Shown one piece after another: positions 1 to 64,000 of a stretch of 64,000 nt of DNA. The translations under genes were made by a program, and so were the position numbers. The DNA comes from Opitutales bacterium (lineage in GTDB: Bacteria > Verrucomicrobiota > Verrucomicrobiia > Opitutales > UBA2987): the NCBI GenBank assembly GCA_965226885.1, contig CBDDEL010000012.1, positions 192,001 to 256,000 on the forward strand. Direction: 5' to 3'. Each line of letters starts with the position of its first letter. Within the stretch, counting starts at the first letter, position 1. The notes below the pieces were generated by a model. It had not been told where the DNA came from and ran no database searches. It was given only the letters and a program-made list of their open reading frames with translations.

Positions 1-367
1 AAAATCGTTCACTTTTCAGCTTTGGGAGGGATGCCGATACGAATTGCGGGGCCAATCTCGCCGCGCCGTAATTGAAGTGCATTCCTGCTAAAATCCGGTT
101 CAGGATCGGATCGAGCCGCTCTTTTTGGGCCTCCGGGGGAAGGGTGGTCAATTCGTAATAAGGTCGGGGTCCGTTGAGGATGCGCGTAAGGTCGGCTTTC
201 ACCAGGATGCGGATATCACCGGCATTCTGGTCGATTTCCACCACAATAATAGTCTTATTGAGCAAATGACCGCTGGCGGCTGGTGTGAAGACGGTCAAAA
301 GCCCCAAACATAAGGCGGCGTAGAAAAGGGAAAAACCTCCGGCCTCATTGCGCGGACGGAATTTCAT
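1..367 (-). CDS. Exported protein, partial (runs off the window); possibly the N-terminal domain of a HupE/UreJ-type protein
   Basis: Not in the ORF track. Manual translation from ATG at 367 gives MKFRPRNEAGGFSLFYAALCLGLLTVFTPAASG-HLLNKTIIVVEIDQ..., open to position 1. Signal peptide followed by His; overlaps the end of the upstream NUP gene. Confidence 0.45.
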   Translation of the reverse strand, partial: MKFRPRNEAGGFSLFYAALCLGLLTVFTPAASGHLLNKTIIVVEIDQNAGDIRILVKADLTRILNGPRPYYELTTLPPEAQKERLDPILNRILAGMHFNYGAARLAPQFVSASLPKLKSERF

Positions 368-1409
368 CCCTGTACTTTTCCCAGTTTTCCACCAATTCGT
401 TGACGACACGGCTGCCAACCAGGTAAACATTCTCCAGGGCGGGCAAATAGGCGGAGTAACCCGCGCCATCCTTTTTCTCACCAGCCAGGCTTTGGGCCGC
501 CGTCAATCCTTCATGGGGCATGGAGTAGTTCGATGCTGAGCGCAGGACAAGGTATCGGCGCGGATCCACTTTTTTTGCCCCGGCCAGAAAATTGAGCGAT
601 TGATGCGTGGCGGTGTCCTCCATGGCGGCAGTAACGAAATTTCCTTTGCCCTCCGTCCAATAGGAGACCCAATCATTAGCCCATTGGGTGAGCAATTTGC
701 CGTGCCAGAAAGTGGATGCCGCCAAGTGGTCGCCCTTCAGGACAAAGGGCGGTCGCTGCGCAATGGGGTAATTCTTATATTTGGCACGATGTTTTTTCAA
801 TTCTTCGAGGTCTTCCAGCGGAACATCCTTGGTCAATTGATAGGCCCACTCGACCAGACCGGCGTTTAGGTGATAGACGGCTCCCTCGTTGTCCTCCTGC
901 CGGGGGAGTTCATAGGGTTTGGATTTACGCAATGGGATGTAGCCGGTCGGCCAGTCCGCCGGAGCTTCGCGAATGTCGATTTGATGGGCGATATCGCCAT
1001 CCACCAGCCATTCGGCCCAAGCCGCCGAAGCAAGAGACATATCCGCGGGATCGACTCCGGAAATTCCCGCCACAATCCAGTAAGCCCTGCTCAGGTCGAA
1101 CCGGTCATCCATTCCCAGGGCCATAACCGAGGCCGCAGCCCTGGCTGTACCGATCCCCGTCACCAATCCCAGAACACCTTTTTCGTTGTAGCGCAAATCC
1201 CGGTAGCCCTGCGGCATCGGGAAAACTTTGTCGAGAGGGAAGCGTTCCACCCAAGTTTGAGATTCGCCGGGTCGGTCGCCGCTATCTTCCCCCGCCTCGA
1301 ACATGGTGACGACAACCACTTTGATCGGAAGCGGTTCCGCTGCCGATGGCAATACAGCCATAAAAAGCGGTAAAATGGCCGTTGTTGATAAAATGCTTAT
1401 CATTTTCAT
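345..1409 (-). CDS. Purine nucleoside permease (NUP, PF06516-like) family protein 1, exported, PNP/UDP-like fold
   Basis: Signal peptide, then PIKVVVVTMFE, FDLSRAYWIVAGISGVDP, FWHG, AMED, LVLRSASNY. Confidence 0.85.
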   Translation of the reverse strand: MKMISILSTTAILPLFMAVLPSAAEPLPIKVVVVTMFEAGEDSGDRPGESQTWVERFPLDKVFPMPQGYRDLRYNEKGVLGLVTGIGTARAAASVMALGMDDRFDLSRAYWIVAGISGVDPADMSLASAAWAEWLVDGDIAHQIDIREAPADWPTGYIPLRKSKPYELPRQEDNEGAVYHLNAGLVEWAYQLTKDVPLEDLEELKKHRAKYKNYPIAQRPPFVLKGDHLAASTFWHGKLLTQWANDWVSYWTEGKGNFVTAAMEDTATHQSLNFLAGAKKVDPRRYLVLRSASNYSMPHEGLTAAQSLAGEKKDGAGYSAYLPALENVYLVGSRVVNELVENWEKYRDEIPSAQ

Positions 1410-1432
1410 GGGAGTAGCTTAAATGAGCTTAG

Positions 1433-2494
1433 TCATTTCGCGGAGCCCGGTGGAGTATCTTTGTATTTTTTCCAGTCCTTGACGAGGGCGTGGACGACCG
1501 GGCTGGCCACCCTATAACAGGATTCCAGCGCCGTCAAACCTTGCGCCGGGTAGGGGGCGGTCAGGCTCCAGTCGGGGGTTTTTCCAGGAGGCTGATGCGA
1601 GTAGTTGCTAGCCGTTCTGAGCACAAGCACCCTGTTTAAATCCACCTTACCGTTTTCGGCAAGGCGGTGTAGAGCGCGCAGGGTGCCGTTGTCCTCGACA
1701 TTGGTCATCATGAAATTTCCCTTCCCTTCGGTGTATAATTTCACCCAGTCGTTGGCCCATTGATTGAGGACTGTTCCATGCCAGTAGGCGTTGGAACCAA
1801 GGCTCTCTCCCATGACCACTTTTGGCGGGGCCGACGCATTGGGAAAGCCCTTGTAACGTTTCCGAAACTCCGCCACCTCGGTGTGGTCCGTCAACTCCAC
1901 ATACTTGGTTAAATGGTAGGCCCACTCGACCAGAGATTGATTGAGCCTGAACGACATGTTGGGGTAAGTCCAACCACCGGACCTGTCATTCGGTTTTTTC
2001 CCATCGGAGGGAAAAATGCCATAAGGCCAATCCTTTGGCGCTTCCCGCGAATCGATGGAGTGGGTCAAGTCCCCGTCCACCACCCAGCGAGACCAGGCGG
2101 CGCTGCCGATGGATACATCCTGGGGGTCCCCTCCGGCAATGCCGGAAACGATGAAGTAGGTTCTGCTCAGGTCGAACCGCTCGTCCAGACCGAGGGCGGT
2201 TATGACCATGGCGGCATTAGTCACTCCCGGCCCCGTGCAAATGCCCATGACTCCCCGGTCGTTCATGCGCAGATCGTGCGGACCCATGGGAAAGGGATAT
2301 ATCTTGTCCAGTTTTTCCCTCTCCACCCAAAACTGATACTCGCCCGGCTTATCGCCCGTATCATCGCCGATCTCATACATGGCGATGACGGCCACCTTTA
2401 CCGGGATGCGCTCCTTCTTTTCGGCTCCACCGAGGGGCGCCAACACGAACAGAAGGAGAACCAGAGTTATTATTTGTTTTATCCTGTGCATCAT
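1433..2494 (-). CDS. NUP-family protein 2, exported
   Basis: Signal peptide, PVKVAVIAMYE, FDLSRTYFIVSGIAGGDP, YWHG, NVED, VLRTASNY; paralogue of both neighbours. Confidence 0.85.
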   Translation of the reverse strand: MMHRIKQIITLVLLLFVLAPLGGAEKKERIPVKVAVIAMYEIGDDTGDKPGEYQFWVEREKLDKIYPFPMGPHDLRMNDRGVMGICTGPGVTNAAMVITALGLDERFDLSRTYFIVSGIAGGDPQDVSIGSAAWSRWVVDGDLTHSIDSREAPKDWPYGIFPSDGKKPNDRSGGWTYPNMSFRLNQSLVEWAYHLTKYVELTDHTEVAEFRKRYKGFPNASAPPKVVMGESLGSNAYWHGTVLNQWANDWVKLYTEGKGNFMMTNVEDNGTLRALHRLAENGKVDLNRVLVLRTASNYSHQPPGKTPDWSLTAPYPAQGLTALESCYRVASPVVHALVKDWKKYKDTPPGSAK

Positions 2495-2503
2495 TTTTTC
2501 ATT

Positions 2504-3562
2504 TTAATTCTCTTCTGGGAGATGATTTTCGTAGCGGTCCCAGTTGTCCGCCAGTTCATGGAGCACTATGCTGCCGACTTTATAAGCCGCCTGTATGGCG
2601 GGCAGACCTTTTAAAACATAGGGTGCGCTGAAATGCCATTCGGCCCCCTTGCCTCGGGGCGGGGTGGAGTAATTGCTGGCCGTGCGCAGCACCATGATCC
2701 GGTCGAAATCGACTTTGCCCGATTTTGAGAGGCGTTTCAACGAGGTTAGACTGCCGTTGTCCTCCATCGCTGTCATGACGAAGTTTCCCTTTCCCTCGGT
2801 GTATAATTTCACCCAATCATTGGCCCAATTATTGAGCAGGTGCCCGTGCCAATAAGTGCTCGATCCCATGGCGTCGCCTTTCATGACGAAGGGTGGGCGC
2901 ATGGCGTTGGGGTAGTTTTTATATTGAATTCGAAACGCCTTCATTTCCGGGCCGTCTTCGATGGGATGATCCTTGGTCAATTGGAAAGCCCATTCCTGTA
3001 GGTGGGGATTTAGGTGGTAAACCACGACGGAATCGGAGGAGTGGGGCTTCCTTTCATTCGGCTTTGTGCCGCTCAATGGAAGTATCCCGTAGGGCCAATC
3101 CTCGGGAATTTCCCGCGAATCCATTTCATGGACGAGATCGCCGTCGAGGACGTATTCGGCCCAGGCCGCCGTTCCCAGGGAAGCATCTTCCGGATCGGCC
3201 CCGGCAATGCCCGCTATCAGCCAGTAGGATTTGGAGAAATCGAAACGCGGGTCCAGGCCCAGGGCCATAATGGTGGCCGTGGCATTGGTTACTCCGACAC
3301 CCGTTTCGAGAGCCAAAACGCCATTGTCGTTCATCCGCAAGTCACTTACTCCCAAGGGAAAGGGGATTACCTTGTCCAGTTTTTCCCCTTTAATCCACAA
3401 CTCCAGTTCCCCCGGGTTGCCATCATCCTGGGTTCCCCGCTCGAACATGGCCACTACCACGACCTTGACGGGTATCGGTTTGGCATCCGCCCATCCCGCA
3501 GGCAGAGCGAGAAAAGGAATCAACAAATTCAAGAACAATGGGTAAAACTTGGAATTATTCAT
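2504..3562 (-). CDS. NUP-family protein 3, exported
   Basis: Signal peptide, PVKVVVVAMFE, FDFSKSYWLIAGIAGADP, YWHG, AMED, VLRTASNY. Confidence 0.85.
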   Translation of the reverse strand: MNNSKFYPLFLNLLIPFLALPAGWADAKPIPVKVVVVAMFERGTQDDGNPGELELWIKGEKLDKVIPFPLGVSDLRMNDNGVLALETGVGVTNATATIMALGLDPRFDFSKSYWLIAGIAGADPEDASLGTAAWAEYVLDGDLVHEMDSREIPEDWPYGILPLSGTKPNERKPHSSDSVVVYHLNPHLQEWAFQLTKDHPIEDGPEMKAFRIQYKNYPNAMRPPFVMKGDAMGSSTYWHGHLLNNWANDWVKLYTEGKGNFVMTAMEDNGSLTSLKRLSKSGKVDFDRIMVLRTASNYSTPPRGKGAEWHFSAPYVLKGLPAIQAAYKVGSIVLHELADNWDRYENHLPEEN

Positions 3563-3713
3563 AAGGACAAATTGCGAGTTTCTATTTCCAACGATTGGCT
3601 TTTACCGGAGAGTAAATGAAAAATCAAATCCTATACTTCTGCTTCGCTAAATTGTCACTGGCGCTATTTGGCGCTGGTAAATTCATTTTCCATGGATAGA
3701 CCTGAATTGCATT

Positions 3714-4651
3714 ATGAAAATCAGCTTTGAGTCCATAATCGCTTTGTTTTTCATGCCGCTGTGTCTTTTCGCGGAACCGCATTCTTCGATCCAACTGCCG
3801 GAAGGAGTGCCGGCCTCGCAGATCTGTGTTTTGGGGGGCACCAATGTTGCCAAGGCGCTCACCAGGACCGAATATATCCGCGGCTCTTTTACCATAGAGA
3901 CTCCGTTCGGAAAATCACCGAAAATTTATCATGGCGAGGTGAAGGGGGTTCCCTTTTATCATATTCCGCTGCATGGGGGCATCGAGTGGACCGGAAAAAC
4001 CGGGAGGAGATTCGCATAGCTCCCCTGCGTACCTGGTCGGCGATGCATCTTCTCGGGGTGACGGAAGTTTTGGGCGGCGCCACGGCAGGCGCCATCAATC
4101 CCGATTACAAACTGGGCGACTGGGTGGTGGCCGACGATTTTATCGATTTCAATGTGGAGCGGCCGCGTTCGATCGCCTACCAGGTATTGGGTGACGCCGC
4201 CGCCAACATTCTGCCAAGGGTCAACCCGGCCACCGACCCGCATATCGACGAGATTCTCTACCAGGCTTGTTTGAAAAATGCCAAAAGTGTCCAGGCCTGG
4301 AAGGGGGGTGTCATCGCGCAGGCGGCGGCGGGTCGATTTGAAACTGTGGCGGAAATAAAAATGATGCAAATGCTTGGATGCGATCTGGTTACGATGTCCG
4401 TTCCGACTGAGATATCCTATGCCCGGCAGTTGGGCATGAACTACGGCAGCATTATCGGCATCAGCAATCCCGCCGAGGGCCTCGGGGAATGGGGTTGGGA
4501 TACGCTGACGGATCTTTACCCGCGTTTTCACGAGCAATCCATCAAAATTTATCTCGAGGCAATTCCCAAAGTGGCTAAACTGGCGGGGGTTCCGCGGGCC
4601 GGGGACGCTCTCAGGATGCATCCCGATTTGGAACCGAAAAAGGATAAATAA
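3714..4651 (+). pseudogene. MTAP/purine nucleoside phosphorylase-family protein with signal peptide, frameshifted near 3995-3999
   Basis: ORF 3714-4019 has a signal peptide, ICVLGGT, IETPFG and PLHG. ORF 3761-4651 has GAINPDYKLGD, RFETVAEI, DLVTMSVPTE and ISNPAEG. One extra A in GGAAAAAC joins them (WTGKNREEIRIA). Confidence 0.8.
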
Positions 4652-4712
4652 TACTTACCCAATCGGTTATTGCATTATTATCGAGAGTTCCATTCTTTGT
4701 TTCACCATCATT

Positions 4713-6206
4713 ATGAAGATGAACTCAAAAAAACGATCCACTTGCAGCCCAATTAAATCCAAATTATTTCCTGGCCTGATTTTGGTTATATTATTTTTTA
4801 ACCAGACCTGGAGCGAGGAAGCCGGTTCCCTCCAGGATTTCAGTCAGATTTTTGAAACCATCAAACGGGAAGCCTCGCCGGAGGAGCTTTATACATTCCT
4901 CTACGATATGCCCAAGGGGGGCGACCTCCACCACCACCACGGCGGGTCCACCATTACCGAAGCCTGGTATAAGGTCGCCACCGATCCCGAATTGAATGAC
5001 GGCCAGCGCTATTATACCCGCAACCGGATAATGAATTGCGGGGAGGATGCCACTCCGCCGGGTTTGAGGAAAGGTTCAAAATCCCTCATGTATTGGGTTA
5101 ATATTAACGAAAGGTCCTGGCAAAAACTGAACGATTGCCCCCGCAGCGAGTATAAGCCCATCGATGAGTTGACTGACGGAGAACGCCGGGCCTGGATGTC
5201 GTCCCTCATTCTGGACCGTCCCGGCGAAAGCCAGAACGAATTCTTCGAATACCAGTTTCCCCGCATCAACGAGCTTTCCCGCAATCCCTATTTGATGAGC
5301 GAGTTGGTGGTGGACAACATGAAGCGTTTCGGGGCCGAGGGCCTGCTGTATTTCGAGCCGCAGGTAAGCGTCTTCAGTCGAAATGATAAAAATGGGAATC
5401 CCCTTTCTCCTCATCAAGTGTACAAAATTTACAAGGAACGCATCAACCGCCCCGATGCTTTGGCCACCGGGGTGACGGTGCGCTTCCAGTTAACCGTTTT
5501 GCGATTTGCTCCCGATGCTCTCGAGCGAGTGGGCCGGACATTCGAGTTTATCGATAGCCATAGAGATCTCTGGCGGGGCATCAACATGGCTGGCAGGGAG
5601 GACAATGAAAGAGGCCATCCCCAAAGGTTTACAGAAGCATACGACCAGGCCCTCCGCAAATATCCAGGAATCGGCATATCCATCCATGCGGGGGAGGAAA
5701 ACGAGCCCTCCGAACACATTATCGACACCCTGCGCCTGGGTGCCACCCGCATCGGACACGGGATCAACCTGATCGACGACCGCGACACTATGATGCTCAT
5801 GCGCACGGGCCGGTTCTTTGTTGAAATCAATCTCATAAGCAACGAGTTGCTAGGCTATGTGGATTCCATTGCCGAGCACCCGTTTCCCATATACCTTCGG
5901 CAGGGAATACCCGTCGGCCTCAGCACCGACGATCGCGGCATGTGGGATTCCAATATGACGGACGAATTTTATGTCGCCGTGACTCAATTCAACCTTTCCT
6001 GGGAAGAGATTATGAAAATTGGCAAATACAGCCTGAAGTTCTCTTTTGCTCAAACGGATGTGAAAAAGAAATTGCTGGAAGAATACCGCAAAAAGATGGA
6101 AACCTTTGCCCAAAAGTATTCCACCAGTGATTGGCGGCAGCCCCTGAAATCCGTCAAGGCCGTTACCTATGGATACGGTCAAAAACGTCTTGGCCTGAAA
6201 TTATAG
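4713..6206 (+). CDS. Exported adenosine deaminase, ADGF/ADA2-like
   Basis: Signal peptide; MPKGGDLHHH, HAGE, RIGHG and STDD metal/catalytic motifs. Confidence 0.85.
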   Translation: MKMNSKKRSTCSPIKSKLFPGLILVILFFNQTWSEEAGSLQDFSQIFETIKREASPEELYTFLYDMPKGGDLHHHHGGSTITEAWYKVATDPELNDGQRYYTRNRIMNCGEDATPPGLRKGSKSLMYWVNINERSWQKLNDCPRSEYKPIDELTDGERRAWMSSLILDRPGESQNEFFEYQFPRINELSRNPYLMSELVVDNMKRFGAEGLLYFEPQVSVFSRNDKNGNPLSPHQVYKIYKERINRPDALATGVTVRFQLTVLRFAPDALERVGRTFEFIDSHRDLWRGINMAGREDNERGHPQRFTEAYDQALRKYPGIGISIHAGEENEPSEHIIDTLRLGATRIGHGINLIDDRDTMMLMRTGRFFVEINLISNELLGYVDSIAEHPFPIYLRQGIPVGLSTDDRGMWDSNMTDEFYVAVTQFNLSWEEIMKIGKYSLKFSFAQTDVKKKLLEEYRKKMETFAQKYSTSDWRQPLKSVKAVTYGYGQKRLGLKL

Positions 6207-6332
6207 CCCGTCGCTGGAAGTAAACGCACTCAATTTTATCGAAGGGCGTAACAACAAAAACAGTAGGCCAGGTGTTGGCTGAAAATCGGGGCGGAGCACC
6301 TGCGGCGCATTGCCGGAACACGGGGAAAGAGT

Positions 6333-6362
6333 TTGACGCACGAGCAAAATTTATGCTACATT
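6333..6362 (+). promoter_or_regulatory. Candidate sigma70 promoter for the phyH-hydrolase-hisI-cdd unit
   Basis: TTGACG-N18-TACATT with TG immediately upstream of the -10 (TGcTACATT). Confidence 0.4.
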
Positions 6363-6470
6363 GGGGCAGATTTTTCAGTCGATGAAAAGTCTGCTCATAA
6401 AATCGGGCTATGAAAGTGCGGGACGATGAATTCATTTATTTAAATCGACTCTTTGATAACTCTACTAGTT

Positions 6471-7349
6471 ATGGCTGAAAACAAACTGCTATTGGAAAGC
6501 GATCTCAAGAAATTGGGTGAGCGGGCGGTTTTGGAATTCGAGAAAAACGGTTACTGGATCAGCCCCCAATTATTTGGCGAGGAGGAGGTTGAGGAGCTTC
6601 GCCACGAATTGATGCGGACCTTTCGGGGAGAAAAAGACTTCGACAGTATGCACTATTTCCAAAAGCCCGATTTCGATCCCGAGAGCGGCGAGTTCGGTCT
6701 CCTGGTTAATAGCTGGTGGGTTAACAAGAAAATCCGGGAAACCATATACCATTCCCAAATCGGCTACATTGTTTCGAAATTGCTCGGCGTACCGGAAGTG
6801 CGTCTGGCCCTCGATCAGATAATTTATAAACCATCCGTCGATGAAGAGGATGACTCATCTTCAAAAACTCATGTCGGCTGGCACCAGGATGCGGCCCATT
6901 TTACGGTCTTCAACACCTCCAATTATGTTTCAGCCTGGATCGCCCTGCAGGACACCGATTTATCCAATGGAGCCATGAATTTTATCGAAGGTTCCCATAG
7001 ATGGGGCCTGAATGAAGATGCGGCCACATTCATGGAAACAGACCTCGATGTCCTTAAAACAAGGTTTTACCGGGAAGGTAGGGATTGGGTGGAAATTCCG
7101 GCCATACTCAAGGCGGGGCAGGTAAGCTTTCATTCCGGTTTGATTTACCATGGCTCAACATCCAACACATCGGGAGAGCCAAGGCTTTCTCTCGTTTTAC
7201 ACTTTATGCCTCAGGGGACTGCTTACAATAAATACGGCGGATATAATCCCATGGGTGTTCAGATGGGACCGTATGTAAAACATGGAGACCTTTGCGATGA
7301 CCCATTTTTCCCAAAAACCTGGCCGGCGGCCCCAAAATCTTATTATTAA
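6471..7349 (+). CDS. PhyH-family Fe(II)/2OG dioxygenase A
   Basis: FEKNGY, WHQD, VSAWIALQD, GSH, VSFHSGLIYHGS, PR; ATG at 6471 preferred over TTG at 6453. Confidence 0.85.
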   Translation: MAENKLLLESDLKKLGERAVLEFEKNGYWISPQLFGEEEVEELRHELMRTFRGEKDFDSMHYFQKPDFDPESGEFGLLVNSWWVNKKIRETIYHSQIGYIVSKLLGVPEVRLALDQIIYKPSVDEEDDSSSKTHVGWHQDAAHFTVFNTSNYVSAWIALQDTDLSNGAMNFIEGSHRWGLNEDAATFMETDLDVLKTRFYREGRDWVEIPAILKAGQVSFHSGLIYHGSTSNTSGEPRLSLVLHFMPQGTAYNKYGGYNPMGVQMGPYVKHGDLCDDPFFPKTWPAAPKSYY

Positions 7350-7372
7350 AAATATCCCTCTCTTATCCAATT

Positions 7373-8239
7373 ATGATAAAAACAATTACTGCTTTATTAT
7401 TTGCCTTATTGGGGTTTTTCATTACTTCCTCAACCCTGATGGCAGGAGAGGAAAATTCCTGGAGCGAGAGTTACGTCACTATCGGTGAGCAAATCGTTGG
7501 CATTTTGGCCCAACCCGATGCGGAAGGCAAGGCGCCGGCCATATTGATGTGCCACGGGTTCGGGAGCCATAAAAACGAAGTCGGCGATATGTACAAAAGA
7601 TTGGCCGAAAAACTGGCCCTCAATGGCATCGCATCCCTGCGCATTGATTTCCCTGGTTGGGGCGAAAGCGGCGGAGAAATGGCCGATTCTTCAATCGAAA
7701 CACGAGTCAACGCCGCTGCTCAAGCTTATGAGTTTTTATCCGAACAGGCTTTTGTCGATGCGCAGCGAATGGGAATCCTGGGATTCAGCATGGGCGGGGC
7801 AACCGCCATTATCTCAGCCGGAGAAAACCCGGCCTGGTACAAGTCGATGGCCACCTGGTCTTCGGCGGGGGACCTGGGGAAGAACTTTCTGGATTCACTC
7901 GGACAGGAACGATTCGATGAGGTGATGGAAAAAGGAATCATAACCATCGACCTGGGTTGGCGGGAAGTAACGTTAAAAAAGGGATTTTTTGAAAAATTAA
8001 ATGAATACGATGTCCTGAAAAGCCTGGAAAAATATCCGGGCGCTTTCCTTTCCATCGCTGGGACGGAAGATTTCTCCGCCGCACATATCCCGAAATTCGC
8101 CTCGTCGGCCAAAGGGCGTCCTTCCGAAGGGGTTCTATTATCCGGCGCCGATCACATATTTGGAGTATTGGGTGAAGACCAAACCACGGCCGAAAATGTA
8201 ATGAGCCGAACTCTAAAGTGGTTCCGGCAAACCCTTTAG
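7373..8239 (+). CDS. Exported alpha/beta-fold hydrolase
   Basis: Signal peptide, CHGFGS, GFSMGG nucleophile elbow, GTED, GADH. Confidence 0.85.
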   Translation: MIKTITALLFALLGFFITSSTLMAGEENSWSESYVTIGEQIVGILAQPDAEGKAPAILMCHGFGSHKNEVGDMYKRLAEKLALNGIASLRIDFPGWGESGGEMADSSIETRVNAAAQAYEFLSEQAFVDAQRMGILGFSMGGATAIISAGENPAWYKSMATWSSAGDLGKNFLDSLGQERFDEVMEKGIITIDLGWREVTLKKGFFEKLNEYDVLKSLEKYPGAFLSIAGTEDFSAAHIPKFASSAKGRPSEGVLLSGADHIFGVLGEDQTTAENVMSRTLKWFRQTL

Positions 8240-9829
8240 CCCGGAAATTTCATAAAAAAAGTATCGCTGATATGCTTATCTGCTGATATACAGCAGGATA
8301 GATTAAACATTAAAGCAATATCAGCGATGACAAAAAGTAAACAATTAGAACTACAGTTGACAAGGGTAAAAGGCCGCCGTGTGCGGGTTGATTTTAAGGG
8401 CGGTGAGGTTACTTCGGATGCCGGGCTGCTTTTGATCCGGGAAGTGGATCGGCGGTTGGGCTTGACCGAGCAAGCGGCCCGGCAATTAGTAGACAAACGG
8501 CAGAAGGGCAAAGTGCGCCATGAGATGCTGGCCATGATCCGGCAGCGCGTTTACGGGCTGGGGGCGGGCTATGAGGATTTGAACGACTTTGACACCCTGC
8601 GCCGCGATCCTTTGTTGCAAACGGTAACGGGGCGCACTGAAGCGTTGGCCAGCGCGCCGACTTTGTGTCGTTTTGAAAACGGGCAGGATCGGCGGGCAGC
8701 CTTTGCCCTGAACGAGTTGCTGGTCGAACAGTTCATCGGATCCTTTGCCGAGGAACCCGAAGAGATCATCCTGGACTTTGACGCCACCGACAATCCGGTG
8801 CACGGGCTCCAGGAGGGACGTTTTTTCCACGGTTATTATGATCATTACTGTTTTTTGCCGCTGTATGTTTTTTGCGGCGATCAGCTTCTGGTGGCCTACC
8901 TGCGGCCCAGCAAGATCGATGCGAGCAAGCATGCCGGGGCCATCCTCAAATTGCTGGTTAAACGGATTCGCCAAAGCTGGCCCCATACGCGGATTATTTG
9001 GCGTGCCGACAGCGGATTCTGCCGGGATCGGATTCTCTCGTGGTGCGAGCGCAACGAGGTTTATTTTATAGTGGGAACGGCCCGCCATGCACGCTTGCAG
9101 CAAGCGGCCCGGCAGTTGCAGGAGCAAGCCAAAGGCAGTTGCAGGAGCAAGCCAAACAATGGTTCGAGGGTAGCGGCAAAAAGCAACGGCTGTTTCAGCA
9201 CTTCGAGTATGGGGCAAAATCGTGGCGGCGCCAACGCCTTATCATCCACAAAGCCGAACACACCGCACAGGGGTCCAACCCGCGCTTCGTGGTGACGAAC
9301 CTGCAGGGCGATCCCCAAGAGCTTTACGACAAAGTATACTGTGGCCGCGGTGAGATGGAGAACCGGATCAAGGAACAGATGCAATTGTTCAGCGAACGCA
9401 CCAGCGCGCATAAATGGTGGGCCAACCAGTGGCGATTGCTCTTGTCGGGGCTGGCCTACACCTTGATGGAAGCCTTGCGCCGGTTCGCATTAAAAGGGAC
9501 GAAGTGGGCGCGGCTCCAATGCCACAGTCTACGGCTAAAATTAATCAAGATCGGAGCGGTCATCGTGCGCAACACCCGAACGATTCACTTTCATCTAAGT
9601 GAAAGTTATCCATGGGCCAGTCTTTTCAACCATGCGGCCCGCCGGTTGGTGCCAACCTAAAGGGCGCATTGGCGCTGCCCCCGGCGCTACCGAACCAATG
9701 GGGGAAAGGGGGAAGTGTCTCTACACCCTGAAAAACACCTCAAAATCAAGACGATCCGCCCAAAATACAAAGAAATCCATCTCCAATAGCAATAACGAGC
9801 CAAACTTTACCCTTCATGAAATATCCGGG
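8240..9829 (+). mobile_element. IS1380-family element, copy 1
   Basis: TIRs CCCGGAAATTTCAT / ATGAAATATCCGGG; TTAG duplicated at 8236-8239 and 9830-9833; near-identical to 36699-38265. Confidence 0.95.
8327..9660 (+). pseudogene. IS1380 transposase frameshifted by a 23-bp tandem duplication
   Basis: GGCAGTTGCAGGAGCAAGCCAAA occurs twice at 9111-9156 but once in the intact transposase at 36868-38178. Confidence 0.92.
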
Positions 9830-9853
9830 TTAGTCAGTTTAGGAGCCAGAACG

Positions 9854-10282
9854 ATGCCCAACGTCGAATTAGAGGAAGGAAAAGAGCTGCAGCTTGATTT
9901 TAACAAGCTGAACGATATCGCGGCCACCGGCAAAGACCTCATCCCGGCAGTTGTCCAGGATACCGCAACCGGGGAGGTATTGATGCTCGGTTATGTTAAC
10001 AAGGAAGTTTTCGAAATCGCTTTAAAGGAAGGAAGTGTCACTTTCTGGAGCACTTGGCGGGATGAAGTCTGGACCGTGGGCAAAAATACCGGGGATACGC
10101 TTCGCATCATCGAAACACGGGTAAATTGCGAGCAAACCGCGGTCCTCTTTTTGGTTCGCCTCAGTGGGGGCGGCGCCTGCCATACCAGAATGGCGGACGG
10201 CTCAGCTCGTCACGGGTGCTTTTACCGCCGATTGAATTCCGATGGAGAACTGGAAATAATAACTGGGAGGGGAACCGGCTGA
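9854..10282 (+). CDS. hisI: Phosphoribosyl-AMP cyclohydrolase (HisI)-like protein, divergent
   Basis: AGGAG then ATG at 9854; LIPAVVQDTATGEVLMLGYVN, FWS, NCEQ, GACHT, CFYR. Confidence 0.75.
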   Translation: MPNVELEEGKELQLDFNKLNDIAATGKDLIPAVVQDTATGEVLMLGYVNKEVFEIALKEGSVTFWSTWRDEVWTVGKNTGDTLRIIETRVNCEQTAVLFLVRLSGGGACHTRMADGSARHGCFYRRLNSDGELEIITGRGTG

Positions 10283-10726
10283 ATGCAGCGAATAAAATTC
10301 GAGGAATTATCCGAGGCTGACCGCGAACTGGTGATAGCTGCTGAGCGCGCCAGGGAAAATGCATATTCACCCTATTCGGAGCACAAAGTGGGCTCTGCCG
10401 TAAGGGCCAAATCCGGTAAAATTTATGCCGCCTGTAATGTCGAGGTGGTCAGCCTGCAACAATGCGTGCATGCGGAACGCAACGCCATTAATCAGATGGC
10501 TGCCGGAGGCGACCGGGAAATCGAGGCGCTGGTTTGCCACGGGCCATTCTCCGGTGTGCCCTGTGCCGAGTGCCGGCAGGTGATTTGGGAATTTTGCGGG
10601 GCCGATCCGGAGGTAAAAATAATCGGGGCCACTCTTGAGAGGGAGATCGACCTCATGACCATTGGCGAGTTGTACCCGCACCCCTATGGACCGGAAACAA
10701 AGGGCATCGATCCCCGCGATTTCTGA
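10283..10726 (+). CDS. cdd: Cytidine deaminase family protein
   Basis: AYSPYS, VGSA, CNVE, HAE and PCAECRQ zinc motifs; ATG directly follows the hisI-like stop. Confidence 0.85.
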   Translation: MQRIKFEELSEADRELVIAAERARENAYSPYSEHKVGSAVRAKSGKIYAACNVEVVSLQQCVHAERNAINQMAAGGDREIEALVCHGPFSGVPCAECRQVIWEFCGADPEVKIIGATLEREIDLMTIGELYPHPYGPETKGIDPRDF

Positions 10727-10874
10727 AAATTAAGAGCCGAAAAACCTTCCAGTTTGCAGAAAATAATAATAGGATGTTCACTTCAGCCATTTAAATGCCA
10801 TTTCCGGTTATTGGCTGTATAGTCGTTATCTTATATTCTCCGGGAACAAAAAAGGAAAATCCAACAGGACTGTC

Positions 10875-11828
10875 ATGAGTTCATTCACTACCATACCGAG
10901 TATTGATTTTGCAGACTTTCTCTCCGGCGATGAGGCCCGAAAAAGGAAATTTATTCGTGAGATAGGAGAGGCCTATGCCGAAGTGGGGTTTGTCGCCCTG
11001 ACTAATCATGGCATCGACCAGGACCTGATCGACAGGTTTCTTTCTCTGGTCAAAGAATTTTCCCAGCTTCCTTTAGAAGTGAAAAAGAAATACGAGGCGG
11101 GGGGAATGCGCGGGTATATCGCCATGGGTGTGGAACACGCCGAAGGTGTCGAAACTCCCGACCTCAAGGAAATGTTCCAGTTCGGCCCGGAAGTGGAGGA
11201 CGATCCCGCATTGAGGGCTGAATATCCTGAAAACGTCGTCGCCGAGGTTTTGCCGGAATACACCCCTACCGGTTTGAAGCTGTTCAGCAATTTCCAGGAA
11301 TCGGGCCGCAAACTGCTCAGCGCCCTGGCCCTTTATCTGGATTTGGATGAAGACTATTTCGACCATAAAATTCATAATGGACATAGTATTCTGAGGGCAA
11401 TTTATTCGCCTCCCATCACGGAAAATCCTCAGGATGCCGTCCGCGCCGCCGAGCATACGGATATCTGCCTGATCACCCTCCTGCTGGGCGCCGATACCCC
11501 GGGATTGCAGGTCATGAATCACGACGGGGAATGGGTTGCCGCGGAAATTTCGCCCGATCAAATTGTCGTCAACGTGGGAAACATGCTGGAAAGGCTTTGC
11601 AACAGCCGATTGGTTTCGACCAAACACCGGGTCGTCAATCCGCCCCGCGAAATGTGGCATATCCCGCGTATTTCCATCCCCTTTTTCCTGCAACCCAAAC
11701 CCGAGATGGACTTGAGCTGCCTCCCCTCCTGTGTGGACGGGGAGCGCCCGAAAAAATTCGAGGACATCACCGCTGGTGAATTCCTAAATCGCCGTCTGGT
11801 CAGCATCGGCCTGAAAAAAGAAGATTAA
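10875..11828 (+). CDS. Isopenicillin N synthase-like Fe(II)/2OG oxygenase
   Basis: IPSIDF, GFVALTNHGI, RGY, DLKE, HTD, GLQV, VNVG, STKHRV, RISIPFF. Confidence 0.85.
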   Translation: MSSFTTIPSIDFADFLSGDEARKRKFIREIGEAYAEVGFVALTNHGIDQDLIDRFLSLVKEFSQLPLEVKKKYEAGGMRGYIAMGVEHAEGVETPDLKEMFQFGPEVEDDPALRAEYPENVVAEVLPEYTPTGLKLFSNFQESGRKLLSALALYLDLDEDYFDHKIHNGHSILRAIYSPPITENPQDAVRAAEHTDICLITLLLGADTPGLQVMNHDGEWVAAEISPDQIVVNVGNMLERLCNSRLVSTKHRVVNPPREMWHIPRISIPFFLQPKPEMDLSCLPSCVDGERPKKFEDITAGEFLNRRLVSIGLKKED

Positions 11829-11871
11829 GGCAGAACCGTTTTCAGGAATTTTCTACCACCGGCAGGGCGGA

Positions 11872-11900
11872 TTGACAAATTTACTTAAAAAAATTAAGAT
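11872..11900 (+). promoter_or_regulatory. sigma70 promoter, probably giving a leaderless mRNA
   Basis: TTGACA-N17-TAAGAT, 6 nt before ATG 11907; no SD. Confidence 0.7.
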
Positions 11901-11906
11901 TTTGGC

Positions 11907-12917
11907 ATGAAATTGATCGATGGAAAATTATCAGAGGACCAATTGGCCTTTTTTTACCGTGAAGGCTATTTCATCGCGGAAAATGTATTGGACGATATTG
12001 AGCTTGAACCCCTCAGGCAGGAGCTGGCCGCTGCCGTGGATGAAAAATTGCGGCAGATGAAGTCCGAAGGCCGTATCGAAAATACCCATGAGGGGGAATC
12101 GTTCGAAAAACGCACGGCCAACATTTTTTTCGACAATGAGCAGAACGGCGTGGACATCATGTATCACCTGGAGGGTTATATGGGCGGTGGTTTTCGAGGG
12201 AAAGAAATCTTTCGACTCATTCAGCACCCCAAACTGCTCCGCCTGGCTGAATCGATTATCGGACAGGAACTCATATCCTCATCGGTTTATCGGCTCAGGA
12301 CAAAAATCCCCGGCGACAAGATGAAGGAAGTTCCCTGGCACCAGGATGCCGGTTATTTTGCAGGACAATGCGATCCTCACCTGATTCTCACTTTTTGGAT
12401 TCCGCTGGTAAAGTCCACCAAGGAAAACGGCTGCCTGAGAATCCTCCCGCGTGTTCATAAACAGGGAGTCATCGAACATTACTGGAGCCGGGAGAAAAAG
12501 GGCTACCTTGTCATTGAAGACGAGGATTTGCCCGAAGGAGGACAAAAAGCAATGGCTGCGCAGGTGGACGCCGGCAGCGTTGTCATCCTGACCAATATGA
12601 CTCCGCATTGCTCCGCCGCCAATCTGACGGACAAGGTTCGCTGGAGCATCGATATTCGTTACCAGAACCCCAAGACGCCCAACAATATCGGCTTAAGGCC
12701 TGACCTCAGCGAGGCGGACCATTTGCGCAATGTGGAACTGGCATGTTACCCGCCGGAGGCCGATTTCATCGTGCAGAGCCGGGAAAACCCGGATACGGTT
12801 GTCAATTTCGACCGGTTTATGAAACTGCGGGAAAACTTTTATCTCCATTATACTAAAGGCGATGGCGATAATTTTCCTGTCCCTTCTCGCTGGATGCCTG
12901 AGCCCACTTTAAAATGA
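11907..12917 (+). CDS. PhyH-family dioxygenase B
   Basis: FYREGY, VPWHQDAGY, TFWIPL, ENGCL, TPHCS, RWSIDIRY; close paralogue of 24926-25918. Confidence 0.85.
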   Translation: MKLIDGKLSEDQLAFFYREGYFIAENVLDDIELEPLRQELAAAVDEKLRQMKSEGRIENTHEGESFEKRTANIFFDNEQNGVDIMYHLEGYMGGGFRGKEIFRLIQHPKLLRLAESIIGQELISSSVYRLRTKIPGDKMKEVPWHQDAGYFAGQCDPHLILTFWIPLVKSTKENGCLRILPRVHKQGVIEHYWSREKKGYLVIEDEDLPEGGQKAMAAQVDAGSVVILTNMTPHCSAANLTDKVRWSIDIRYQNPKTPNNIGLRPDLSEADHLRNVELACYPPEADFIVQSRENPDTVVNFDRFMKLRENFYLHYTKGDGDNFPVPSRWMPEPTLK

Positions 12918-12962
12918 CCGCCCTTCACCAACTGGTCCCGAGGTAGACGATCGGCCTGTTGG

Positions 12963-14258
12963 TCAGCCAATCAATAGTCCGGCCAGGTTGGCCGACATCA
13001 GAGAGGCGCAGAAAGCACCGATCATGGCGCGGATTCCCAACTGGGCCAGGTTGGTTCTTTGTCCGGGCGCAAGCACTGAAATTCCGCCGATCTGCACTCC
13101 CACCGAAACAAATGAGGCGAAGCCGCAGAGGACGAAAGTGGAAATAACGACCGCTTTTTCGGTCAGCAAGTTGCCTTGGCTGACCATCTCGGCCATGGTG
13201 GTATAGGCGACCAGGTCGTTGAGGATAAGTTTCTCTCCCAGAAGCACCCCCACTTGCAGCAGGCTATCGACATCGACTCCTATCAGCCATGCCACCGGCA
13301 TAAAAATGACGCCAAGTATAAATTGCAAGGTAAGGCTCTCGAAACCACCATCGGTAGCCTCCTTGATGACCGAGTTAAGCCCGCTGACGCCGCCCACCCA
13401 GCCGGTAAGGTCATTGAGCATGGCTACCAGAGCCACAAACACCAGAACCACCGCGCCCACATTGACCGAGAGTTTGACTCCCTGGGTTACTCCGCCCGCC
13501 ACCGCATCGAAAATATTTACCCCCATCGATTCCGTTGATACTCGCAAATCGGTTTCCACCTCTTCATGCTCGGGCAGCAATATTTTGGCGCAGACAACCG
13601 CTGCCGGCGCAGCCATAATGAAAGCGGATATGAGCCGTTTGCCCACTACCACCTGGAGGGCCGCATCGTCCCCCGCCAGAATGGAAACATAAGCGGCGAA
13701 TATCGCTCCGGCGGAAGTGGCCATCCCGCCCGCCATCAGGCAGGTGATTTCGGACCTTGTCATGCGTTCCAGATATGGCTTAACCATCAAGGGCGCTTCC
13801 GTTTGACCAATGAAGACGTTGGCGGCTACAGCCAGGCTCTCCGCGCCGGATAGCTTCATCGTTTTCTGCATGACCCAGGCAAAGGCGTAAACTACCTTCT
13901 GCAATATGCCCAAATAGTAAAGAATCGAGGTCAGGGCCGAGAAAAACACGATCGATGGCATTACCCGAAAGGCGAAAACGGCCTCGTAGGATGAATCTGT
14001 AGCCAATTCTCCGAAAACAAATTGGCTTCCTTGCAGGGAAAATCCCAACAGGTTGACGGCAAATTGGGCGATTAATCCCAGTCCATCCCCAACATAAGGT
14101 GTTTTCAATACCAGCAGGGCGATGGCGGCCTGCAGCCCAAGACCCCCAAAGACGAGGCGCCAATTGATGCCCTTGCGGTCGTTGCTGAGCCAATAGCAAA
14201 AGGCGAGTAGCGCCACTACCCCGATCAGCGCGCGGATGATTTCCAGTATCAATGCCAT
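12963..14258 (-). CDS. CNT/NupC nucleoside transporter, divergent substrate site
   Basis: Polytopic membrane protein, FIGQTEAP; LNDLVAY and FASFVS replace canonical LNEFxAY and FANxxS. Alternative TTG start at 14267. Confidence 0.9.
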   Translation of the reverse strand: MALILEIIRALIGVVALLAFCYWLSNDRKGINWRLVFGGLGLQAAIALLVLKTPYVGDGLGLIAQFAVNLLGFSLQGSQFVFGELATDSSYEAVFAFRVMPSIVFFSALTSILYYLGILQKVVYAFAWVMQKTMKLSGAESLAVAANVFIGQTEAPLMVKPYLERMTRSEITCLMAGGMATSAGAIFAAYVSILAGDDAALQVVVGKRLISAFIMAAPAAVVCAKILLPEHEEVETDLRVSTESMGVNIFDAVAGGVTQGVKLSVNVGAVVLVFVALVAMLNDLTGWVGGVSGLNSVIKEATDGGFESLTLQFILGVIFMPVAWLIGVDVDSLLQVGVLLGEKLILNDLVAYTTMAEMVSQGNLLTEKAVVISTFVLCGFASFVSVGVQIGGISVLAPGQRTNLAQLGIRAMIGAFCASLMSANLAGLLIG

Positions 14259-14273
14259 AAAAACCAAATAAAG

Positions 14274-15575
14274 TTATCCTGAGATCGTCCCCACGATGGT
14301 GGCGGTAATCAAAGTTGCGCACGTTCCACCGACTAAGGCCCGAAGCGCAAGTTTGGCCAGGTTGTCCCGTTGACCAGGAGCCAGGGTTCCGATTCCGCCG
14401 ATCTGCACCCCGACAGAGGCAAAATTGGCAAAACCGCAGAGGGCAAAAGTCGAAATTAAAGTGGCTTTTGGATCGGTCATGGTGCCGTCCTTTATCATGT
14501 CTCCAAGTGTAATATAGGCAAAAAACTCATTGAGGACCAATTTTTCACCCAACAGCTGCCCAACTGCCAGCAGATTGCCGAAATCTACGCCGATTATGAA
14601 AGCGACTGGCGAAAAAAGAATCCCGAATAGAAATTGCAGGGTGAGGCCTTCATAGGCGCCATCCGTCCATGACTTGATGACGGAATTAAAGTCCCCTACA
14701 GAGCCAATCCAGGTGGTCAGAATAAAATTAATCATGGCAATCAGGGCAATAAAAACGATGAGAATGGCAGCCACATTTACAGCCAGTCGGACGCCTTGGG
14801 CGGTGCCCGCCACGATGGAATCAAAGAGGTTTAAGCCGATCGTTTCCTTGGGCACCTTCAGTTGGGTATCGACCCGCGTCGTTTCCGGGAAAAGCACTTT
14901 GGACAAAACGATGGCGGCGGGGGCAGCCATAATGGATGCCGTCAGCAGGCGTTTGCCGGCGATAATTCGCTCGGCTGGGTCGTTGCCTCCCAGGATCGCT
15001 ATATAAGCCGCCAGGACGCTCCCCGCGATGGTCGCCATGCCGCCCGTCATGAGGCAGGCAAGTTCGGACCGCGACATACGCTCCAAATAAGGCCTGACGA
15101 GAAGCGGGGCCTCCGTTTGTCCGATAAAGATATTAGCCGCGGCCGCCATGCTTTCGGCGCCGGAAAGGCGCATGGTCCGGTTCATTATCCAGGCGAAAAC
15201 AAAGACGATTCTCTGCAATATGCCCAAATAATAGAGCATGGATGTAAGGGCCGAGAAAAAGATAATTGTGGGGAGCACCTGAAACCCGAATTGCGCCCCC
15301 ATTGTTTTATCGTCCACCAGGTTGCCGAATATAAACCGCGAACCATCGCTTGAATATCGTAGAATATTGACAAACAAGCGTGAGGCCGATTCAAAGCCCA
15401 TGGCGACTATTTCCACTTTCATTACCAATACGGCAATGATCAACTGTAAGCCGAGTCCGCCCATAACCAACCGCCAGTTGATATGCTTGCGATCGTTACT
15501 CAATCCGAAGCAAAGGCCGAGTATGACCGCTACTCCAAATACGCCCCTCGCCAGGTTAACCAGAATATCCCACAT
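14274..15575 (-). CDS. nupC: CNT/NupC nucleoside transporter, canonical motifs
   Basis: FIGQTEAP, GMATIAG, LNEFFAY, LCGFANFAS. Confidence 0.9.
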   Translation of the reverse strand: MWDILVNLARGVFGVAVILGLCFGLSNDRKHINWRLVMGGLGLQLIIAVLVMKVEIVAMGFESASRLFVNILRYSSDGSRFIFGNLVDDKTMGAQFGFQVLPTIIFFSALTSMLYYLGILQRIVFVFAWIMNRTMRLSGAESMAAAANIFIGQTEAPLLVRPYLERMSRSELACLMTGGMATIAGSVLAAYIAILGGNDPAERIIAGKRLLTASIMAAPAAIVLSKVLFPETTRVDTQLKVPKETIGLNLFDSIVAGTAQGVRLAVNVAAILIVFIALIAMINFILTTWIGSVGDFNSVIKSWTDGAYEGLTLQFLFGILFSPVAFIIGVDFGNLLAVGQLLGEKLVLNEFFAYITLGDMIKDGTMTDPKATLISTFALCGFANFASVGVQIGGIGTLAPGQRDNLAKLALRALVGGTCATLITATIVGTISG

Positions 15576-15589
15576 TTGAATTGAAGAGT

Positions 15590-16345
15590 TCAGGCAAAGC
15601 GGAGTTCGAGGGCTTTTTTCATCACAATGGCTAAATTAGCCTCAGCCTCATGCAGTACCGATTCGTTGGGGGTTTCCGTTTGGGTGCGGTTGACGATGGC
15701 AGAGGCGACACAGGCGGCCTTCAGGCCGAAAGTGGCGATAATCGTCAGCAAGGTGGAGGATTCCATTTCGTAATTGAGAACATTGAGCGCCTGCCATTCT
15801 TTCATGCTGTTTTGGAACTTGCGGATCACGTAGCCCTTGAAGGTATCGTAACGTTCCTGGCCCGGATAAAAAGTATCCGTCGATGCCGTAATCCCCACGC
15901 GGTATTCGAGTCCCAGTTGACGGGCCGCGTCGACGAGGGAGTTAGTCAGCTCGAGATCGGCCACGGCCGGATACTCAATGGGCGCATAGTGGGTCGAAGC
16001 CCCGTCCAGGCGAACGGATCCACTGGTAATTATGAGAGAAGGAATTGGTATATCCGGTTGAATGGCGCCGGTCGTTCCGATGCGGTAAAAATTTTTAAGA
16101 CCTAGATCGGCCAGCTCTTCCAGGGCCAGGGACGTTCCCGGTCCCCCGATACCGGTCGAACAAACCAGGACCTTTTGGCCGCAAAGTGTCGCCAGGAACG
16201 AGGTGTATTCGCGATTGGTGGCAAGAAATTTTGCATTTTCATCGAGGTATTTTGCCGTTTTTTCAACCCTGGCGGGATCGCCCGGCAAAAGAACGTATTC
16301 AGCGCCCTTGATTAAATTTTTATTTAATTGAATATGGTATTTAAT
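15590..16345 (-). CDS. udp: Uridine phosphorylase with a probable ATT start
   Basis: PGDPAR, NREY, STGIGGP, RIGTTGAIQ, DTFYPGQER, NYEMES. The homologous N-terminus (IKYHIQLNKNLIKGAEYVLL) extends to ATT at 16345, after AAGGAG. Confidence 0.88.
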   Translation of the reverse strand: MKYHIQLNKNLIKGAEYVLLPGDPARVEKTAKYLDENAKFLATNREYTSFLATLCGQKVLVCSTGIGGPGTSLALEELADLGLKNFYRIGTTGAIQPDIPIPSLIITSGSVRLDGASTHYAPIEYPAVADLELTNSLVDAARQLGLEYRVGITASTDTFYPGQERYDTFKGYVIRKFQNSMKEWQALNVLNYEMESSTLLTIIATFGLKAACVASAIVNRTQTETPNESVLHEAEANLAIVMKKALELRFA

Positions 16346-17948
16346 GGCTCTCCTTGGTTGGAATTAGTCGTCCCGGTTTGGGAAAGTCCGGCGCCGGGAC
16401 ATCGGAAAAATATTGTAGGATTACCTCGGATATCTTCGGGCTGTCCCCGCGTTTCCGGGTAATCGTCCCATTCAGGAAAGAGGAATAGAGGTCGGCCCCT
16501 TCGGCCAACAAATCCGCCACCGCAACTTTGTAAATCTGCTCTGGGTCCACAGGTTTTCCGCCGATTTCAAGATCGGTCACACGTTGACCTTTGGGGCGGT
16601 CCAGATCGTAATGGGCGATGAGTCCCGATGCCTGGATCATGCCTCGCTCAAGCGTCATCGATTGCTCGAGAACACCGAGTATATCCTTCCCGGACAGGTC
16701 CATCAAAACAACGCGATTAGGGAAGGGAAAGGCGTCGATGACGTTCCCGTAGGTTACTTCTCCTTCCGGCAAATCGGCCCGCAAACCGCCCGCATTGATA
16801 AACGCGACGTCGCTCTTGGCGGATTCACGCATGACATCGGCGGCGAAGCTGCCGAGCGAAGATTCCGTGTTGTAGCTGCGGATAAGCCTCTCTTGGAGAT
16901 GTCCCACGACGGCTTCGATTTCGGGATATTGTTTCCGGTAATGCTCGATTTTTCGCGCCACAATCGGGTGGGGGACCAGCTTTTCACTCTCTACCAGCAA
17001 CAATTTTCCATCATAGGACACTATTTTTTTGGCGGCCGTATCATATTTTAATTTGATATAACCCAACCGGGTGCCGTGACCGTAGGTTTGAACGACGAGA
17101 GTTCCTGTTTCGGGATGGACGATGGGTTCTTCCGTCCCGTGATCGGCATGTCCGCCGATGAAAATATCGATTCCGGGAACCGCTCCCACCAGTGCCAGGT
17201 CCGCCTCTACGCCGCGCTGGATTTCGGGGTGCGCCGAGGCATCGGTTTGCATGGGGGCGGTCATCCCCATGTGGGCCAGAACCACCACCAGGTCCACGTC
17301 CGGTTTGAGGTAGGCGACCGCCTCCCGGACAATGGGCGCCGGGTCGCGAAATTCCAGTTCTGCCACAAATGACGGCAGCACCACGCTGCGGGCGTCCTCA
17401 CCGATGATTCCAATCACACCGATACGGAATCTTTCTTTTTCCACGATGGCATAAGGTTGAGCGTAGGGAATATCGGTTCCTTTATAAAAAATGTTGGCCC
17501 CCAATACCGGAAAAGGAACGCGGTTTTTTTGTTTTCTCAGATTTTCCCAACCGTAGTCGTACTCGTGGTTGCCGATGGCCATGGCGTCGTAACGCATAGT
17601 GATCATCATTTCCATGAGCACTTCTCCTTGCGTGCGGTTGGAGAGCAGGCCGGTAAACATATCCCCGGCATCGAAAAGATAAACCAGGTCCTCACGGGTA
17701 CGAATTTCTTCCACCAGCGAGGCCAGCTCCGCCCCGCCTCCGAGGAAATTCACATCGTCCCGCCAGTAGGCGGGAATGGGATTAAAAGCGCTCTCGAAAT
17801 CGTTGGTGTGGAGGATGGTGATTTCACGAACAGAATCATTGAAGCCCGTTTCCGGCCAGGCGAATCCGTTTGCCAAAAATAATGCCGTAGAGGCAATTAA
17901 AAACTGGCGCCCCCGGAATAGGAAAGGGGCCCCAAAACGAATTGTCAT
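16341..17948 (-). CDS. Exported 5'-nucleotidase / bifunctional metallophosphatase (UshA-like)
   Basis: LHTND, DAGD, GNHEYD, GGH, NAGGLRA, FPFPN, C-terminal 5'-nucleotidase domain; signal-like N-terminus from ATG 17948 (alternative start 18008). Confidence 0.88.
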   Translation of the reverse strand: MTIRFGAPFLFRGRQFLIASTALFLANGFAWPETGFNDSVREITILHTNDFESAFNPIPAYWRDDVNFLGGGAELASLVEEIRTREDLVYLFDAGDMFTGLLSNRTQGEVLMEMMITMRYDAMAIGNHEYDYGWENLRKQKNRVPFPVLGANIFYKGTDIPYAQPYAIVEKERFRIGVIGIIGEDARSVVLPSFVAELEFRDPAPIVREAVAYLKPDVDLVVVLAHMGMTAPMQTDASAHPEIQRGVEADLALVGAVPGIDIFIGGHADHGTEEPIVHPETGTLVVQTYGHGTRLGYIKLKYDTAAKKIVSYDGKLLLVESEKLVPHPIVARKIEHYRKQYPEIEAVVGHLQERLIRSYNTESSLGSFAADVMRESAKSDVAFINAGGLRADLPEGEVTYGNVIDAFPFPNRVVLMDLSGKDILGVLEQSMTLERGMIQASGLIAHYDLDRPKGQRVTDLEIGGKPVDPEQIYKVAVADLLAEGADLYSSFLNGTITRKRGDSPKISEVILQYFSDVPAPDFPKPGRLIPTKESH

Positions 17949-18059
17949 TACCGGATGTTTAAAAAGTTTTCTCAAAACATTGATGCCCCGGAGAAAGCTC
18001 CGGGGCATCTCGGGGCATCTAATTGAAAATGAAAGAATCGTCTTAACTCAATCCTGGAA

Positions 18060-21000
18060 TTAGAAGATATACTTTATGCCAAAAAGAATATTCCAGCGGG
18101 ATTGGCCTAAACGGTCCTCAACTATTGCCGTGTTGCCCACCCCGTTGAATGAGTAGAGATACTTGTTTGATTCCTCAATATAAGTTGCGCTGGCGATATT
18201 CTGTGAAGGGGTGCCGCCAAAACCAATCGGGAAGTCCCTTATCTGGCCATAGGAACTGTTGATCAGATTGCCGATATTAAGGAAATCTATGGTGAACTGC
18301 AACTTGCCCCATTTTGTAGCAATAGGGATATCCTGTGCAATCTTGAGGTCCCATTGATGAATCCAGGGAAGAGTGGCATCGTTTTTCTGATGCCGTTTGC
18401 CTGGTTCGAGGTCAGGGTGTTGGGCGACGAAGGCAAAAAAAGCATCCCGGTCAGCAGCCTCGGCGGCGGTAAGGACACCGCTGGGGTCAGCCGCCCAGGT
18501 CACGAAGGGATCGTCCGGTCCATTCGGTGTGTAAAAGAGGTCATTGGTCGAGCAGCAGTCATCGTTATTCGTGTTATTTTTGGCTACGTAACTATAGGGC
18601 TTGCCTGAGCGACCTTGATAAAAGAGAGAAATATTCGTCTTCCACTTACTATTTTCACCACCCCATTTGATTTGTTTGGAGATGGCCCAGATAAAATTAT
18701 GGCGAACCTCAAAAGGCGAAGTTCCCAATTCATCCGTGTTGGCATTGAAGATCGGAGTAGCCCGAAAATTTTCCACTGCAATAAAGCCTGTCCCGGAATT
18801 AACTTCATTGGAACTACCGTAGGAATAAGCAAAGGTGGAAAACCAGCCATCCTCCCTCATCGGACGAGTGAGGGTAAGGGTGTAATTGGTGGAATCACCC
18901 AGGCTTGTGTTTCTTAATTCCGTTACACTCCCAAAACCGCCAAAGCCTTCGGCCCCGGCACGGGCTGTCGACATGATAATGCGACCGTCCGGACCTGTCC
19001 CGACCGGTTCGGCAACAAGGTTGCGGAATACCACGGCATCTTCGACAAATGACCATTCGCCTTCGATGGTGGCGACCATATCGCCCAGTAGCGGCGCCTT
19101 GAATTTGTAGTCAAGGGCCAGCACACCTTTCCAGGATGAAGGCGAATTGAATCCAGCGGCCAGGGAATCGACCTCCCCGCTGGGCGCGCCAGGCACTCCT
19201 TTGGGTTGGTTGGTGGAGTCCGGCTCAAACGCCGGGTTGCCATCCGGGAAACTTGCCGTCAAAACGGTGAGCCCGTCATTGGTAAACCCATTGGAAAGCC
19301 ACACCCCGGGCGACTTGCCGAAAAATTTGCCTATGCCGCCACGCAGTTGAACGGTGCTATCTCCTTTAATGTCCCAATTAAAACTGAATCGTGTGGAGAA
19401 AGTTCTTTCACCATCAATAGTATTATCATTGGGTCTGCCGAAGAAATCCTGAAACCGCTGATTAAACCCTGGTTTTAAAGGAAAATCATTGATATCCCAA
19501 CGAATACCAACGGTCATGGAAAAATTGTTGTGCACCCGCCAGGTATGCTGGAGATAAGGGGACCATATTTTTTCTTCCCAATTGGCGGTTACGTTGGTTC
19601 CCTCGGCTTCAAATCTGTGAAATAAACCGGAAGCTATTCCCGCCCTGAAATCATCGATACTGGCAAAATTCCATACTCCTTTATTGGCGAAAAGAAACGT
19701 ATTGGCTATGATCTTCTTTGAAAAATCCAAACCGAAAACCGTTTCGTGATTTCGGTTGGCCCCCGAAAAGAGAGTGCCCGCCGCCGTAAAGGTGGTCGTT
19801 TCAGCAAAGAGAAAATTGAAATGACGAAATAATTCCGCTCCCATAAACACGTTGTTACCACTGGCAACAGCAACTGCAACTTGAGGATCGTTCGTAGGTG
19901 TTACCGGGCTGCCATCGTAATCGGAAAAAGAATAACGAATTTCTGTGCTGAAGCGGTCATTCCAGTCGCTGAAAAGCTGAGCCACATAATTCGTACTGAT
20001 GCTGGGTTGATCGTACCAATAGCTGCTCAGGGAAAAAGCTGCCGTATTGCGTTGCGTAATGATCACGACATTGTCTTCGGCCTTGTCATACTTAAAGCTC
20101 AGATGGTGTTTGTCGTTGATATTCCAATCGACTTTGACCATTATTTTCTCGACCGAGTCATCCAATATATCTGCCCCGGTGGGCGTTCCTGGACTAAGGC
20201 CCCAAACGTTTGTCGCAATATCGATAATCTCGTCGATTTCCGCTTGTGTGCCGGGGAAAATATTGGTCGCGCCGCTACCGATCAAACCTACACTGGTGCC
20301 ACTTCGTTCCCGCTCCAGTTTTTCATAATTGAAAAAGAAAAACAGCTTATTCTTCAGGATGGGTCCACCCAAGGTAGATCCATAGGTTTTCTCGGTGAAC
20401 ACAGGGTCGAATGCCTGACCATTTTCGTTTTCTCCAAATTGATCCGAATCGCGCCAGTAGTAGTAGGCGGAACCGTGAAACTGGTTGGTGCCGCTTTTGG
20501 TCACAACATTGACGGCTGCGCCCGTAAATTTGGACTGCCGAATGTCAAAGGGCGCCGTGTCGATTTGCAACGACTCAATGGCATCAATTGAAACAGGGGG
20601 GCCGTTGCGTGTGGCCTGGCCATTTGAATTGAGGCCAAAGGGATCATTTACCCGAACCCCATCAACCATCACATTATTATAGCGTGCATTGATGCCGCCC
20701 GCGGTAAAGGAACCGAAATCCTTGTCCACGCTCACCTTGGGATTCATCTTGAGCAACTCATTCAAGGAACGGTCAGCGCTGGATACTCCCAGAACGCGGG
20801 CCTCGTCCAAACTCGTCACCGAGCTGCGGGAATCCCTATTAAAGAGACCTTCCTGTTCCTCTGTAAAAATGAATTCTTCCAACTCGGTGATATCGGCCGC
20901 ATCCGCCATCGATATGACGATATTGGAGACACTTGCCACGGTCAGATAAATGTTCTCCTCGGTTGAGGTTTGATAACCGTCAAAACTGGCGGTAACGCTG

Positions 21001-21242
21001 TAGGGGCCTCCCACGCGCATCCCCCGTACGGCGAAAGAACCATTTCCGGTGGAGGTCATCGTTTTGGTCGTTCCGGTGGGGACATGCACGATGCGCACGT
21101 TGGCGCCCGCGACAGGGTTGCCGTCACTATCGGTCACGGTGCCGTTCATGCCGGAGGAGGTGATGTTTTGGGCATAACCGGCCGAAGAGAGAATAAGGCT
21201 CGTGAAAAGCAATATTGCTATTCTTAATCTGTTAATATTCAT
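18060..21242 (-). CDS. TonB-dependent outer-membrane receptor (Oar-like, N-terminal carboxypeptidase-regulatory-like domain)
   Basis: Signal peptide, GTVTDSDG, VNVVTKSGTNQFHGS, LGGPILKNKLFFF, C-terminal Phe; 1060 aa. Confidence 0.9.
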   Translation of the reverse strand: MNINRLRIAILLFTSLILSSAGYAQNITSSGMNGTVTDSDGNPVAGANVRIVHVPTGTTKTMTSTGNGSFAVRGMRVGGPYSVTASFDGYQTSTEENIYLTVASVSNIVISMADAADITELEEFIFTEEQEGLFNRDSRSSVTSLDEARVLGVSSADRSLNELLKMNPKVSVDKDFGSFTAGGINARYNNVMVDGVRVNDPFGLNSNGQATRNGPPVSIDAIESLQIDTAPFDIRQSKFTGAAVNVVTKSGTNQFHGSAYYYWRDSDQFGENENGQAFDPVFTEKTYGSTLGGPILKNKLFFFFNYEKLERERSGTSVGLIGSGATNIFPGTQAEIDEIIDIATNVWGLSPGTPTGADILDDSVEKIMVKVDWNINDKHHLSFKYDKAEDNVVIITQRNTAAFSLSSYWYDQPSISTNYVAQLFSDWNDRFSTEIRYSFSDYDGSPVTPTNDPQVAVAVASGNNVFMGAELFRHFNFLFAETTTFTAAGTLFSGANRNHETVFGLDFSKKIIANTFLFANKGVWNFASIDDFRAGIASGLFHRFEAEGTNVTANWEEKIWSPYLQHTWRVHNNFSMTVGIRWDINDFPLKPGFNQRFQDFFGRPNDNTIDGERTFSTRFSFNWDIKGDSTVQLRGGIGKFFGKSPGVWLSNGFTNDGLTVLTASFPDGNPAFEPDSTNQPKGVPGAPSGEVDSLAAGFNSPSSWKGVLALDYKFKAPLLGDMVATIEGEWSFVEDAVVFRNLVAEPVGTGPDGRIIMSTARAGAEGFGGFGSVTELRNTSLGDSTNYTLTLTRPMREDGWFSTFAYSYGSSNEVNSGTGFIAVENFRATPIFNANTDELGTSPFEVRHNFIWAISKQIKWGGENSKWKTNISLFYQGRSGKPYSYVAKNNTNNDDCCSTNDLFYTPNGPDDPFVTWAADPSGVLTAAEAADRDAFFAFVAQHPDLEPGKRHQKNDATLPWIHQWDLKIAQDIPIATKWGKLQFTIDFLNIGNLINSSYGQIRDFPIGFGGTPSQNIASATYIEESNKYLYSFNGVGNTAIVEDRLGQSRWNILFGIKYIF

Positions 21243-21465
21243 ATAGTTATGGTTTTAGGGGTTCGTTTGGTTTTTGTAGTTCAGAAAAAACTCATGCAGA
21301 TCGTGGTGGCGGTCCGGGGAAGCAAGGGGTAATTCAACAGGGGTATGCTGGTATTATTGTATAAATATGAACAACTTTGCAATACAGTATTCCATTATTT
21401 CCTGAAATTTAATAGAATAATTAGGATTTGAATATTAAAAATGCTTTAAATAACCATTAGACGTC

Positions 21466-22485
21466 CTATTCAGTATGTTTCCGGTCTTTTTCGGGAATTA
21501 ACCTGCTAAGTCGTTCCAGCAAAGCGGATTGAGTCAATTTTGGGGACACGGATTGGCTGCTTTCTAGGACCAGGCTGGCAGCGGCAAGCCCTGCGAGAAT
21601 CGCATCCGACATCGGAAGTTTCAACAATCCGCAGGCATAGCCGGCCAGAAACGCATCCCCGGCGCCGGTTACGTCCAGTATTTTCATGGGAGCAATGGCT
21701 GGATAAAACTCCTTCTTGATCGGGCTATCCATATCCATATAGATACCATTTGCCCCTAGAGTGACGACAACCGTCTCTACCCCAAGTTGGCGGATTTTTG
21801 CCGCCGCCGAAGCCACATCTTCATTGTTTTCAATCTTCAATCCCGAAAGCGCAGCCGCTTCCTGCCGGTCCGGGAACAGGATGTCGATTTTATCGAGCAC
21901 CGTTCTAAACCGCTCCGATTTGGCCACCGACACGGGATCAGCCAGAACCTTGACATCCTCGTTTTTGCCATGCTCCAGGAGGTATTCGATTGTCGGAGCC
22001 GGGAGATTGGAGTCGATGATCCAAACTCCGCAGGAGGCCAGATGCGAATCGTTTTTTTCGACCCAGGATGGAGTCAATTCATCAAAAATAGCCATATTGG
22101 CCAATCCGGCCGCCAGTCGTCCGTCCGGCTCGAGAATGGCAGTATAAGCGGCAGTGGGAGAGCTGGTGGAAAGCCCCACGGCGGAAGTGTCGATTTTCGG
22201 ATTTTTCAGGGAAGCAAGCAGGGCTTCCCCGGCCGAATCGGAACCGATGATGGAGAAAAGGCTGACCTCGCATTCCAGCCTGGCCAGGGATTCGGCGATA
22301 TTGCGAATGACTCCCCCCGGAGTTGAAGTGACGGAGACTGGATTGGAGGTTCCCGCCCGAAAACTTCGGTGCAGCCGGGCTTTATGGTCGATATTGACGC
22401 CGCCAATGCAAGCGATGCGGGATTGTTTTGGTGGGGCGATAAGCGATTCAGGAAATTTGGTTTTTTTATTTAGAGAGAAGAGGCT
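21466..22485 (-). CDS. psuK: PfkB-family kinase, pseudouridine kinase-like; no canonical start codon
   Basis: Frame open from the psuG stop: IACIGGVNID, GTSNP, PGGVIRNIAE, DPVS, VTLGANG, DVTGAGDAF. First GTG (22179) lies deep inside the domain. Confidence 0.75.
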   Translation of the reverse strand, partial: SLFSLNKKTKFPESLIAPPKQSRIACIGGVNIDHKARLHRSFRAGTSNPVSVTSTPGGVIRNIAESLARLECEVSLFSIIGSDSAGEALLASLKNPKIDTSAVGLSTSSPTAAYTAILEPDGRLAAGLANMAIFDELTPSWVEKNDSHLASCGVWIIDSNLPAPTIEYLLEHGKNEDVKVLADPVSVAKSERFRTVLDKIDILFPDRQEAAALSGLKIENNEDVASAAAKIRQLGVETVVVTLGANGIYMDMDSPIKKEFYPAIAPMKILDVTGAGDAFLAGYACGLLKLPMSDAILAGLAAASLVLESSQSVSPKLTQSALLERLSRLIPEKDRKHTE

Positions 22486-23406
22486 TCAAGTGGTAATGCT
22501 TGATAATTCAACCGCCAGGAGAGTGCCCAACTTAACATTGTTGCGCACCAGTTCAATATTGCTGCGCAGGCTTTCCCCATCAGTTAGGGCTTCGATACGA
22601 GAAAGGAGAAAAGGTGTGGCGGCTTTTCCTTTGATGCCCTTTTGCTCCAATTCCGCGAGGGCCTGGGAAATTGCCGATTCCGCTTTTCTCTTCGGTATTT
22701 CGTGCTCCTTTGGGATCGGGTTGGCAATCACCATGCCGCCCTTTATTCTCATTGCCCATTTGGTGTTCAGGATATTGGCCAATTCCTCAATCGAATCGAC
22801 CCTTTGTGGGACTTCAAAACCGCTGTCTCTGGTAAAAAATGCGGGAAACCTATCGGTTTGATAACCCGCTACGGGAACGCCCAGCGTTTCCAGGTATTCC
22901 AGGGTCAGGCCGATATCGAGGATCGATTTTGCCCCGGCGCAAACTACCGCAACATCGTTTCGAGCCAATTCCGGCAAGTCGGCAGAGATGTCGAAGGTCT
23001 TATCCGCTCCCCGGTGAACCCCACCGATTCCCCCCGTGGCCATGACTTTTATGCCTGCCAGGGCGGCAATTCGGACGCTGGCCGCAACCGTGGCGGCGCC
23101 ATTTAATTTTTCGGCCACCAAAAAAGGCAGGTCGCGGCTGCTCGCTTTCAGGATTCCCTCTCCTTTTCCCAGAAACTCAATTTCCTCCTTACTCAAACCC
23201 ACCTTCAACTTTCCTTTCAGAATGGCCAGAGTGGCGGGGGTAGCGCCATTTTTTCGGACAATTGATTCTACTTCGCGAGCGGTGCGGACATTTTCCGGAT
23301 AAGGCATCCCGTGCGCGATAATTGTGGATTCCAACGCCAGGACCGGTTGTCCCCGGTCGAGCGCCGCAGCCACTTCGGGCAGCAAATCCAGGTATTCGTT
23401 CAGCAT
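22486..23406 (-). CDS. psuG: Pseudouridine-5'-phosphate glycosidase
   Basis: ALESTIIAHGMPYPEN, ATGGIGGVHRG, DISADL, GAKSILD, TPFLL. Confidence 0.95.
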   Translation of the reverse strand: MLNEYLDLLPEVAAALDRGQPVLALESTIIAHGMPYPENVRTAREVESIVRKNGATPATLAILKGKLKVGLSKEEIEFLGKGEGILKASSRDLPFLVAEKLNGAATVAASVRIAALAGIKVMATGGIGGVHRGADKTFDISADLPELARNDVAVVCAGAKSILDIGLTLEYLETLGVPVAGYQTDRFPAFFTRDSGFEVPQRVDSIEELANILNTKWAMRIKGGMVIANPIPKEHEIPKRKAESAISQALAELEQKGIKGKAATPFLLSRIEALTDGESLRSNIELVRNNVKLGTLLAVELSSITT

Positions 23407-23424
23407 TTTTTCTGGAGAAAGGTT

Positions 23425-23949
23425 CTATAATAAAGTCCCACGGATGGGATAATCGTTCGCCGGACCGCGGATATATTCCAGTCCCTGCGAGAGCGCATCC
23501 AGGTCCGGGCGTAAAAAAGGATTATTGGAAACATCGGTCAAACGCAAATTACCATCCTCGTCGATGACAAACATTGCCGGTTCCGGGTTGGGACGATCAT
23601 TTTCTTGAGCGGAGCGAGGAGGGGAAATATACAAGCCCATTTCCCGCATGTCATCCAACGTTAGACCATAGGCGACGGGTAACGTTAATTTACTTACCCG
23701 GACCAGTTGTTCGGCTTTCTCCTCGGGGTCGCCGGAAACTGCTATGATCTCCACTCGCAGATTTTTTAACGACTTACGGAGCGCTTCCAGTCGGGCCAGG
23801 TAGTGGAGGCACAGAGGGCAATGCAAACCCCGGTAAACCACAACCAGTTGCCAGTTATTATCACCTCGCGGCTTGCCGAGCTCAATGGTTCTTCCGCCCA
23901 CCAGAGGCAAAGTGATTTTGGGGAAAGAATCGGCGGCTTTTAATTTCAT
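23425..23949 (-). CDS. Peroxiredoxin-like redoxin (AhpC/TSA family)
   Basis: YRGLHCPLC, EPAMF, PFLRPDL. Confidence 0.8.
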   Translation of the reverse strand: MKLKAADSFPKITLPLVGGRTIELGKPRGDNNWQLVVVYRGLHCPLCLHYLARLEALRKSLKNLRVEIIAVSGDPEEKAEQLVRVSKLTLPVAYGLTLDDMREMGLYISPPRSAQENDRPNPEPAMFVIDEDGNLRLTDVSNNPFLRPDLDALSQGLEYIRGPANDYPIRGTLL

Positions 23950-23951
23950 GG

Positions 23952-24788
23952 CTAAATAGAAGGGTACCAGCGATTTTTGTTTTTGGCCAGGCGTTCCTCA
24001 TTCCACCGGTGGAGGATGTGAGCGGCTTCATTTCCGGCCTGCACACATTTTTCAATTCCACCGTAAACAAAGTCGTCCGTAGCCCGGTTGGCGATGACCA
24101 CGGAAATCGCGCCCGCTTTTAACCCGAAAAGGCCGGCCAGGGTCAACAAGGTGGCGGCTTCCTGCTCGTAATTGAGAACCTTGGCCGCAATCAGATCTTC
24201 ATGGCGTGTCTTTTGCCAACTTTGGCGGAAGCCGCTAAAGGCGGGTCGGTTTTGCCCGCAAAAAAAAGAAGCCGTTGTCGCAGTGATGCCCGCGTGATAG
24301 CTAAACCCAAGTTTCTCACAAGCTTCAATCAAGGCCAGCACGACCTCATAATGAGCCACCGCCGGATACCCCAGGGAAACATAATTCTCACTCGTTCCAT
24401 CGAACCGAACCGAACCGGTGGAGATGATCAAATCCCCTAATTCGATGTCCGGCTGGAGCGCAGCGGTGGTTCCGACGCGAATGAAGGTGCGGCCTCCAAT
24501 AGCGGCCAGTTCCTCCAAGGCATTCGATGTCGAGGGGCCTCCGGCTCCGGTGGAACAGGCTGAAATGTCCATTTCCCTAAATTTTCCGGTGTGAACGACA
24601 TGTTCCCGGTAGGAGGAAATTTCCCTAAACTCATCCCAATAGCTGGAAATTTTGGCCACTCGATCCGGGTCGCCCGGCAATAGAATGGTATCCGCGACAT
24701 CTCCCTCGCCGCACCGTATGTGATACTGCAGCCTGCCTTTGCCCTCCGGCCGTTCCGCTTGTGAAACCCATTCTTTATCTTCCGCCAT
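23952..24788 (-). CDS. Second uridine/nucleoside phosphorylase
   Basis: QYHI, LLPGDPDRV, STGAGGPS, RVGTT, FFCGQNR, NYEQEAA. Confidence 0.85.
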   Translation of the reverse strand: MAEDKEWVSQAERPEGKGRLQYHIRCGEGDVADTILLPGDPDRVAKISSYWDEFREISSYREHVVHTGKFREMDISACSTGAGGPSTSNALEELAAIGGRTFIRVGTTAALQPDIELGDLIISTGSVRFDGTSENYVSLGYPAVAHYEVVLALIEACEKLGFSYHAGITATTASFFCGQNRPAFSGFRQSWQKTRHEDLIAAKVLNYEQEAATLLTLAGLFGLKAGAISVVIANRATDDFVYGGIEKCVQAGNEAAHILHRWNEERLAKNKNRWYPSI

Positions 24789-24890
24789 TGTTTGATTTCA
24801 GGTTAAATTTCAAAATTGAGTCGAAAAAATGTGAATCCCGCCGCCGGTTAAGTCAATGCTGCAGCCCGATTGGCTGGCGAAGCATAGAGG

Positions 24891-24919
24891 TTGACACATT
24901 TGCCCTGCAGGTATGCGAT
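24891..24919 (+). promoter_or_regulatory. Candidate sigma70 promoter with leaderless geometry
   Basis: TTGACA-N17-TGCGAT-N6-ATG (24926), same spacing as at 11872; the -10 is weak. Confidence 0.45.
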
Positions 24920-24925
24920 TTTCCT

Positions 24926-25918
24926 ATGGGTTTAGCAGAGGGAGTGGCAGATCTGTCGGATGAGCAGATCGACTCGTTTCACCGGGAAGGATATTTGATC
25001 GTTGAGGATGTTTTTCGGGATAACGATTTAAACGCCCTCCGCCGGGAACTCGCTGAAGGCATCGACGAGAAGATCAAAGCGCTGCAGTCGGATGGCGTTT
25101 TAAAAAACACCTATGAAACCGAAGCGCTGGAGACCCGCCTGGTTAAGATTTTTCGGGACAATGAGGAAATCGGGCGGCAGATCATGTGCCACCTGGAGGG
25201 ACTTGGAGGTAGCGGCTACCATGGCCGTGAGATGTTCAACCTCATCAAGCATCCCAAAATGCTCAAACTGGCGGAATCCATTCTCGGCCCCGAACTGGTT
25301 TCCTCGGCTATTTACCGGCTGCGGACCAAGATTCCGGGCGACAAACTGAAAGAGGTGCCCTGGCACCAGGATTCCGGCTATTTCTCTTCCCACTGCGATT
25401 CCCACCTCATTCTGACCTGCTGGATACCATTGGTCGATGTTTCCAGGGAAAATGGCTGCCTGGAAGTCATTCCGCGATCTCACCGCTCAGGCATCGTCAA
25501 GCACCATCAATGCGCCGACCGCAAGGGTTACCTCCTCATAAAAGATGAGGATCTGCCAAAAAGCGAGAAACCCACCGTGGCAATCGAAATAAAGGCCGGT
25601 AGTGTGCTCCTGCTGACTAACCTGACCGCCCATTGCTCGCTCTCCAATCGGACGGATGAAATTCGGTGGAGCGTCGATCTACGCTACCAAAGCTCGGAGA
25701 CTCCCAATAACGTGGATCTCTGGCCGGAGGAAAATCCCACCGACTATGAGAAAAATCTGCAAATCGCCTGCTCTCCGCCGGAAGCTGATTTTGTTGTCCA
25801 AAGCGTTCGCAAACCCCAAGGGGTGGTTGATTTTCAAGGTTTCCTCAAGCGCCGGGAAGCTTTTTACAATCATGGTTTTCCCAAGGAAAAACGTTGGGAG
25901 CCGGATGCCGTCCATTGA
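24926..25918 (+). CDS. PhyH-family dioxygenase C (paralogue of B)
   Basis: FHREGY, YRLRTKIPGDK, VPWHQDSGY, RWSVDLRY, PPEADF; start placed by alignment to paralogue B. Confidence 0.85.
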   Translation: MGLAEGVADLSDEQIDSFHREGYLIVEDVFRDNDLNALRRELAEGIDEKIKALQSDGVLKNTYETEALETRLVKIFRDNEEIGRQIMCHLEGLGGSGYHGREMFNLIKHPKMLKLAESILGPELVSSAIYRLRTKIPGDKLKEVPWHQDSGYFSSHCDSHLILTCWIPLVDVSRENGCLEVIPRSHRSGIVKHHQCADRKGYLLIKDEDLPKSEKPTVAIEIKAGSVLLLTNLTAHCSLSNRTDEIRWSVDLRYQSSETPNNVDLWPEENPTDYEKNLQIACSPPEADFVVQSVRKPQGVVDFQGFLKRREAFYNHGFPKEKRWEPDAVH

Positions 25919-27220
25919 TCAGCCGATAAAAATACCGGCAAAAGTGGCGGTGGAGAGGGTGGCGCAGGTTCCCCCGATCAAAGCTCGCAAGGCGAAACGG
26001 GCCAGGTTTAAGCGCTGGCTGGGGGCCAGCACGGATATTCCACCTATCTGCACGGCCACTGAGGCAAAATTGGAAAAGCTGCAAAGGGCATAGGTAGCGA
26101 TTACGATAGATCGCTGATCGGTCAACGCGCCCTTTTCTATCAGTTCCGCCATCGAGATGTAGGAAACGGTCTGGGTCAGAACCATACCCTCGCCCAGCAA
26201 TTGACCGACCGCGAGCAGGCTGCCAGTGTCGACTCCCACGATAAAGGCGATTGGCGCGAAGAGGATGCCGAGGATAAACTGCAGGGTTAGCGCTTCATAA
26301 GCTCCCCCTGTTACATTGTAAATGATTGGATTGAGCCCCGTAACCGAACCAATCCAATGATTCGTGATGTGGTTCAGCATCGCGACCAAGGAGATGAAAA
26401 CGAGCACCATCGCCCCCACGTTTACAGCCAGGCGCACTCCTTGGGCGGTCCCGGTTGTGATTGAATCGAACAGGTTCAGCCCAACCGAACCCGACGGGAT
26501 TTGCAGGTCTCTGGAGACTGCTTCGCTCTCAGGAAGTAATAACTTGGCAAAAACAATGGCAGCCGGGGCCGACATGACGGAGGCGGCGATGAGATGCTTG
26601 CCAAACATGACTTGTTTTTCCAGGTCGTCCCCGCCCAGAATGAAAATATAGGCAACCAGCACACTGCCGGCGATGGTGGCCATGCCACCGGTCATGAGGC
26701 AGGCGAGCTCCGATCGGGTCATGCGTTCGAGGTATGGTTTAACAATCAGTGGCGCTTCGGTCTGGCCGATAAAAATGTTGGCCGCGGCAGCCAAACTTTC
26801 CGCACCAGACAGCCGCATGGTCTTGCTCATCAACCAGGCAAAAACAAAGACGATCTTTTGTAGTATGCCCAAATAATATAAAACAGAGGTGAGGGCGGAA
26901 AAGAAAACCACGGTCGGCAATATGCGAAAGCCCCAGACCGCCCCGATCTCGCGGCTTGTAACCAGATCTCCAAAAAGAAAACGACTTCCAACCGTTGAGA
27001 ATTCAAGGATGCTGACAAAAAAACGGGAACCGGCCTCGACCATGTATTCGACCAGGGAAACTTTCAGGATCAGGATGGCCAACGCCAGTTGCAGCAAAAG
27101 TCCACCCGCAATGAGACGCCAGTTGATCCCCTTTCGGTTTTCGCTTAAAGAGTAACAAATCAGCATAAGCGCCGAAAGGCCCAATATAGCCCGACCGACG
27201 CCACTCAAAAACTCCACCAT
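25919..27220 (-). CDS. CNT/NupC nucleoside transporter, divergent substrate site
   Basis: FIGQTEAP, GMATIAG; VLTQTVSY replaces LNEFxAY; LCSFSNFAS. Confidence 0.9.
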   Translation of the reverse strand: MVEFLSGVGRAILGLSALMLICYSLSENRKGINWRLIAGGLLLQLALAILILKVSLVEYMVEAGSRFFVSILEFSTVGSRFLFGDLVTSREIGAVWGFRILPTVVFFSALTSVLYYLGILQKIVFVFAWLMSKTMRLSGAESLAAAANIFIGQTEAPLIVKPYLERMTRSELACLMTGGMATIAGSVLVAYIFILGGDDLEKQVMFGKHLIAASVMSAPAAIVFAKLLLPESEAVSRDLQIPSGSVGLNLFDSITTGTAQGVRLAVNVGAMVLVFISLVAMLNHITNHWIGSVTGLNPIIYNVTGGAYEALTLQFILGILFAPIAFIVGVDTGSLLAVGQLLGEGMVLTQTVSYISMAELIEKGALTDQRSIVIATYALCSFSNFASVAVQIGGISVLAPSQRLNLARFALRALIGGTCATLSTATFAGIFIG

Positions 27221-27308
27221 TCCTGCTAGTAAAGGGAGAGACAGTCAGATGTCGAAAGAAAACCCAGCATGCGTTTTCTCGTTATACAGAAAAACAAGAG
27301 GTGTGACA

Positions 27309-28190
27309 TCAATCCCGGTAATATTCCGTTTCATCGACCAACTCGCCGTTTTGATTGAAGGCGTTGCCGAAAACATGGCCGGTGTAAAACTCCGATTTCG
27401 GATCTTGTTTGGGCAGACGGATATGACCCTGTTCGCTACGCACAACCTCTCGCCGGCGGCCGCACATTAACAAACCCGTGTCTTTCCACACCGTGTCGCT
27501 AATTTGATAAGCGTCATCGGCGCGGTATTCGAAAACAATGCCCCGGCGCGGTTTACCCGACAGATTGGCCGGTGAACCGTGCAATGTAAGGCCGTGATGT
27601 ATGCTGATCCCGCCGGTTTTAGGGATGATCTGCGCAACCTTGGATTCATCCTCCCAATAATGGCTTTCCTGGCACTCGGCCGTAAAAAGACCATCCACAG
27701 AATGGTTCAGGTATCCCAATTTATGGCTTCCCTTGACCATTTGCATACAGCCGTTTTCGGGGGTGGCATCGTCCAGCATAATCATTACGGCCAGCACTGA
27801 GGAGTTGGTGTGGGGAAAAAAGGCCAGGTCCTGATGCCATGCAAAGGTTCCCTTTCCCTTGGTCGGCGGCTTGGTTGCCAGTTTGGAATGCTGTAGCTGA
27901 ATGTCCGGGCCGATTAAGGGGACAAGCCGGTTCAAAATCCTTGGATCCCGCGCCAAATCCATAAAAATAGAATCCAATGTGGTGATTTCCAATAGGTGGA
28001 CCGCCTTGGTGGCATGCCCTCTCTGCTTCAGCTGTTCCTTAAGCGCATCGGATTCCGTGGCCCGGCGCAGCTCATCCACTTTCTCCATAGGGAAAACATC
28101 ATCGACAACCAAAAATCCATTTTCCTGGAATTCTTCGATTTGCCCTGTGGTTAAACCATCCTGGTCTTTGCGAATTGCTCTTTCAATCAT
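27309..28190 (-). CDS. PhyH-family dioxygenase D
   Basis: FQENGF, WHQD, LDDATPENGC, GSH, TLHGS, PRR. Confidence 0.85.
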   Translation of the reverse strand: MIERAIRKDQDGLTTGQIEEFQENGFLVVDDVFPMEKVDELRRATESDALKEQLKQRGHATKAVHLLEITTLDSIFMDLARDPRILNRLVPLIGPDIQLQHSKLATKPPTKGKGTFAWHQDLAFFPHTNSSVLAVMIMLDDATPENGCMQMVKGSHKLGYLNHSVDGLFTAECQESHYWEDESKVAQIIPKTGGISIHHGLTLHGSPANLSGKPRRGIVFEYRADDAYQISDTVWKDTGLLMCGRRREVVRSEQGHIRLPKQDPKSEFYTGHVFGNAFNQNGELVDETEYYRD

Positions 28191-28659
28191 GGCTGTATCT
28201 CAAACGGGATTACCCGTATGATTGTGATGAATTAGTAAAATTAACGGCTTCTGGAGTTTTCGAGCGTATTTTGCTCTTTTCAGGTTCCTGCCACGCGTTG
28301 AGAGGGGATAAACGGGTTTACGTTTGCACTATTAACCACATTAATTTCCGGATTACCATCCTCTTTGGGAGTGAATGTCCTCATCAACTTCACTATAAGT
28401 GCATAGTATAAAAACGTTCCGGAATTTCGTTTGGCTTGTATGGGGTTTGACAGTTTGTTTATCCTCTTGGGTAACGCTCCACTTGACCGCGCCTACTTTT
28501 GATTTTACCACTCCCTAACTTATTCTTGTAGACAGGTCTTGACCCCTACCTAAACCTGACCACGTCCCCTGTGAAAATTTCACTTCCAGATTATTGGCTA
28601 TCTTTCGGTGGTAGTCCTAATTTACTGAAACCAAAACCTCATAAATTACTTCTAGGGGA

Positions 28660-29040
28660 TCAGTCATCCCTGACCACAGCAATACAATCGATTTCGAACT
28701 GAATTTTGTTAAGGCAACCGGTGAGTGTGGTGCGTGAGGGGAAGGGCTTTTTGAAATATTCTTTGTAGACCTCGTTGAAAACCGGCACCTGCTCCTTATC
28801 CCTGACATAGTTTCTTGTCTGCACCACATGCTGCAAGTCGCTGCCCGTATCCTCCAGGATCTTTTTCAAGTTTTCGATGGATCGGCGCACTTCACCTTCG
28901 AAAGTATCGGGGACAATGTTTCCCTCCGCATCAACTGACGCCTGTCCGGAAACAAAGAGGAAGCCGCCCGACTTCACGACAGGACTGAATGGGAGAAAAG
29001 AGACCGGAGTCCCTTCCTTTTCTGGATATTCAATGTTCAT
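28660..29040 (-). CDS. ridA: RidA/YjgF family enamine/imine deaminase
   Basis: PFSP, LFVSGQ, FNEVYKEYF, FPSRT, FEIDCIA. Confidence 0.85.
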   Translation of the reverse strand: MNIEYPEKEGTPVSFLPFSPVVKSGGFLFVSGQASVDAEGNIVPDTFEGEVRRSIENLKKILEDTGSDLQHVVQTRNYVRDKEQVPVFNEVYKEYFKKPFPSRTTLTGCLNKIQFEIDCIAVVRDD

Positions 29041-29059
29041 AAAAATTAACCCTTACTAG

Positions 29060-29125
29060 CCGAGATTTCCCATATGAAAATTCATAATCGTTGAAAATTG
29101 CTACTTTCCAATATTTCGATCCAAT
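29060..29125. repeat. 66-bp dispersed repeat, copy 1 (upstream of ridA)
   Basis: 58/66 identical to 31825-31890 by manual ungapped alignment. Confidence 0.85.
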
Positions 29126-29270
29126 TTTGCTTCTTCAATACGCTTTGGCAATTGTTTCTCCCTGAGAATGGCCACCTCGGTCATCTCTAACGGGGAGGTG
29201 AAATACTTGTCATGGTGGACCACCTATCGGAAAAGGATCAACCGGCGGTCTGGGTAAACCGCGCTTGTTT

Positions 29271-30575
29271 TTAATCCAACAAACCAATCCGGTAATGCTC
29301 TTCGCCGGATGAATCCAAAAAGCGAGCTTGCAGACTCGTCACCACCCCGGCGCGCTGTTCGGCTTCGAGGAGCATGAAGATGAAGGGGATGCCCATGTCC
29401 TTGATCAGGCCGGGATGCGGAACGTTGGCGGCCTTGATGATACGGCCGTGCATGGGGGTGCTGATAAGCTCATAGATATCATAACCTGCCAGTTCTTTGG
29501 TGTCATGAAGCAGCACACGAGAACGGTGGATGTCACCTCCTATCAGGACGACGCCACCGATCTTCTTTTCGCCGAGAAATTCGAACAGAGCCCGTCGTTC
29601 GTGAGGATAGCTGCCCCAATGGTCTAGTTTGCCAGGCCGGGTGGCTTCGTTCCAAATCATTCCACAGGCCAACACCTTGACTGGAGCGGTCGAGCTTTCA
29701 AGGCCCTCTCGCAGCCAATCCCATTGAGCTTGACCCAGCAGGGACGCGCGATGTCTCAGAAAGGGCGATGGTTCGGTCGCCGCGAAATAGCGGGTGTCCA
29801 GCAAAAAGACTTCGACCGGGCCGTAGCGAAATTTGGTGTAGATCCCATTTTCGCCATCCCCGTATGAAGGGTTGGCGTGATACTCGATAAAGGCGCGTCG
29901 CGAACGCTCTTTGCCGGGCAAACGCCCGTCCATGTTATCGGCGCCAAAGTCGTGATCATCCCAGGTGCCGTACCAGGGTGTTGAGTGCAGCAGCTTCGCC
30001 ATGGCCTCAACGCTGGCGAAGTCGGCGTATCGGGCCCGTTGTTTGTCCAGCTCTGTGGTGTCGATGTATGGGGTGTCGCCCAGCAATACCACGGCATCGA
30101 TCTCTTCGCGCGCCGCTTGCTTCCACAACTGGTTGGTGCCGGGATCTTCATAGGCGCAGGAACCAAAAAAGAGGCGAGTCGAGCCATCGGCAGTCGGCTC
30201 GGGCGCGGTGCGGAAGCCGTAGTTTTCGACCAGCGTCTTCCTGTCGGAGTCTTTGATGAGGTAAGTGTACTCGTGATTGGGAGAGAGGCCGTCAACAGTC
30301 CAAACCATGCACAAATCGCGATCCGTTGACGCCGACCCTTGGAAGGATCGCATCGTTACCTGGTCGTCGCGAACATCAAGCGTGTAATTCCCGGCCGTCC
30401 GGACCCGCGCCCAGATAAAGACGCGGTTCGGTTCGGTATGCCCAATGAACGGCCCCTGTAACAGACCGGATACAGGCGACGCCCCAGAATTCTCAGACGC
30501 AGCCATCCCCGATTCATCCGCCAGAGCAATTAAAGATAATCCGGCAATCCAACCTATGAAGGTGTTACATCTCAT
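29271..30575 (-). CDS. PhoD-family alkaline phosphatase/phosphodiesterase, exported
   Basis: Signal peptide, FGSC, LLGDTPY, WDDHD, LLDTRY, GDIH. Confidence 0.85.
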   Translation of the reverse strand: MRCNTFIGWIAGLSLIALADESGMAASENSGASPVSGLLQGPFIGHTEPNRVFIWARVRTAGNYTLDVRDDQVTMRSFQGSASTDRDLCMVWTVDGLSPNHEYTYLIKDSDRKTLVENYGFRTAPEPTADGSTRLFFGSCAYEDPGTNQLWKQAAREEIDAVVLLGDTPYIDTTELDKQRARYADFASVEAMAKLLHSTPWYGTWDDHDFGADNMDGRLPGKERSRRAFIEYHANPSYGDGENGIYTKFRYGPVEVFLLDTRYFAATEPSPFLRHRASLLGQAQWDWLREGLESSTAPVKVLACGMIWNEATRPGKLDHWGSYPHERRALFEFLGEKKIGGVVLIGGDIHRSRVLLHDTKELAGYDIYELISTPMHGRIIKAANVPHPGLIKDMGIPFIFMLLEAEQRAGVVTSLQARFLDSSGEEHYRIGLLD

Positions 30576-30600
30576 CGTTTATCATCCTTTCCCAATTTAA

Positions 30601-31812
30601 TCACTTCGCTCCCGCCTGGTTCACGATTATTCGTTGCCGCGCTGTGGGCGAAACAAACGCACCCTGCGCGACATCCTCTTCCGTGAAAACACAAAGGTGT
30701 ATAGCCTTGTCCTTGTAACGATTGTAATCGTATATCAGGTATATCTTGCCATCCGGCGCTTGCACCCCATCCGGGTAGGACACCGCAAGCCGCTCGTCGA
30801 TGATCAAGCCGCCGTGCCATGTCTGCCCGTCATCATCGGAAAGATACGCCGTCAAACGGCTGCGTTGTTTCCAGGAACCTTCCACTTCGCCTGCTTCGAG
30901 CCACGCCGTATCCATGTCCGGGTTGTGCTTGACCAGTAGCAACCGTCCCGAGTCCAGCCGTCGTATGAAAAACCGTGCCGCCAGATGCGGTATCGACGAT
31001 GGCTGGCCCGGACTCCAGGTTTTTCCCCGGTCCGTCGAAATACTCTCGCCAATGCCATACTGAGTGCGTACCAGCATCCACAAGCTCCTGTCTTCGCGCT
31101 CGATAATCATGTGCTCTTCAAAACGAACCTCAGGCACATGGGCAGTGCCCAGCAATTCAAACGTCTCCCCCTTGTCCCGTGACAAATAAACATGCGCACC
31201 GGTCTTCGATTCATCCCACTGCAAATACTTATCTGGAATAAACCGATCGCTGGTCGGATCGTTGACCGGCTTATGACCCCAGCCGGCAATCGGAAAAAGC
31301 CACTCGCCTGAAGCCAGCACTGTTGGCTTGTTCATCATGATCCCATCGCCGATCCGTCTCGGTTTCGACCACCGCGGGTTTTCGTCTCCGGGATTTTCCG
31401 CAACTATCGCCCAGACTCCCCCACGTCCATCCCACCAACTGTAGGATTGCGCGTAGATAAGCCAGAGCCGTCCCTCCGAATCGAGCCACAACGTGGGATC
31501 GTAAGTGCGCACCAACCCTTCACCATCGGCCACCAACTTCAAATCCGACCAGTTCCTGCCGTCATCCCCGCTTGTGACCGCCATCACATAATTTTCCGGG
31601 CCTTCGCCGTCGCCCCCGCCGTACCACACCGCCCACAAGCGTCCATTCGCCGCGCGCACGATTCCCGGGATGCCCTGAAACCCCCGCGCTGCCCCCGCAT
31701 ACTGAGGGCCGGGAGTCGTATGAATTGTGGCTGGAAGCATCGCCGGATCAGTCATCATATAGGACGTCGAACAAATCGAAAGAAACACAATAATTACAAC
31801 TGTTGCGCGCAT
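30601..31812 (-). CDS. BNR/Asp-box sialidase-family protein
   Basis: Signal peptide, FQGIP, Asp-boxes SGDDGRNW, SRDKGETF, STDRGKTW, SDDDGQTW; SYP. Confidence 0.85.
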   Translation of the reverse strand: MRATVVIIVFLSICSTSYMMTDPAMLPATIHTTPGPQYAGAARGFQGIPGIVRAANGRLWAVWYGGGDGEGPENYVMAVTSGDDGRNWSDLKLVADGEGLVRTYDPTLWLDSEGRLWLIYAQSYSWWDGRGGVWAIVAENPGDENPRWSKPRRIGDGIMMNKPTVLASGEWLFPIAGWGHKPVNDPTSDRFIPDKYLQWDESKTGAHVYLSRDKGETFELLGTAHVPEVRFEEHMIIEREDRSLWMLVRTQYGIGESISTDRGKTWSPGQPSSIPHLAARFFIRRLDSGRLLLVKHNPDMDTAWLEAGEVEGSWKQRSRLTAYLSDDDGQTWHGGLIIDERLAVSYPDGVQAPDGKIYLIYDYNRYKDKAIHLCVFTEEDVAQGAFVSPTARQRIIVNQAGAK

Positions 31813-31824
31813 GGTTGATCTTCA

Positions 31825-31890
31825 CCGAGATTTCCCAAATGAGTATTCAAAATCGTTGAGAATAGCAACTTTCGAATATTTCGATCCAAT
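31825..31890. repeat. 66-bp dispersed repeat, copy 2 (upstream of the BNR gene)
   Basis: 58/66 identical to 29060-29125. Confidence 0.85.
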
Positions 31891-32031
31891 CGGCAGTATT
31901 TAACAATTATTGCTGAATTCCCTTTTGCTTGGTCAAACCAAGGAAGGATCTTTCCCTCTGTTGGAGGTTCCCACAGCACTGGTTCCTTTTGTATCGAAAT
32001 ATCCTCTTCCTCATCCCGTATCGGGTGCCGG

Positions 32032-34293
32032 TTATTTAAATTTGCGTAGTCGCAGGCTGTTGGTTACTACGGATATGCTGCTTAGGGCCATGGCTGCGCT
32101 GCCAATCATGGGGTTGAGCAGCCAGCCGGTCCAGGGGTAGAGGATTCCTGCCGCTATAGGCACACCCGCCATGTTGTATAGAAATGCGAAAAAAAGATTT
32201 TGCCGGATGGTTCCCAGTATGCGGCGCGATAACCGCACCGCCACCGCCACCCCCTGGAGATCGTTATGGATCAGGGTTATGTCGCCGGCCTCGATGGCCG
32301 CCTCAGTCCCGGAGGCAATGGCGAAGCCGATATCGGCCTGGGCCAGAGCCGGGGCATCGTTGATCCCGTCACCGACCATGCCAAGAAGCATTCCCTCATC
32401 CTGCCATTGCTTGACCAGGCCGGCTTTCCCGGCGGGTTTTACCTCGGCCAGGTAATGTTCGATTCCGAGCTGGCGAGCGATTTTTTCCACCGCTCCTGGC
32501 TGGTCGCCCGATACCAGTCGAATATCAAGTTTCAGATTGCGAATGGTATTGATGAATTCCTGCGAGGTTGGCCGGAGAGCATCATCCACCGCCAGTAAGC
32601 CCGCGGCCTTCCCATCAATTGAAACCAAAACGGGCGTTTCACCGGCATGGGAAATTTCCTCAATTCCGCACGAAAGAGCCTCCAGGCCGATATTTCTTTC
32701 CTTCATCAAGGGAATATTGCCGATGAGGAGTTTTTGGCCTTCGACCTGCGCCTCGATTCCAAACCCTTCCAGGGCGCGGAAATCTTTTGGCTCGCTGATG
32801 GTTAATTCCTTCTCTTTGGCCAACTCGAAGAGGGCCCGGCCCACCGGATGCTCGGAGACGGATTCGGCGCTGCCGCATAACCGCAGGAGCTCATCTTCCG
32901 CCATCTCACCGGTGGTCTGGATTCTTAAAACGCGCGGTCGTCCCTCCGTCAGGGTTCCCGTTTTATCCAGAACGATGCCATCCAGTTTGCTCGCCAATTC
33001 GAGGGCTTCGCCATTTTTGACGAGGATGCCCAACTCGGCTCCCCTGCCCATTCCCACCGTGATGGCGGTGGGCGTGGCCAGCCCCAGAGCGCAGGGACAG
33101 GCGATGATGAGGATGGATACAAATACCTGCAAAGCGAAGGGCAGGGTGGGTTCCGGCCCGAATTTCAACCAATAGGCGCCGGCGGCCAATGAAATGAGCA
33201 GGATGGCGGGAACGAAATAGCCGCTGATGACATCGGCCAGGCGGGCAATGGGGAGTTTGGAACTTTGCGCCTCGCGTACCAGATCGATGATTTTTCGCAG
33301 CAGGGTGTCCGTGGCCGCAGATGTCACCCGGAAGCGGAAACTTCCGGTTCGGTTCAATGTGCCGCTGTAAACGGGATCGCCGGGAGCTTTTTCCACCGGC
33401 ATGGGCTCACCCGTCAGCATTGATTCATCAACTGAAGAGGCTCCGGAAATGATTTCACCGTCAAGGGGCAGGATCTCGCCGGGCCTGACGACAACGATCT
33501 CCCCCACGGACACATCCTGAAATGGTATTTTTATCTCGCGGTCCTCCCGAATGACGCTGGCCGTCTTGGGTTGCAGCCCAATCAGGTTGCGCAGGGCGGC
33601 GGTCGTTTTTCTTTTAGCCCGCTCTTCCAGCAATCGGCCCAACCCCACCAGAACGATGATCACCACCGTAGCATCGTAATAAAGATGGGGTGTCTGGCCC
33701 AGTTTTTCCCAAAATCCGGGCGCCGCGGTGACGGAAAAACTGTAAAGATAGGCGGTTCCCGAACCTATAGAAATGAGGGTGTTCATATCCGCCCCAAAAT
33801 GCAAAAGCCGATTCCAGGCGCTTCTAAAGAAAGGACTGCCGGTCAGAATCAAAACACCCGTGGCCAAACCCCAGAGAACCCAGGAATGGCCGGGAAAAAC
33901 CATTTTACCCATCGAAATGATGAGAACGGCGGCAGCCAGGATGGCGGAAAGGCCAAGTTTGAGGAACTGACGTTTGTATTCCCGGGTTTCATCTTTTTGG
34001 CGACGGTTTTCGACTTCGTCCAAATCTGCGGAAAAATCGAGCAATTCAGCCGGGAACCCTTCACCGGCAATTTGGTCGCAAATCCTTTCGGGCCCAATGC
34101 GGCCGGGCTCATAGGCCACCCGCGCTTCGCCCGCAGCCAGATTTACCAGCGCCCGATGGACCCCGTCCAGTTGGAGAACCGATTTTTCCACCCGACCCAC
34201 GCAGGAAGCGCAATGCATCCCAATGATGGCAAATCGATCCTCCCGCTCCGCCTGGGGAACGGCCATTGGCTCAGGAGGGATATTCATTTGCAT
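32032..34293 (-). CDS. copA: Cu(I)-exporting P1B-type ATPase
   Basis: GMHCASC HMA domain, TGEP, CPC, DKTGT, HP, GDGIND, YN, MALSS. Confidence 0.92.
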
Positions 34294-34339
34294 TGAACTT
34301 TTGCTTGGAATTTTATGCCGAAATTAGTAATCTTCTTTT

Positions 34340-34792
34340 ATCGAACCTCTTGATCAAATTAAAATTAACCCTGTTTTCCGCGGGTTGAGCGATGAAGCCT
34401 TGCTGAACCTGACGAGCAACGTGCGCGCCCTGGATTATTCTCCCGGTAATATTGTAATAACCGAGGGCACCTTGGGGGACACTCTTTACATAATCTCGGA
34501 AGGCTCCGTGGAGGTTTTGAAAAATCTGGACGAGCCTAGGGAATTAGTCCTAGACAAGCTCAAAAAGGGGGAAATATTTGGGGAAATGTCAATCATAGAG
34601 TCGGTTGCCCGATCGGCTTCGGTGCGAGCCTTGGAGGAACCAACGAGGGTTTACGCACTCCATAAATCGGACCTTCATCGCCTTTTCAAGACCGCTCCCT
34701 CCCAATTCGCCATTCTCATTCTGAACATTTCCCGCGACCTCTGCCGCCGGCTTCGCAAGATCGACGATCTCTACGCGGCCAGAGGCGATTGA
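34340..34792 (+). CDS. Cyclic-nucleotide-binding domain protein (start ATC 34340 or TTG 34385)
   Basis: EGTLGDTLYII, FGEMSI, RSASVRA. Frame extends upstream as IEPLDQIKINPVFRGLS, a typical Crp-like start. Confidence 0.75.
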   Translation: MEPLDQIKINPVFRGLSDEALLNLTSNVRALDYSPGNIVITEGTLGDTLYIISEGSVEVLKNLDEPRELVLDKLKKGEIFGEMSIIESVARSASVRALEEPTRVYALHKSDLHRLFKTAPSQFAILILNISRDLCRRLRKIDDLYAARGD

Positions 34793-34900
34793 GGAGAAAA
34801 CCCACTATTCAGCATCATTCAAAGTCTCATACTCCATAAATAAAACCGAAGGGCTCAAAATGTATCAAATAGCGCCGGGGCAAGCAAAAAGGCCATCCAA

Positions 34901-35752
34901 ATGAAGAAGATACTTGTTTGCACAGATGGTTCCAATTACGCCCAGGTTTGCTGCCAGTACGCCGCCTGGCTGGCAGGGCGGTCCGACGCCAAAATCGATC
35001 TGCTCTACCTGACCGACATCCGGCAATTCGAAGTGCCCTTCATCGCCGATTTAAGCGGCAGCCTCGGCATCCAGCCCTATCAGGACATCATGAGCCAATT
35101 GCAAGAAATGGAGCGCAAAAAAGCCATCATGATCGAGGAATCAAGCCGCCAGGTACTGGCTGCCGGCGGGCAGGCCGAGGGGATAAATTTTCACCATCGC
35201 ACGGGTCTGCTCATCGATTGCCTGGGAGACTTTGAGAATGATGTGGATCTCGTTATGCTCGGGAAACGAGGAGAAAATGCCGACTTTGCCACCGAGCACC
35301 TTGGCTCAACCATGGAACGCGTTTTGCGGGCGAGCAAGAAACCTTGCCTCGTGACCTCCCGCAAATTTCGGGAAATCCGCAAAATCCTGCTCGCTTACGA
35401 TGGCGGCCAAAGCTGTGGCAAAGCTCTCCGGCACCTCACTATGTCCGGCCAGGAAATCATGGCGGATGTTCAGTTTCACATCGTTACTGTTGTCGAAAAT
35501 AAGGATCAGGCATTGGCCCAAAAATGCCTTGATGAGGCGGAAACGGTTTCCCGGGCGGCCGGTTACGAACCGGTCTGCCAATTGCTGCATGGCCATGTTG
35601 AGGAAACGCTCTCCGGCTATGTCGAAAAAGAAAACATCGACCTCCTCGTGATGGGCGCCTACGGCCACACCCGCATCCGCTACCTACTCATCGGCAGCGC
35701 CACCACCGCCACCATAAGAGGTTGCAAAATACCCGTTCTCTGCTTTAGGTAG
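34901..35752 (+). CDS. Universal stress protein (tandem Usp domains)
   Basis: KILVCTDGS, LAYDG, DLLVMGAYGHTR, IGS. Confidence 0.9.
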   Translation: MKKILVCTDGSNYAQVCCQYAAWLAGRSDAKIDLLYLTDIRQFEVPFIADLSGSLGIQPYQDIMSQLQEMERKKAIMIEESSRQVLAAGGQAEGINFHHRTGLLIDCLGDFENDVDLVMLGKRGENADFATEHLGSTMERVLRASKKPCLVTSRKFREIRKILLAYDGGQSCGKALRHLTMSGQEIMADVQFHIVTVVENKDQALAQKCLDEAETVSRAAGYEPVCQLLHGHVEETLSGYVEKENIDLLVMGAYGHTRIRYLLIGSATTATIRGCKIPVLCFR

Positions 35753-35766
35753 GCAGGCCTGACAAA

Positions 35767-36141
35767 GTGAAATCTGGCCACCCCGATGTTGTCACGGATC
35801 GCTTTGCTATTGAGATTGACCGTGTGGGCAATTGGAAGGAAGGGCTTGGCCGGGCATACGGCTATGCTATTGATACGGAAAAAATACCGGTTTTAGCCTT
35901 AATGCGCCCCGTCGAAAGGACGGATTTCGAGGCTGCAAACAATGCCGGTGAGCTACGCACACGCTACGCTGAGCGCTTTAGGCATCCGGGTAAGGGTAAT
36001 TGGTTTCTTCGGGTGAAGGTATTGCTTCCTTGCAATAGGCCCATTGGCCCATTTAGGCCCATTTATCAAGGCTTGCCGGTCTTTTTAAGCCTGCAAAAGT
36101 TCAGACTTGTTCATTTTCCAGGCGGCTGCACCAGCCAGTAG
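35767..36141 (+). pseudogene. Possible remnant of a PD-(D/E)XK-like small protein
   Basis: PDVVTDRFAIEID...WKEGLGRAYGYA pattern; the 3' part looks non-coding and overlaps the opposite gene. Confidence 0.3.
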
Positions 36142-36698
36142 GGTCATCAAAACGATCATGCCCCATTCGGTGAGGGTGGGGACGGTCTCGGAACTGGCCA
36201 AAATCACTCCCGCGTCGGGCAGGAAAACCGCACTGAAAGCGGATCCTGCCAGTCCGGTTTTGACGGTGACATCATCGGTATCAATGTCCCAATGTTCGAC
36301 GATCCAGATTGAACCGCTCGGCCGGGCAGTTATGAAGTTGTCGAACGCAAAATTGTTGTCTTCATCCTTGGCTACCAGTAGCGTGCCCGTATTGGGAGTC
36401 TGCCCGGTGACGGTTACGGTCCAGCGGTCGTTGGACCCATCGCGAACAGCCATGATCTGTCCCTGCCCGAGGATCCTGCTGCCATCCGCGTCGAAACGCC
36501 CCAAGGGTAGCAAATCGTCGGACATACCTGTGGCGACGGCGCCCACGGGCAGGTAGACGAACGCGATGGGATCTTGCTCCTGCGTGCCGTTAAGCAAGTT
36601 GTCCCGATTGAACACGGTGAACGTGCCATCCGCATTACTGGTATAGGAGGCTACGTTGTCCTCGTTTTTGCCGCCAGTTGTCAGGATAATGTCGTTAG
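36085..36698 (-). pseudogene. IPTL-CTERM sorting-domain surface protein, 5'-truncated by IS1380
   Basis: C-terminus VPTLTEWGMIVLMTLLAGAAAWKMNK; frame open up to the IS end at 36699. Confidence 0.8.
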
Positions 36699-38265
36699 CC
36701 CGGATATTTCATGAAGGGTCAAGTTTGGCTCGTTATTGCTATTGGAGATGGATTTCTTTGTATTTTGGGCGGATCGTCTTGATTTTGAGGTGTTTTTCAG
36801 GGTGTAGAGACACTTCCCCCTTTCCCCCATTGGTTCGGTAGCGCCGGGGGCAGCGCCAATGCGCCCTTTAGGTTGGCACCAACCGGCGGGCCGCATGGTT
36901 GAAAAGACTGGCCCATGGATAACTTTCACTTAGATGAAAGTGAATCGTTCGGGTGTTGCGCACGATGACCGCTCCGATCTTGATTAATTTTAGCCGTAGA
37001 CTGTGGCATTGGAGCCGCGCCCACTTCGTCCCTTTTAATGCGAACCGGCGCAAGGCTTCCATCAAGGTGTAGGCCAGCCCCGACAAGAGCAATCGCCACT
37101 GGTTGGCCCACCATTTATGCGCGCTGGTGCGTTCGCTGAACAATTGCATCTGTTCCTTGATCCGGTTCTCCATCTCACCGCGGCCACAGTATACTTTGTC
37201 GTAAAGCTCTTGGGGATCGCCCTGCAGGTTCGTCACCACGAAGCGCGGGTTGGACCCCTGTGCGGTGTGTTCGGCTTTGTGGATGATAAGGCGTTGGCGC
37301 CGCCACGATTTTGCCCCATACTCGAAGTGCTGAAACAGCCGTTGCTTTTTGCCGCTACCCTCGAACCATTGTTTGGCTTGCTCCTGCAACTGCCGGGCCG
37401 CTTGCTGCAAGCGTGCATGGCGGGCCGTTCCCACTATAAAATAGACCTCGTTGCGCTCGCACCACGAGAGAATCCGATCCCGGCAGAATCCGCTGTCGGC
37501 ACGCCAAATAATCCGCGTATGGGGCCAGCTTTGGCGAATCCGTTTAACCAGCAATTTGAGGATGGCCCCGGCATGCTTGCTCGCATCGATCTTGCTGGGC
37601 CGCAGGTAGGCCACCAGAAGCTGATCGCCGCAAAAAACATACAGCGGCAAAAAACAGTAATGATCATAATAACCGTGGAAAAAACGTCCCTCCTGGAGCC
37701 CGTGCACCGGATTGTCGGTGGCGTCAAAGTCCAGGATGATCTCTTCGGGTTCCTCGGCAAAGGATCCGATGAACTGTTCGACCAGCAACTCGTTCAGGGC
37801 AAAGGCTGCCCGCCGATCCTGCCCGTTTTCAAAACGACACAAAGTCGGCGCGCTGGCCAACGCTTCAGTGCGCCCCGTTACCGTTTGCAACAAAGGATCG
37901 CGGCGCAGGGTGTTAAAGTCGTTCAAATCCTCATAGCCCGCCACCAGCCCGTAAACGCGCTGCCGGATCATGGCCAGCATCTCATGGCGCACTTTGCCCT
38001 TCTGCCGTTTGTCTACTAATTGCCGGGCCGCTTGCTCGGTCAAGCCCAACCGCCGATCCACTTCCCGGATCAAAAGCAGCCCGGCATCCGAAGTAACCTC
38101 ACCGCCCTTAAAATCAACCCGCACACGGCGGCCTTTTACCCTTGTCAACTGTAGTTCTAATTGTTTACTTTTTGTCATCGCTGATATTGCTTTAATGTTT
38201 AATCTATCCTGCTGTATATCAGCAGATAAGCATATCAGCGATACTTTTTTTATGAAATTTCCGGG
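36699..38265 (-). mobile_element. IS1380-family element, copy 2 (1567 bp)
   Basis: Same TIRs as copy 1; flanks TTAG / CTAA are not a direct repeat. Confidence 0.95.
36868..38178 (-). CDS. IS1380 transposase, intact (436 aa)
   Basis: TSDAGLLL, GYEDLND, LDFDATD, RADSGF, RGEMENRIKE. Confidence 0.95.
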   Translation of the reverse strand: MTKSKQLELQLTRVKGRRVRVDFKGGEVTSDAGLLLIREVDRRLGLTEQAARQLVDKRQKGKVRHEMLAMIRQRVYGLVAGYEDLNDFNTLRRDPLLQTVTGRTEALASAPTLCRFENGQDRRAAFALNELLVEQFIGSFAEEPEEIILDFDATDNPVHGLQEGRFFHGYYDHYCFLPLYVFCGDQLLVAYLRPSKIDASKHAGAILKLLVKRIRQSWPHTRIIWRADSGFCRDRILSWCERNEVYFIVGTARHARLQQAARQLQEQAKQWFEGSGKKQRLFQHFEYGAKSWRRQRLIIHKAEHTAQGSNPRFVVTNLQGDPQELYDKVYCGRGEMENRIKEQMQLFSERTSAHKWWANQWRLLLSGLAYTLMEALRRFALKGTKWARLQCHSLRLKLIKIGAVIVRNTRTIHFHLSESYPWASLFNHAARRLVPT

Positions 38266-38587
38266 CTAATTGACTTATATAAAAAGCATTTGAGTGATCG
38301 CATATATGGACGATCAACGGATCGCCGGACTCTTCTTCAATGGCGCGTAGAACCTTTTTCAACTGTTTCGGAAAAAGGATTAATTTATCCACATACCCCA
38401 CCCATTTCCGTAAAAAAAGTGGAATTCCCGACCAGGCGTTAATGACTGCCGGCGGTTTTATATAATGAACCTTTATGCCCCTCTCCAGCAACGAATCTTT
38501 GAGAAATGAAGAAAATTTCTGCATGCTGTACTGGCCGTCCCCCACATAATTGCCAACCAGCAAAATTTGAAATGGGTATCGATTCAT
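38266..38587 (-). pseudogene. GT4-type glycosyltransferase, N-terminal fragment truncated by IS1380
   Basis: ILLVGNY..DGQYSMQKF...GYVDKLILFP...VHICDHSNAFY, then IS sequence. Confidence 0.7.
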
Positions 38588-40389
38588 TGACGAGAGGGCC
38601 GCGGCGGCTGTCGGCGTTTAGGGGGCATCCGGTCGGCCGCCAGTGTCAACCCTCCGCCCAGGGCGATAAATCCCATTGTCGTTGCTTGCCCAACCTGCCC
38701 CGTGAGAATAAGAAGCAAGCAGCCCCCCAAAAGAAGCAGTGGAAAAAACATATCCCTCCGGACCGCTCGTATGGCATGTCCGAATAGCTGGAAAACAATG
38801 GCCAATCTAAAGAAAAGGTAGGCGTATCCCAAAAAAACTCCATTTTCCAAAACAATTCTGGACCACTCACCCTCGGCCAGTTGAAAATGCAAACGCCCGC
38901 TTACCAGCCTGGCTCCGACGTTTGTCCCCATTCCAAGCCCGTGACCGAAAAATGGCGCATTTCTGGAGGCAGACAAGCTGCTTGTAAAATCACCGAAAAC
39001 CCTTTGAGTCCAAGTCGTTGCCCGCTCACTCCAAGTGGCATCAAAATCGCCGGTTTCTGTCAATCGACTTTCAAAAGCGATTTCTCCTTCGCTATAGATG
39101 TCCAGGTTCGGGTAGTGTATTAAGTAGGAATGGTGGCTAATTCTTGATTATATTGATGAATGAAAAGTCTCAGACAGGTTTCATGCATACTCTTAAGCTT
39201 GGAAAAGGAGAGGGTTTTGCGTGTGAAACGACCCAGTCGTTGGCGCAGGGTATTGTTCCATCGTTCCACATGGGCCGTTTCACCGGTTTCTTTTCCCACG
39301 GATCGGTTATGAGGAAAGACTTCATCATAAGTGCTCCAAAAGTCGCTGTAGGTGGCACATCTTTTGTAGGCCCGTGGCAGACGCTCGTAAAGTTCCCGGC
39401 AACGATACCAATCCCGAGGCCCAATGGCATAGGAGAGGATTTGACGGGTGCGTCGGCAAAGAGCGATCCAAACCCATTGGGCATCGCTCTTGCGCCCCAC
39501 AAAAGACCACAGTTCGTCCAGTTCAATGACCTCATGGCGGCGGGCCGCAAGAATCGTGCTTTTGAGCGGTCGCAGCGATTGTCGTTTTTTTTAACCAACT
39601 CAAAACGGTGTTGGGACTCACCCCGAAGGCGCGCTGTAAACCGCGTAGACTGCTGCGTTCCTGATAGACTCGAAGGATCATTTCTTTTTGCTCTTCGGTG
39701 TATTTCACTGTGGGGTTTTCGCGGCTTTGTTTACCACAATCATGGCAGCGGTAGCGCTGTTTATGGTTGGGCGTCTTGCCAAATTTAATTATATTTTCAC
39801 TTCCACAGTGCCGACAATTAATAATTTTAGTAACCATGCACTAAGAATAAACTGCCTAACGCTATTTGTACAGCTAAAAATACAAAATAACATTCTTTTT
39901 TTATACACTACCCAGGTTCGTAGCCACCATTAAGATAATGCCTATCGGAATTAACAGCCGGATAAGGCGCCTGGGAAGTCTTTTGTTAAAAAGATAAGCC
40001 ACGCCGAGCATTATGAAAACTGACCCGATACTGCCCAGCGTAAGCCGGGAGGAAGAAACCGCTGCGGATATAAAAATCGCCATTCCGCTTCCGACTAAAA
40101 GCGGCATGGAGTAAACTCCTTTCCGAAGCATACCGAAAAGCGCCATCGAAGTCGCTAAAGCTAAAAATTGAGCCGCTCCCGTTATAAATGAAAAATATCC
40201 CGGAGGACGGATTCTGCCCTCGCCGCCACGAATCTGGGCACCCTCTCTACCCCCAGGACCGTAGTTCCAAAAATCGTTGGGATCCGAGAGAAATTGCATC
40301 GCCATTAAAAAAGCCATTGGTATGGATAAAATCAAAACCCAACGTCCCATTTTAATCACGTCATTGATCGTAAACACTTTGGGTATGAC
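38584..40389 (-). pseudogene. Polytopic membrane protein (Wzy/O-antigen-ligase-like), split by IS1 and 5'-truncated at IS3
   Basis: Hydrophobic fragments 39901-40377 (RIRPPGYFSF) and 38584-39063 (GHGLGMGTNVGA, EGEWSR) flank IS1, which has an 8-bp TSD. Confidence 0.7.
39111..39912 (-). mobile_element. IS1-family element A (802 bp; InsA 39532-39837, InsB 39120-39500 region)
   Basis: Ends GGTAGTGTAT / ATACACTACC; TSD CAGGTTCG at 39103-39110 and 39913-39920; zinc-finger InsA and an A8 frameshift run. Confidence 0.95.
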
Positions 40390-41674
40390 TGATCGGACCC
40401 CATCTTTGCTACCACTTTAAGTGAGAGTATTTCCGTAGGTTTGGTATTGTAGGTTTTGCAGCGGGTGGCGCAATGAGGCCGTAGGCCGAATGGAGCCAGC
40501 CGCTGCTTTGTTGATTGTTCGCCAGAGTCTGGCAAATGTATTTGGGGAGAGAAAGCCTAATCGGCTGTGGGGGTGTTTCGCGTTGTATTTGTGTCGCCAT
40601 TGTTCGACCACCACACGCGCTTCGGTCACGCTCAGGAACAGTTCCTGATTAAGGCATTCATCGCGCAAACGATTATGAAAGGATTCTATATGTCCATTCT
40701 GCCAAGGGCTTCCTGGATCAATGTATGCGATGGCAATTTCCTGTCGCTGCAGTTCTTCTTTGACTTGGTGGGCTATAAACTCCGATCCGTTGTCCGAGCG
40801 GATGCACTGAGGTTTGCCGTTCTCTCTTATGGCATCGTTCAATACCTCTACCACATCGGCACTTTTCAGTGAGCGCGCAACCTTAATGGCCAGGCATTGA
40901 CGGGTATGTTCATCGATCAGTGTCAAGAGCCTGAGCGGACCGCCCCGGTCGGTGCGATCCGCCACAAAGTCCCAACTCCACACATGGTTGGGCTGCACTG
41001 CTCGGGTCGGGGTAGCCGTGGATTGGCCCTGCCGGCGACGGCGCTTGCCAGGCGGCCGCACACCCAGTCCTTCGAAACGACGCACTTTTTGGACGAATTT
41101 GCGACTCACGGGCCAACCTTCATGGGTCAACAAAGCGCGGATCCGACGATAGCCATAGCGCGGATGCTTCTTCGAAAAGGCAATGATGCGTGCCACCAGT
41201 TTATGCCTATACTCAGTAGCTTTCTTGGGTTCATACAGGTAGGTTGAGCGGTGCAACCCAAAATACTGACAGGCCCGACGCAGCGAGCACGACCCTTGGG
41301 CCAATACATGCTTCACCGCTTCCTTTTTCTGCTTCGGGCCTACCATTTTTTTGCGTTCACCTCCTTGAGCACACGGTTCTCCAGCATCTGCTCGGCTACT
41401 ATCTTCTTAGGCTGTGTGTTCTCGCGCTCCAGCTCCTTCAGCCGCTTGGCGTCACGCAGCTCCATGCGGCCATACTTTTTACGCCAACGATGGTAGCTTT
41501 GAGGACTGATATTGTGGGACCGACAGACATCCTGAATGCCTTTGCCTGCGTCTACTTCGCGCAGTATCGTTATGATTTGTTCAGGGGTGTATCTTTTTTG
41601 CTTCATAGGTCTTTCCGGTAATTTCTCCAGAAAGACTCTCACTGGCAATGGTAGTGTTTTCGGCGGTCACATCA
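40390..41674 (-). mobile_element. IS3-family element (OrfA 41340-41606, OrfB 40417-41346)
   Basis: YGYRR, WSWDF, RSDNGSEF, PWQNGHIESF; A7 run at the orfA/B overlap; imperfect TIRs TGAT..GACC..CTACCA; no clear TSD. Confidence 0.9.
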
Positions 41675-42645
41675 ACTTTTTAAATTTACCGAGGTGATTC
41701 ACCCTGTTTTCCGATAAAGTTTCTAATTGATCAGGATCAGTAAGCAGACGTCTCAAACAATCGGCCAAGGCATCACAATTTCCATTTGGAAATAGAAGAC
41801 CGCACGGTCCGATCGATTCTCTCAATCCGCCATCCTTTGACCCTACCACAACGCAACCACAAGCAATACCCTCCAATGCGACAATACCAAATGGTTCTGC
41901 CCATAAAGATGGAACCACCAATATCCGGTGAGCATTCATCAATTCGCGCAATTCAATTCCCATCTTAACACCAACAAACTTGACCTGCTCTCTCAGGGAA
42001 AGCTTTTCGCATTGAATGACAAGGGCATTCATTTCGGGCCCATCTCCAACTACCGTTAAGTTAGCTCTAACATTTAATTGTTGTAATTTTGATAGCGATT
42101 CAAGTAGTAACCCAAGGCCCTTGTCTGAAACCAATCGCCCCACAAAAATTAGATCGCACGTTCGGGCAACCTCAGAATCTATTTTAAAAATATCATCGTT
42201 ATAGGGATTAGACACGACTATGGATGATGCAGGCAAATGCTCGGTCACTGCTTCACTGATTGTAATACAAGTGCAAAGTTGATGCAATTGGGCTTAATTG
42301 GGCTTTAATTTTTTCCATTAAATTTCTCGATCCGGTGGACGAACCGATCCAGGTTTGCACAGTCACAACAGTGGGACGTCCAATCAGAATATTAGGCCAG
42401 AGTAAACTGAGAGATATATTATTTTGAAAAATAATATCACTCCATCGCATAATTTCAATCAAGGTTTTAAAATCTGGTCTGCGGTAAACCGTATAAGGAA
42501 AATCGTTTGTTGGTCCCGAATGCGTTGATGTGACCAGAATAACCTCGTGCCCCCCCCGCACCCATTCATTCGCCAGAATTTCTGAAGCGATTTCAATACC
42601 GCCGACCGATGGTGTGAAAGCATAACTTTGCAATAAAATTTTCAA
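41675..42645 (-). pseudogene. GT4 glycosyltransferase, frameshifted by a 10-bp duplication and 3'-truncated by IS3
   Basis: AATTGGGCTT x2 at 42286-42305; removing one copy joins KIKAQL-HQLCTC. FVGRLVSDKG and EPFGIVALEG motifs. Confidence 0.85.
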
Positions 42646-43808
42646 TAGTCCAAATTCGTAATGAATTGCCGCGCAATCCGCTCACGAGTGGATTGTGGAA
42701 TGCCACGTTTCAACCCGCTTGCCAATTTTTTTGCGAAATTTGAATCCAATTTGTGGTATAACAAATTCTCATTAGAAGATGGTGTAGGACCGGATCGCAA
42801 AACCCAGTCATCCCGCAGAAAAAGCACCGGCAATCCGTGATCTACCATGGCAGCCACACTTCCGCTTTTTCCTGCCAATGCTAAGGGTGTTGTCGTGATT
42901 CCGAAGTCCAGAGTTTGCATTATGGTAGATATCGATCCAGAGGACTGTTCTCCCACATTGATAAAATGAATATTTTTACAGTAATGTTTATTTAAATAGT
43001 TCCATATATTCGCACCTCTCTCTCCCATTCTTCCCATAGAAATAATAATCGGAATTTTTTTTAATTTTTTCCAGGTCTTTAATAATTGCCCAAAAACCAC
43101 ATCTGGATTCCAACCGGGATGGATGGTTCCGAAAAAACCAGCCAACACATATTTTTCTCGTTTATTGGCTTCGATTTTAAAACCATTGTAATTCAGCAAA
43201 CGATACGTTTCCTCATAAATGGGATTTGCAACTATCTGTATATTTCCGAATATAGGCAATTCCTCTGCATTGATACCATTCCGGTTTAATAGATATCGAA
43301 AAACTGGATTACTTGTACTAATGATACGGGGTCTGATTTTTCTAATTAATTTAACAATACTTCGTTTTTGAAAATAGCCTATCGCTCTGTCTTTCCAACC
43401 ATATTCCACCGAATCGCCAATCCATATTTCGTGTAGCATAATATGTAATTTACGTCCATCTATGGCTTTTTTAAGTTTGTCCGAAATAGTAAAAACAATT
43501 CCTTTCGGATGAAATCCGTAACCAACAAATTGAAGGCTAACCCATTCGGGGTTCCAGTCTGCCAAATCACGCATAAATTTATTATTGGCGTTCCCATCAA
43601 ATACGTTGTGATACCGTATAGTAGTTAGACCGGATTGTTCATCCATTTCCCTTCTGGAAATCTCCGCTGTATCGATAAAACGGTCCTTCAAAGCGAAAAT
43701 TCTGGATGGATATTTAAAACGATTGCATTCCAATGCAAGAGCTCGAGTATAATCCCCCACCCCATCGTAATTGGGTTCAAGGCATGAGGTTAAAAAAGCA
43801 ATTTTCAT
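42642..43808 (-). CDS. Glycosyltransferase-like protein (GT-B fold)
   Basis: DGVGDYT, LQFVGYGF, HEIW, KSGSVAAMVDHGLP; AT-rich. Confidence 0.65.
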   Translation of the reverse strand: MKIAFLTSCLEPNYDGVGDYTRALALECNRFKYPSRIFALKDRFIDTAEISRREMDEQSGLTTIRYHNVFDGNANNKFMRDLADWNPEWVSLQFVGYGFHPKGIVFTISDKLKKAIDGRKLHIMLHEIWIGDSVEYGWKDRAIGYFQKRSIVKLIRKIRPRIISTSNPVFRYLLNRNGINAEELPIFGNIQIVANPIYEETYRLLNYNGFKIEANKREKYVLAGFFGTIHPGWNPDVVFGQLLKTWKKLKKIPIIISMGRMGERGANIWNYLNKHYCKNIHFINVGEQSSGSISTIMQTLDFGITTTPLALAGKSGSVAAMVDHGLPVLFLRDDWVLRSGPTPSSNENLLYHKLDSNFAKKLASGLKRGIPQSTRERIARQFITNLDY

Positions 43809-43973
43809 GCTGTTCCAACCCCGGGTTTCAAATATGAGGAAGAATTAAATGGATATTCCTTTCCGGCTAATTTTTCCAAACATGAAGCCGTATATTTTTC
43901 AAAGTAGATGACTTTGTCGATAAAAATGGCGAATTCTTTATTAATATTAGTATTTAAAAATGAGATAATTGAA

Positions 43974-44684
43974 TTACAAAGGATGTTTAATAAAAACCAT
44001 TAAATTGGATTTCAACCAGGGCAAAACCTTCAATTGGAGCTCTTTCCGAATGTCTTCGGTAAGAATTTCTTTGAATTGACACCCAACGGTATTGAATTTT
44101 TCGATCCAATATTTTCTAGGCTTCAAATTTATGTGGTGAAAACCGCCTTGTCTTGGTACTGCCGCGGTAAAAATAATTGTTCCGCCTTTTTGACATAGTT
44201 CTACTATTGTATTTACCATAGTATCGGCATATACGTCGTGGATGTGTTCGGCCACTTCCAGACAGAGCACAATTTCAAAACTATCCTTTGGCTGGAATGG
44301 CAGCCGCAAGTCATGCTTTTCGATAACAGGAACTATCGCTTGTTTAAGGGCGTTATCGGTGCCCTCCAGGCCGAAAACCCGCTTGGCGCCCATTTCTTTT
44401 AATAATTGCAAGTAAATACCGATTCCACACCCGACATCGGCAACTGAATCAGGCTTAAATGAATCGTATATTACTTGGCAAAATGTTCGGATATCGGCAT
44501 TCCAATCCCCGCTTTTTCTTTGCGCGAACCAGTCTTCAGGATACAATTGGTTCAAATCATTCCACTTAAATCGATCTCTCCATCGTTGTAAGAATGTAAT
44601 AAATATCCTATAAACATATGAAAATGAAACTCTCCTTATTTTTCTATATAAGGAATTTATTTTCAAATTTTGACGATAAAACAT
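43974..44684 (-). CDS. Class I SAM-dependent methyltransferase
   Basis: VADVGCGIG, LCLEVAEHI, FTAAVPRQGG.HH. Confidence 0.8.
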   Translation of the reverse strand: MFYRQNLKINSLYRKIRRVSFSYVYRIFITFLQRWRDRFKWNDLNQLYPEDWFAQRKSGDWNADIRTFCQVIYDSFKPDSVADVGCGIGIYLQLLKEMGAKRVFGLEGTDNALKQAIVPVIEKHDLRLPFQPKDSFEIVLCLEVAEHIHDVYADTMVNTIVELCQKGGTIIFTAAVPRQGGFHHINLKPRKYWIEKFNTVGCQFKEILTEDIRKELQLKVLPWLKSNLMVFIKHPL

Positions 44685-44840
44685 GGGTGGGATTACTAGA
44701 GGCAGTATGAGATATAGTCTCAGAACCCAAATCGGTTAAGGGTACGGCGGAGCTGGAATAATTGGATCCCATCCTTTTCGTGTTCAAGACAACTTGCTAT
44801 ATTGACAATTAGCATAAATATGTTGAAGAGAATGCAGTAG

Positions 44841-45779
44841 TCAGTTTCGTCTGATAAAGCACCCGATGGCAGCCGCGAGCTTAACCCGTAAGCGATTAAG
44901 CAGAAGTGATGTTTTTGAATATAAACGGATGGGTGCCTCGACATATTGCCAATAAGCCTTATCCGCACGCGTCGGTGGCTCGCCTCTCAAGGCACAGCGC
45001 AGATAGGGTTTATTCCACGGTTTCTTTGCACCCACAGCATGTGACATAACCATCCCGCCTGGAACAAATTCCATACTTTCGGGACCCATGGTCGAGAGAG
45101 AATACGGCGTAGCCATGGCCATCATGTTCATGGTATCCTGATCAAAACCCCAATATACATCCGTACGATGTATGGCCGGCCATCCGTTTAAAACATCCAG
45201 CTCCCCTTGCAATGATTTGTTAATAAGGGACTCCCAAATTTCAAGCGCCTCAAACGATTCTCTGGCCAGTCCGATAAAACCCGAATTATAATAAACATTG
45301 AGTTCTCTGTGGGTGGAATAGCCCTGGCCATCTAGATATCGCTTCCAATGCAATCTCACCGGATGATCGGCCGGCATACAGCCATTTACATCCTGACAAA
45401 GCGCAATCCCCAATCGCACCCAATCTTCAAAGAACGACCACTGGCAATTGATAACGATGTCAGGGTCGAAATAAAAGATGGAATCAGCGACCGGCTCAAA
45501 ATCACGAATGATCCGCCTCATCCACTCCGGCTTGTAGGCAGCCAGATGCATATCCGTAGTGAGGTTGACGAATCGAACCGTTAACTCTTCATTTATATTC
45601 AGCTGGAGGTACTCGCCCTGATCGTTAGCGCTGCCAGCCCACGGTGGAAGTTCACCGCGAAAACCTACATACACAACTCCCCTGTATCCATTTTGATACA
45701 ACGAATTAATCCATACGCCCACGCCGTAGTGGTAATTCTTTTCAAAAAGGGTGCAGGCAATTGAATGGTGATTTTTCAC
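44841..45779 (-). CDS. Putative GT-A fold nucleotide-sugar transferase
   Basis: FYFDPD (DxD), YNSGFIG, DQD, KKPW, resembling GT8-like motifs. Confidence 0.6.
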   Translation of the reverse strand: MKNHHSIACTLFEKNYHYGVGVWINSLYQNGYRGVVYVGFRGELPPWAGSANDQGEYLQLNINEELTVRFVNLTTDMHLAAYKPEWMRRIIRDFEPVADSIFYFDPDIVINCQWSFFEDWVRLGIALCQDVNGCMPADHPVRLHWKRYLDGQGYSTHRELNVYYNSGFIGLARESFEALEIWESLINKSLQGELDVLNGWPAIHRTDVYWGFDQDTMNMMAMATPYSLSTMGPESMEFVPGGMVMSHAVGAKKPWNKPYLRCALRGEPPTRADKAYWQYVEAPIRLYSKTSLLLNRLRVKLAAAIGCFIRRN

Positions 45780-45798
45780 ATGTTCTAAATCTGTTTAG

Positions 45799-47374
45799 CC
45801 CGGATATTTCATGAAGGGTAAAGTTTGGCTCGTTATTGCTATTGGAGATGGATTTCTTTGTATTTTGAGCAGATCGTCTTGATTTTTAGGTGTTTTTCAG
45901 GGTGTAGAGACACTGCCCCCTTTCCCCCATTGGTTCGGTAGTGCCGGGGGCAGCACCAATGCACCCTTTAGGTTGGCACCAATCGGCGGGCCGCATGGTT
46001 GAAAAGACTGGCCCAAGGATAACTCTCACTTAGGTGAAAGTGAATCGTTCGGGTGTTGCGCACGATGACCGCTCCGATCTTGATTAATTTGAGCCGCAGG
46101 AGGGTGTGGCATTGGGCCCGCGCCCACTTCGTCCCTTTTAAGGCTAACCGGCGCATGGCTTCCATCAAGGTGTAGGCCAGCGCCGACAAGAGCAATCGGC
46201 ACTGATTGGCCCACCATTGATGGGCGCTGGTGCGCTCGCTGAACAATTGCATCTGTTCCTTGATTCGGTTCTCCATTTCACCGCGGCCACAGTATACCTT
46301 GTCGTAAAGCTCCTGGGGATCGCCCGGCAGGTTCGTCACCACGAAGCGCGGGTTGGACCCCTGTGCGGTGTGTTCGGCTTTATGGATGACCAACCGCAGC
46401 CATCGCCACGAATCGGCAGCATAGACGAAGTCCTGGAATAACCGTTGTTTTTTACCCCTTAGTTCGAACCATTCTTTGGCCTGCTTTTGCAACTGCTGGG
46501 CGTCTTGCTGCAAGCGTGCATTGCGAGCCATCCCCACGATGTAACTAACTTCGTTGCGGTCGCACCAAGAGAGTATCCGGCCTCGACAAAATCCACTGTC
46601 GGCGCGCCAAATAATCCGCGTACGGGGCCAGCTTTGGCGAATCCGTTTAACCAGCAATTTGAGGATGGCCCCGGCATGCTTGCTGGCATCGATCTTGCTC
46701 GGCCGCAGGTAGGCCACCAGCAGCTGATCACCGCAAAAAACATATAGCGGCAGAAAACAGTGATGATCATAATAACCGTGGAAAAACCGTCCCTCCTGGA
46801 GCCCGTGCACCGGATTGTCGGTGGCGTCAAAGTCCAGGATGATCTCTTCGGGTTCCTCGGCAAAGGAGCCCATGAACTGTTCGACCAACAGCTCGTTTAC
46901 CGCAAAGGCCGCCCGCCGATCCTGCCCGTTTTCAAAACGACACAAAGTCGGCGCGCTGGCCAACGTTTCAATGCGCCCCGTTACCGTTTGCAACAATGGA
47001 TCGTGGCGCAGGGTATCAAAGTCGTTCAAATCCTCATAGCCCGCCACCAGCCCGTAAACGCGCTGCCGCAGCATCCCCAATACCTCATGGCGTACTTTGC
47101 CCTTCTGCCGTTTGTCCACTAACTGTCGGGCCGCTCGTTCGGTCAAGCCCAACTGCCGATCCACTTCCCGGATCAAAAGCAGTCCGGCATCCGAAGTAAC
47201 CTCTCCGCCCTTGAAATCAACCCGCACACGGCGGCCTTTTACCCTTGTCAACTGTAGCTTTAATTGTTTACCTTTTGTCATCGCTGATATTGCTTTAATT
47301 ATTGATCTATCCTGCTGTATATCAGCAGTTAAGCATATCAACGATAACGATACTTTTTTTACGAAATATCCGGG
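45799..47374 (-). mobile_element. IS1380-family element, copy 3 (divergent variant; transposase 45968-47281)
   Basis: Same TIR type; TTAG TSD at 45795-45798 and 47375-47378; many substitutions relative to copies 1 and 2. Confidence 0.95.
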
Positions 47375-47441
47375 TTAGGGGAATGCCTGAAAAGTGACAA
47401 AAGACAGGCAAGGATTGAAATGAAAAGGAAGTGGACCGAGT

Positions 47442-48243
47442 GGTAGTGTATAAAAAAAGAATGTTATTTTGTATTTTTAGCTGTACAAATAGCGTTAGGC
47501 AGTTTATTCTTAGTGCATGGTTACTAAAATTATTAATTGTCGGCACTGTGGAAGTGAAAATATCATTAAATTTGGCAAGACGCCCAACCATAAACAGCGC
47601 TACCGCTGCCATGATTGTGGTAAACAAAGCCGCGAAAACCCCACAGTGAAATACACCGAAGAGCAAAAAGAAATGATCCTTCGAGTCTATCAGGAACGCA
47701 GCAGTCTACGCGGTTTACAGCGCGCCTTCGGGGTGAGTCCCAACACCGTTTTGAGTTGGTTAAAAAAAACGACAATCGCTGCGACCGCTCAAAAGCACGA
47801 TTCTTGCGGCCCGCCGCCATGATGTCATTGAACTGGACGAACTGTGGTCTTTTGTGGGGCGCAAGAGCGATGCCCAATGGGTTTGGATCGCTCTTTGCCG
47901 ACGCACCCGTCAAATCCTCTCCTATGCCATTGGGCCTCGGGATTGGTATCGTTGCCGGGAACTTTACGAGCGTCTGCCACGGGCCTACAAAAGATGTGCC
48001 ACCTACAGCGACTTTTGGAGCACTTATGATGAAGTCTTTCCTCATAACCGCTCCGTGGGAAAAGAAACCGGTGAAACGGCCCATGTGGAACGATGGAACA
48101 ATACCCTGCGCCAACGACTGGGTCGTTTCACACGCAAAACCCTCTCCTTTTCCAAGCTTAAGAGTATGCATGAAACCTGTCTGAGACTTTTCATTCATCA
48201 ATATAATCAAGAATTAGCCACCATTCCTACTTAATACACTACC
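47442..48243 (+). mobile_element. IS1-family element B (802 bp; InsA 47517-47822, InsB to 48234)
   Basis: Near-identical to element A; flanks GACCGAGT / GACCGATT (8-bp TSD, one mismatch); A8 at 47762-47769. Confidence 0.95.
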
Positions 48244-48389
48244 GACCGATTCGGGCTTAATCTTCCAGGCTTTCAAGTAATAAGCAAATGCTGCACGGGG
48301 CGACTTTCGGAAATTCATTTTGCCGGCATTGGCGAAAGCTTCCGATGTTGTTCTTTTTCTCAGAGATTTGGGCAGTTCCAGCCAATTTA

Positions 48390-49503
48390 TTAATCCGGCA
48401 AATAAATAGTGACATATCAATAACTTATGCTAAAGTAGGTTCATGAATAGGAATGATGCGCGTTCACTAAGCGAAGAGACTATATATGAGCTGAGGTGTC
48501 GGGCGGTGGATCTGAAAAGAGAGGGTTGCACTTATGAAGAGGTTTCCGTGGTTTTAAAGGTATCGATCAGCGCTGTGCGCAAATGGTGGGCCCTTTACCG
48601 AAATGGAGGGCCAAAAGCCCTGCGGCTTGGACAACGGGGCCGTCGGCAGGGCCAATGTCGAAGATTGAGCTCCCAACAAGAGCGCATGGTGTGCCGAATG
48701 ATTACCGATAAGAGACCCGACCAGCTTAAGATGCCCTTTGCCCTGTGGACGCGCCAAGCGGTGCAAGAGTTGATTGAAAGGCAGTTTGCTTTGAAGATGC
48801 CGATCCGCACGGTGGGCGAGTATCTTCGCCGTTGGGGTTTCACTCCACAAAAACCTCGAAGACAAGCCTATGAGCAGCAGCCTGAGGCGATTAAGAAGTG
48901 GCTTGATCAAACTTACCCGGCCATCGAAGCCAGAGCCAAAGCGCAACAGGCCCAAATCCACTGGGGAGATGAAACCGGCATCAGTAGCGAAGATCATCGG
49001 GGAAGAGGTTATGCTCCGCGCGGTAAAACGCCAGTTGCCAAACGCAGTGCGCGTCGTTTTAGCACGAGCATGATCTCGACTATAACCAACCGTGGAAAGC
49101 TGCGTTTCATGGTTTACAAGGGAGCCTTGAATGTGGAACTGTTTATCAAATTTCTGCGCCAGTTAATCAAAGGAGCCAAACGGAAAATCTTTCTCATTGT
49201 GGACAATCTGAGAGTGCATCATGCTAAAAAAGTAACCGGTTGGATTGAAGCCCACCGCGATAGGATCGAGATTTTTTATCTACCATCTTACAGTCCCGAA
49301 TTGAACCCCGATGAGTATTTGAATAACACGGTCAAAGCCAACTTGAAGAACCTGCCGGCCCCGCGCAGCCAAATTGAGTTGCAGGGAAGTCTGCGAACCC
49401 ACCTGCGCAGCAGGCAACGAAAACCAATTCTGATTAAAAAACTCTTCCATCATCGGGATGTTCAATACGCCGCTTAACTGTTACTATTCAATTGCCGGAT
49501 TAA
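48390..49503 (+). mobile_element. IS630-family element (transposase 48443-49477, 344 aa)
   Basis: TIRs TTAATCCGGCAA / TTGCCGGATTAA flanked by TA; WGDE, VDNLRVH, YSPELNPDE. Confidence 0.95.
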
Positions 49504-50202
49504 TAGATGCTTTTCGTAGGCCCTCGCCGTATAGTGGACCATCTTGAGGCTGTTTTCCGACAGGGCGTCGCCATGTTTACGGTAAAGACAAGTCTGGGTA
49601 CCCGTGTAGGCGAAACGGAAACCATTGCTTACTGCCCGAAACCAGAATTCCATGTCCTCAACGCTGAGCATTTCATCATCAAATCCACCCACAGATTCAA
49701 AAACCCGCCGGTGAATGACGGCTGACGAGGGCTGGATGATGTATCGATGCAAATACAGGGATAGCGGAAAATCACTAACGTCTTGAGGGGAAGGCGCTCT
49801 TATCGAGATTTTCTTTCCAGTTTCACTTTCAAACAGAATCGAACCTGAATGAACGATCGCCGTATCTGGATCCTTGAAAATATTTACTACAGTTTCAAGA
49901 TGCTCCGGTTTCCAGCAATCGTCGGAATCAAGAAATGCCAGGAGAGGAGATGAAGCCGTTCTGATACATGTATTACGTGTCGCGCTGAGCCCCATGTTTT
50001 GCGAATGCCTCTGGTAAGTTACTGATTGAGCAACCTTTTTCGCAAAGTCGTTAACAATTTCTTCAGTCCGGTCTTTGGACCCGTCCTCCGTTACGATCAT
50101 ATCCCAATTCAGGAAGGACTGATTCCGGACCGAATCCAAGGTCTCGGACAAATACTTGTCCGCATTATAGGCAGGAATGCAGATCGTCACTTCAGGCATG
50201 GC

Positions 50203-51123
50203 TTATGAAACAACTTTACGGTTTACGGGCGAAAATAATGAGAGGAATAACGAGGCGAGAAGGAAACCTGCGTAACGCAGATTCGAGCGCTGGAATTTCC
50301 ACGCTTCACGAAATTCCCCGCAGGCAGTCCAGGGTTCCTGCTTTCGAATGAGCCGCGCGCGCTGGAATAGGCTGTCGGCATAGCATTTTTTCCTCAAAGC
50401 CAAGGGTAAAAATTCGCTTTTCAAATGTTTGTGGTAAAAACGAACTTTATGCGAGGCGACAAGGCCTGTCCGGGCCATCGCGCTTTGCGGATGCTTTAAG
50501 TATTGGCAGGTTACTGCATCCACAAACCCTAATCTAAATCCCTGGGCCACCGCACGTATCCAGTAATCAAGATCTTCAGACACCTTGAGCCCGGTATCGA
50601 ATCCCCCGATACTTTCGTATATGCCACGCCGCATCATAATCAAGCTGGTGGTCTGAACGAAGTTGCTTTCAAACATGGAAGCTGGAGCGTTTTTAACATC
50701 GACCGGATCCGGCTTAATCGTGCCGACAACGCTGCCGGTTGCCTGAAGATAAATATCAAAGCCGCAATAGCAAATGTCACAGCCCTGACTGATAGTTTCA
50801 AGACCGCTTTTGATATGCTCGGGCGTCCACCAATCATCAGCGTCGAGAAATGCAAAAACATCGCCCCGGGCCATCTCCATGAGGCAGTTGCGAGTGGCGG
50901 AAACACCCAAGTTTTCCTCATTCCTTCTGTAGAACACCCGTTGTGATACACTTCGCTCAAATTCTCTCACTATTTCTTTCACGCCGTCATTTGAGCCATC
51001 TTCAACTATAAGCATCTCCCAATTGTCATGCAGCTGCGCTTTTACGCCGTTCAAGGCCTTCTCAATAAAGGGCGCAGCATTGTAAGCCGGGATCAATACA
51101 CTGACGAGTAGGGGCTTATTCAT
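50203..51123 (-). CDS. GT2 glycosyltransferase
   Basis: VSVLIPAYN, EDGSND, FLDADD, EDLDYW. Confidence 0.9.
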   Translation of the reverse strand: MNKPLLVSVLIPAYNAAPFIEKALNGVKAQLHDNWEMLIVEDGSNDGVKEIVREFERSVSQRVFYRRNEENLGVSATRNCLMEMARGDVFAFLDADDWWTPEHIKSGLETISQGCDICYCGFDIYLQATGSVVGTIKPDPVDVKNAPASMFESNFVQTTSLIMMRRGIYESIGGFDTGLKVSEDLDYWIRAVAQGFRLGFVDAVTCQYLKHPQSAMARTGLVASHKVRFYHKHLKSEFLPLALRKKCYADSLFQRARLIRKQEPWTACGEFREAWKFQRSNLRYAGFLLASLFLSLFSPVNRKVVS

Positions 51124-51294
51124 TCAATTTTTCAACGACACATTGGAAGACATATTCCTCACCGGTATGCCGATAAATTCGAGCCATGAAATACTGCCGC
51201 GCATGGAACTTCGGCGGGCAGGCGTGTAGAAAAACCGGCTGACCGCACCGCAACCAACAATGATAGCTTTAATTCTGGAATTTACCGTGCTCAT
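51124..51294 (-). pseudogene. Deletion remnant of a Gfo/Idh/MocA-type oxidoreductase
   Basis: 56-codon ORF starting MSTVNSRIKAIIVGCGAVSRFFY (Rossmann start) and ending abruptly. Confidence 0.55.
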
Positions 51295-51308
51295 ATAATG
51301 AAGAGCTC

Positions 51309-52238
51309 TTATACGACTCGGGGTTGGGAATTCCGATGGTAGCAGGTCGAATACAAGAAGGATAGAAACGTCCAAAAGATATATTTGGGATTGGCCGGGC
51401 TTAATTTGAGTAATTTACAAAAAGACTGAAACCCAAGAGCAGGTTGAATACGCCAATTCAATCTCCCATGAACATAAAGACTTTTTCTCAAATTTTGATT
51501 TCGTAATTTAATAGAAATCAAATCGTTGGAATAATTTTTCTCATAAAACCCCAACATCCCTTCAACCATCTTTAGCGTCTGCGCCATTGCGCTAGAAGTA
51601 TGCTTCCGGTAGTTATAGGAAGCATGTGGTGAATGTGCTACCTTGTAACCGTTAGCAATAATTTGCAGCCAAAAATCCAGGTCCTCACCATAAGAAAGTC
51701 CTTCATCAAACCTCAATCCTGAATCGACTATCTCCCTACGTATTAAAACTGACGGAACCATTATAAAATTATAGTTATAGATGCTATTCGGTATGTCCTT
51801 TAAGGCCTCCCCAGAAGGCAGTTCGTTCCTTTTTGTGTAATGTCCGACTTCATCAATGAAATTGTTGCCGGAGAAACACATACTCGCCTGTTCCCGCTCC
51901 AGCCATTTCAAGGTCAACTCTAAATGATCGCGTTCCCAAGTATCATCGGCATCCATAAAGGCTATGTATTCGCCTTCGGCTTTTTCCATTGCGCTGTTGC
52001 GGGTAAATGATACCCCGCAATTGGTTTCATTCCTGAACAAACGTAAAGGCTGACCATTTGGCGTCCGCAACTGCTTAATAATATCGGCGGTATTGTCGAA
52101 TACACCGTCTTCCCACAGAATGATTTCCCAACGCGGGTATGTCTGCTGAAAAATCGATTCCAGAGATTCTACTATATATATTTCAGCTTTGTGAGCTGGG
52201 ATGACAATACTGATGAGTGGTAGCGTAGGATCGTTCAC
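51309..52238 (-). CDS. GT2 glycosyltransferase
   Basis: ISIVIPAH, FMDADD, EDLDFW. Confidence 0.9.
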   Translation of the reverse strand: MNDPTLPLISIVIPAHKAEIYIVESLESIFQQTYPRWEIILWEDGVFDNTADIIKQLRTPNGQPLRLFRNETNCGVSFTRNSAMEKAEGEYIAFMDADDTWERDHLELTLKWLEREQASMCFSGNNFIDEVGHYTKRNELPSGEALKDIPNSIYNYNFIMVPSVLIRREIVDSGLRFDEGLSYGEDLDFWLQIIANGYKVAHSPHASYNYRKHTSSAMAQTLKMVEGMLGFYEKNYSNDLISIKLRNQNLRKSLYVHGRLNWRIQPALGFQSFCKLLKLSPANPKYIFWTFLSFLYSTCYHRNSQPRVV

Positions 52239-52294
52239 GGAAAAAGTCGTGTTTTAGGCGGTCAGATCATACCCGGTTCAAGGGATGTGACCAA

Positions 52295-53254
52295 TCAACA
52301 AGTATCCACAGATTCATTGTCAGTTCTGTTTCGGAAGTTATTCACGATTTCCAAGGCTTTTTTACGACCCCGGATTTCAGCAAGATAGAAGATCTTATTC
52401 CTGTGAGGTAGCCTCCAAGCACTGAATCTTTGAAGCAGAGCCTGCCAGAGAGGCCGCCGGTCAACCGGAGGAAACTTGCCTCGAAGAGCTTCGAGTATTA
52501 CGGTTGAGCAGAAGATACCTTCGACCAACCTGACTAAGTATTCTTCGGTAAGACGCTCGGGGGGAATAATGTGAGTCAACTCAAGATTTTTGAATCTGCC
52601 CACACCAAGACCAAGATCACAGGCACATAGCGCAAGATCGGTGTCTTCCCCTGAAATTACAGAATCTCCTTTTCGCCCAAGGAGCATATGGTTGGAATCC
52701 CGAGCGACATTGTCCAGATAGGCTTCCCAAACTTTACGACGAATAAACATACCAGCACAGGTCGGTGTCGATCCGTACTGATAATGCAAGTTGGTCCAGA
52801 GGTCTGTCTTGAGGGGAAGAATAGCGAGGTAGCACCACCATTGCTTAGTCCATTCAGGAGGCTCTGATTCGAACTCGGGCAAGAGTTGGCCACCCCAACA
52901 GCCGAGTATCGGCCATTCCTTGCTTTTTCGCAGGCCTTTCTCGATGTAGTCAGGCGCAAGTAAATTGTCGTCATCGACATATAGAATCAGTTCCGCCTTT
53001 GCTTCCTTCATGCCACGAATGCGCGCCTGCACAATGCCCAACTTGTCTTCACGAACGTGACGTTCATTCGGATGCCAGGAGAGATCGAAATGATTTTTGA
53101 CGAGTTCGGAACTAGCGTTGTCGATGAGTATTAGCTCCCATTCGTCAAGAGGACTAGTCTGTTTTCTTAGCGCATCAAGCGTACGCTCCAAGAAATCTCG
53201 CCTTGGATTATGAGTGCAGATAACGACGCTTAAAGAAAACGTATTATTAATCAT
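52295..53254 (-). CDS. GT2 glycosyltransferase
   Basis: SVVICTHNPR, IDNAS, YVDDDN, GED. Confidence 0.9.
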   Translation of the reverse strand: MINNTFSLSVVICTHNPRRDFLERTLDALRKQTSPLDEWELILIDNASSELVKNHFDLSWHPNERHVREDKLGIVQARIRGMKEAKAELILYVDDDNLLAPDYIEKGLRKSKEWPILGCWGGQLLPEFESEPPEWTKQWWCYLAILPLKTDLWTNLHYQYGSTPTCAGMFIRRKVWEAYLDNVARDSNHMLLGRKGDSVISGEDTDLALCACDLGLGVGRFKNLELTHIIPPERLTEEYLVRLVEGIFCSTVILEALRGKFPPVDRRPLWQALLQRFSAWRLPHRNKIFYLAEIRGRKKALEIVNNFRNRTDNESVDTC

Positions 53255-53865
53255 ACAAACTCTTTGTCATAACCTCTTCGAAAATTGTCCGAACAATTAA
53301 TCTCCTTAATAACTTTAGCGGGATTACCACCTGCCAGACATTTCTCCGGAAGGCTTTTGGTTACAACGGAACCAGCAGCAATAACGGAGTGATTTCCGAT
53401 GGCCACACCCGGAAGTATAATAGAGCCTCTTCCCAACCAAACATTTCTGCCAATGATAACGGGCGCTCTTTTGATCGATTCGTTTTCTCCGATTTCGTGG
53501 AAGCTAGTATCGTAGATGCACACACAGTCTCCAATAAGGGTGTGCGAACCGATCTCGACCCGTTCGGAGACGGCGATATTGACGCCCTCATTGATATATA
53601 CGTTATCTCCAAGAAGAAGCCGTCCGGAAGCGTAGATTCTAAAACTCGTTCGATACTGCTCACAATTGACCTGAAAGTCATTACCGATGCGGAATGAATT
53701 CTGGTTCTTAATGATCGGCTTTTTTCCGAATATCCTCGGGCGTGCGCCGATTTTGACCCCATGCCTCTTGAAATATGATAGTATAAATGCGCTCTCCACG
53801 GCGTCGATTATACCGCTGACTCTCTTTCTAAGCAAAAGCATGCCTTTTTTTTGGTCAATAGCCAT
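53251..53865 (-). CDS. Hexapeptide-repeat (LbH) O-acyltransferase
   Basis: IIGRNVWLG, ILPGVAIG, AGSVVTK, GNPAK. Confidence 0.9.
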   Translation of the reverse strand: MAIDQKKGMLLLRKRVSGIIDAVESAFILSYFKRHGVKIGARPRIFGKKPIIKNQNSFRIGNDFQVNCEQYRTSFRIYASGRLLLGDNVYINEGVNIAVSERVEIGSHTLIGDCVCIYDTSFHEIGENESIKRAPVIIGRNVWLGRGSIILPGVAIGNHSVIAAGSVVTKSLPEKCLAGGNPAKVIKEINCSDNFRRGYDKEFV

Positions 53866-53916
53866 GAGACTTCAGAGTTGTCACGTTAAATGGCTCTTGA
53901 TTGAAAAGATACAGGT

Positions 53917-54846
53917 TTAAGAGATCATACCCCATCGTTTTTTCAAGATATAGCTGACAAGCCGAATGGACTCCCGCGACCAAGGCTTACTCAACCATGC
54001 TCTCCAAGCGTGTTTCCATGCGGTTTGAATCCGATTTTCTTCGAGCGCCCAACAGCTCCAACGCCGACGCTGAAAAGAGCGGGAATATCTTGCTGACCGT
54101 GACGCTACAGGGATATCAATATTCGGGACGCCCATTTTTTTGCGTGCTTCAAGGACAAGGGTTTTCTGTAAATTATCCATGCGGGTGCCTTTTCGAGTTG
54201 TGATGTTAGCGAGGTGCTGGCGATAGTAGATTAGAGTCTGATCGATATTAGCAAGTTTGCCACAATCCAGAAGCCTGAGGTAAAGATCCAAATCCTCGAT
54301 CAATTCATATTCCTTCCGGTAACCACGCACTTTATCGATAGCTGATTTTCTAAACATCGCCACGGGATGCACAATCGCACCTCCATCAGCCTGCAATAAT
54401 TGTTCCATAATATCTTCGTGATGCAACGGCCTGCGATAAAGTTTGAGAATATCTCCATCGGGATCGATCACCAACGCATGGCCGCCAACAATCACGTAAT
54501 CGTGATTAGAGTTCATGTACTCGACCTGGGCTTCGAGTCGATCAGGCAAGGAAACATCATCCGCATCCATGCGCGCAATATATTCACCGCAAGCTATTTC
54601 CAGACCATCGTTAAGCGCACCGACTATGCCGGTGTTTTCACGGCTGATGACTTTGATGCGGCTATCTGACATTTCAAAGTTGCGGATTATTTTCAGCGAA
54701 TGGTCGGTAGAGCCGTCGTTAACTATGATGAACTCAAAATTCTCAAACGTCTGTTTCAGTATGCTCTCAATAGCTTCGCTCAGATAACGTTCGGCGTTGT
54801 AAACCGGCATGAGGACGCTGACCTTAGGGTGATTTTTCGAAGTCAT
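53917..54846 (-). CDS. GT2 glycosyltransferase
   Basis: VSVLMPVYN, NDGSTD, ARMDADD, EDLDL. Confidence 0.9.
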   Translation of the reverse strand: MTSKNHPKVSVLMPVYNAERYLSEAIESILKQTFENFEFIIVNDGSTDHSLKIIRNFEMSDSRIKVISRENTGIVGALNDGLEIACGEYIARMDADDVSLPDRLEAQVEYMNSNHDYVIVGGHALVIDPDGDILKLYRRPLHHEDIMEQLLQADGGAIVHPVAMFRKSAIDKVRGYRKEYELIEDLDLYLRLLDCGKLANIDQTLIYYRQHLANITTRKGTRMDNLQKTLVLEARKKMGVPNIDIPVASRSARYSRSFQRRRWSCWALEENRIQTAWKHAWRAWLSKPWSRESIRLVSYILKKRWGMIS

Positions 54847-56150
54847 AACATCCTTGCGCTTACGGCACTATTGAACAGTTGACAAACTGGCTCGTAGCAC
54901 CGATCCCGGGAAAGATGCTTCTGGACACTCTCGCGGCTTTTTTTCTCAAGGTCCAAACGGAGTTTGTTATCATGCAGCAAGCGATTTACGTTTTGAGCAA
55001 ACTCTGTGGCATTGTCCGACAAAAGGAGGTCGTCCTTGAAAAAAGGCAAGCCATGCAACCCAATGGATGTGGTCACACATGCCTTGCCGTAGGAAAACGC
55101 CTCGACAAGCTTAGTTTTGACACCGCTGCCTTCAAGGAGCGGGAGAACGACAACCTCTGCTTCGGCATAATGCCCCTCCAGAGAATCCACAACGCCACTA
55201 AAGGTAACGCCGGGCACACTTTCCTTATCGGAAAAGCCCTGACAAACCGCGCCGCAAACGTGAAGCGAAGCATGGGGTTGAGCTTGCAAGATAGCGGGCC
55301 ATACCGATTGCAGGAACCAGGTAAGCCCGTCTACATTGAAATGGGCCAGACTGCCGATAAAGAGACATCGTCCCGCAACCGTACGGGAGGCCACACTGTT
55401 GGGGGTAAACGCTTTGGTCACAACCGTCACATCCATTCCGGCAGGCATACCACGAAAGATCCGGGCATCGGGTTCGCTAATAGCAAGAACTGCATCGGCC
55501 CCCAACAACCACTCTTCCTCACGGGTCCGTGGAAAATCCGGTTTCTCTTTTTCCGCAAGCCGGCCATCGGTAAGATAAAGCATCTGGTGTTGAACATCAT
55601 GAGCCAAAACCGCACGAAAGACAGGAAGCGCCGCATTGGTCCGGTTGACGGCTTCATTCATCCAACAGTAATTAGCCAGAACGATATCGGGCTGATGGCG
55701 ACGAAGGGATTTACCGACAAAGGCAACTTCATCCTCAGTGGGCGCTTCCCGCCAAACCGGAATGGGTTGACTGGAAACTGGTTGTGCAGATTCCTTTTTA
55801 TTCCTGAGTTTCTGCACCTGCGAGAACAAGCCCAAGGCTTTGAGGAGCTTTTTCAGAGCATAAAGTATACGGGCTTTAAGCGGCAACAATCGGATGAGCG
55901 GGAAAACCTTGAAACGGCCAAAAGACAGTTCGCCGATGATGGAAAGCTCGAAGTCTCGCGGCAACCCGTCAGGCATACGGTACCATGCGTTTATTTTGAT
56001 AAAGTCTACCTGACCAACCCAACAGATGTTAACAGAATAACCTTTCTCAGCAAGATACTGAAGGATATCTACAAGGTATGATGCCGAACCACTCTCACCC
56101 GGGATTGGCGAGTTGCGCGTTACGACCATTATTTTGGGATTGCGAGGCAC
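54843..56150 (-). CDS. GT4 glycosyltransferase
   Basis: FIGSLAHFN, GSGVKTKLVEA; GTG at 56150 chosen to avoid overlapping the upstream gene. Confidence 0.8.
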   Translation of the reverse strand: MPRNPKIMVVTRNSPIPGESGSASYLVDILQYLAEKGYSVNICWVGQVDFIKINAWYRMPDGLPRDFELSIIGELSFGRFKVFPLIRLLPLKARILYALKKLLKALGLFSQVQKLRNKKESAQPVSSQPIPVWREAPTEDEVAFVGKSLRRHQPDIVLANYCWMNEAVNRTNAALPVFRAVLAHDVQHQMLYLTDGRLAEKEKPDFPRTREEEWLLGADAVLAISEPDARIFRGMPAGMDVTVVTKAFTPNSVASRTVAGRCLFIGSLAHFNVDGLTWFLQSVWPAILQAQPHASLHVCGAVCQGFSDKESVPGVTFSGVVDSLEGHYAEAEVVVLPLLEGSGVKTKLVEAFSYGKACVTTSIGLHGLPFFKDDLLLSDNATEFAQNVNRLLHDNKLRLDLEKKSRESVQKHLSRDRCYEPVCQLFNSAVSARML

Positions 56151-56157
56151 TCGAAAA

Positions 56158-56943
56158 TCAAGCCTTCGGTTTTTGCAAGACCAAGCATTGGGATAGTGCG
56201 GGATAGTGACCGATAAGGTATTTATCGAGGTTGCAAAGAATTCGCTCAGGATCAAAACCGTCATAACCAAATAGCTCATTCAACTCGCCTCCGGCAAACT
56301 CAAATGGCATCAACTCAACGATCCAGCGAACATTTCTGTTCCCTCCGTATTCATTTTCCTGGCGCCCGGTAAAAGGAGCCACATTAAGAAATAGATCAAT
56401 AGTCATGAGAAAAAGGCCCCCCGGCTTCAGGCACCTGTAAGCGTGATTCATGATATTCTGAATCTCCCGGTCATCAAGATGCTCAATGACGCTGATGGAA
56501 AAAATTCGGTCATAAGTGTCATCTTCCAAAGCAGCCTCCGAAACCGTGGTGTTTCTCAATTGAACATCAGTTCCAAATCGTTTGTTCAGTATTTTCATGG
56601 ATTCGGAATTACAGGGCCAGTCGAGTTCTTCCATGCCGGGATCGACATTCACGACCCGGCAGTTCATTGAACCGAGCACAAACTGAAAACCGCTCAAGCC
56701 ACCTCCGATTTCGAGAACCCTCATGCCCGGTTCCAGCCCGGCCGCATGAAAAGCCCACGGATACTCGAAAGCGCGAATGGAGTTGTTTCCCTGAAAGGCG
56801 AATGGACCCCGCATGCGTTCCCACAGAGAATCGGGGATCAATGCCCTGAAGAGACTCCAACGGTACCGTGTGTAGCCATAAGGGGCGCCATGGACCAGAT
56901 TCCAGTGACGATAATTATCGGGCAGGATTTTAGTGGCCAGCAT
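56158..56943 (-). CDS. Class I SAM-dependent methyltransferase
   Basis: RAFEYPW, VLEIGGG, SISVIEH, LKPGG. Confidence 0.8.
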   Translation of the reverse strand: MLATKILPDNYRHWNLVHGAPYGYTRYRWSLFRALIPDSLWERMRGPFAFQGNNSIRAFEYPWAFHAAGLEPGMRVLEIGGGLSGFQFVLGSMNCRVVNVDPGMEELDWPCNSESMKILNKRFGTDVQLRNTTVSEAALEDDTYDRIFSISVIEHLDDREIQNIMNHAYRCLKPGGLFLMTIDLFLNVAPFTGRQENEYGGNRNVRWIVELMPFEFAGGELNELFGYDGFDPERILCNLDKYLIGHYPALSQCLVLQKPKA

Positions 56944-56957
56944 GATTTTATAAGAAC

Positions 56958-58247
56958 CTATTGTTGCAAATTCCAGGCAGTGACCGGAGCGATGATTCCA
57001 GGACGACCCTCCACCCAATATGGCGAATCACTCAAGCCACCCTTAATTTCAAGACGTATGGAAGGACTATTGACGCCAGGCTCACAGAACCATTGCCGAT
57101 GATAAAGCCCAAGAAACAGATCGAGGCGATACTCGCCCTCGTTGAGGAAGCGTACGGGAATCCGGCTACGCAGGACACATTTTCCAGATGCCAGTTCCTG
57201 CCATTGAGATTCAGGGAGGTCGCGGTTGGTGCTCCAATACAACATGGGGCCACTGACATGAAAGAGACCGTAACCTACCTGGATACCCGGACCGGGTTTG
57301 AGAACGGTACCTTCTACCGATACCCATATGGAGGAGTCGTTACGCACCGGCAAGTCAAGGGGCCTCCCGGATTCGTCACTGAGGTAAAAGCGCTCCGGCA
57401 TGAAGCGGTCATTTTCCCATTCGCCACCGTTATTGACCCATTCGACCGATAATGTGTTTACCGTGGTCTCCTGAAGATAACTACGGATCAAACCACCAAC
57501 ATCGCTACCGAAACCCTTTACACGGCCAGATTCGAGGTAAAGACAATGATCGCAAATGTTCTCCACAGCGTTCATGTTATGGCTGACAAAAAGCACGGTG
57601 CGGCCCTGATTTCCAGATAGGTCGTTCATTTTTCCGAGACACTTTTTCTGAAAAGAAGCATCGCCCACGGAGAGCACTTCGTCGATGATCAAAATCTCGG
57701 GGTCAAGGTGGGCGGCGACGGCAAATGCCAAGCGCACGAACATGCCGCTGGAATATCGTTTGACCGGGGTGTCGATGAATTGTTCGATTTCTGAAAAGGC
57801 AATAATTTCATCGTATTTCTCCTGCACCTCGCGCTTGGTCATGCCCAGAATAGCTCCATTGAGAAATACATTCTCGCGACCGGTAAGATCGGGATGGAAG
57901 CCAGTTCCGACTTCGAGCAAGGAGGCAACGCGACCTCTAAGCTTTATGGTACCACTTGTCGGTTCTGTGATGCGACTCATGATCTTGAGGATGGTGGATT
58001 TGCCGGCCCCGTTTTTACCGACAATTCCGAGAACATCGCCCTCATTGAGGGAGAAAGAAACATCCTCCAGCGCCCAAAAGAGATCATTGGAAGCATGCTG
58101 CAGGCCAGTGCCGGAATGATCATGGTGGGTACGGTTTCTAATCCGAGCCCAAAAACGCTGCATCTCGTCTTTAAGCTTAGTGGCGCCAATCTGACCAAGG
58201 CGGTAAGACTTGGAGATATTTTCGCCTTCGATTATGGGCTGCTGCAT
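56958..58247 (-). CDS. wzt: Polysaccharide ABC exporter ATPase with C-terminal domain
   Basis: GKNGAGKST, YSSGM, IIDE, VSH. Confidence 0.93.
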   Translation of the reverse strand: MQQPIIEGENISKSYRLGQIGATKLKDEMQRFWARIRNRTHHDHSGTGLQHASNDLFWALEDVSFSLNEGDVLGIVGKNGAGKSTILKIMSRITEPTSGTIKLRGRVASLLEVGTGFHPDLTGRENVFLNGAILGMTKREVQEKYDEIIAFSEIEQFIDTPVKRYSSGMFVRLAFAVAAHLDPEILIIDEVLSVGDASFQKKCLGKMNDLSGNQGRTVLFVSHNMNAVENICDHCLYLESGRVKGFGSDVGGLIRSYLQETTVNTLSVEWVNNGGEWENDRFMPERFYLSDESGRPLDLPVRNDSSIWVSVEGTVLKPGPGIQVGYGLFHVSGPMLYWSTNRDLPESQWQELASGKCVLRSRIPVRFLNEGEYRLDLFLGLYHRQWFCEPGVNSPSIRLEIKGGLSDSPYWVEGRPGIIAPVTAWNLQQ

Positions 58248-58255
58248 GACAATGT

Positions 58256-59104
58256 CTAAACGGTATCCACAAAGTTACGCTGCACCTTGTTGAATATGAG
58301 TATGCCGGAAACCAGCAACAAAAGAGTAATTGAAAGCGATGTGAAGAATACGGCAGGGGTGAGCGTGCCTTTTCCAAGTAAGATGAGGCGGAATGATTCC
58401 ACGATACTGGTCATGGGATTCAGAGCTATAATCCATTGATATTGCTGGGGAATTTTTGAAACCGGATAGATCACGGGGGTGGCGTAAAGCCAAAGCTGTG
58501 TCAGGAACTGCTGGGTGTGTATTAAATCCCTGTATTTGGCCGTCAGGGACGCCACCCACAGGCCCACGCCCAAAGCAAGTAGAATTACCTGAAGCAGAAC
58601 GAAGGGAAGTAGAATGATATACCGGGACAGGGCAAAAGAATCGCCAGCCGGTGTGAATACTTTGAAGTAAAAAAATATAACAATGAAACACAGCAATTGC
58701 ATCCCGAATACGATGAGATTGGAGAAGACCGCGGCCAGCGGGATTATCAACCGAGGGAAGTATACTTTTCCCAATATGTGGATGTTGTGAACGAAGGTAT
58801 TCGATACGCCGGAAAACGTCTGGCTAAAATAATTCCAGCCGAGAAGTCCGCAAAAGTAAAAGAGCGTGGGGGGCAGACCATCGGTGGGAATGTGGGCCAC
58901 CCGGCTGAATATGATGGTGAACACCATAGTCATGGCAAGCGGTTGAAAGATAAACCATAACGGCCCCAGAATAGTCTGTTTGAAGCGAGAAACGAAATCG
59001 CGGCGCACAATGAGGAAGAGAAGATCGCGATATTGCCAGATTTCCCGCCAATCAATGCGTAGCCAGTTACTGTTAGGCTTTATTATCGTTTCAATATTGC
59101 TCAT
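58256..59104 (-). CDS. wzm: Polysaccharide ABC exporter permease
   Basis: RFKQTILGPLW, KVYFPR, YATPVIYP, NPM. Confidence 0.93.
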   Translation of the reverse strand: MSNIETIIKPNSNWLRIDWREIWQYRDLLFLIVRRDFVSRFKQTILGPLWFIFQPLAMTMVFTIIFSRVAHIPTDGLPPTLFYFCGLLGWNYFSQTFSGVSNTFVHNIHILGKVYFPRLIIPLAAVFSNLIVFGMQLLCFIVIFFYFKVFTPAGDSFALSRYIILLPFVLLQVILLALGVGLWVASLTAKYRDLIHTQQFLTQLWLYATPVIYPVSKIPQQYQWIIALNPMTSIVESFRLILLGKGTLTPAVFFTSLSITLLLLVSGILIFNKVQRNFVDTV

Positions 59105-59154
59105 ATCCGATTACCGGTCAGTTGATAGGGATTACCGGTCAGTTGATAGGCAAG

Positions 59155-59171
59155 CACGCTACCGCCCCTGG
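59155..59171 (-). promoter_or_regulatory. ops element (3' end of JUMPstart)
   Basis: Minus strand CCAGGGGCGGTAGCGTG contains the canonical GGCGGTAGCGTG; lies between the NusG-paralogue gene and wzm in the sense orientation. Confidence 0.8.
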
Positions 59172-59257
59172 TCGCTTGCCTCGGCAGTGGCAAAACCAGT
59201 TTTCTATTTTGCGGTCTGCGGTAGACGCAGCTCCGGCGATTGACTGTTTTGCGGGAC

Positions 59258-59824
59258 TCAGCCCGTTGATTTTCGTAGAAACGACTTGGGTTCGGATTTG
59301 GCCGAAATTACGGCGCTGACCGGCATACCCATGGTGACTTGACGGCCTAAAAATTCGAGCAGCAGGTTGATGCGTTGGCTGGCAGGTATAATACCGCTGA
59401 CAATGGCTTTTATATTCATAAGCGGGCCTTCTGCGATGACCACTTCGCCACCCTCTCTCAAAGATTCCTCCTCCACTTGGCGGCATTCGGCTGGAATCTC
59501 TTTTTTCAACTCTTCAATGAAGTATTGCGGAACGGCTGGAATCTCCTCGCCATAGCGAAGGACCGCGCTAATCCCTCGCATGGCCACCAAATGGCGATAA
59601 TGGGTTTTGATGTCGCAGCAAACAAAGAGATAGCCGGGAAAGAGGGCTTCGGTAAATCTCACGCGGCCTCTGCGGGTTTGCTTTAAATAGGTTATGCGGG
59701 GGCAGAATACTTCGAGCTCGGACTGGGCACGGATGGCTGCGGCGGCAATGTGTTCTCTCTTGCTCTGCGCTTTCAAAGCATACCAGGCGGAAGCCTGCGG
59801 ATTGCTAATGGAGGATTCAACCAT
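59258..59824 (-). CDS. NusG-paralogue antiterminator (RfaH-like)
   Basis: WYALKAQSKRE, EALFPGYLF, KOW-like VVIAEGP, LLLEFLG. Confidence 0.85.
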   Translation of the reverse strand: MVESSISNPQASAWYALKAQSKREHIAAAAIRAQSELEVFCPRITYLKQTRRGRVRFTEALFPGYLFVCCDIKTHYRHLVAMRGISAVLRYGEEIPAVPQYFIEELKKEIPAECRQVEEESLREGGEVVIAEGPLMNIKAIVSGIIPASQRINLLLEFLGRQVTMGMPVSAVISAKSEPKSFLRKSTG

Positions 59825-59831
59825 TTGATTT

Positions 59832-60320
59832 CTAAAAGTTTATGAATTTGAGTACCTTGTCGATGAGATTGAGCCCGTTCTTTTGCCAACGCTCGATCTT
59901 CTCTATGCGGTTGCGGTAATGCCCCGCCTTGTCGCCGGGAACGTTTTCCAAAAGCGGCTTGAGCACTTGCAGCCGCTCGGCCGTAGCCTCCAATTGAGGA
60001 GAAACCTCCTCCTTGAAAAACCCCGCCATGAGTTTTCGAAACTCCGATTCGGCGGAGAAAAAATCCTTTCTCTGACCAGGAACATAGACGGCTTTGACAG
60101 CTTTGAAGGCCCGCAGTTGTTTCAAGCCCTGGCTGGCCGTGCCGAGGCTGATTTGCAGTTTGCCCATGATCTGATCCATGGACATGGGCACGGGCACAAT
60201 GAATAAAAGCCCGTAAATTTCGCCAATCGATTTGGGCAAGCCGATCACTTGAGCGGCCCGCACAAAAATGTCGATCACCTCCGCCTCAACTTCCGTCAAG
60301 GATTCCGTCTGGATGTCCAT
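59832..60320 (-). CDS. GbsR/MarR-type transcriptional regulator
   Basis: GLPKSIGEIYGLLF, wHTH ISLGTASQGL, RKDFF; GAGGA before ATG 60320. Confidence 0.8.
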   Translation of the reverse strand: MDIQTESLTEVEAEVIDIFVRAAQVIGLPKSIGEIYGLLFIVPVPMSMDQIMGKLQISLGTASQGLKQLRAFKAVKAVYVPGQRKDFFSAESEFRKLMAGFFKEEVSPQLEATAERLQVLKPLLENVPGDKAGHYRNRIEKIERWQKNGLNLIDKVLKFINF

Positions 60321-60684
60321 AATATTCCTCGGTGAAGGCAAATGGTGGGGATAAAAAGAATAAAAGCAAGCTTATTTTCATTTATAATTGAAATTTTTGA
60401 TGATATTGTAATTTATGAAATTAAGTAATTGCTCAAAATTAACCGCCGATAATGCAGATGGCCGGACATGATTCAAAATTAGATATCGAGGCCTTCTTTT
60501 TCATCCATGCAACTCGTTGTTTTATGAAATTTTGTGAGAAGTATCGGATTTTGGTCTTTTTCATTAATTTCCAGCCGGGAGTTTGCGTTGCAATTTATGC
60601 ACTTTTCAGCAAATTTATGCTCAGGAAAAACTTGGGGGATTACGTTTACCTTGAAAATAAATAATCTTTGAGGATCTATCTGTT

Positions 60685-62217
60685 ATGATTAATAGTCGGA
60701 CCAGAGGACTGATTACTTTGCAAACATTCAGTCTTCTCGTGATCATGCCGACATGGTTCTTACTCCTGACCTGGTTGGCGGAGAGGTTCGGTTTGGAGAT
60801 TTTGCTGCACCAGATAAATTTTCCTTTTTACCTGATGGGAATTGCCGGCGCCTGCCTGTTGTTTCTTAACTATGAGAGTCCCACGCCGCCCCACGGGCCG
60901 GGAAGTTTTCTTTTTGTCGCCGCGGTGAGGAAGGCCAATGCAGGAATACTGATTTTGGCCCTCGTCCTTTTCGGCATTGTATATGCGACCAAAGACAAGG
61001 CCATCAGCCGCATCTTTCTGGGCCTTTACATTTCATCCAGCTGGCTATTGCTGTTGGCCCTCTACCGGTATCTGCCGGTGGTTTTTTCAAATCTGTTATT
61101 TCGCGGTAAAAACACCATTAATACCATCCTGGCAGGCAATCCCCAAAGGGCGGAAAACCTTCAGGACTGGATCCTGAACAACCCTCCCTTGGGTATGAAT
61201 GTGCTGGGGCTGGTCAGTTACGGAGAGGTTGAAGATGAGAATTTGAACCTGCCCATCCTCGGTCACATATCGGAGTTTGAGCAGTTGCTTGCTCAACATG
61301 AGGTTCACCAGGTCATTCTTCTCGAATCGCGGAATTCAAAAGCCTGGGTCAATTACGTCGTCGATACTTGCTATCGGGAAGGGTGCCGGATTCTCATCTT
61401 AAACCAGTGGGAAGATTATTTCGACCAGAAGCTGACCGCCGTGGAGGAGGGGCAACATACTTTTTTTACCCTTCAGGATGAACCGCTGGAGAATCCCGTC
61501 AATCGATTGTTGAAACGATTGTTGGACTGGCTGGTGGCTCTGCCCGTGGTTTTGCTGGCGCTGCCTTTTCTCATTTTAATTGTGAAATATTATCAGATTC
61601 GGGAGGCCCCCGGACCGCTTTTTTACCGGCAAAAACGAACGGGGTTCAAGGGGCAGACTTTTTCAATTTTCAAATTTCGCAGCATGTACTGTCAGCCAGA
61701 GAATTCGGATCAGCCCAATGAGGAGACCCGGCAGGCGAGTGAGGGAGACGCCCGCATCTTCTCCTTCGGCCAATTTATGCGGAAAACCAGCCTGGATGAG
61801 TTTCCCCAGTTTATCAATGTGCTCCAGGGGAATATGAGCGTGGTGGGCCCGCGCCCCCACATGACGGAACACGACGAGCAGTTCAAGCGTCTGGTGGAAA
61901 TTTACCGCACCCGGCATTTTGTCAAACCCGGCATTACCGGCCTGGCCGGCCTGGCCCAGACTTTTGGATATCGGGGAGAAATCACCAGCATAGACCTGAT
62001 CGAGGAAAGAATCAGGCTGGACATGCAATATATCAACAATTGGTCCATCTGGCTGGATATCGGGCTTATTTTCAAAACATTTGTGCAGGTATTATTCCCC
62101 CCCGGAGTGCCTATTGAAGCCTTTTATTGCGGTGATTTTACCCCGAATGCGCCACTAAAGCGGGAGGACTCTTTTTCCCATAGCGGCAGAGGAGCGGGAG
62201 GAGCCGTAAGGCATTGA
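60685..62217 (+). CDS. WcaJ-like undecaprenyl-phosphate sugar phosphotransferase (natural stop probably 62115-62117)
   Basis: KRLLD, FKFRSM, SLDEFPQFINVLQGNMSVVGPRP. A 9-bp duplication gives GITGLAGLAQ; one more C in the C7 run gives the usual end FPPRSAY*. Confidence 0.85.
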   Translation: MINSRTRGLITLQTFSLLVIMPTWFLLLTWLAERFGLEILLHQINFPFYLMGIAGACLLFLNYESPTPPHGPGSFLFVAAVRKANAGILILALVLFGIVYATKDKAISRIFLGLYISSSWLLLLALYRYLPVVFSNLLFRGKNTINTILAGNPQRAENLQDWILNNPPLGMNVLGLVSYGEVEDENLNLPILGHISEFEQLLAQHEVHQVILLESRNSKAWVNYVVDTCYREGCRILILNQWEDYFDQKLTAVEEGQHTFFTLQDEPLENPVNRLLKRLLDWLVALPVVLLALPFLILIVKYYQIREAPGPLFYRQKRTGFKGQTFSIFKFRSMYCQPENSDQPNEETRQASEGDARIFSFGQFMRKTSLDEFPQFINVLQGNMSVVGPRPHMTEHDEQFKRLVEIYRTRHFVKPGITGLAGLAQTFGYRGEITSIDLIEERIRLDMQYINNWSIWLDIGLIFKTFVQVLFPPGVPIEAFYCGDFTPNAPLKREDSFSHSGRGAGGAVRH

Positions 62218-62924
62218 AGTATCGAGGGATAAAGCTGGCGGGCGTTTTTAAGCAGCGCAGCAACCAGCCAAGGTAAAAACGATCGGCCCAGGGGGGAATC
62301 CTGGCTTGCCGGCCACTGAGGAATGCGATGGCCGCCCCGGTGCAAATAATAGCCGGCCGATAGGGAAGAGATCGCCGCAAATAATAACCCAGGATTTCCT
62401 GCACCCCGCCGCCCAGGTTGACAATGCACCCCGCCGCCCAGGTTGACAATGATATAGCGGGGCCTTCTCTCCAAAAGCAGGGCCACAAGGGCATCGTCCT
62501 CGATCTCACCGGGATCATAATAAGGCGCCGTATAACATTCGGAAGGGCTGACACTAATGCCGTTTTCTTGCAACCAGGCACAATAAGCTTCTCCCTCATC
62601 CTCGCTGGGCATAATCCAAAACCGGTTTTCTTCCGCGCGAAAGGCTTCGTCATGCAAAATCAGATGGGCTAAAAACTTGAGACCCGAAAGGCGCTTCAGG
62701 GAGCCTCTTTTGAAGAGCTTCCAAAGAAGCGTCATGAAACCACTGTCGGGCAAAGCGATATCGCAGTTTTCCACTGCCTCCTGATAAAGCCGGTCTTGCC
62801 CCAGAGTCGCCAGGCCCGGACCGGAAGGCGCCAGAATGAGGCCGCCATCAGCCGCGCGGGCGGCAACCTCCTCCACAGCACCCGAAAAAAAACGGATGCC
62901 GAGTATGGTTGTAAATTGATTCAT
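62138..62924 (-). pseudogene. WecB/TagA/CpsF glycosyltransferase frameshifted by a 25-bp duplication
   Basis: GCACCCCGCCGCCCAGGTTGACAAT x2 at 62401-62450; removal joins NLGGGV-QEILG...CTGAAIAF..LGWL. Confidence 0.88.
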
Positions 62925-63045
62925 CTCCTCCTGAGTGGTTTCCATTCCAGGCAACTCAAATATGAAATGTACGACGGGAATTTTCCAATCGTTAAATGAA
63001 ACTTCCGGCGAAAAGGCAAAACCGGATTGGGCTCGGCCAGAGGCG

Positions 63046-63840
63046 CTAAAGAAAAATACGGCCTTTGGCGTAGAGCCTTGCTTGACCGATTAAATCGACT
63101 CTCTCACCGCGGTGGATGCATCGCAAATAACCTCTACGCGAGGATATCTGGATGGCCTCGAGCTGCTTTTTCCCGAGGATGTCCGACCAATAGGGGGTCA
63201 ACAGGCTGTGGGCGGAGCCGGTCACCGGGTCCTCCAGTATTCCGGCCTTGGGGGCAAAAAAACGGGAAACAAAGTCGCAATCCGGGCCGTCGCCCCGGGC
63301 CGTCACGATGATGCCGAAAGCATCCAGCCGGAGCAGGGCGTCCAGGTTGGGCACGAGGGCGGCCACTTTTTTTGCTTCCGGAAAAACGACCATCAAGTAG
63401 AGCCCCTCGAAACAACCCACGGTATCTCTTCCCAACCAATCGGCCAGGGGTTCGGGCAGGTCCACCGGCTTGACCATCAATGCCGGGAAATCCATCCGCA
63501 GGCATTCGCCGTCGCCGTCGCCATCCTTGTAAACCACCAATCGGCCGCTGCGGGTGTTAAACTCGACCTTCTCCATTGACGGGTTTTCCATGAATAGGAC
63601 GTAAGCCGCCGCCAGGGTGGCATGACCGCATAAATCGACCTCCACTTTGGGGGTGAACCAACGCAGGTGAAAGATTCCGTTTTGAGGGACGAAAAAGGCA
63701 GTTTCGGAAAGATTACTTTCGGCCGCAATCGATTGCAGGGTTTCGTCGTCCAACCAGGAATCTAGCGGGCAGACAGCGGCAGGGTTGCCACCGAAGAGTT
63801 TTTTTGTAAACACGTCAATCTGGTATAAAGGTATTTCCAT
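63046..63840 (-). CDS. PhzF-family isomerase/epimerase
   Basis: FGGNPAAV, NLSETAF, EVDLCGHATLA, EDPVTGSAH. Confidence 0.9.
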   Translation of the reverse strand: MEIPLYQIDVFTKKLFGGNPAAVCPLDSWLDDETLQSIAAESNLSETAFFVPQNGIFHLRWFTPKVEVDLCGHATLAAAYVLFMENPSMEKVEFNTRSGRLVVYKDGDGDGECLRMDFPALMVKPVDLPEPLADWLGRDTVGCFEGLYLMVVFPEAKKVAALVPNLDALLRLDAFGIIVTARGDGPDCDFVSRFFAPKAGILEDPVTGSAHSLLTPYWSDILGKKQLEAIQISSRRGYLRCIHRGERVDLIGQARLYAKGRIFL

Positions 63841-64000
63841 AGAGCCGGAAGAGTAGCGAATTTCGACCGTCAATAACAGTCACAAATCCTGATAAACGCA
63901 AAGAGCACAGTTTTTCAAATTTAGCAATTCAGGCAGAGCCGTATTCCCTTTCCACCCGGCAGATGCGGACGGTATATTTGTCGTACCACCGGCGCATGCC

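Follow-up and report, generated by a model that had tools for sequence, protein, structure and literature searches.

A clustered nucleoside-scavenging island with candidate de-modification enzymes in an uncultured marine Opitutales bacterium

Our analysis of a 64,000-nucleotide stretch of DNA (the window) indicated a nucleotide and nucleoside scavenging island in an uncultured marine Opitutales bacterium, and the reality of this island is well supported. Its role in removing chemical modifications from nucleosides is plausible and unproven, and the explanation as a whole, in which three joined modules form a scavenging island whose oxygenases and altered HisI act in de-modification, appears to us reasonably probable. 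Their place in the island makes the oxygenases and the altered histidine-pathway enzyme good candidates for a part in recycling RNA building blocks that carry chemical modifications. The island occupies 28 kb, or 0.5%, of the 5.48-Mb genome (G000), and holds three of its six concentrative nucleoside transporters (CNT), three of its five NUP proteins, both uridine phosphorylases (udp), the sole psuG and psuK, and 4 of 16 PhyH oxygenases. Profile searches with Pfam (30 ORFs) and NCBIfam (27 ORFs) confirmed its family content (Table 1), bearing out the genes listed in a preliminary description: TonB receptor, 5′-nucleotidase, CNT, cytidine deaminase (cdd), udp, psuG/psuK, PhyH and IPNS-type oxygenases, HisI paralogue, and exported hydrolase. 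N-termini read by eye revealed apparent signal peptides in the three NUP proteins, the PNP-like and ADA-like proteins, the hydrolase, the 5′-nucleotidase, and the receptor, and none in the oxygenases, HisI-like protein, Cdd, Udp, or PsuG.

Table 1. Features of the island and its margins, in window coordinates
Feature	Position	Strand	Basis or remark
HupE/UreJ-like membrane protein gene, 5′ part of 445 aa	2..481	-	cut by left window edge
NUP1, exported PF06516	345..1409	-	Pfam E 1.5e-112; signal peptide by eye
NUP2, exported PF06516 paralogue	1433..2494	-	48% identical to NUP1
NUP3, exported PF06516 paralogue	2504..3562	-	Pfam; signal peptide by eye
Exported PNP/MTAP-like phosphorylase gene, frameshifted	3714..4651	+	Pfam, NCBIfam
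Exported adenosine-deaminase-like protein, ADGF/ADA2-like long form	4713..6206	+	TIGR01431 E 8.7e-26, under its cut-off; Pfam A_deaminase
PhyH1, Fe/2OG oxygenase	6471..7349	+	Pfam PhyH
Exported alpha/beta hydrolase	7373..8239	+	first gene of conserved hydrolase-HisI*-cdd-oxygenase operon
IS1380-family element, 1594 bp	8236..9829	+	4-bp TTAG target duplication
HisI*, PRA-CH paralogue	9854..10282	+	Pfam, NCBIfam
Cytidine deaminase (cdd), homotetrameric type	10283..10726	+	Pfam, NCBIfam
IPNS-type Fe/2OG oxygenase (DIOX_N + 2OG-FeII_Oxy)	10875..11828	+	Pfam
PhyH2, Fe/2OG oxygenase	11907..12917	+	Pfam PhyH
CNT1, concentrative nucleoside transporter	12963..14267	-	Pfam, NCBIfam
CNT2, concentrative nucleoside transporter	14274..15575	-	Pfam, NCBIfam
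Uridine phosphorylase 1	15590..16345	-	NCBIfam
Exported UshA-like 5′-nucleotidase	16341..18008	-	Pfam, NCBIfam, signal peptide by eye
TonB-dependent outer-membrane receptor	18060..21242	-	CarboxypepD_reg, Plug, barrel domains
PfkB kinase, psuK-like	21466..~22416	-	best NCBIfam name pseudouridine kinase
PsuG/Indigoidine_A, pseudouridine-5′-phosphate glycosidase family	22486..23406	-	Pfam E 1.6e-129, full length
AhpC/redoxin-like protein	23425..23949	-	Pfam; psuG neighbour in G137 too
Uridine phosphorylase 2 (udp2)	23952..24788	-	Pfam, NCBIfam
PhyH3, Fe/2OG oxygenase	24926..25918	+	flanked by udp2 and CNT3 in each of the three genomes having it
CNT3, concentrative nucleoside transporter	25919..27220	-	Pfam, NCBIfam
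PhyH4, Fe/2OG oxygenase	27309..28190	-	Pfam PhyH
Possible island extension	28660..30575	-	Rid-family protein 28660-29040; exported PhoD-like phosphatase 29271-30575

The proposed mechanism builds on what was demonstrated, namely the families of the proteins, their predicted compartments, the order of the genes, and the conservation seen inside the genus. In module A, whose order is kept in G137 and G051, the TonB receptor in the outer membrane and the periplasmic 5′-nucleotidase would supply nucleosides to CNT1 and CNT2 and to a cytoplasmic uridine phosphorylase, with PsuK/PsuG alongside; a convergent operon in the same module would contribute the exported hydrolase, HisI*, cytidine deaminase, a 3oox-like (IPNS-type) oxygenase, and PhyH2. 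Module B would comprise udp2, PhyH3, and CNT3, an order kept in all three genomes that have PhyH3. The route from uptake through periplasmic trimming and CNT import to phosphorolysis, as first suggested, fits the families and predicted compartments as well as the operon order TBDR-5′NT-udp-CNT-CNT. Uridine phosphorylase 1 likely starts at an ATT codon at 16345, overlapping the stop codon of the 5′-nucleotidase gene. Six CNT matches each were found in G000, G051, and G137, two in G078 and G097, and one in the other genomes with a match; these counts point to a nucleoside specialization at the genus level, which we counted in favor of the explanation above.

The PsuK/PsuG pair, known from E. coli work, catabolizes pseudouridine. 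The island has a full-length PsuG match beside a PfkB kinase named pseudouridine kinase, and the presence of both shows that the targets include at least one modified nucleoside. Unlike the known pair, these genes belong to a cluster that also encodes a TonB receptor, importers, and oxygenases, and psuK lacks a canonical start in three genomes: no ATG, GTG, or TTG precedes its conserved N-terminal region of about 90 codons. The nucleoside catabolic genes of E. coli (nupC, udp, cdd, deo) are scattered and under shared regulators. The enterobacterial set and the island share a core of CNT-type import, deamination of cytidine, and phosphorolysis of uridine, whereas in the island these genes cluster physically with an outer-membrane TonB receptor, with periplasmic enzymes, and with additional enzyme families. 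Polysaccharide utilization loci (PUL) and the Bacteroides rus locus, which handles ribose and nucleosides, take up substrates in a TonB-dependent way, trim them in the periplasm, import them across the inner membrane, and break them down in the cytoplasm. The suggested analogy between the island and a PUL holds for this uptake-to-breakdown logic and not in the strict sense, as Pfam and NCBIfam searches revealed no SusD-like partner, no SusC model match, and no sensor or regulator within the island, and the receptor is of the CarboxypepD_reg plus OMP_b-brl_4 type. An AraC-GNAT gene flanks the island in G051 and G137 and was not found in G000.

Module C would process purine nucleosides in the periplasm by means of the exported ADA2-like deaminase and the three NUP proteins, which are likewise exported and have a nucleosidase-like fold. 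The predicted structure of NUP1 (pLDDT 85; pTM 0.86) had MTA/SAH nucleosidases as its best Foldseek matches (E 1.7e-10; TM-score 0.76 normalized by target length, 0.52 by model length). Because they are exported and their modeled fold resembles these nucleosidases, the NUP proteins are probably enzymes and not permeases; their presence as first described is confirmed, but a reading as transporters is not supported. At 7 of 33 loci, in three other Opitutales families, a NUP gene has an ADA-like gene at most about 5 kb away, and in other Opitutales loci NUP genes also adjoin receptors, adenine deaminase, PNP_UDP_1, and nucleobase permease genes. The family and export signal of the MTAP-like enzyme were likewise correct, but the gene is not intact: it carries a frameshift near 3990-4005, across which the window showed zero differences from contigs of two studies (runs X1 and X3). 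No PNP-like gene was present at the corresponding site in three sister genomes.

A new result of the analysis is HisI*, which has about 55% identity to the housekeeping copy of the same genome; a second HisI copy occurred in only 3 of 151 genomes of the order, all in this genus. The start codon of cdd directly abuts the HisI* stop codon. All six locus-type copies have STW and W[TIV]VGKNTG, against S[TS]S and W[IV]KG[KMA]TSG in all ten aligned housekeeping copies and two database homologues, so that STS has become STW and W-x-K-G-x-T-S has become W-x-V-G-K-N-T. HisI* retains three cysteines as well as the ACH-motif His, residues that we take to act as zinc ligands and catalytic base. The two altered motifs are given in PMC8102479 as the phosphate-binding motifs of the enzyme, where K109A, T112V, and S113A reduce AMP binding. 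Retained zinc ligands combined with changes in both phosphate-binding motifs suggest that the substrate is an unphosphorylated N1-substituted adenosine, and HisI* may open or deaminate such a compound, e.g., 1-methyladenosine. HisI* has the PRA-CH domain in common with phosphoribosyl-AMP cyclohydrolase HisI (1zps; MtHISN2 7bgm, PMC8102479), but its neighbor is cdd instead of his genes, and it is limited to one genus. The hydrolase-HisI* operon is split by an IS1380 element, overlooked previously, in which a perfect tandem duplication of 23 bp (9111-9156) disrupts the transposase.

The cytoplasmic Fe/2OG oxygenases may strip groups that block phosphorolysis, and by analogy with FJS and PHYHD1, the group most likely removed would be the ribose 2′-O-methyl. 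According to PMC12709175 (Nucleic Acids Res, Dec 2025), PF05721 (PhyH-family) enzymes demethylate free 2′-O-methyl nucleosides, and human PHYH, also of PF05721, is inactive on such substrates; the earlier proposal of nucleoside demethylation by Fe/2OG enzymes is therefore partly in print already as a family activity. The likeness of FJS and PHYHD1 to PhyH1-4 is at the level of this common Pfam family, and the PHYHD1 ribose-contact residues K102, H105, and Q139 were unmatched in PhyH2, in a region where the alignment is weak. Both are cytoplasmic Fe/2OG enzymes that accept free nucleosides and not nucleotides, a preference that fits a placement after the 5′-nucleotidase and CNT import. FJS came from functional screening of a 1.2-kb insert without gene context, whereas PhyH1-4 lie in a gene island.

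Comparison of contigs indicates that the island arose in this strain by the fusion of three modules, which in sister genomes appear on separate contigs, and that the linkage of oxygenases to nucleoside genes is apparently confined to this genus. The island contains the pairings PhyH2-CNT1, udp2-PhyH3-CNT3, and CNT3-PhyH4, and the genus as a whole has at least six different pairings of PhyH with a neighboring nucleoside gene. The conserved linkage of PhyH, IPNS, and HisI homologues, named at the outset as a test, held within the genus and not outside it: PhyH was present in none of 33 CNT loci and none of 33 NUP loci of other Opitutales, and 26 Bacteroidota loci lacked the gene set. As the genomes of the genus are kin, they count as roughly one observation.

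A mosaic produced by rearrangement, in which the nucleoside modules are real and the oxygenases, HisI*, and hydrolase serve other substrates (methylated sugars, osmolytes), is a less likely explanation. G000 carries 256 near-full copies of the IS1380 element, so some gene adjacency may be an accident of rearrangement, and 12 of its 16 PhyH copies lie outside the island. PhyH1, PhyH4, and the PNP-like gene are island neighbors only in this strain; sister genomes carry PhyH1 and PhyH4 elsewhere, and in G137 and G051 the true PhyH4 orthologues (81-83%) are flanked by glycerate kinase and RNase E/G genes. None of four PhyH2/3 orthologues from other genera (42-48% identity) was beside nucleoside genes. 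The two annotated loci (G100 and G076, from two genera) placed them among glycosidases, amidohydrolases, and other PhyH genes, together with an apiosidase-like protein, GxGYxYP, GH32, PfkB, and Amidohydro_2, and PhyH2 and PhyH3 themselves match the NCBIfam model "sporadic carbohydrate cluster 2OG-Fe(II) oxygenase" under its cut-off (E 3e-12 and 2e-13). Such shuffling is countered by the fixed positions of the hydrolase, HisI*, and the 3oox-like oxygenase in three genomes of the genus, with PhyH3 in place in three and PhyH2 in two (the same position in G137; not found at the corresponding position in G051). The abutting HisI* and cdd codons also argue against it, as does the motif change in 6/6 copies, which implies that the gene is under selection. 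Moreover, separate loci pair different PhyH paralogues with nucleoside genes: NUP with a PhyH1-like gene (G137:C68) or a PhyH4-like gene (G097:C24), Nuc_deoxyrib_tr (deoxyribosyltransferase-like) with a PhyH1-like gene (G051:C31), CNT with PhyH (G137:C189), and, outside the genus (L095), a PhyH4-like gene, DUF455, nucleoside hydrolase, and PhyH together.

It is improbable, in our estimate, that the island is a bacterial version of fungal thymidine salvage, in which the IPNS-type enzyme would oxidize thymine or another 5-methylpyrimidine, PhyH proteins would hydroxylate deoxyribonucleosides at C2′, and DNA-derived pyrimidines would pass to uridine phosphorylase. A PhyH-family 2′-hydroxylase is only a possibility, and none was found in the analysis. 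The best characterized nucleobase-acting match of the IPNS-type protein is thymine dioxygenase 5c3p (E 2e-37), with HxD..H, Arg190, Arg286, Ser288, and the stacking Phe292 kept, and cdd and two udp genes are adjacent. Against this, Tyr217 is replaced by Ile, Asn87 by Met, and both Glu122 and Asn294 by Gln, so that four of six base-contact positions differ from thymine-7-hydroxylase, and the closest solved structure is the uncharacterized 3oox (E 2e-65); the IPNS-type protein is not an orthologue of thymine hydroxylase. It shares the fold family of fungal thymine-7-hydroxylase (5c3p; PMC4787775), with the metal, 2OG, and Phe292/Arg190 positions retained, but Pfam revealed no Amidohydro_2 (iso-orotate decarboxylase type) partner gene in the island, and the protein is a relative and not a member of that system. 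Its Bacteroidota orthologues lie outside pyrimidine clusters: none of the 26 loci with such an orthologue (50-60% identity) has the gene set, and in 6 of 26 a weak PNP/udp-like match lies 0.5-1 kb downstream, named PNP_UDP_1 by Pfam in the two loci examined.

Nucleoside antibiotic clusters contain Fe/2OG oxygenases and PfkB kinases, and the IPNS-type protein weakly matches AdaV in the PDB (E about 4e-8), but a biosynthetic cluster whose oxygenases and HisI* tailor a nucleoside-derived natural product is very unlikely, since uptake and catabolic genes dominate (receptor, 5′-nucleotidase, three importers, phosphorylases, deaminases) and Pfam revealed no synthetase, glycosyltransferase, methyltransferase, or exporter among the 30 ORFs scanned. 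The scavenging island itself goes on beyond the left edge of the window (locus L013) with genes for the HupE-like membrane protein, adenine deaminase, a GNAT protein, and a further PNP_UDP_1 protein.

The 28-kb island concentrates genes for nucleoside use far beyond what chance would produce. The gene inventory of the preliminary description was borne out by an ORF listing together with Pfam and NCBIfam searches of 30 and 27 ORFs, respectively (see the table). At 0.5% of the 5.48-Mb genome, the island holds three of the six CNT genes, three of the five NUP genes, both udp genes, the sole psuG, the sole psuK and 4 of the 16 PhyH genes. Leftward beyond the window, it continues with genes for a HupE-like membrane protein, an adenine deaminase, a GNAT protein and another PNP_UDP_1 protein (L013). 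Signal-peptide-like N-termini, judged by eye, were seen in the NUP, PNP-like and ADA-like proteins, the hydrolase, the 5'-nucleotidase and the receptor, and none was seen in the oxygenases, the HisI-like protein, Cdd, Udp or PsuG. The CNT transporters were expanded in three genomes of the genus, with six matches each in the genome under study and its sisters G051 and G137. Elsewhere in the order, G078 and G097 had two matches, and every other genome with any match had one. The PhyH family, with 16 copies in the genome under study, had no match in 14 control genomes.

Features of the nucleoside island, in window coordinates
Feature	Coordinates	Strand	Remark
NUP/PF06516, three tandem genes	345-3562	-	Pfam
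PNP/MTAP-like gene	3714-4651	+	
ADA-like gene	4713-6206	+	
PhyH1	6471-7349	+	
Alpha/beta hydrolase	7373-8239	+	
HisI-like gene (HisI paralogue)	9854-10282	+	
cdd	10283-10726	+	
IPNS-type 2OG oxygenase	10875-11828	+	
PhyH2	11907-12917	+	
CNT	12963-14267	-	TBDR operon
CNT	14274-15575	-	TBDR operon
Uridine phosphorylase (udp1)	15590-16345	-	TBDR operon
5'-nucleotidase	16341-18008	-	TBDR operon
TBDR	18060-21242	-	First listed in operon TBDR, 5'-nucleotidase, udp, CNT, CNT
PfkB kinase, best name pseudouridine kinase		-	NCBIfam
psuG	22486-23406	-	
AhpC-like gene		-	
Second udp (udp2)	23952-24788	-	
PhyH3	24926-25918	+	
Third CNT (CNT3)	25919-27220	-	
PhyH4	27309-28190	-	

The genes of the 28-kb locus are real, but their arrangement as a single unit is specific to this strain, because the corresponding modules lie on separate contigs in the sister genomes. 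The receptor and HisI module was kept in both sisters (G137:C129 and G051:C17), comprising hydrolase-HisI paralogue-cdd-oxygenase(-PhyH2), CNT-CNT-udp-5'-nucleotidase-TBDR and psuK-psuG; in G051, PhyH2 was not detected at the corresponding position. The udp2-PhyH3-CNT3 order was kept in all three genomes. The NUP and ADA-like genes formed a module on separate contigs in G051, G137 and G097, with no PNP-like gene between them, and orthologues of PhyH1 and PhyH4 were located on other contigs of the sister genomes. In G051 and G137, the hydrolase gene is flanked by an AraC-GNAT regulator and an AdoHcyase-like gene; this regulator had no tblastn match in the genome under study, which is 96% complete.

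The preliminary description had also expected homologues of the PhyH, IPNS-type and HisI proteins to be linked to nucleoside genes elsewhere, an expectation that largely fails outside the genus. PhyH2 or PhyH3 was matched at E<=1e-30 in 13 of the 151 order genomes, the genome under study included. Four orthologues from other genera (42-48% identity) had no nucleoside-gene neighbour by tblastn, and Pfam annotation of the loci in G100 and G076 revealed other PhyH proteins, an apiosidase-like protein, GxGYxYP, GH32, PfkB, Amidohydro_2 and creatininase. The 29 IPNS-like loci came from two sister MAGs, one Rhodospirillaceae (35%) and 26 Bacteroidota (50-60% identity; 50-56% for the 25 loci whose match covers most of the protein), and the gene set was absent from all 26 Bacteroidota loci. 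A weak udp/PNP-like tblastn match lay 0.5-1 kb downstream in six of them, and in the two of these six that were annotated this match was a PNP_UDP_1 gene following SUI1. Thirteen of 33 metagenome loci carried a PhyH4-like gene at least 44% identical, with no CNT, udp or remaining gene of the set detected beside it by tblastn; among the six PhyH4 loci annotated with Pfam, L095 encodes PfkB, AraC, a PhyH4-like protein, DUF455, an inosine-uridine nucleoside hydrolase and PhyH. Likewise, PhyH was found in none of 33 CNT loci from other genera and in none of 33 NUP loci from other families. Within the genus, the window itself contains the pairs PhyH2-CNT1, udp2-PhyH3-CNT3 and CNT3-PhyH4, and further combinations were observed in related genomes: NUP was paired with a PhyH1-like gene in G137:C68 and with a PhyH4-like gene (64% identity) in G097:C24, a PhyH1-like gene accompanied a Nuc_deoxyrib_tr-family gene in G051:C31, and PhyH accompanied CNT in G137:C189. 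The recurrence of different PhyH/nucleoside gene pairs, alongside the CNT expansion, is suggestive, although it does not amount to independent replication because these genomes are kin. The linkage between oxygenase and nucleoside genes is confined to one uncultured genus. Separately, Rid (L-PSP) genes adjoin PhyH4-type genes both in the window (27309-29040) and on the unrelated metagenome contigs L088 and L089.

Among the further enzymes of the island, the strongest candidate is the HisI paralogue, in which the phosphate-binding motifs have changed while the metal site is kept. The genome carries two PRA-CH genes that are 55% identical. Only 3 of the 151 genomes of the order have two such genes, and all three belong to this genus. 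The paralogue is equally distant from the housekeeping copy in the same genome (54-55% identity) and from the ten aligned copies of other families (54-58%), and a word-indexed search of a 5.8-billion-protein collection returned five homologues at 81-90%, with no further protein exceeding 55%. It contains the PRA-CH domain (PF01502, E 8.7e-18) and scored 89.2 bits in NCBIfam (227-aa ORF), below the PRK00051 equivalog cut-off of 126; the start of cdd directly follows its stop codon. The cysteines of the NCEQ, ACH and GCF motifs aligned with those of 1zps and, together with the histidine of ACH, were kept in every row of an alignment comprising 3 locus and 10 housekeeping copies. We take the three cysteines to be zinc ligands. 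With three further locus-type and two housekeeping database proteins added to the comparison, all six locus-type copies read FWSTWRDEVW[TIV]VGKNTGD, versus FWS[TS]SR[NKH]ELW[IV]KG[KMA]TSGD in the ten aligned housekeeping copies and the two database homologues; the phosphate motifs S-x-S and W-x-K-G-E-T/S-S are thus replaced by STW and W[TIV]VGKNT. In the available text on MtHISN2, phosphate is bound by SRS (100-102) and WTKGETS (107-113), Lys109 also touches adenine N7, the substitutions K109A, T112V and S113A reduce AMP binding, and the ACH histidine acts as the catalytic general base (PMC8102479). From these sequence comparisons, we infer that the paralogue is a neofunctionalised cyclohydrolase whose substrate probably lacks at least one phosphate. 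PR-AMP is an AMP alkylated at N1 and attacked at C6, so the chemically closest candidate substrate would be an N1-substituted adenosine, for example m1A. Loss of a DxDxD motif was rejected as a hallmark of the paralogue because housekeeping copies throughout the order also carry N-C-E-Q-N. In the ten aligned Opitutales genomes (L011:5809-6219 and L121-L129), this N-C-E-Q-N of the housekeeping HisI stands at the place of the D-C-D-G-D metal site of the M. thermoautotrophicum enzyme.

The four PhyH proteins all scored above the Pfam cut-off for PF05721, the family of the 2'-O-methyl (Nm) nucleoside demethylases. The first such demethylase, described in December 2025, came from a metagenomic insert lacking gene context (PMC12709175). 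As far as the available text of that report extends, 2OG-dependent demethylation of free 2'-O-methyl nucleosides was shown for the bacterial enzyme FJS, for human PHYHD1 and for homologues from bacteria, from plants and from one fungus and one virus; these enzymes do not act on nucleotides, and human PHYH is inactive on 2'-O-methyl nucleosides (PMC12709175). Action on nucleosides and not on nucleotides fits cytoplasmic PhyH enzymes placed after dephosphorylation and import. In PhyH2, the protein inspected, the HxD...H iron triad was present as HQD plus the distal His. PHYHD1 residues K102, H105, Q139 and F161/Y aligned with Y, G, S and Y of PhyH2, which leaves K102, H105 and Q139 unmatched, but these three fall in a weakly aligned stretch; in the text available to us, these ribose- and base-contact residues are described as conserved among the non-bacterial enzymes only (PMC12709175).

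For the IPNS-type oxygenase, the best solved relative was the uncharacterised 3oox (E 2e-65), with thymine dioxygenase in third place (E 2e-37). The metal and 2OG ligands of thymine-7-hydroxylase (H214, D216, H271, R286 and S288) were all identical in the alignment, with residue roles taken from the portion available of PMC4787775. From the base-binding set of thymine-7-hydroxylase, in contrast, the island enzyme keeps F292 and R190 alone, with Y217, N87, E122 and N294 changed to I, M, Q and Q, respectively. These changes, together with the absence of an Amidohydro_2 partner from the island by Pfam, ruled out an orthologue of thymine-7-hydroxylase. Along with this 3oox-type enzyme, the exported hydrolase is another candidate enzyme.

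The NUP proteins belong to PF06516, the 'purine nucleoside permeases', and our structural comparison suggests that this name conceals exported enzymes. NUP1 had no PDB match by sequence at E<=1. A NUP1 model built from a 31-sequence alignment (pLDDT 85, pTM 0.86) was searched with Foldseek, and all matches displayed were MTA/SAH nucleosidases or futalosine hydrolase (probability 1.00), one of the nucleosidases being periplasmic, with TM-scores of 0.61-0.78 by target length and 0.43-0.54 by model length. The family alignment has the invariant residues E38, M263-E264-D265 and R290/S293/N294, which presumably resemble nucleosidase motifs. The most fitting interpretation of the NUPs is that of exported proteins that cleave or bind nucleosides, not of permeases. 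In other Opitutales families, an ADA-like gene lay within about 5 kb of the NUP gene in 7 of 33 loci, and other neighbours included TonB receptors, adenine deaminase, PNP_UDP_1 and a nucleobase permease. NUP-family genes were also observed beside a Vut_1 (YhhQ-type) transporter and a CDA-like deaminase (L166, L173 and L175) and beside a tRNA-guanine transglycosylase (TGT; L179); some NUP proteins may be linked to queuosine or queuine salvage.

Compared with PsuK/PsuG pseudouridine catabolism, the island has a full-length PsuG (PF04227; E 1.6e-129, profile 1-291 of 291) and a PfkB kinase that adjoins psuG in three genomes. The best NCBIfam model for this kinase was pseudouridine kinase, scoring 96 bits (cut-off 540) for an ORF cut at its first canonical start. 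The likeness to a polysaccharide utilization locus (PUL) drawn in the preliminary description did not hold in the strict sense. A PUL combines a SusC-like receptor, an adjacent SusD-like lipoprotein and a dedicated sensor or regulator, whereas Pfam gave no SusD-family match among the 30 ORFs and no regulator within 1-28190, and the receptor had no NCBIfam match at E<=1e-5 and hence no match to a SusC model either. A nucleoside-antibiotic cluster was rejected on the gene content of the ORFs scanned with Pfam.

The gene families and their order were observed directly, and from them we infer all substrate assignments beyond pseudouridine. In the proposed pathway, the receptor would carry nucleotides or nucleosides over the outer membrane, and phosphate would be removed by the 5'-nucleotidase and perhaps also by a PhoD-like phosphatase (29271-30575). 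Periplasmic purine nucleosides would be handled by the ADA2-like deaminase and the NUP proteins, the three CNTs would import nucleosides, and Cdd, the two Udp enzymes and PsuK/PsuG would break them down, with the oxygenases and the HisI paralogue stripping modifications that would otherwise block these steps. A bolder possibility, which we regard as unlikely, is that the genus has built a pathway dedicated to modified ribonucleosides released in RNA turnover. As a new enzyme, the HisI paralogue would then hydrolyse at C6 the pyrimidine ring of an N1-alkyl adenosine that carries no phosphate (1-methyladenosine), yielding an AICA-riboside-type product; the PhyH paralogues would be ribose O-demethylases differing in base preference; the 3oox-like oxygenase would strip a C- or N-methyl group from the base; Cdd would take N4-substituted cytidines; and the exported NUP proteins would be periplasmic nucleosidases. 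Homotetrameric CDAs have been described, in the part of the source available, as also accepting N4-substituted cytidines (PMC9897663).

Known precedents are nucleoside salvage clusters, PsuK/PsuG and, dating from December 2025, the PhyH-type Nm demethylases; part of the idea in the preliminary description is thus in print. Across the literature covered, which leaves out subscription journals, no paper used the exact phrase 'nucleoside utilization locus', none described a locus combining a TonB receptor, a 5'-nucleotidase, CNT and an oxygenase, and none described an m1A cyclohydrolase or a HisI paralogue of the present kind. To our knowledge, little has been established about the ways in which bacteria get rid of, or live on, the wide range of modified nucleosides set free by RNA turnover. 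The island offers a physiological setting for the PhyH-type demethylase family, one of outer-membrane uptake, dephosphorylation, CNT import and phosphorolysis.

Several genes of the island have an unusual sequence state. The PNP/MTAP-like gene is present, as initially reported, but is split over two frames, with the signal peptide and N-terminus on 3714-4019 and the remainder in another frame from about 3990. Contigs from two sequencing runs of different studies (X1 and X3) showed 0 differences from the window over this stretch, so the frameshift is reproduced, with X1 possibly being the source sample; contigs of a third run, X4, do not cover 3336-4669 and fall outside this comparison. An IS1380-family element occupies 8236-9829 with TTAG on both flanks. 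An X4 contig joins 8235 to 9830, sharing 4 bases, so an IS-free site exists in another strain, and the insertion is polymorphic between strains. The inverted-repeat search for its ends returned internal pairs only, and the ends were set from the empty-site contig and by direct reading. In G137 and G051, the hydrolase adjoins the HisI-like gene. A perfect 23-bp tandem duplication interrupts the transposase gene but is absent from the copy at the same site in run X6, and the genome contains 256 near-full-length copies of the element.

Pseudogene or truncated status of psuK and udp1 was ruled out because both genes keep their N-terminal codons across three genomes and, for udp1, because of the start site described next. 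The udp1 start is most likely, judging from the sequence, the ATT at 16345, which follows AAGGAG and overlaps the 5'-nucleotidase stop (CATTAA; 16341-16345); G137 has the same ATT, and G051 has Ile at that place. It looks like a conserved, non-canonical start coupled to the 5'-nucleotidase stop. The first ~90 codons of psuK (22180-22450, - strand) were kept in three genomes, where no ATG, GTG or TTG precedes the conserved N-terminus and the codon before ACIGG is ATC, GTC or GTA. Strain differences were also seen in run X4, each on one low-depth contig: a 15-nt insertion in the ADA-like gene (5382), a 1-nt insertion in CNT1 (13426) and the absence of a 10-bp tandem duplication (18001-18020) between the 5'-nucleotidase and receptor genes. 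Two families of short non-coding repeats (~100-130 bp), at 29040-29175 and 31870-32005, had 47 and 18 blastn matches in their own genome and many matches in three sister genomes as well.
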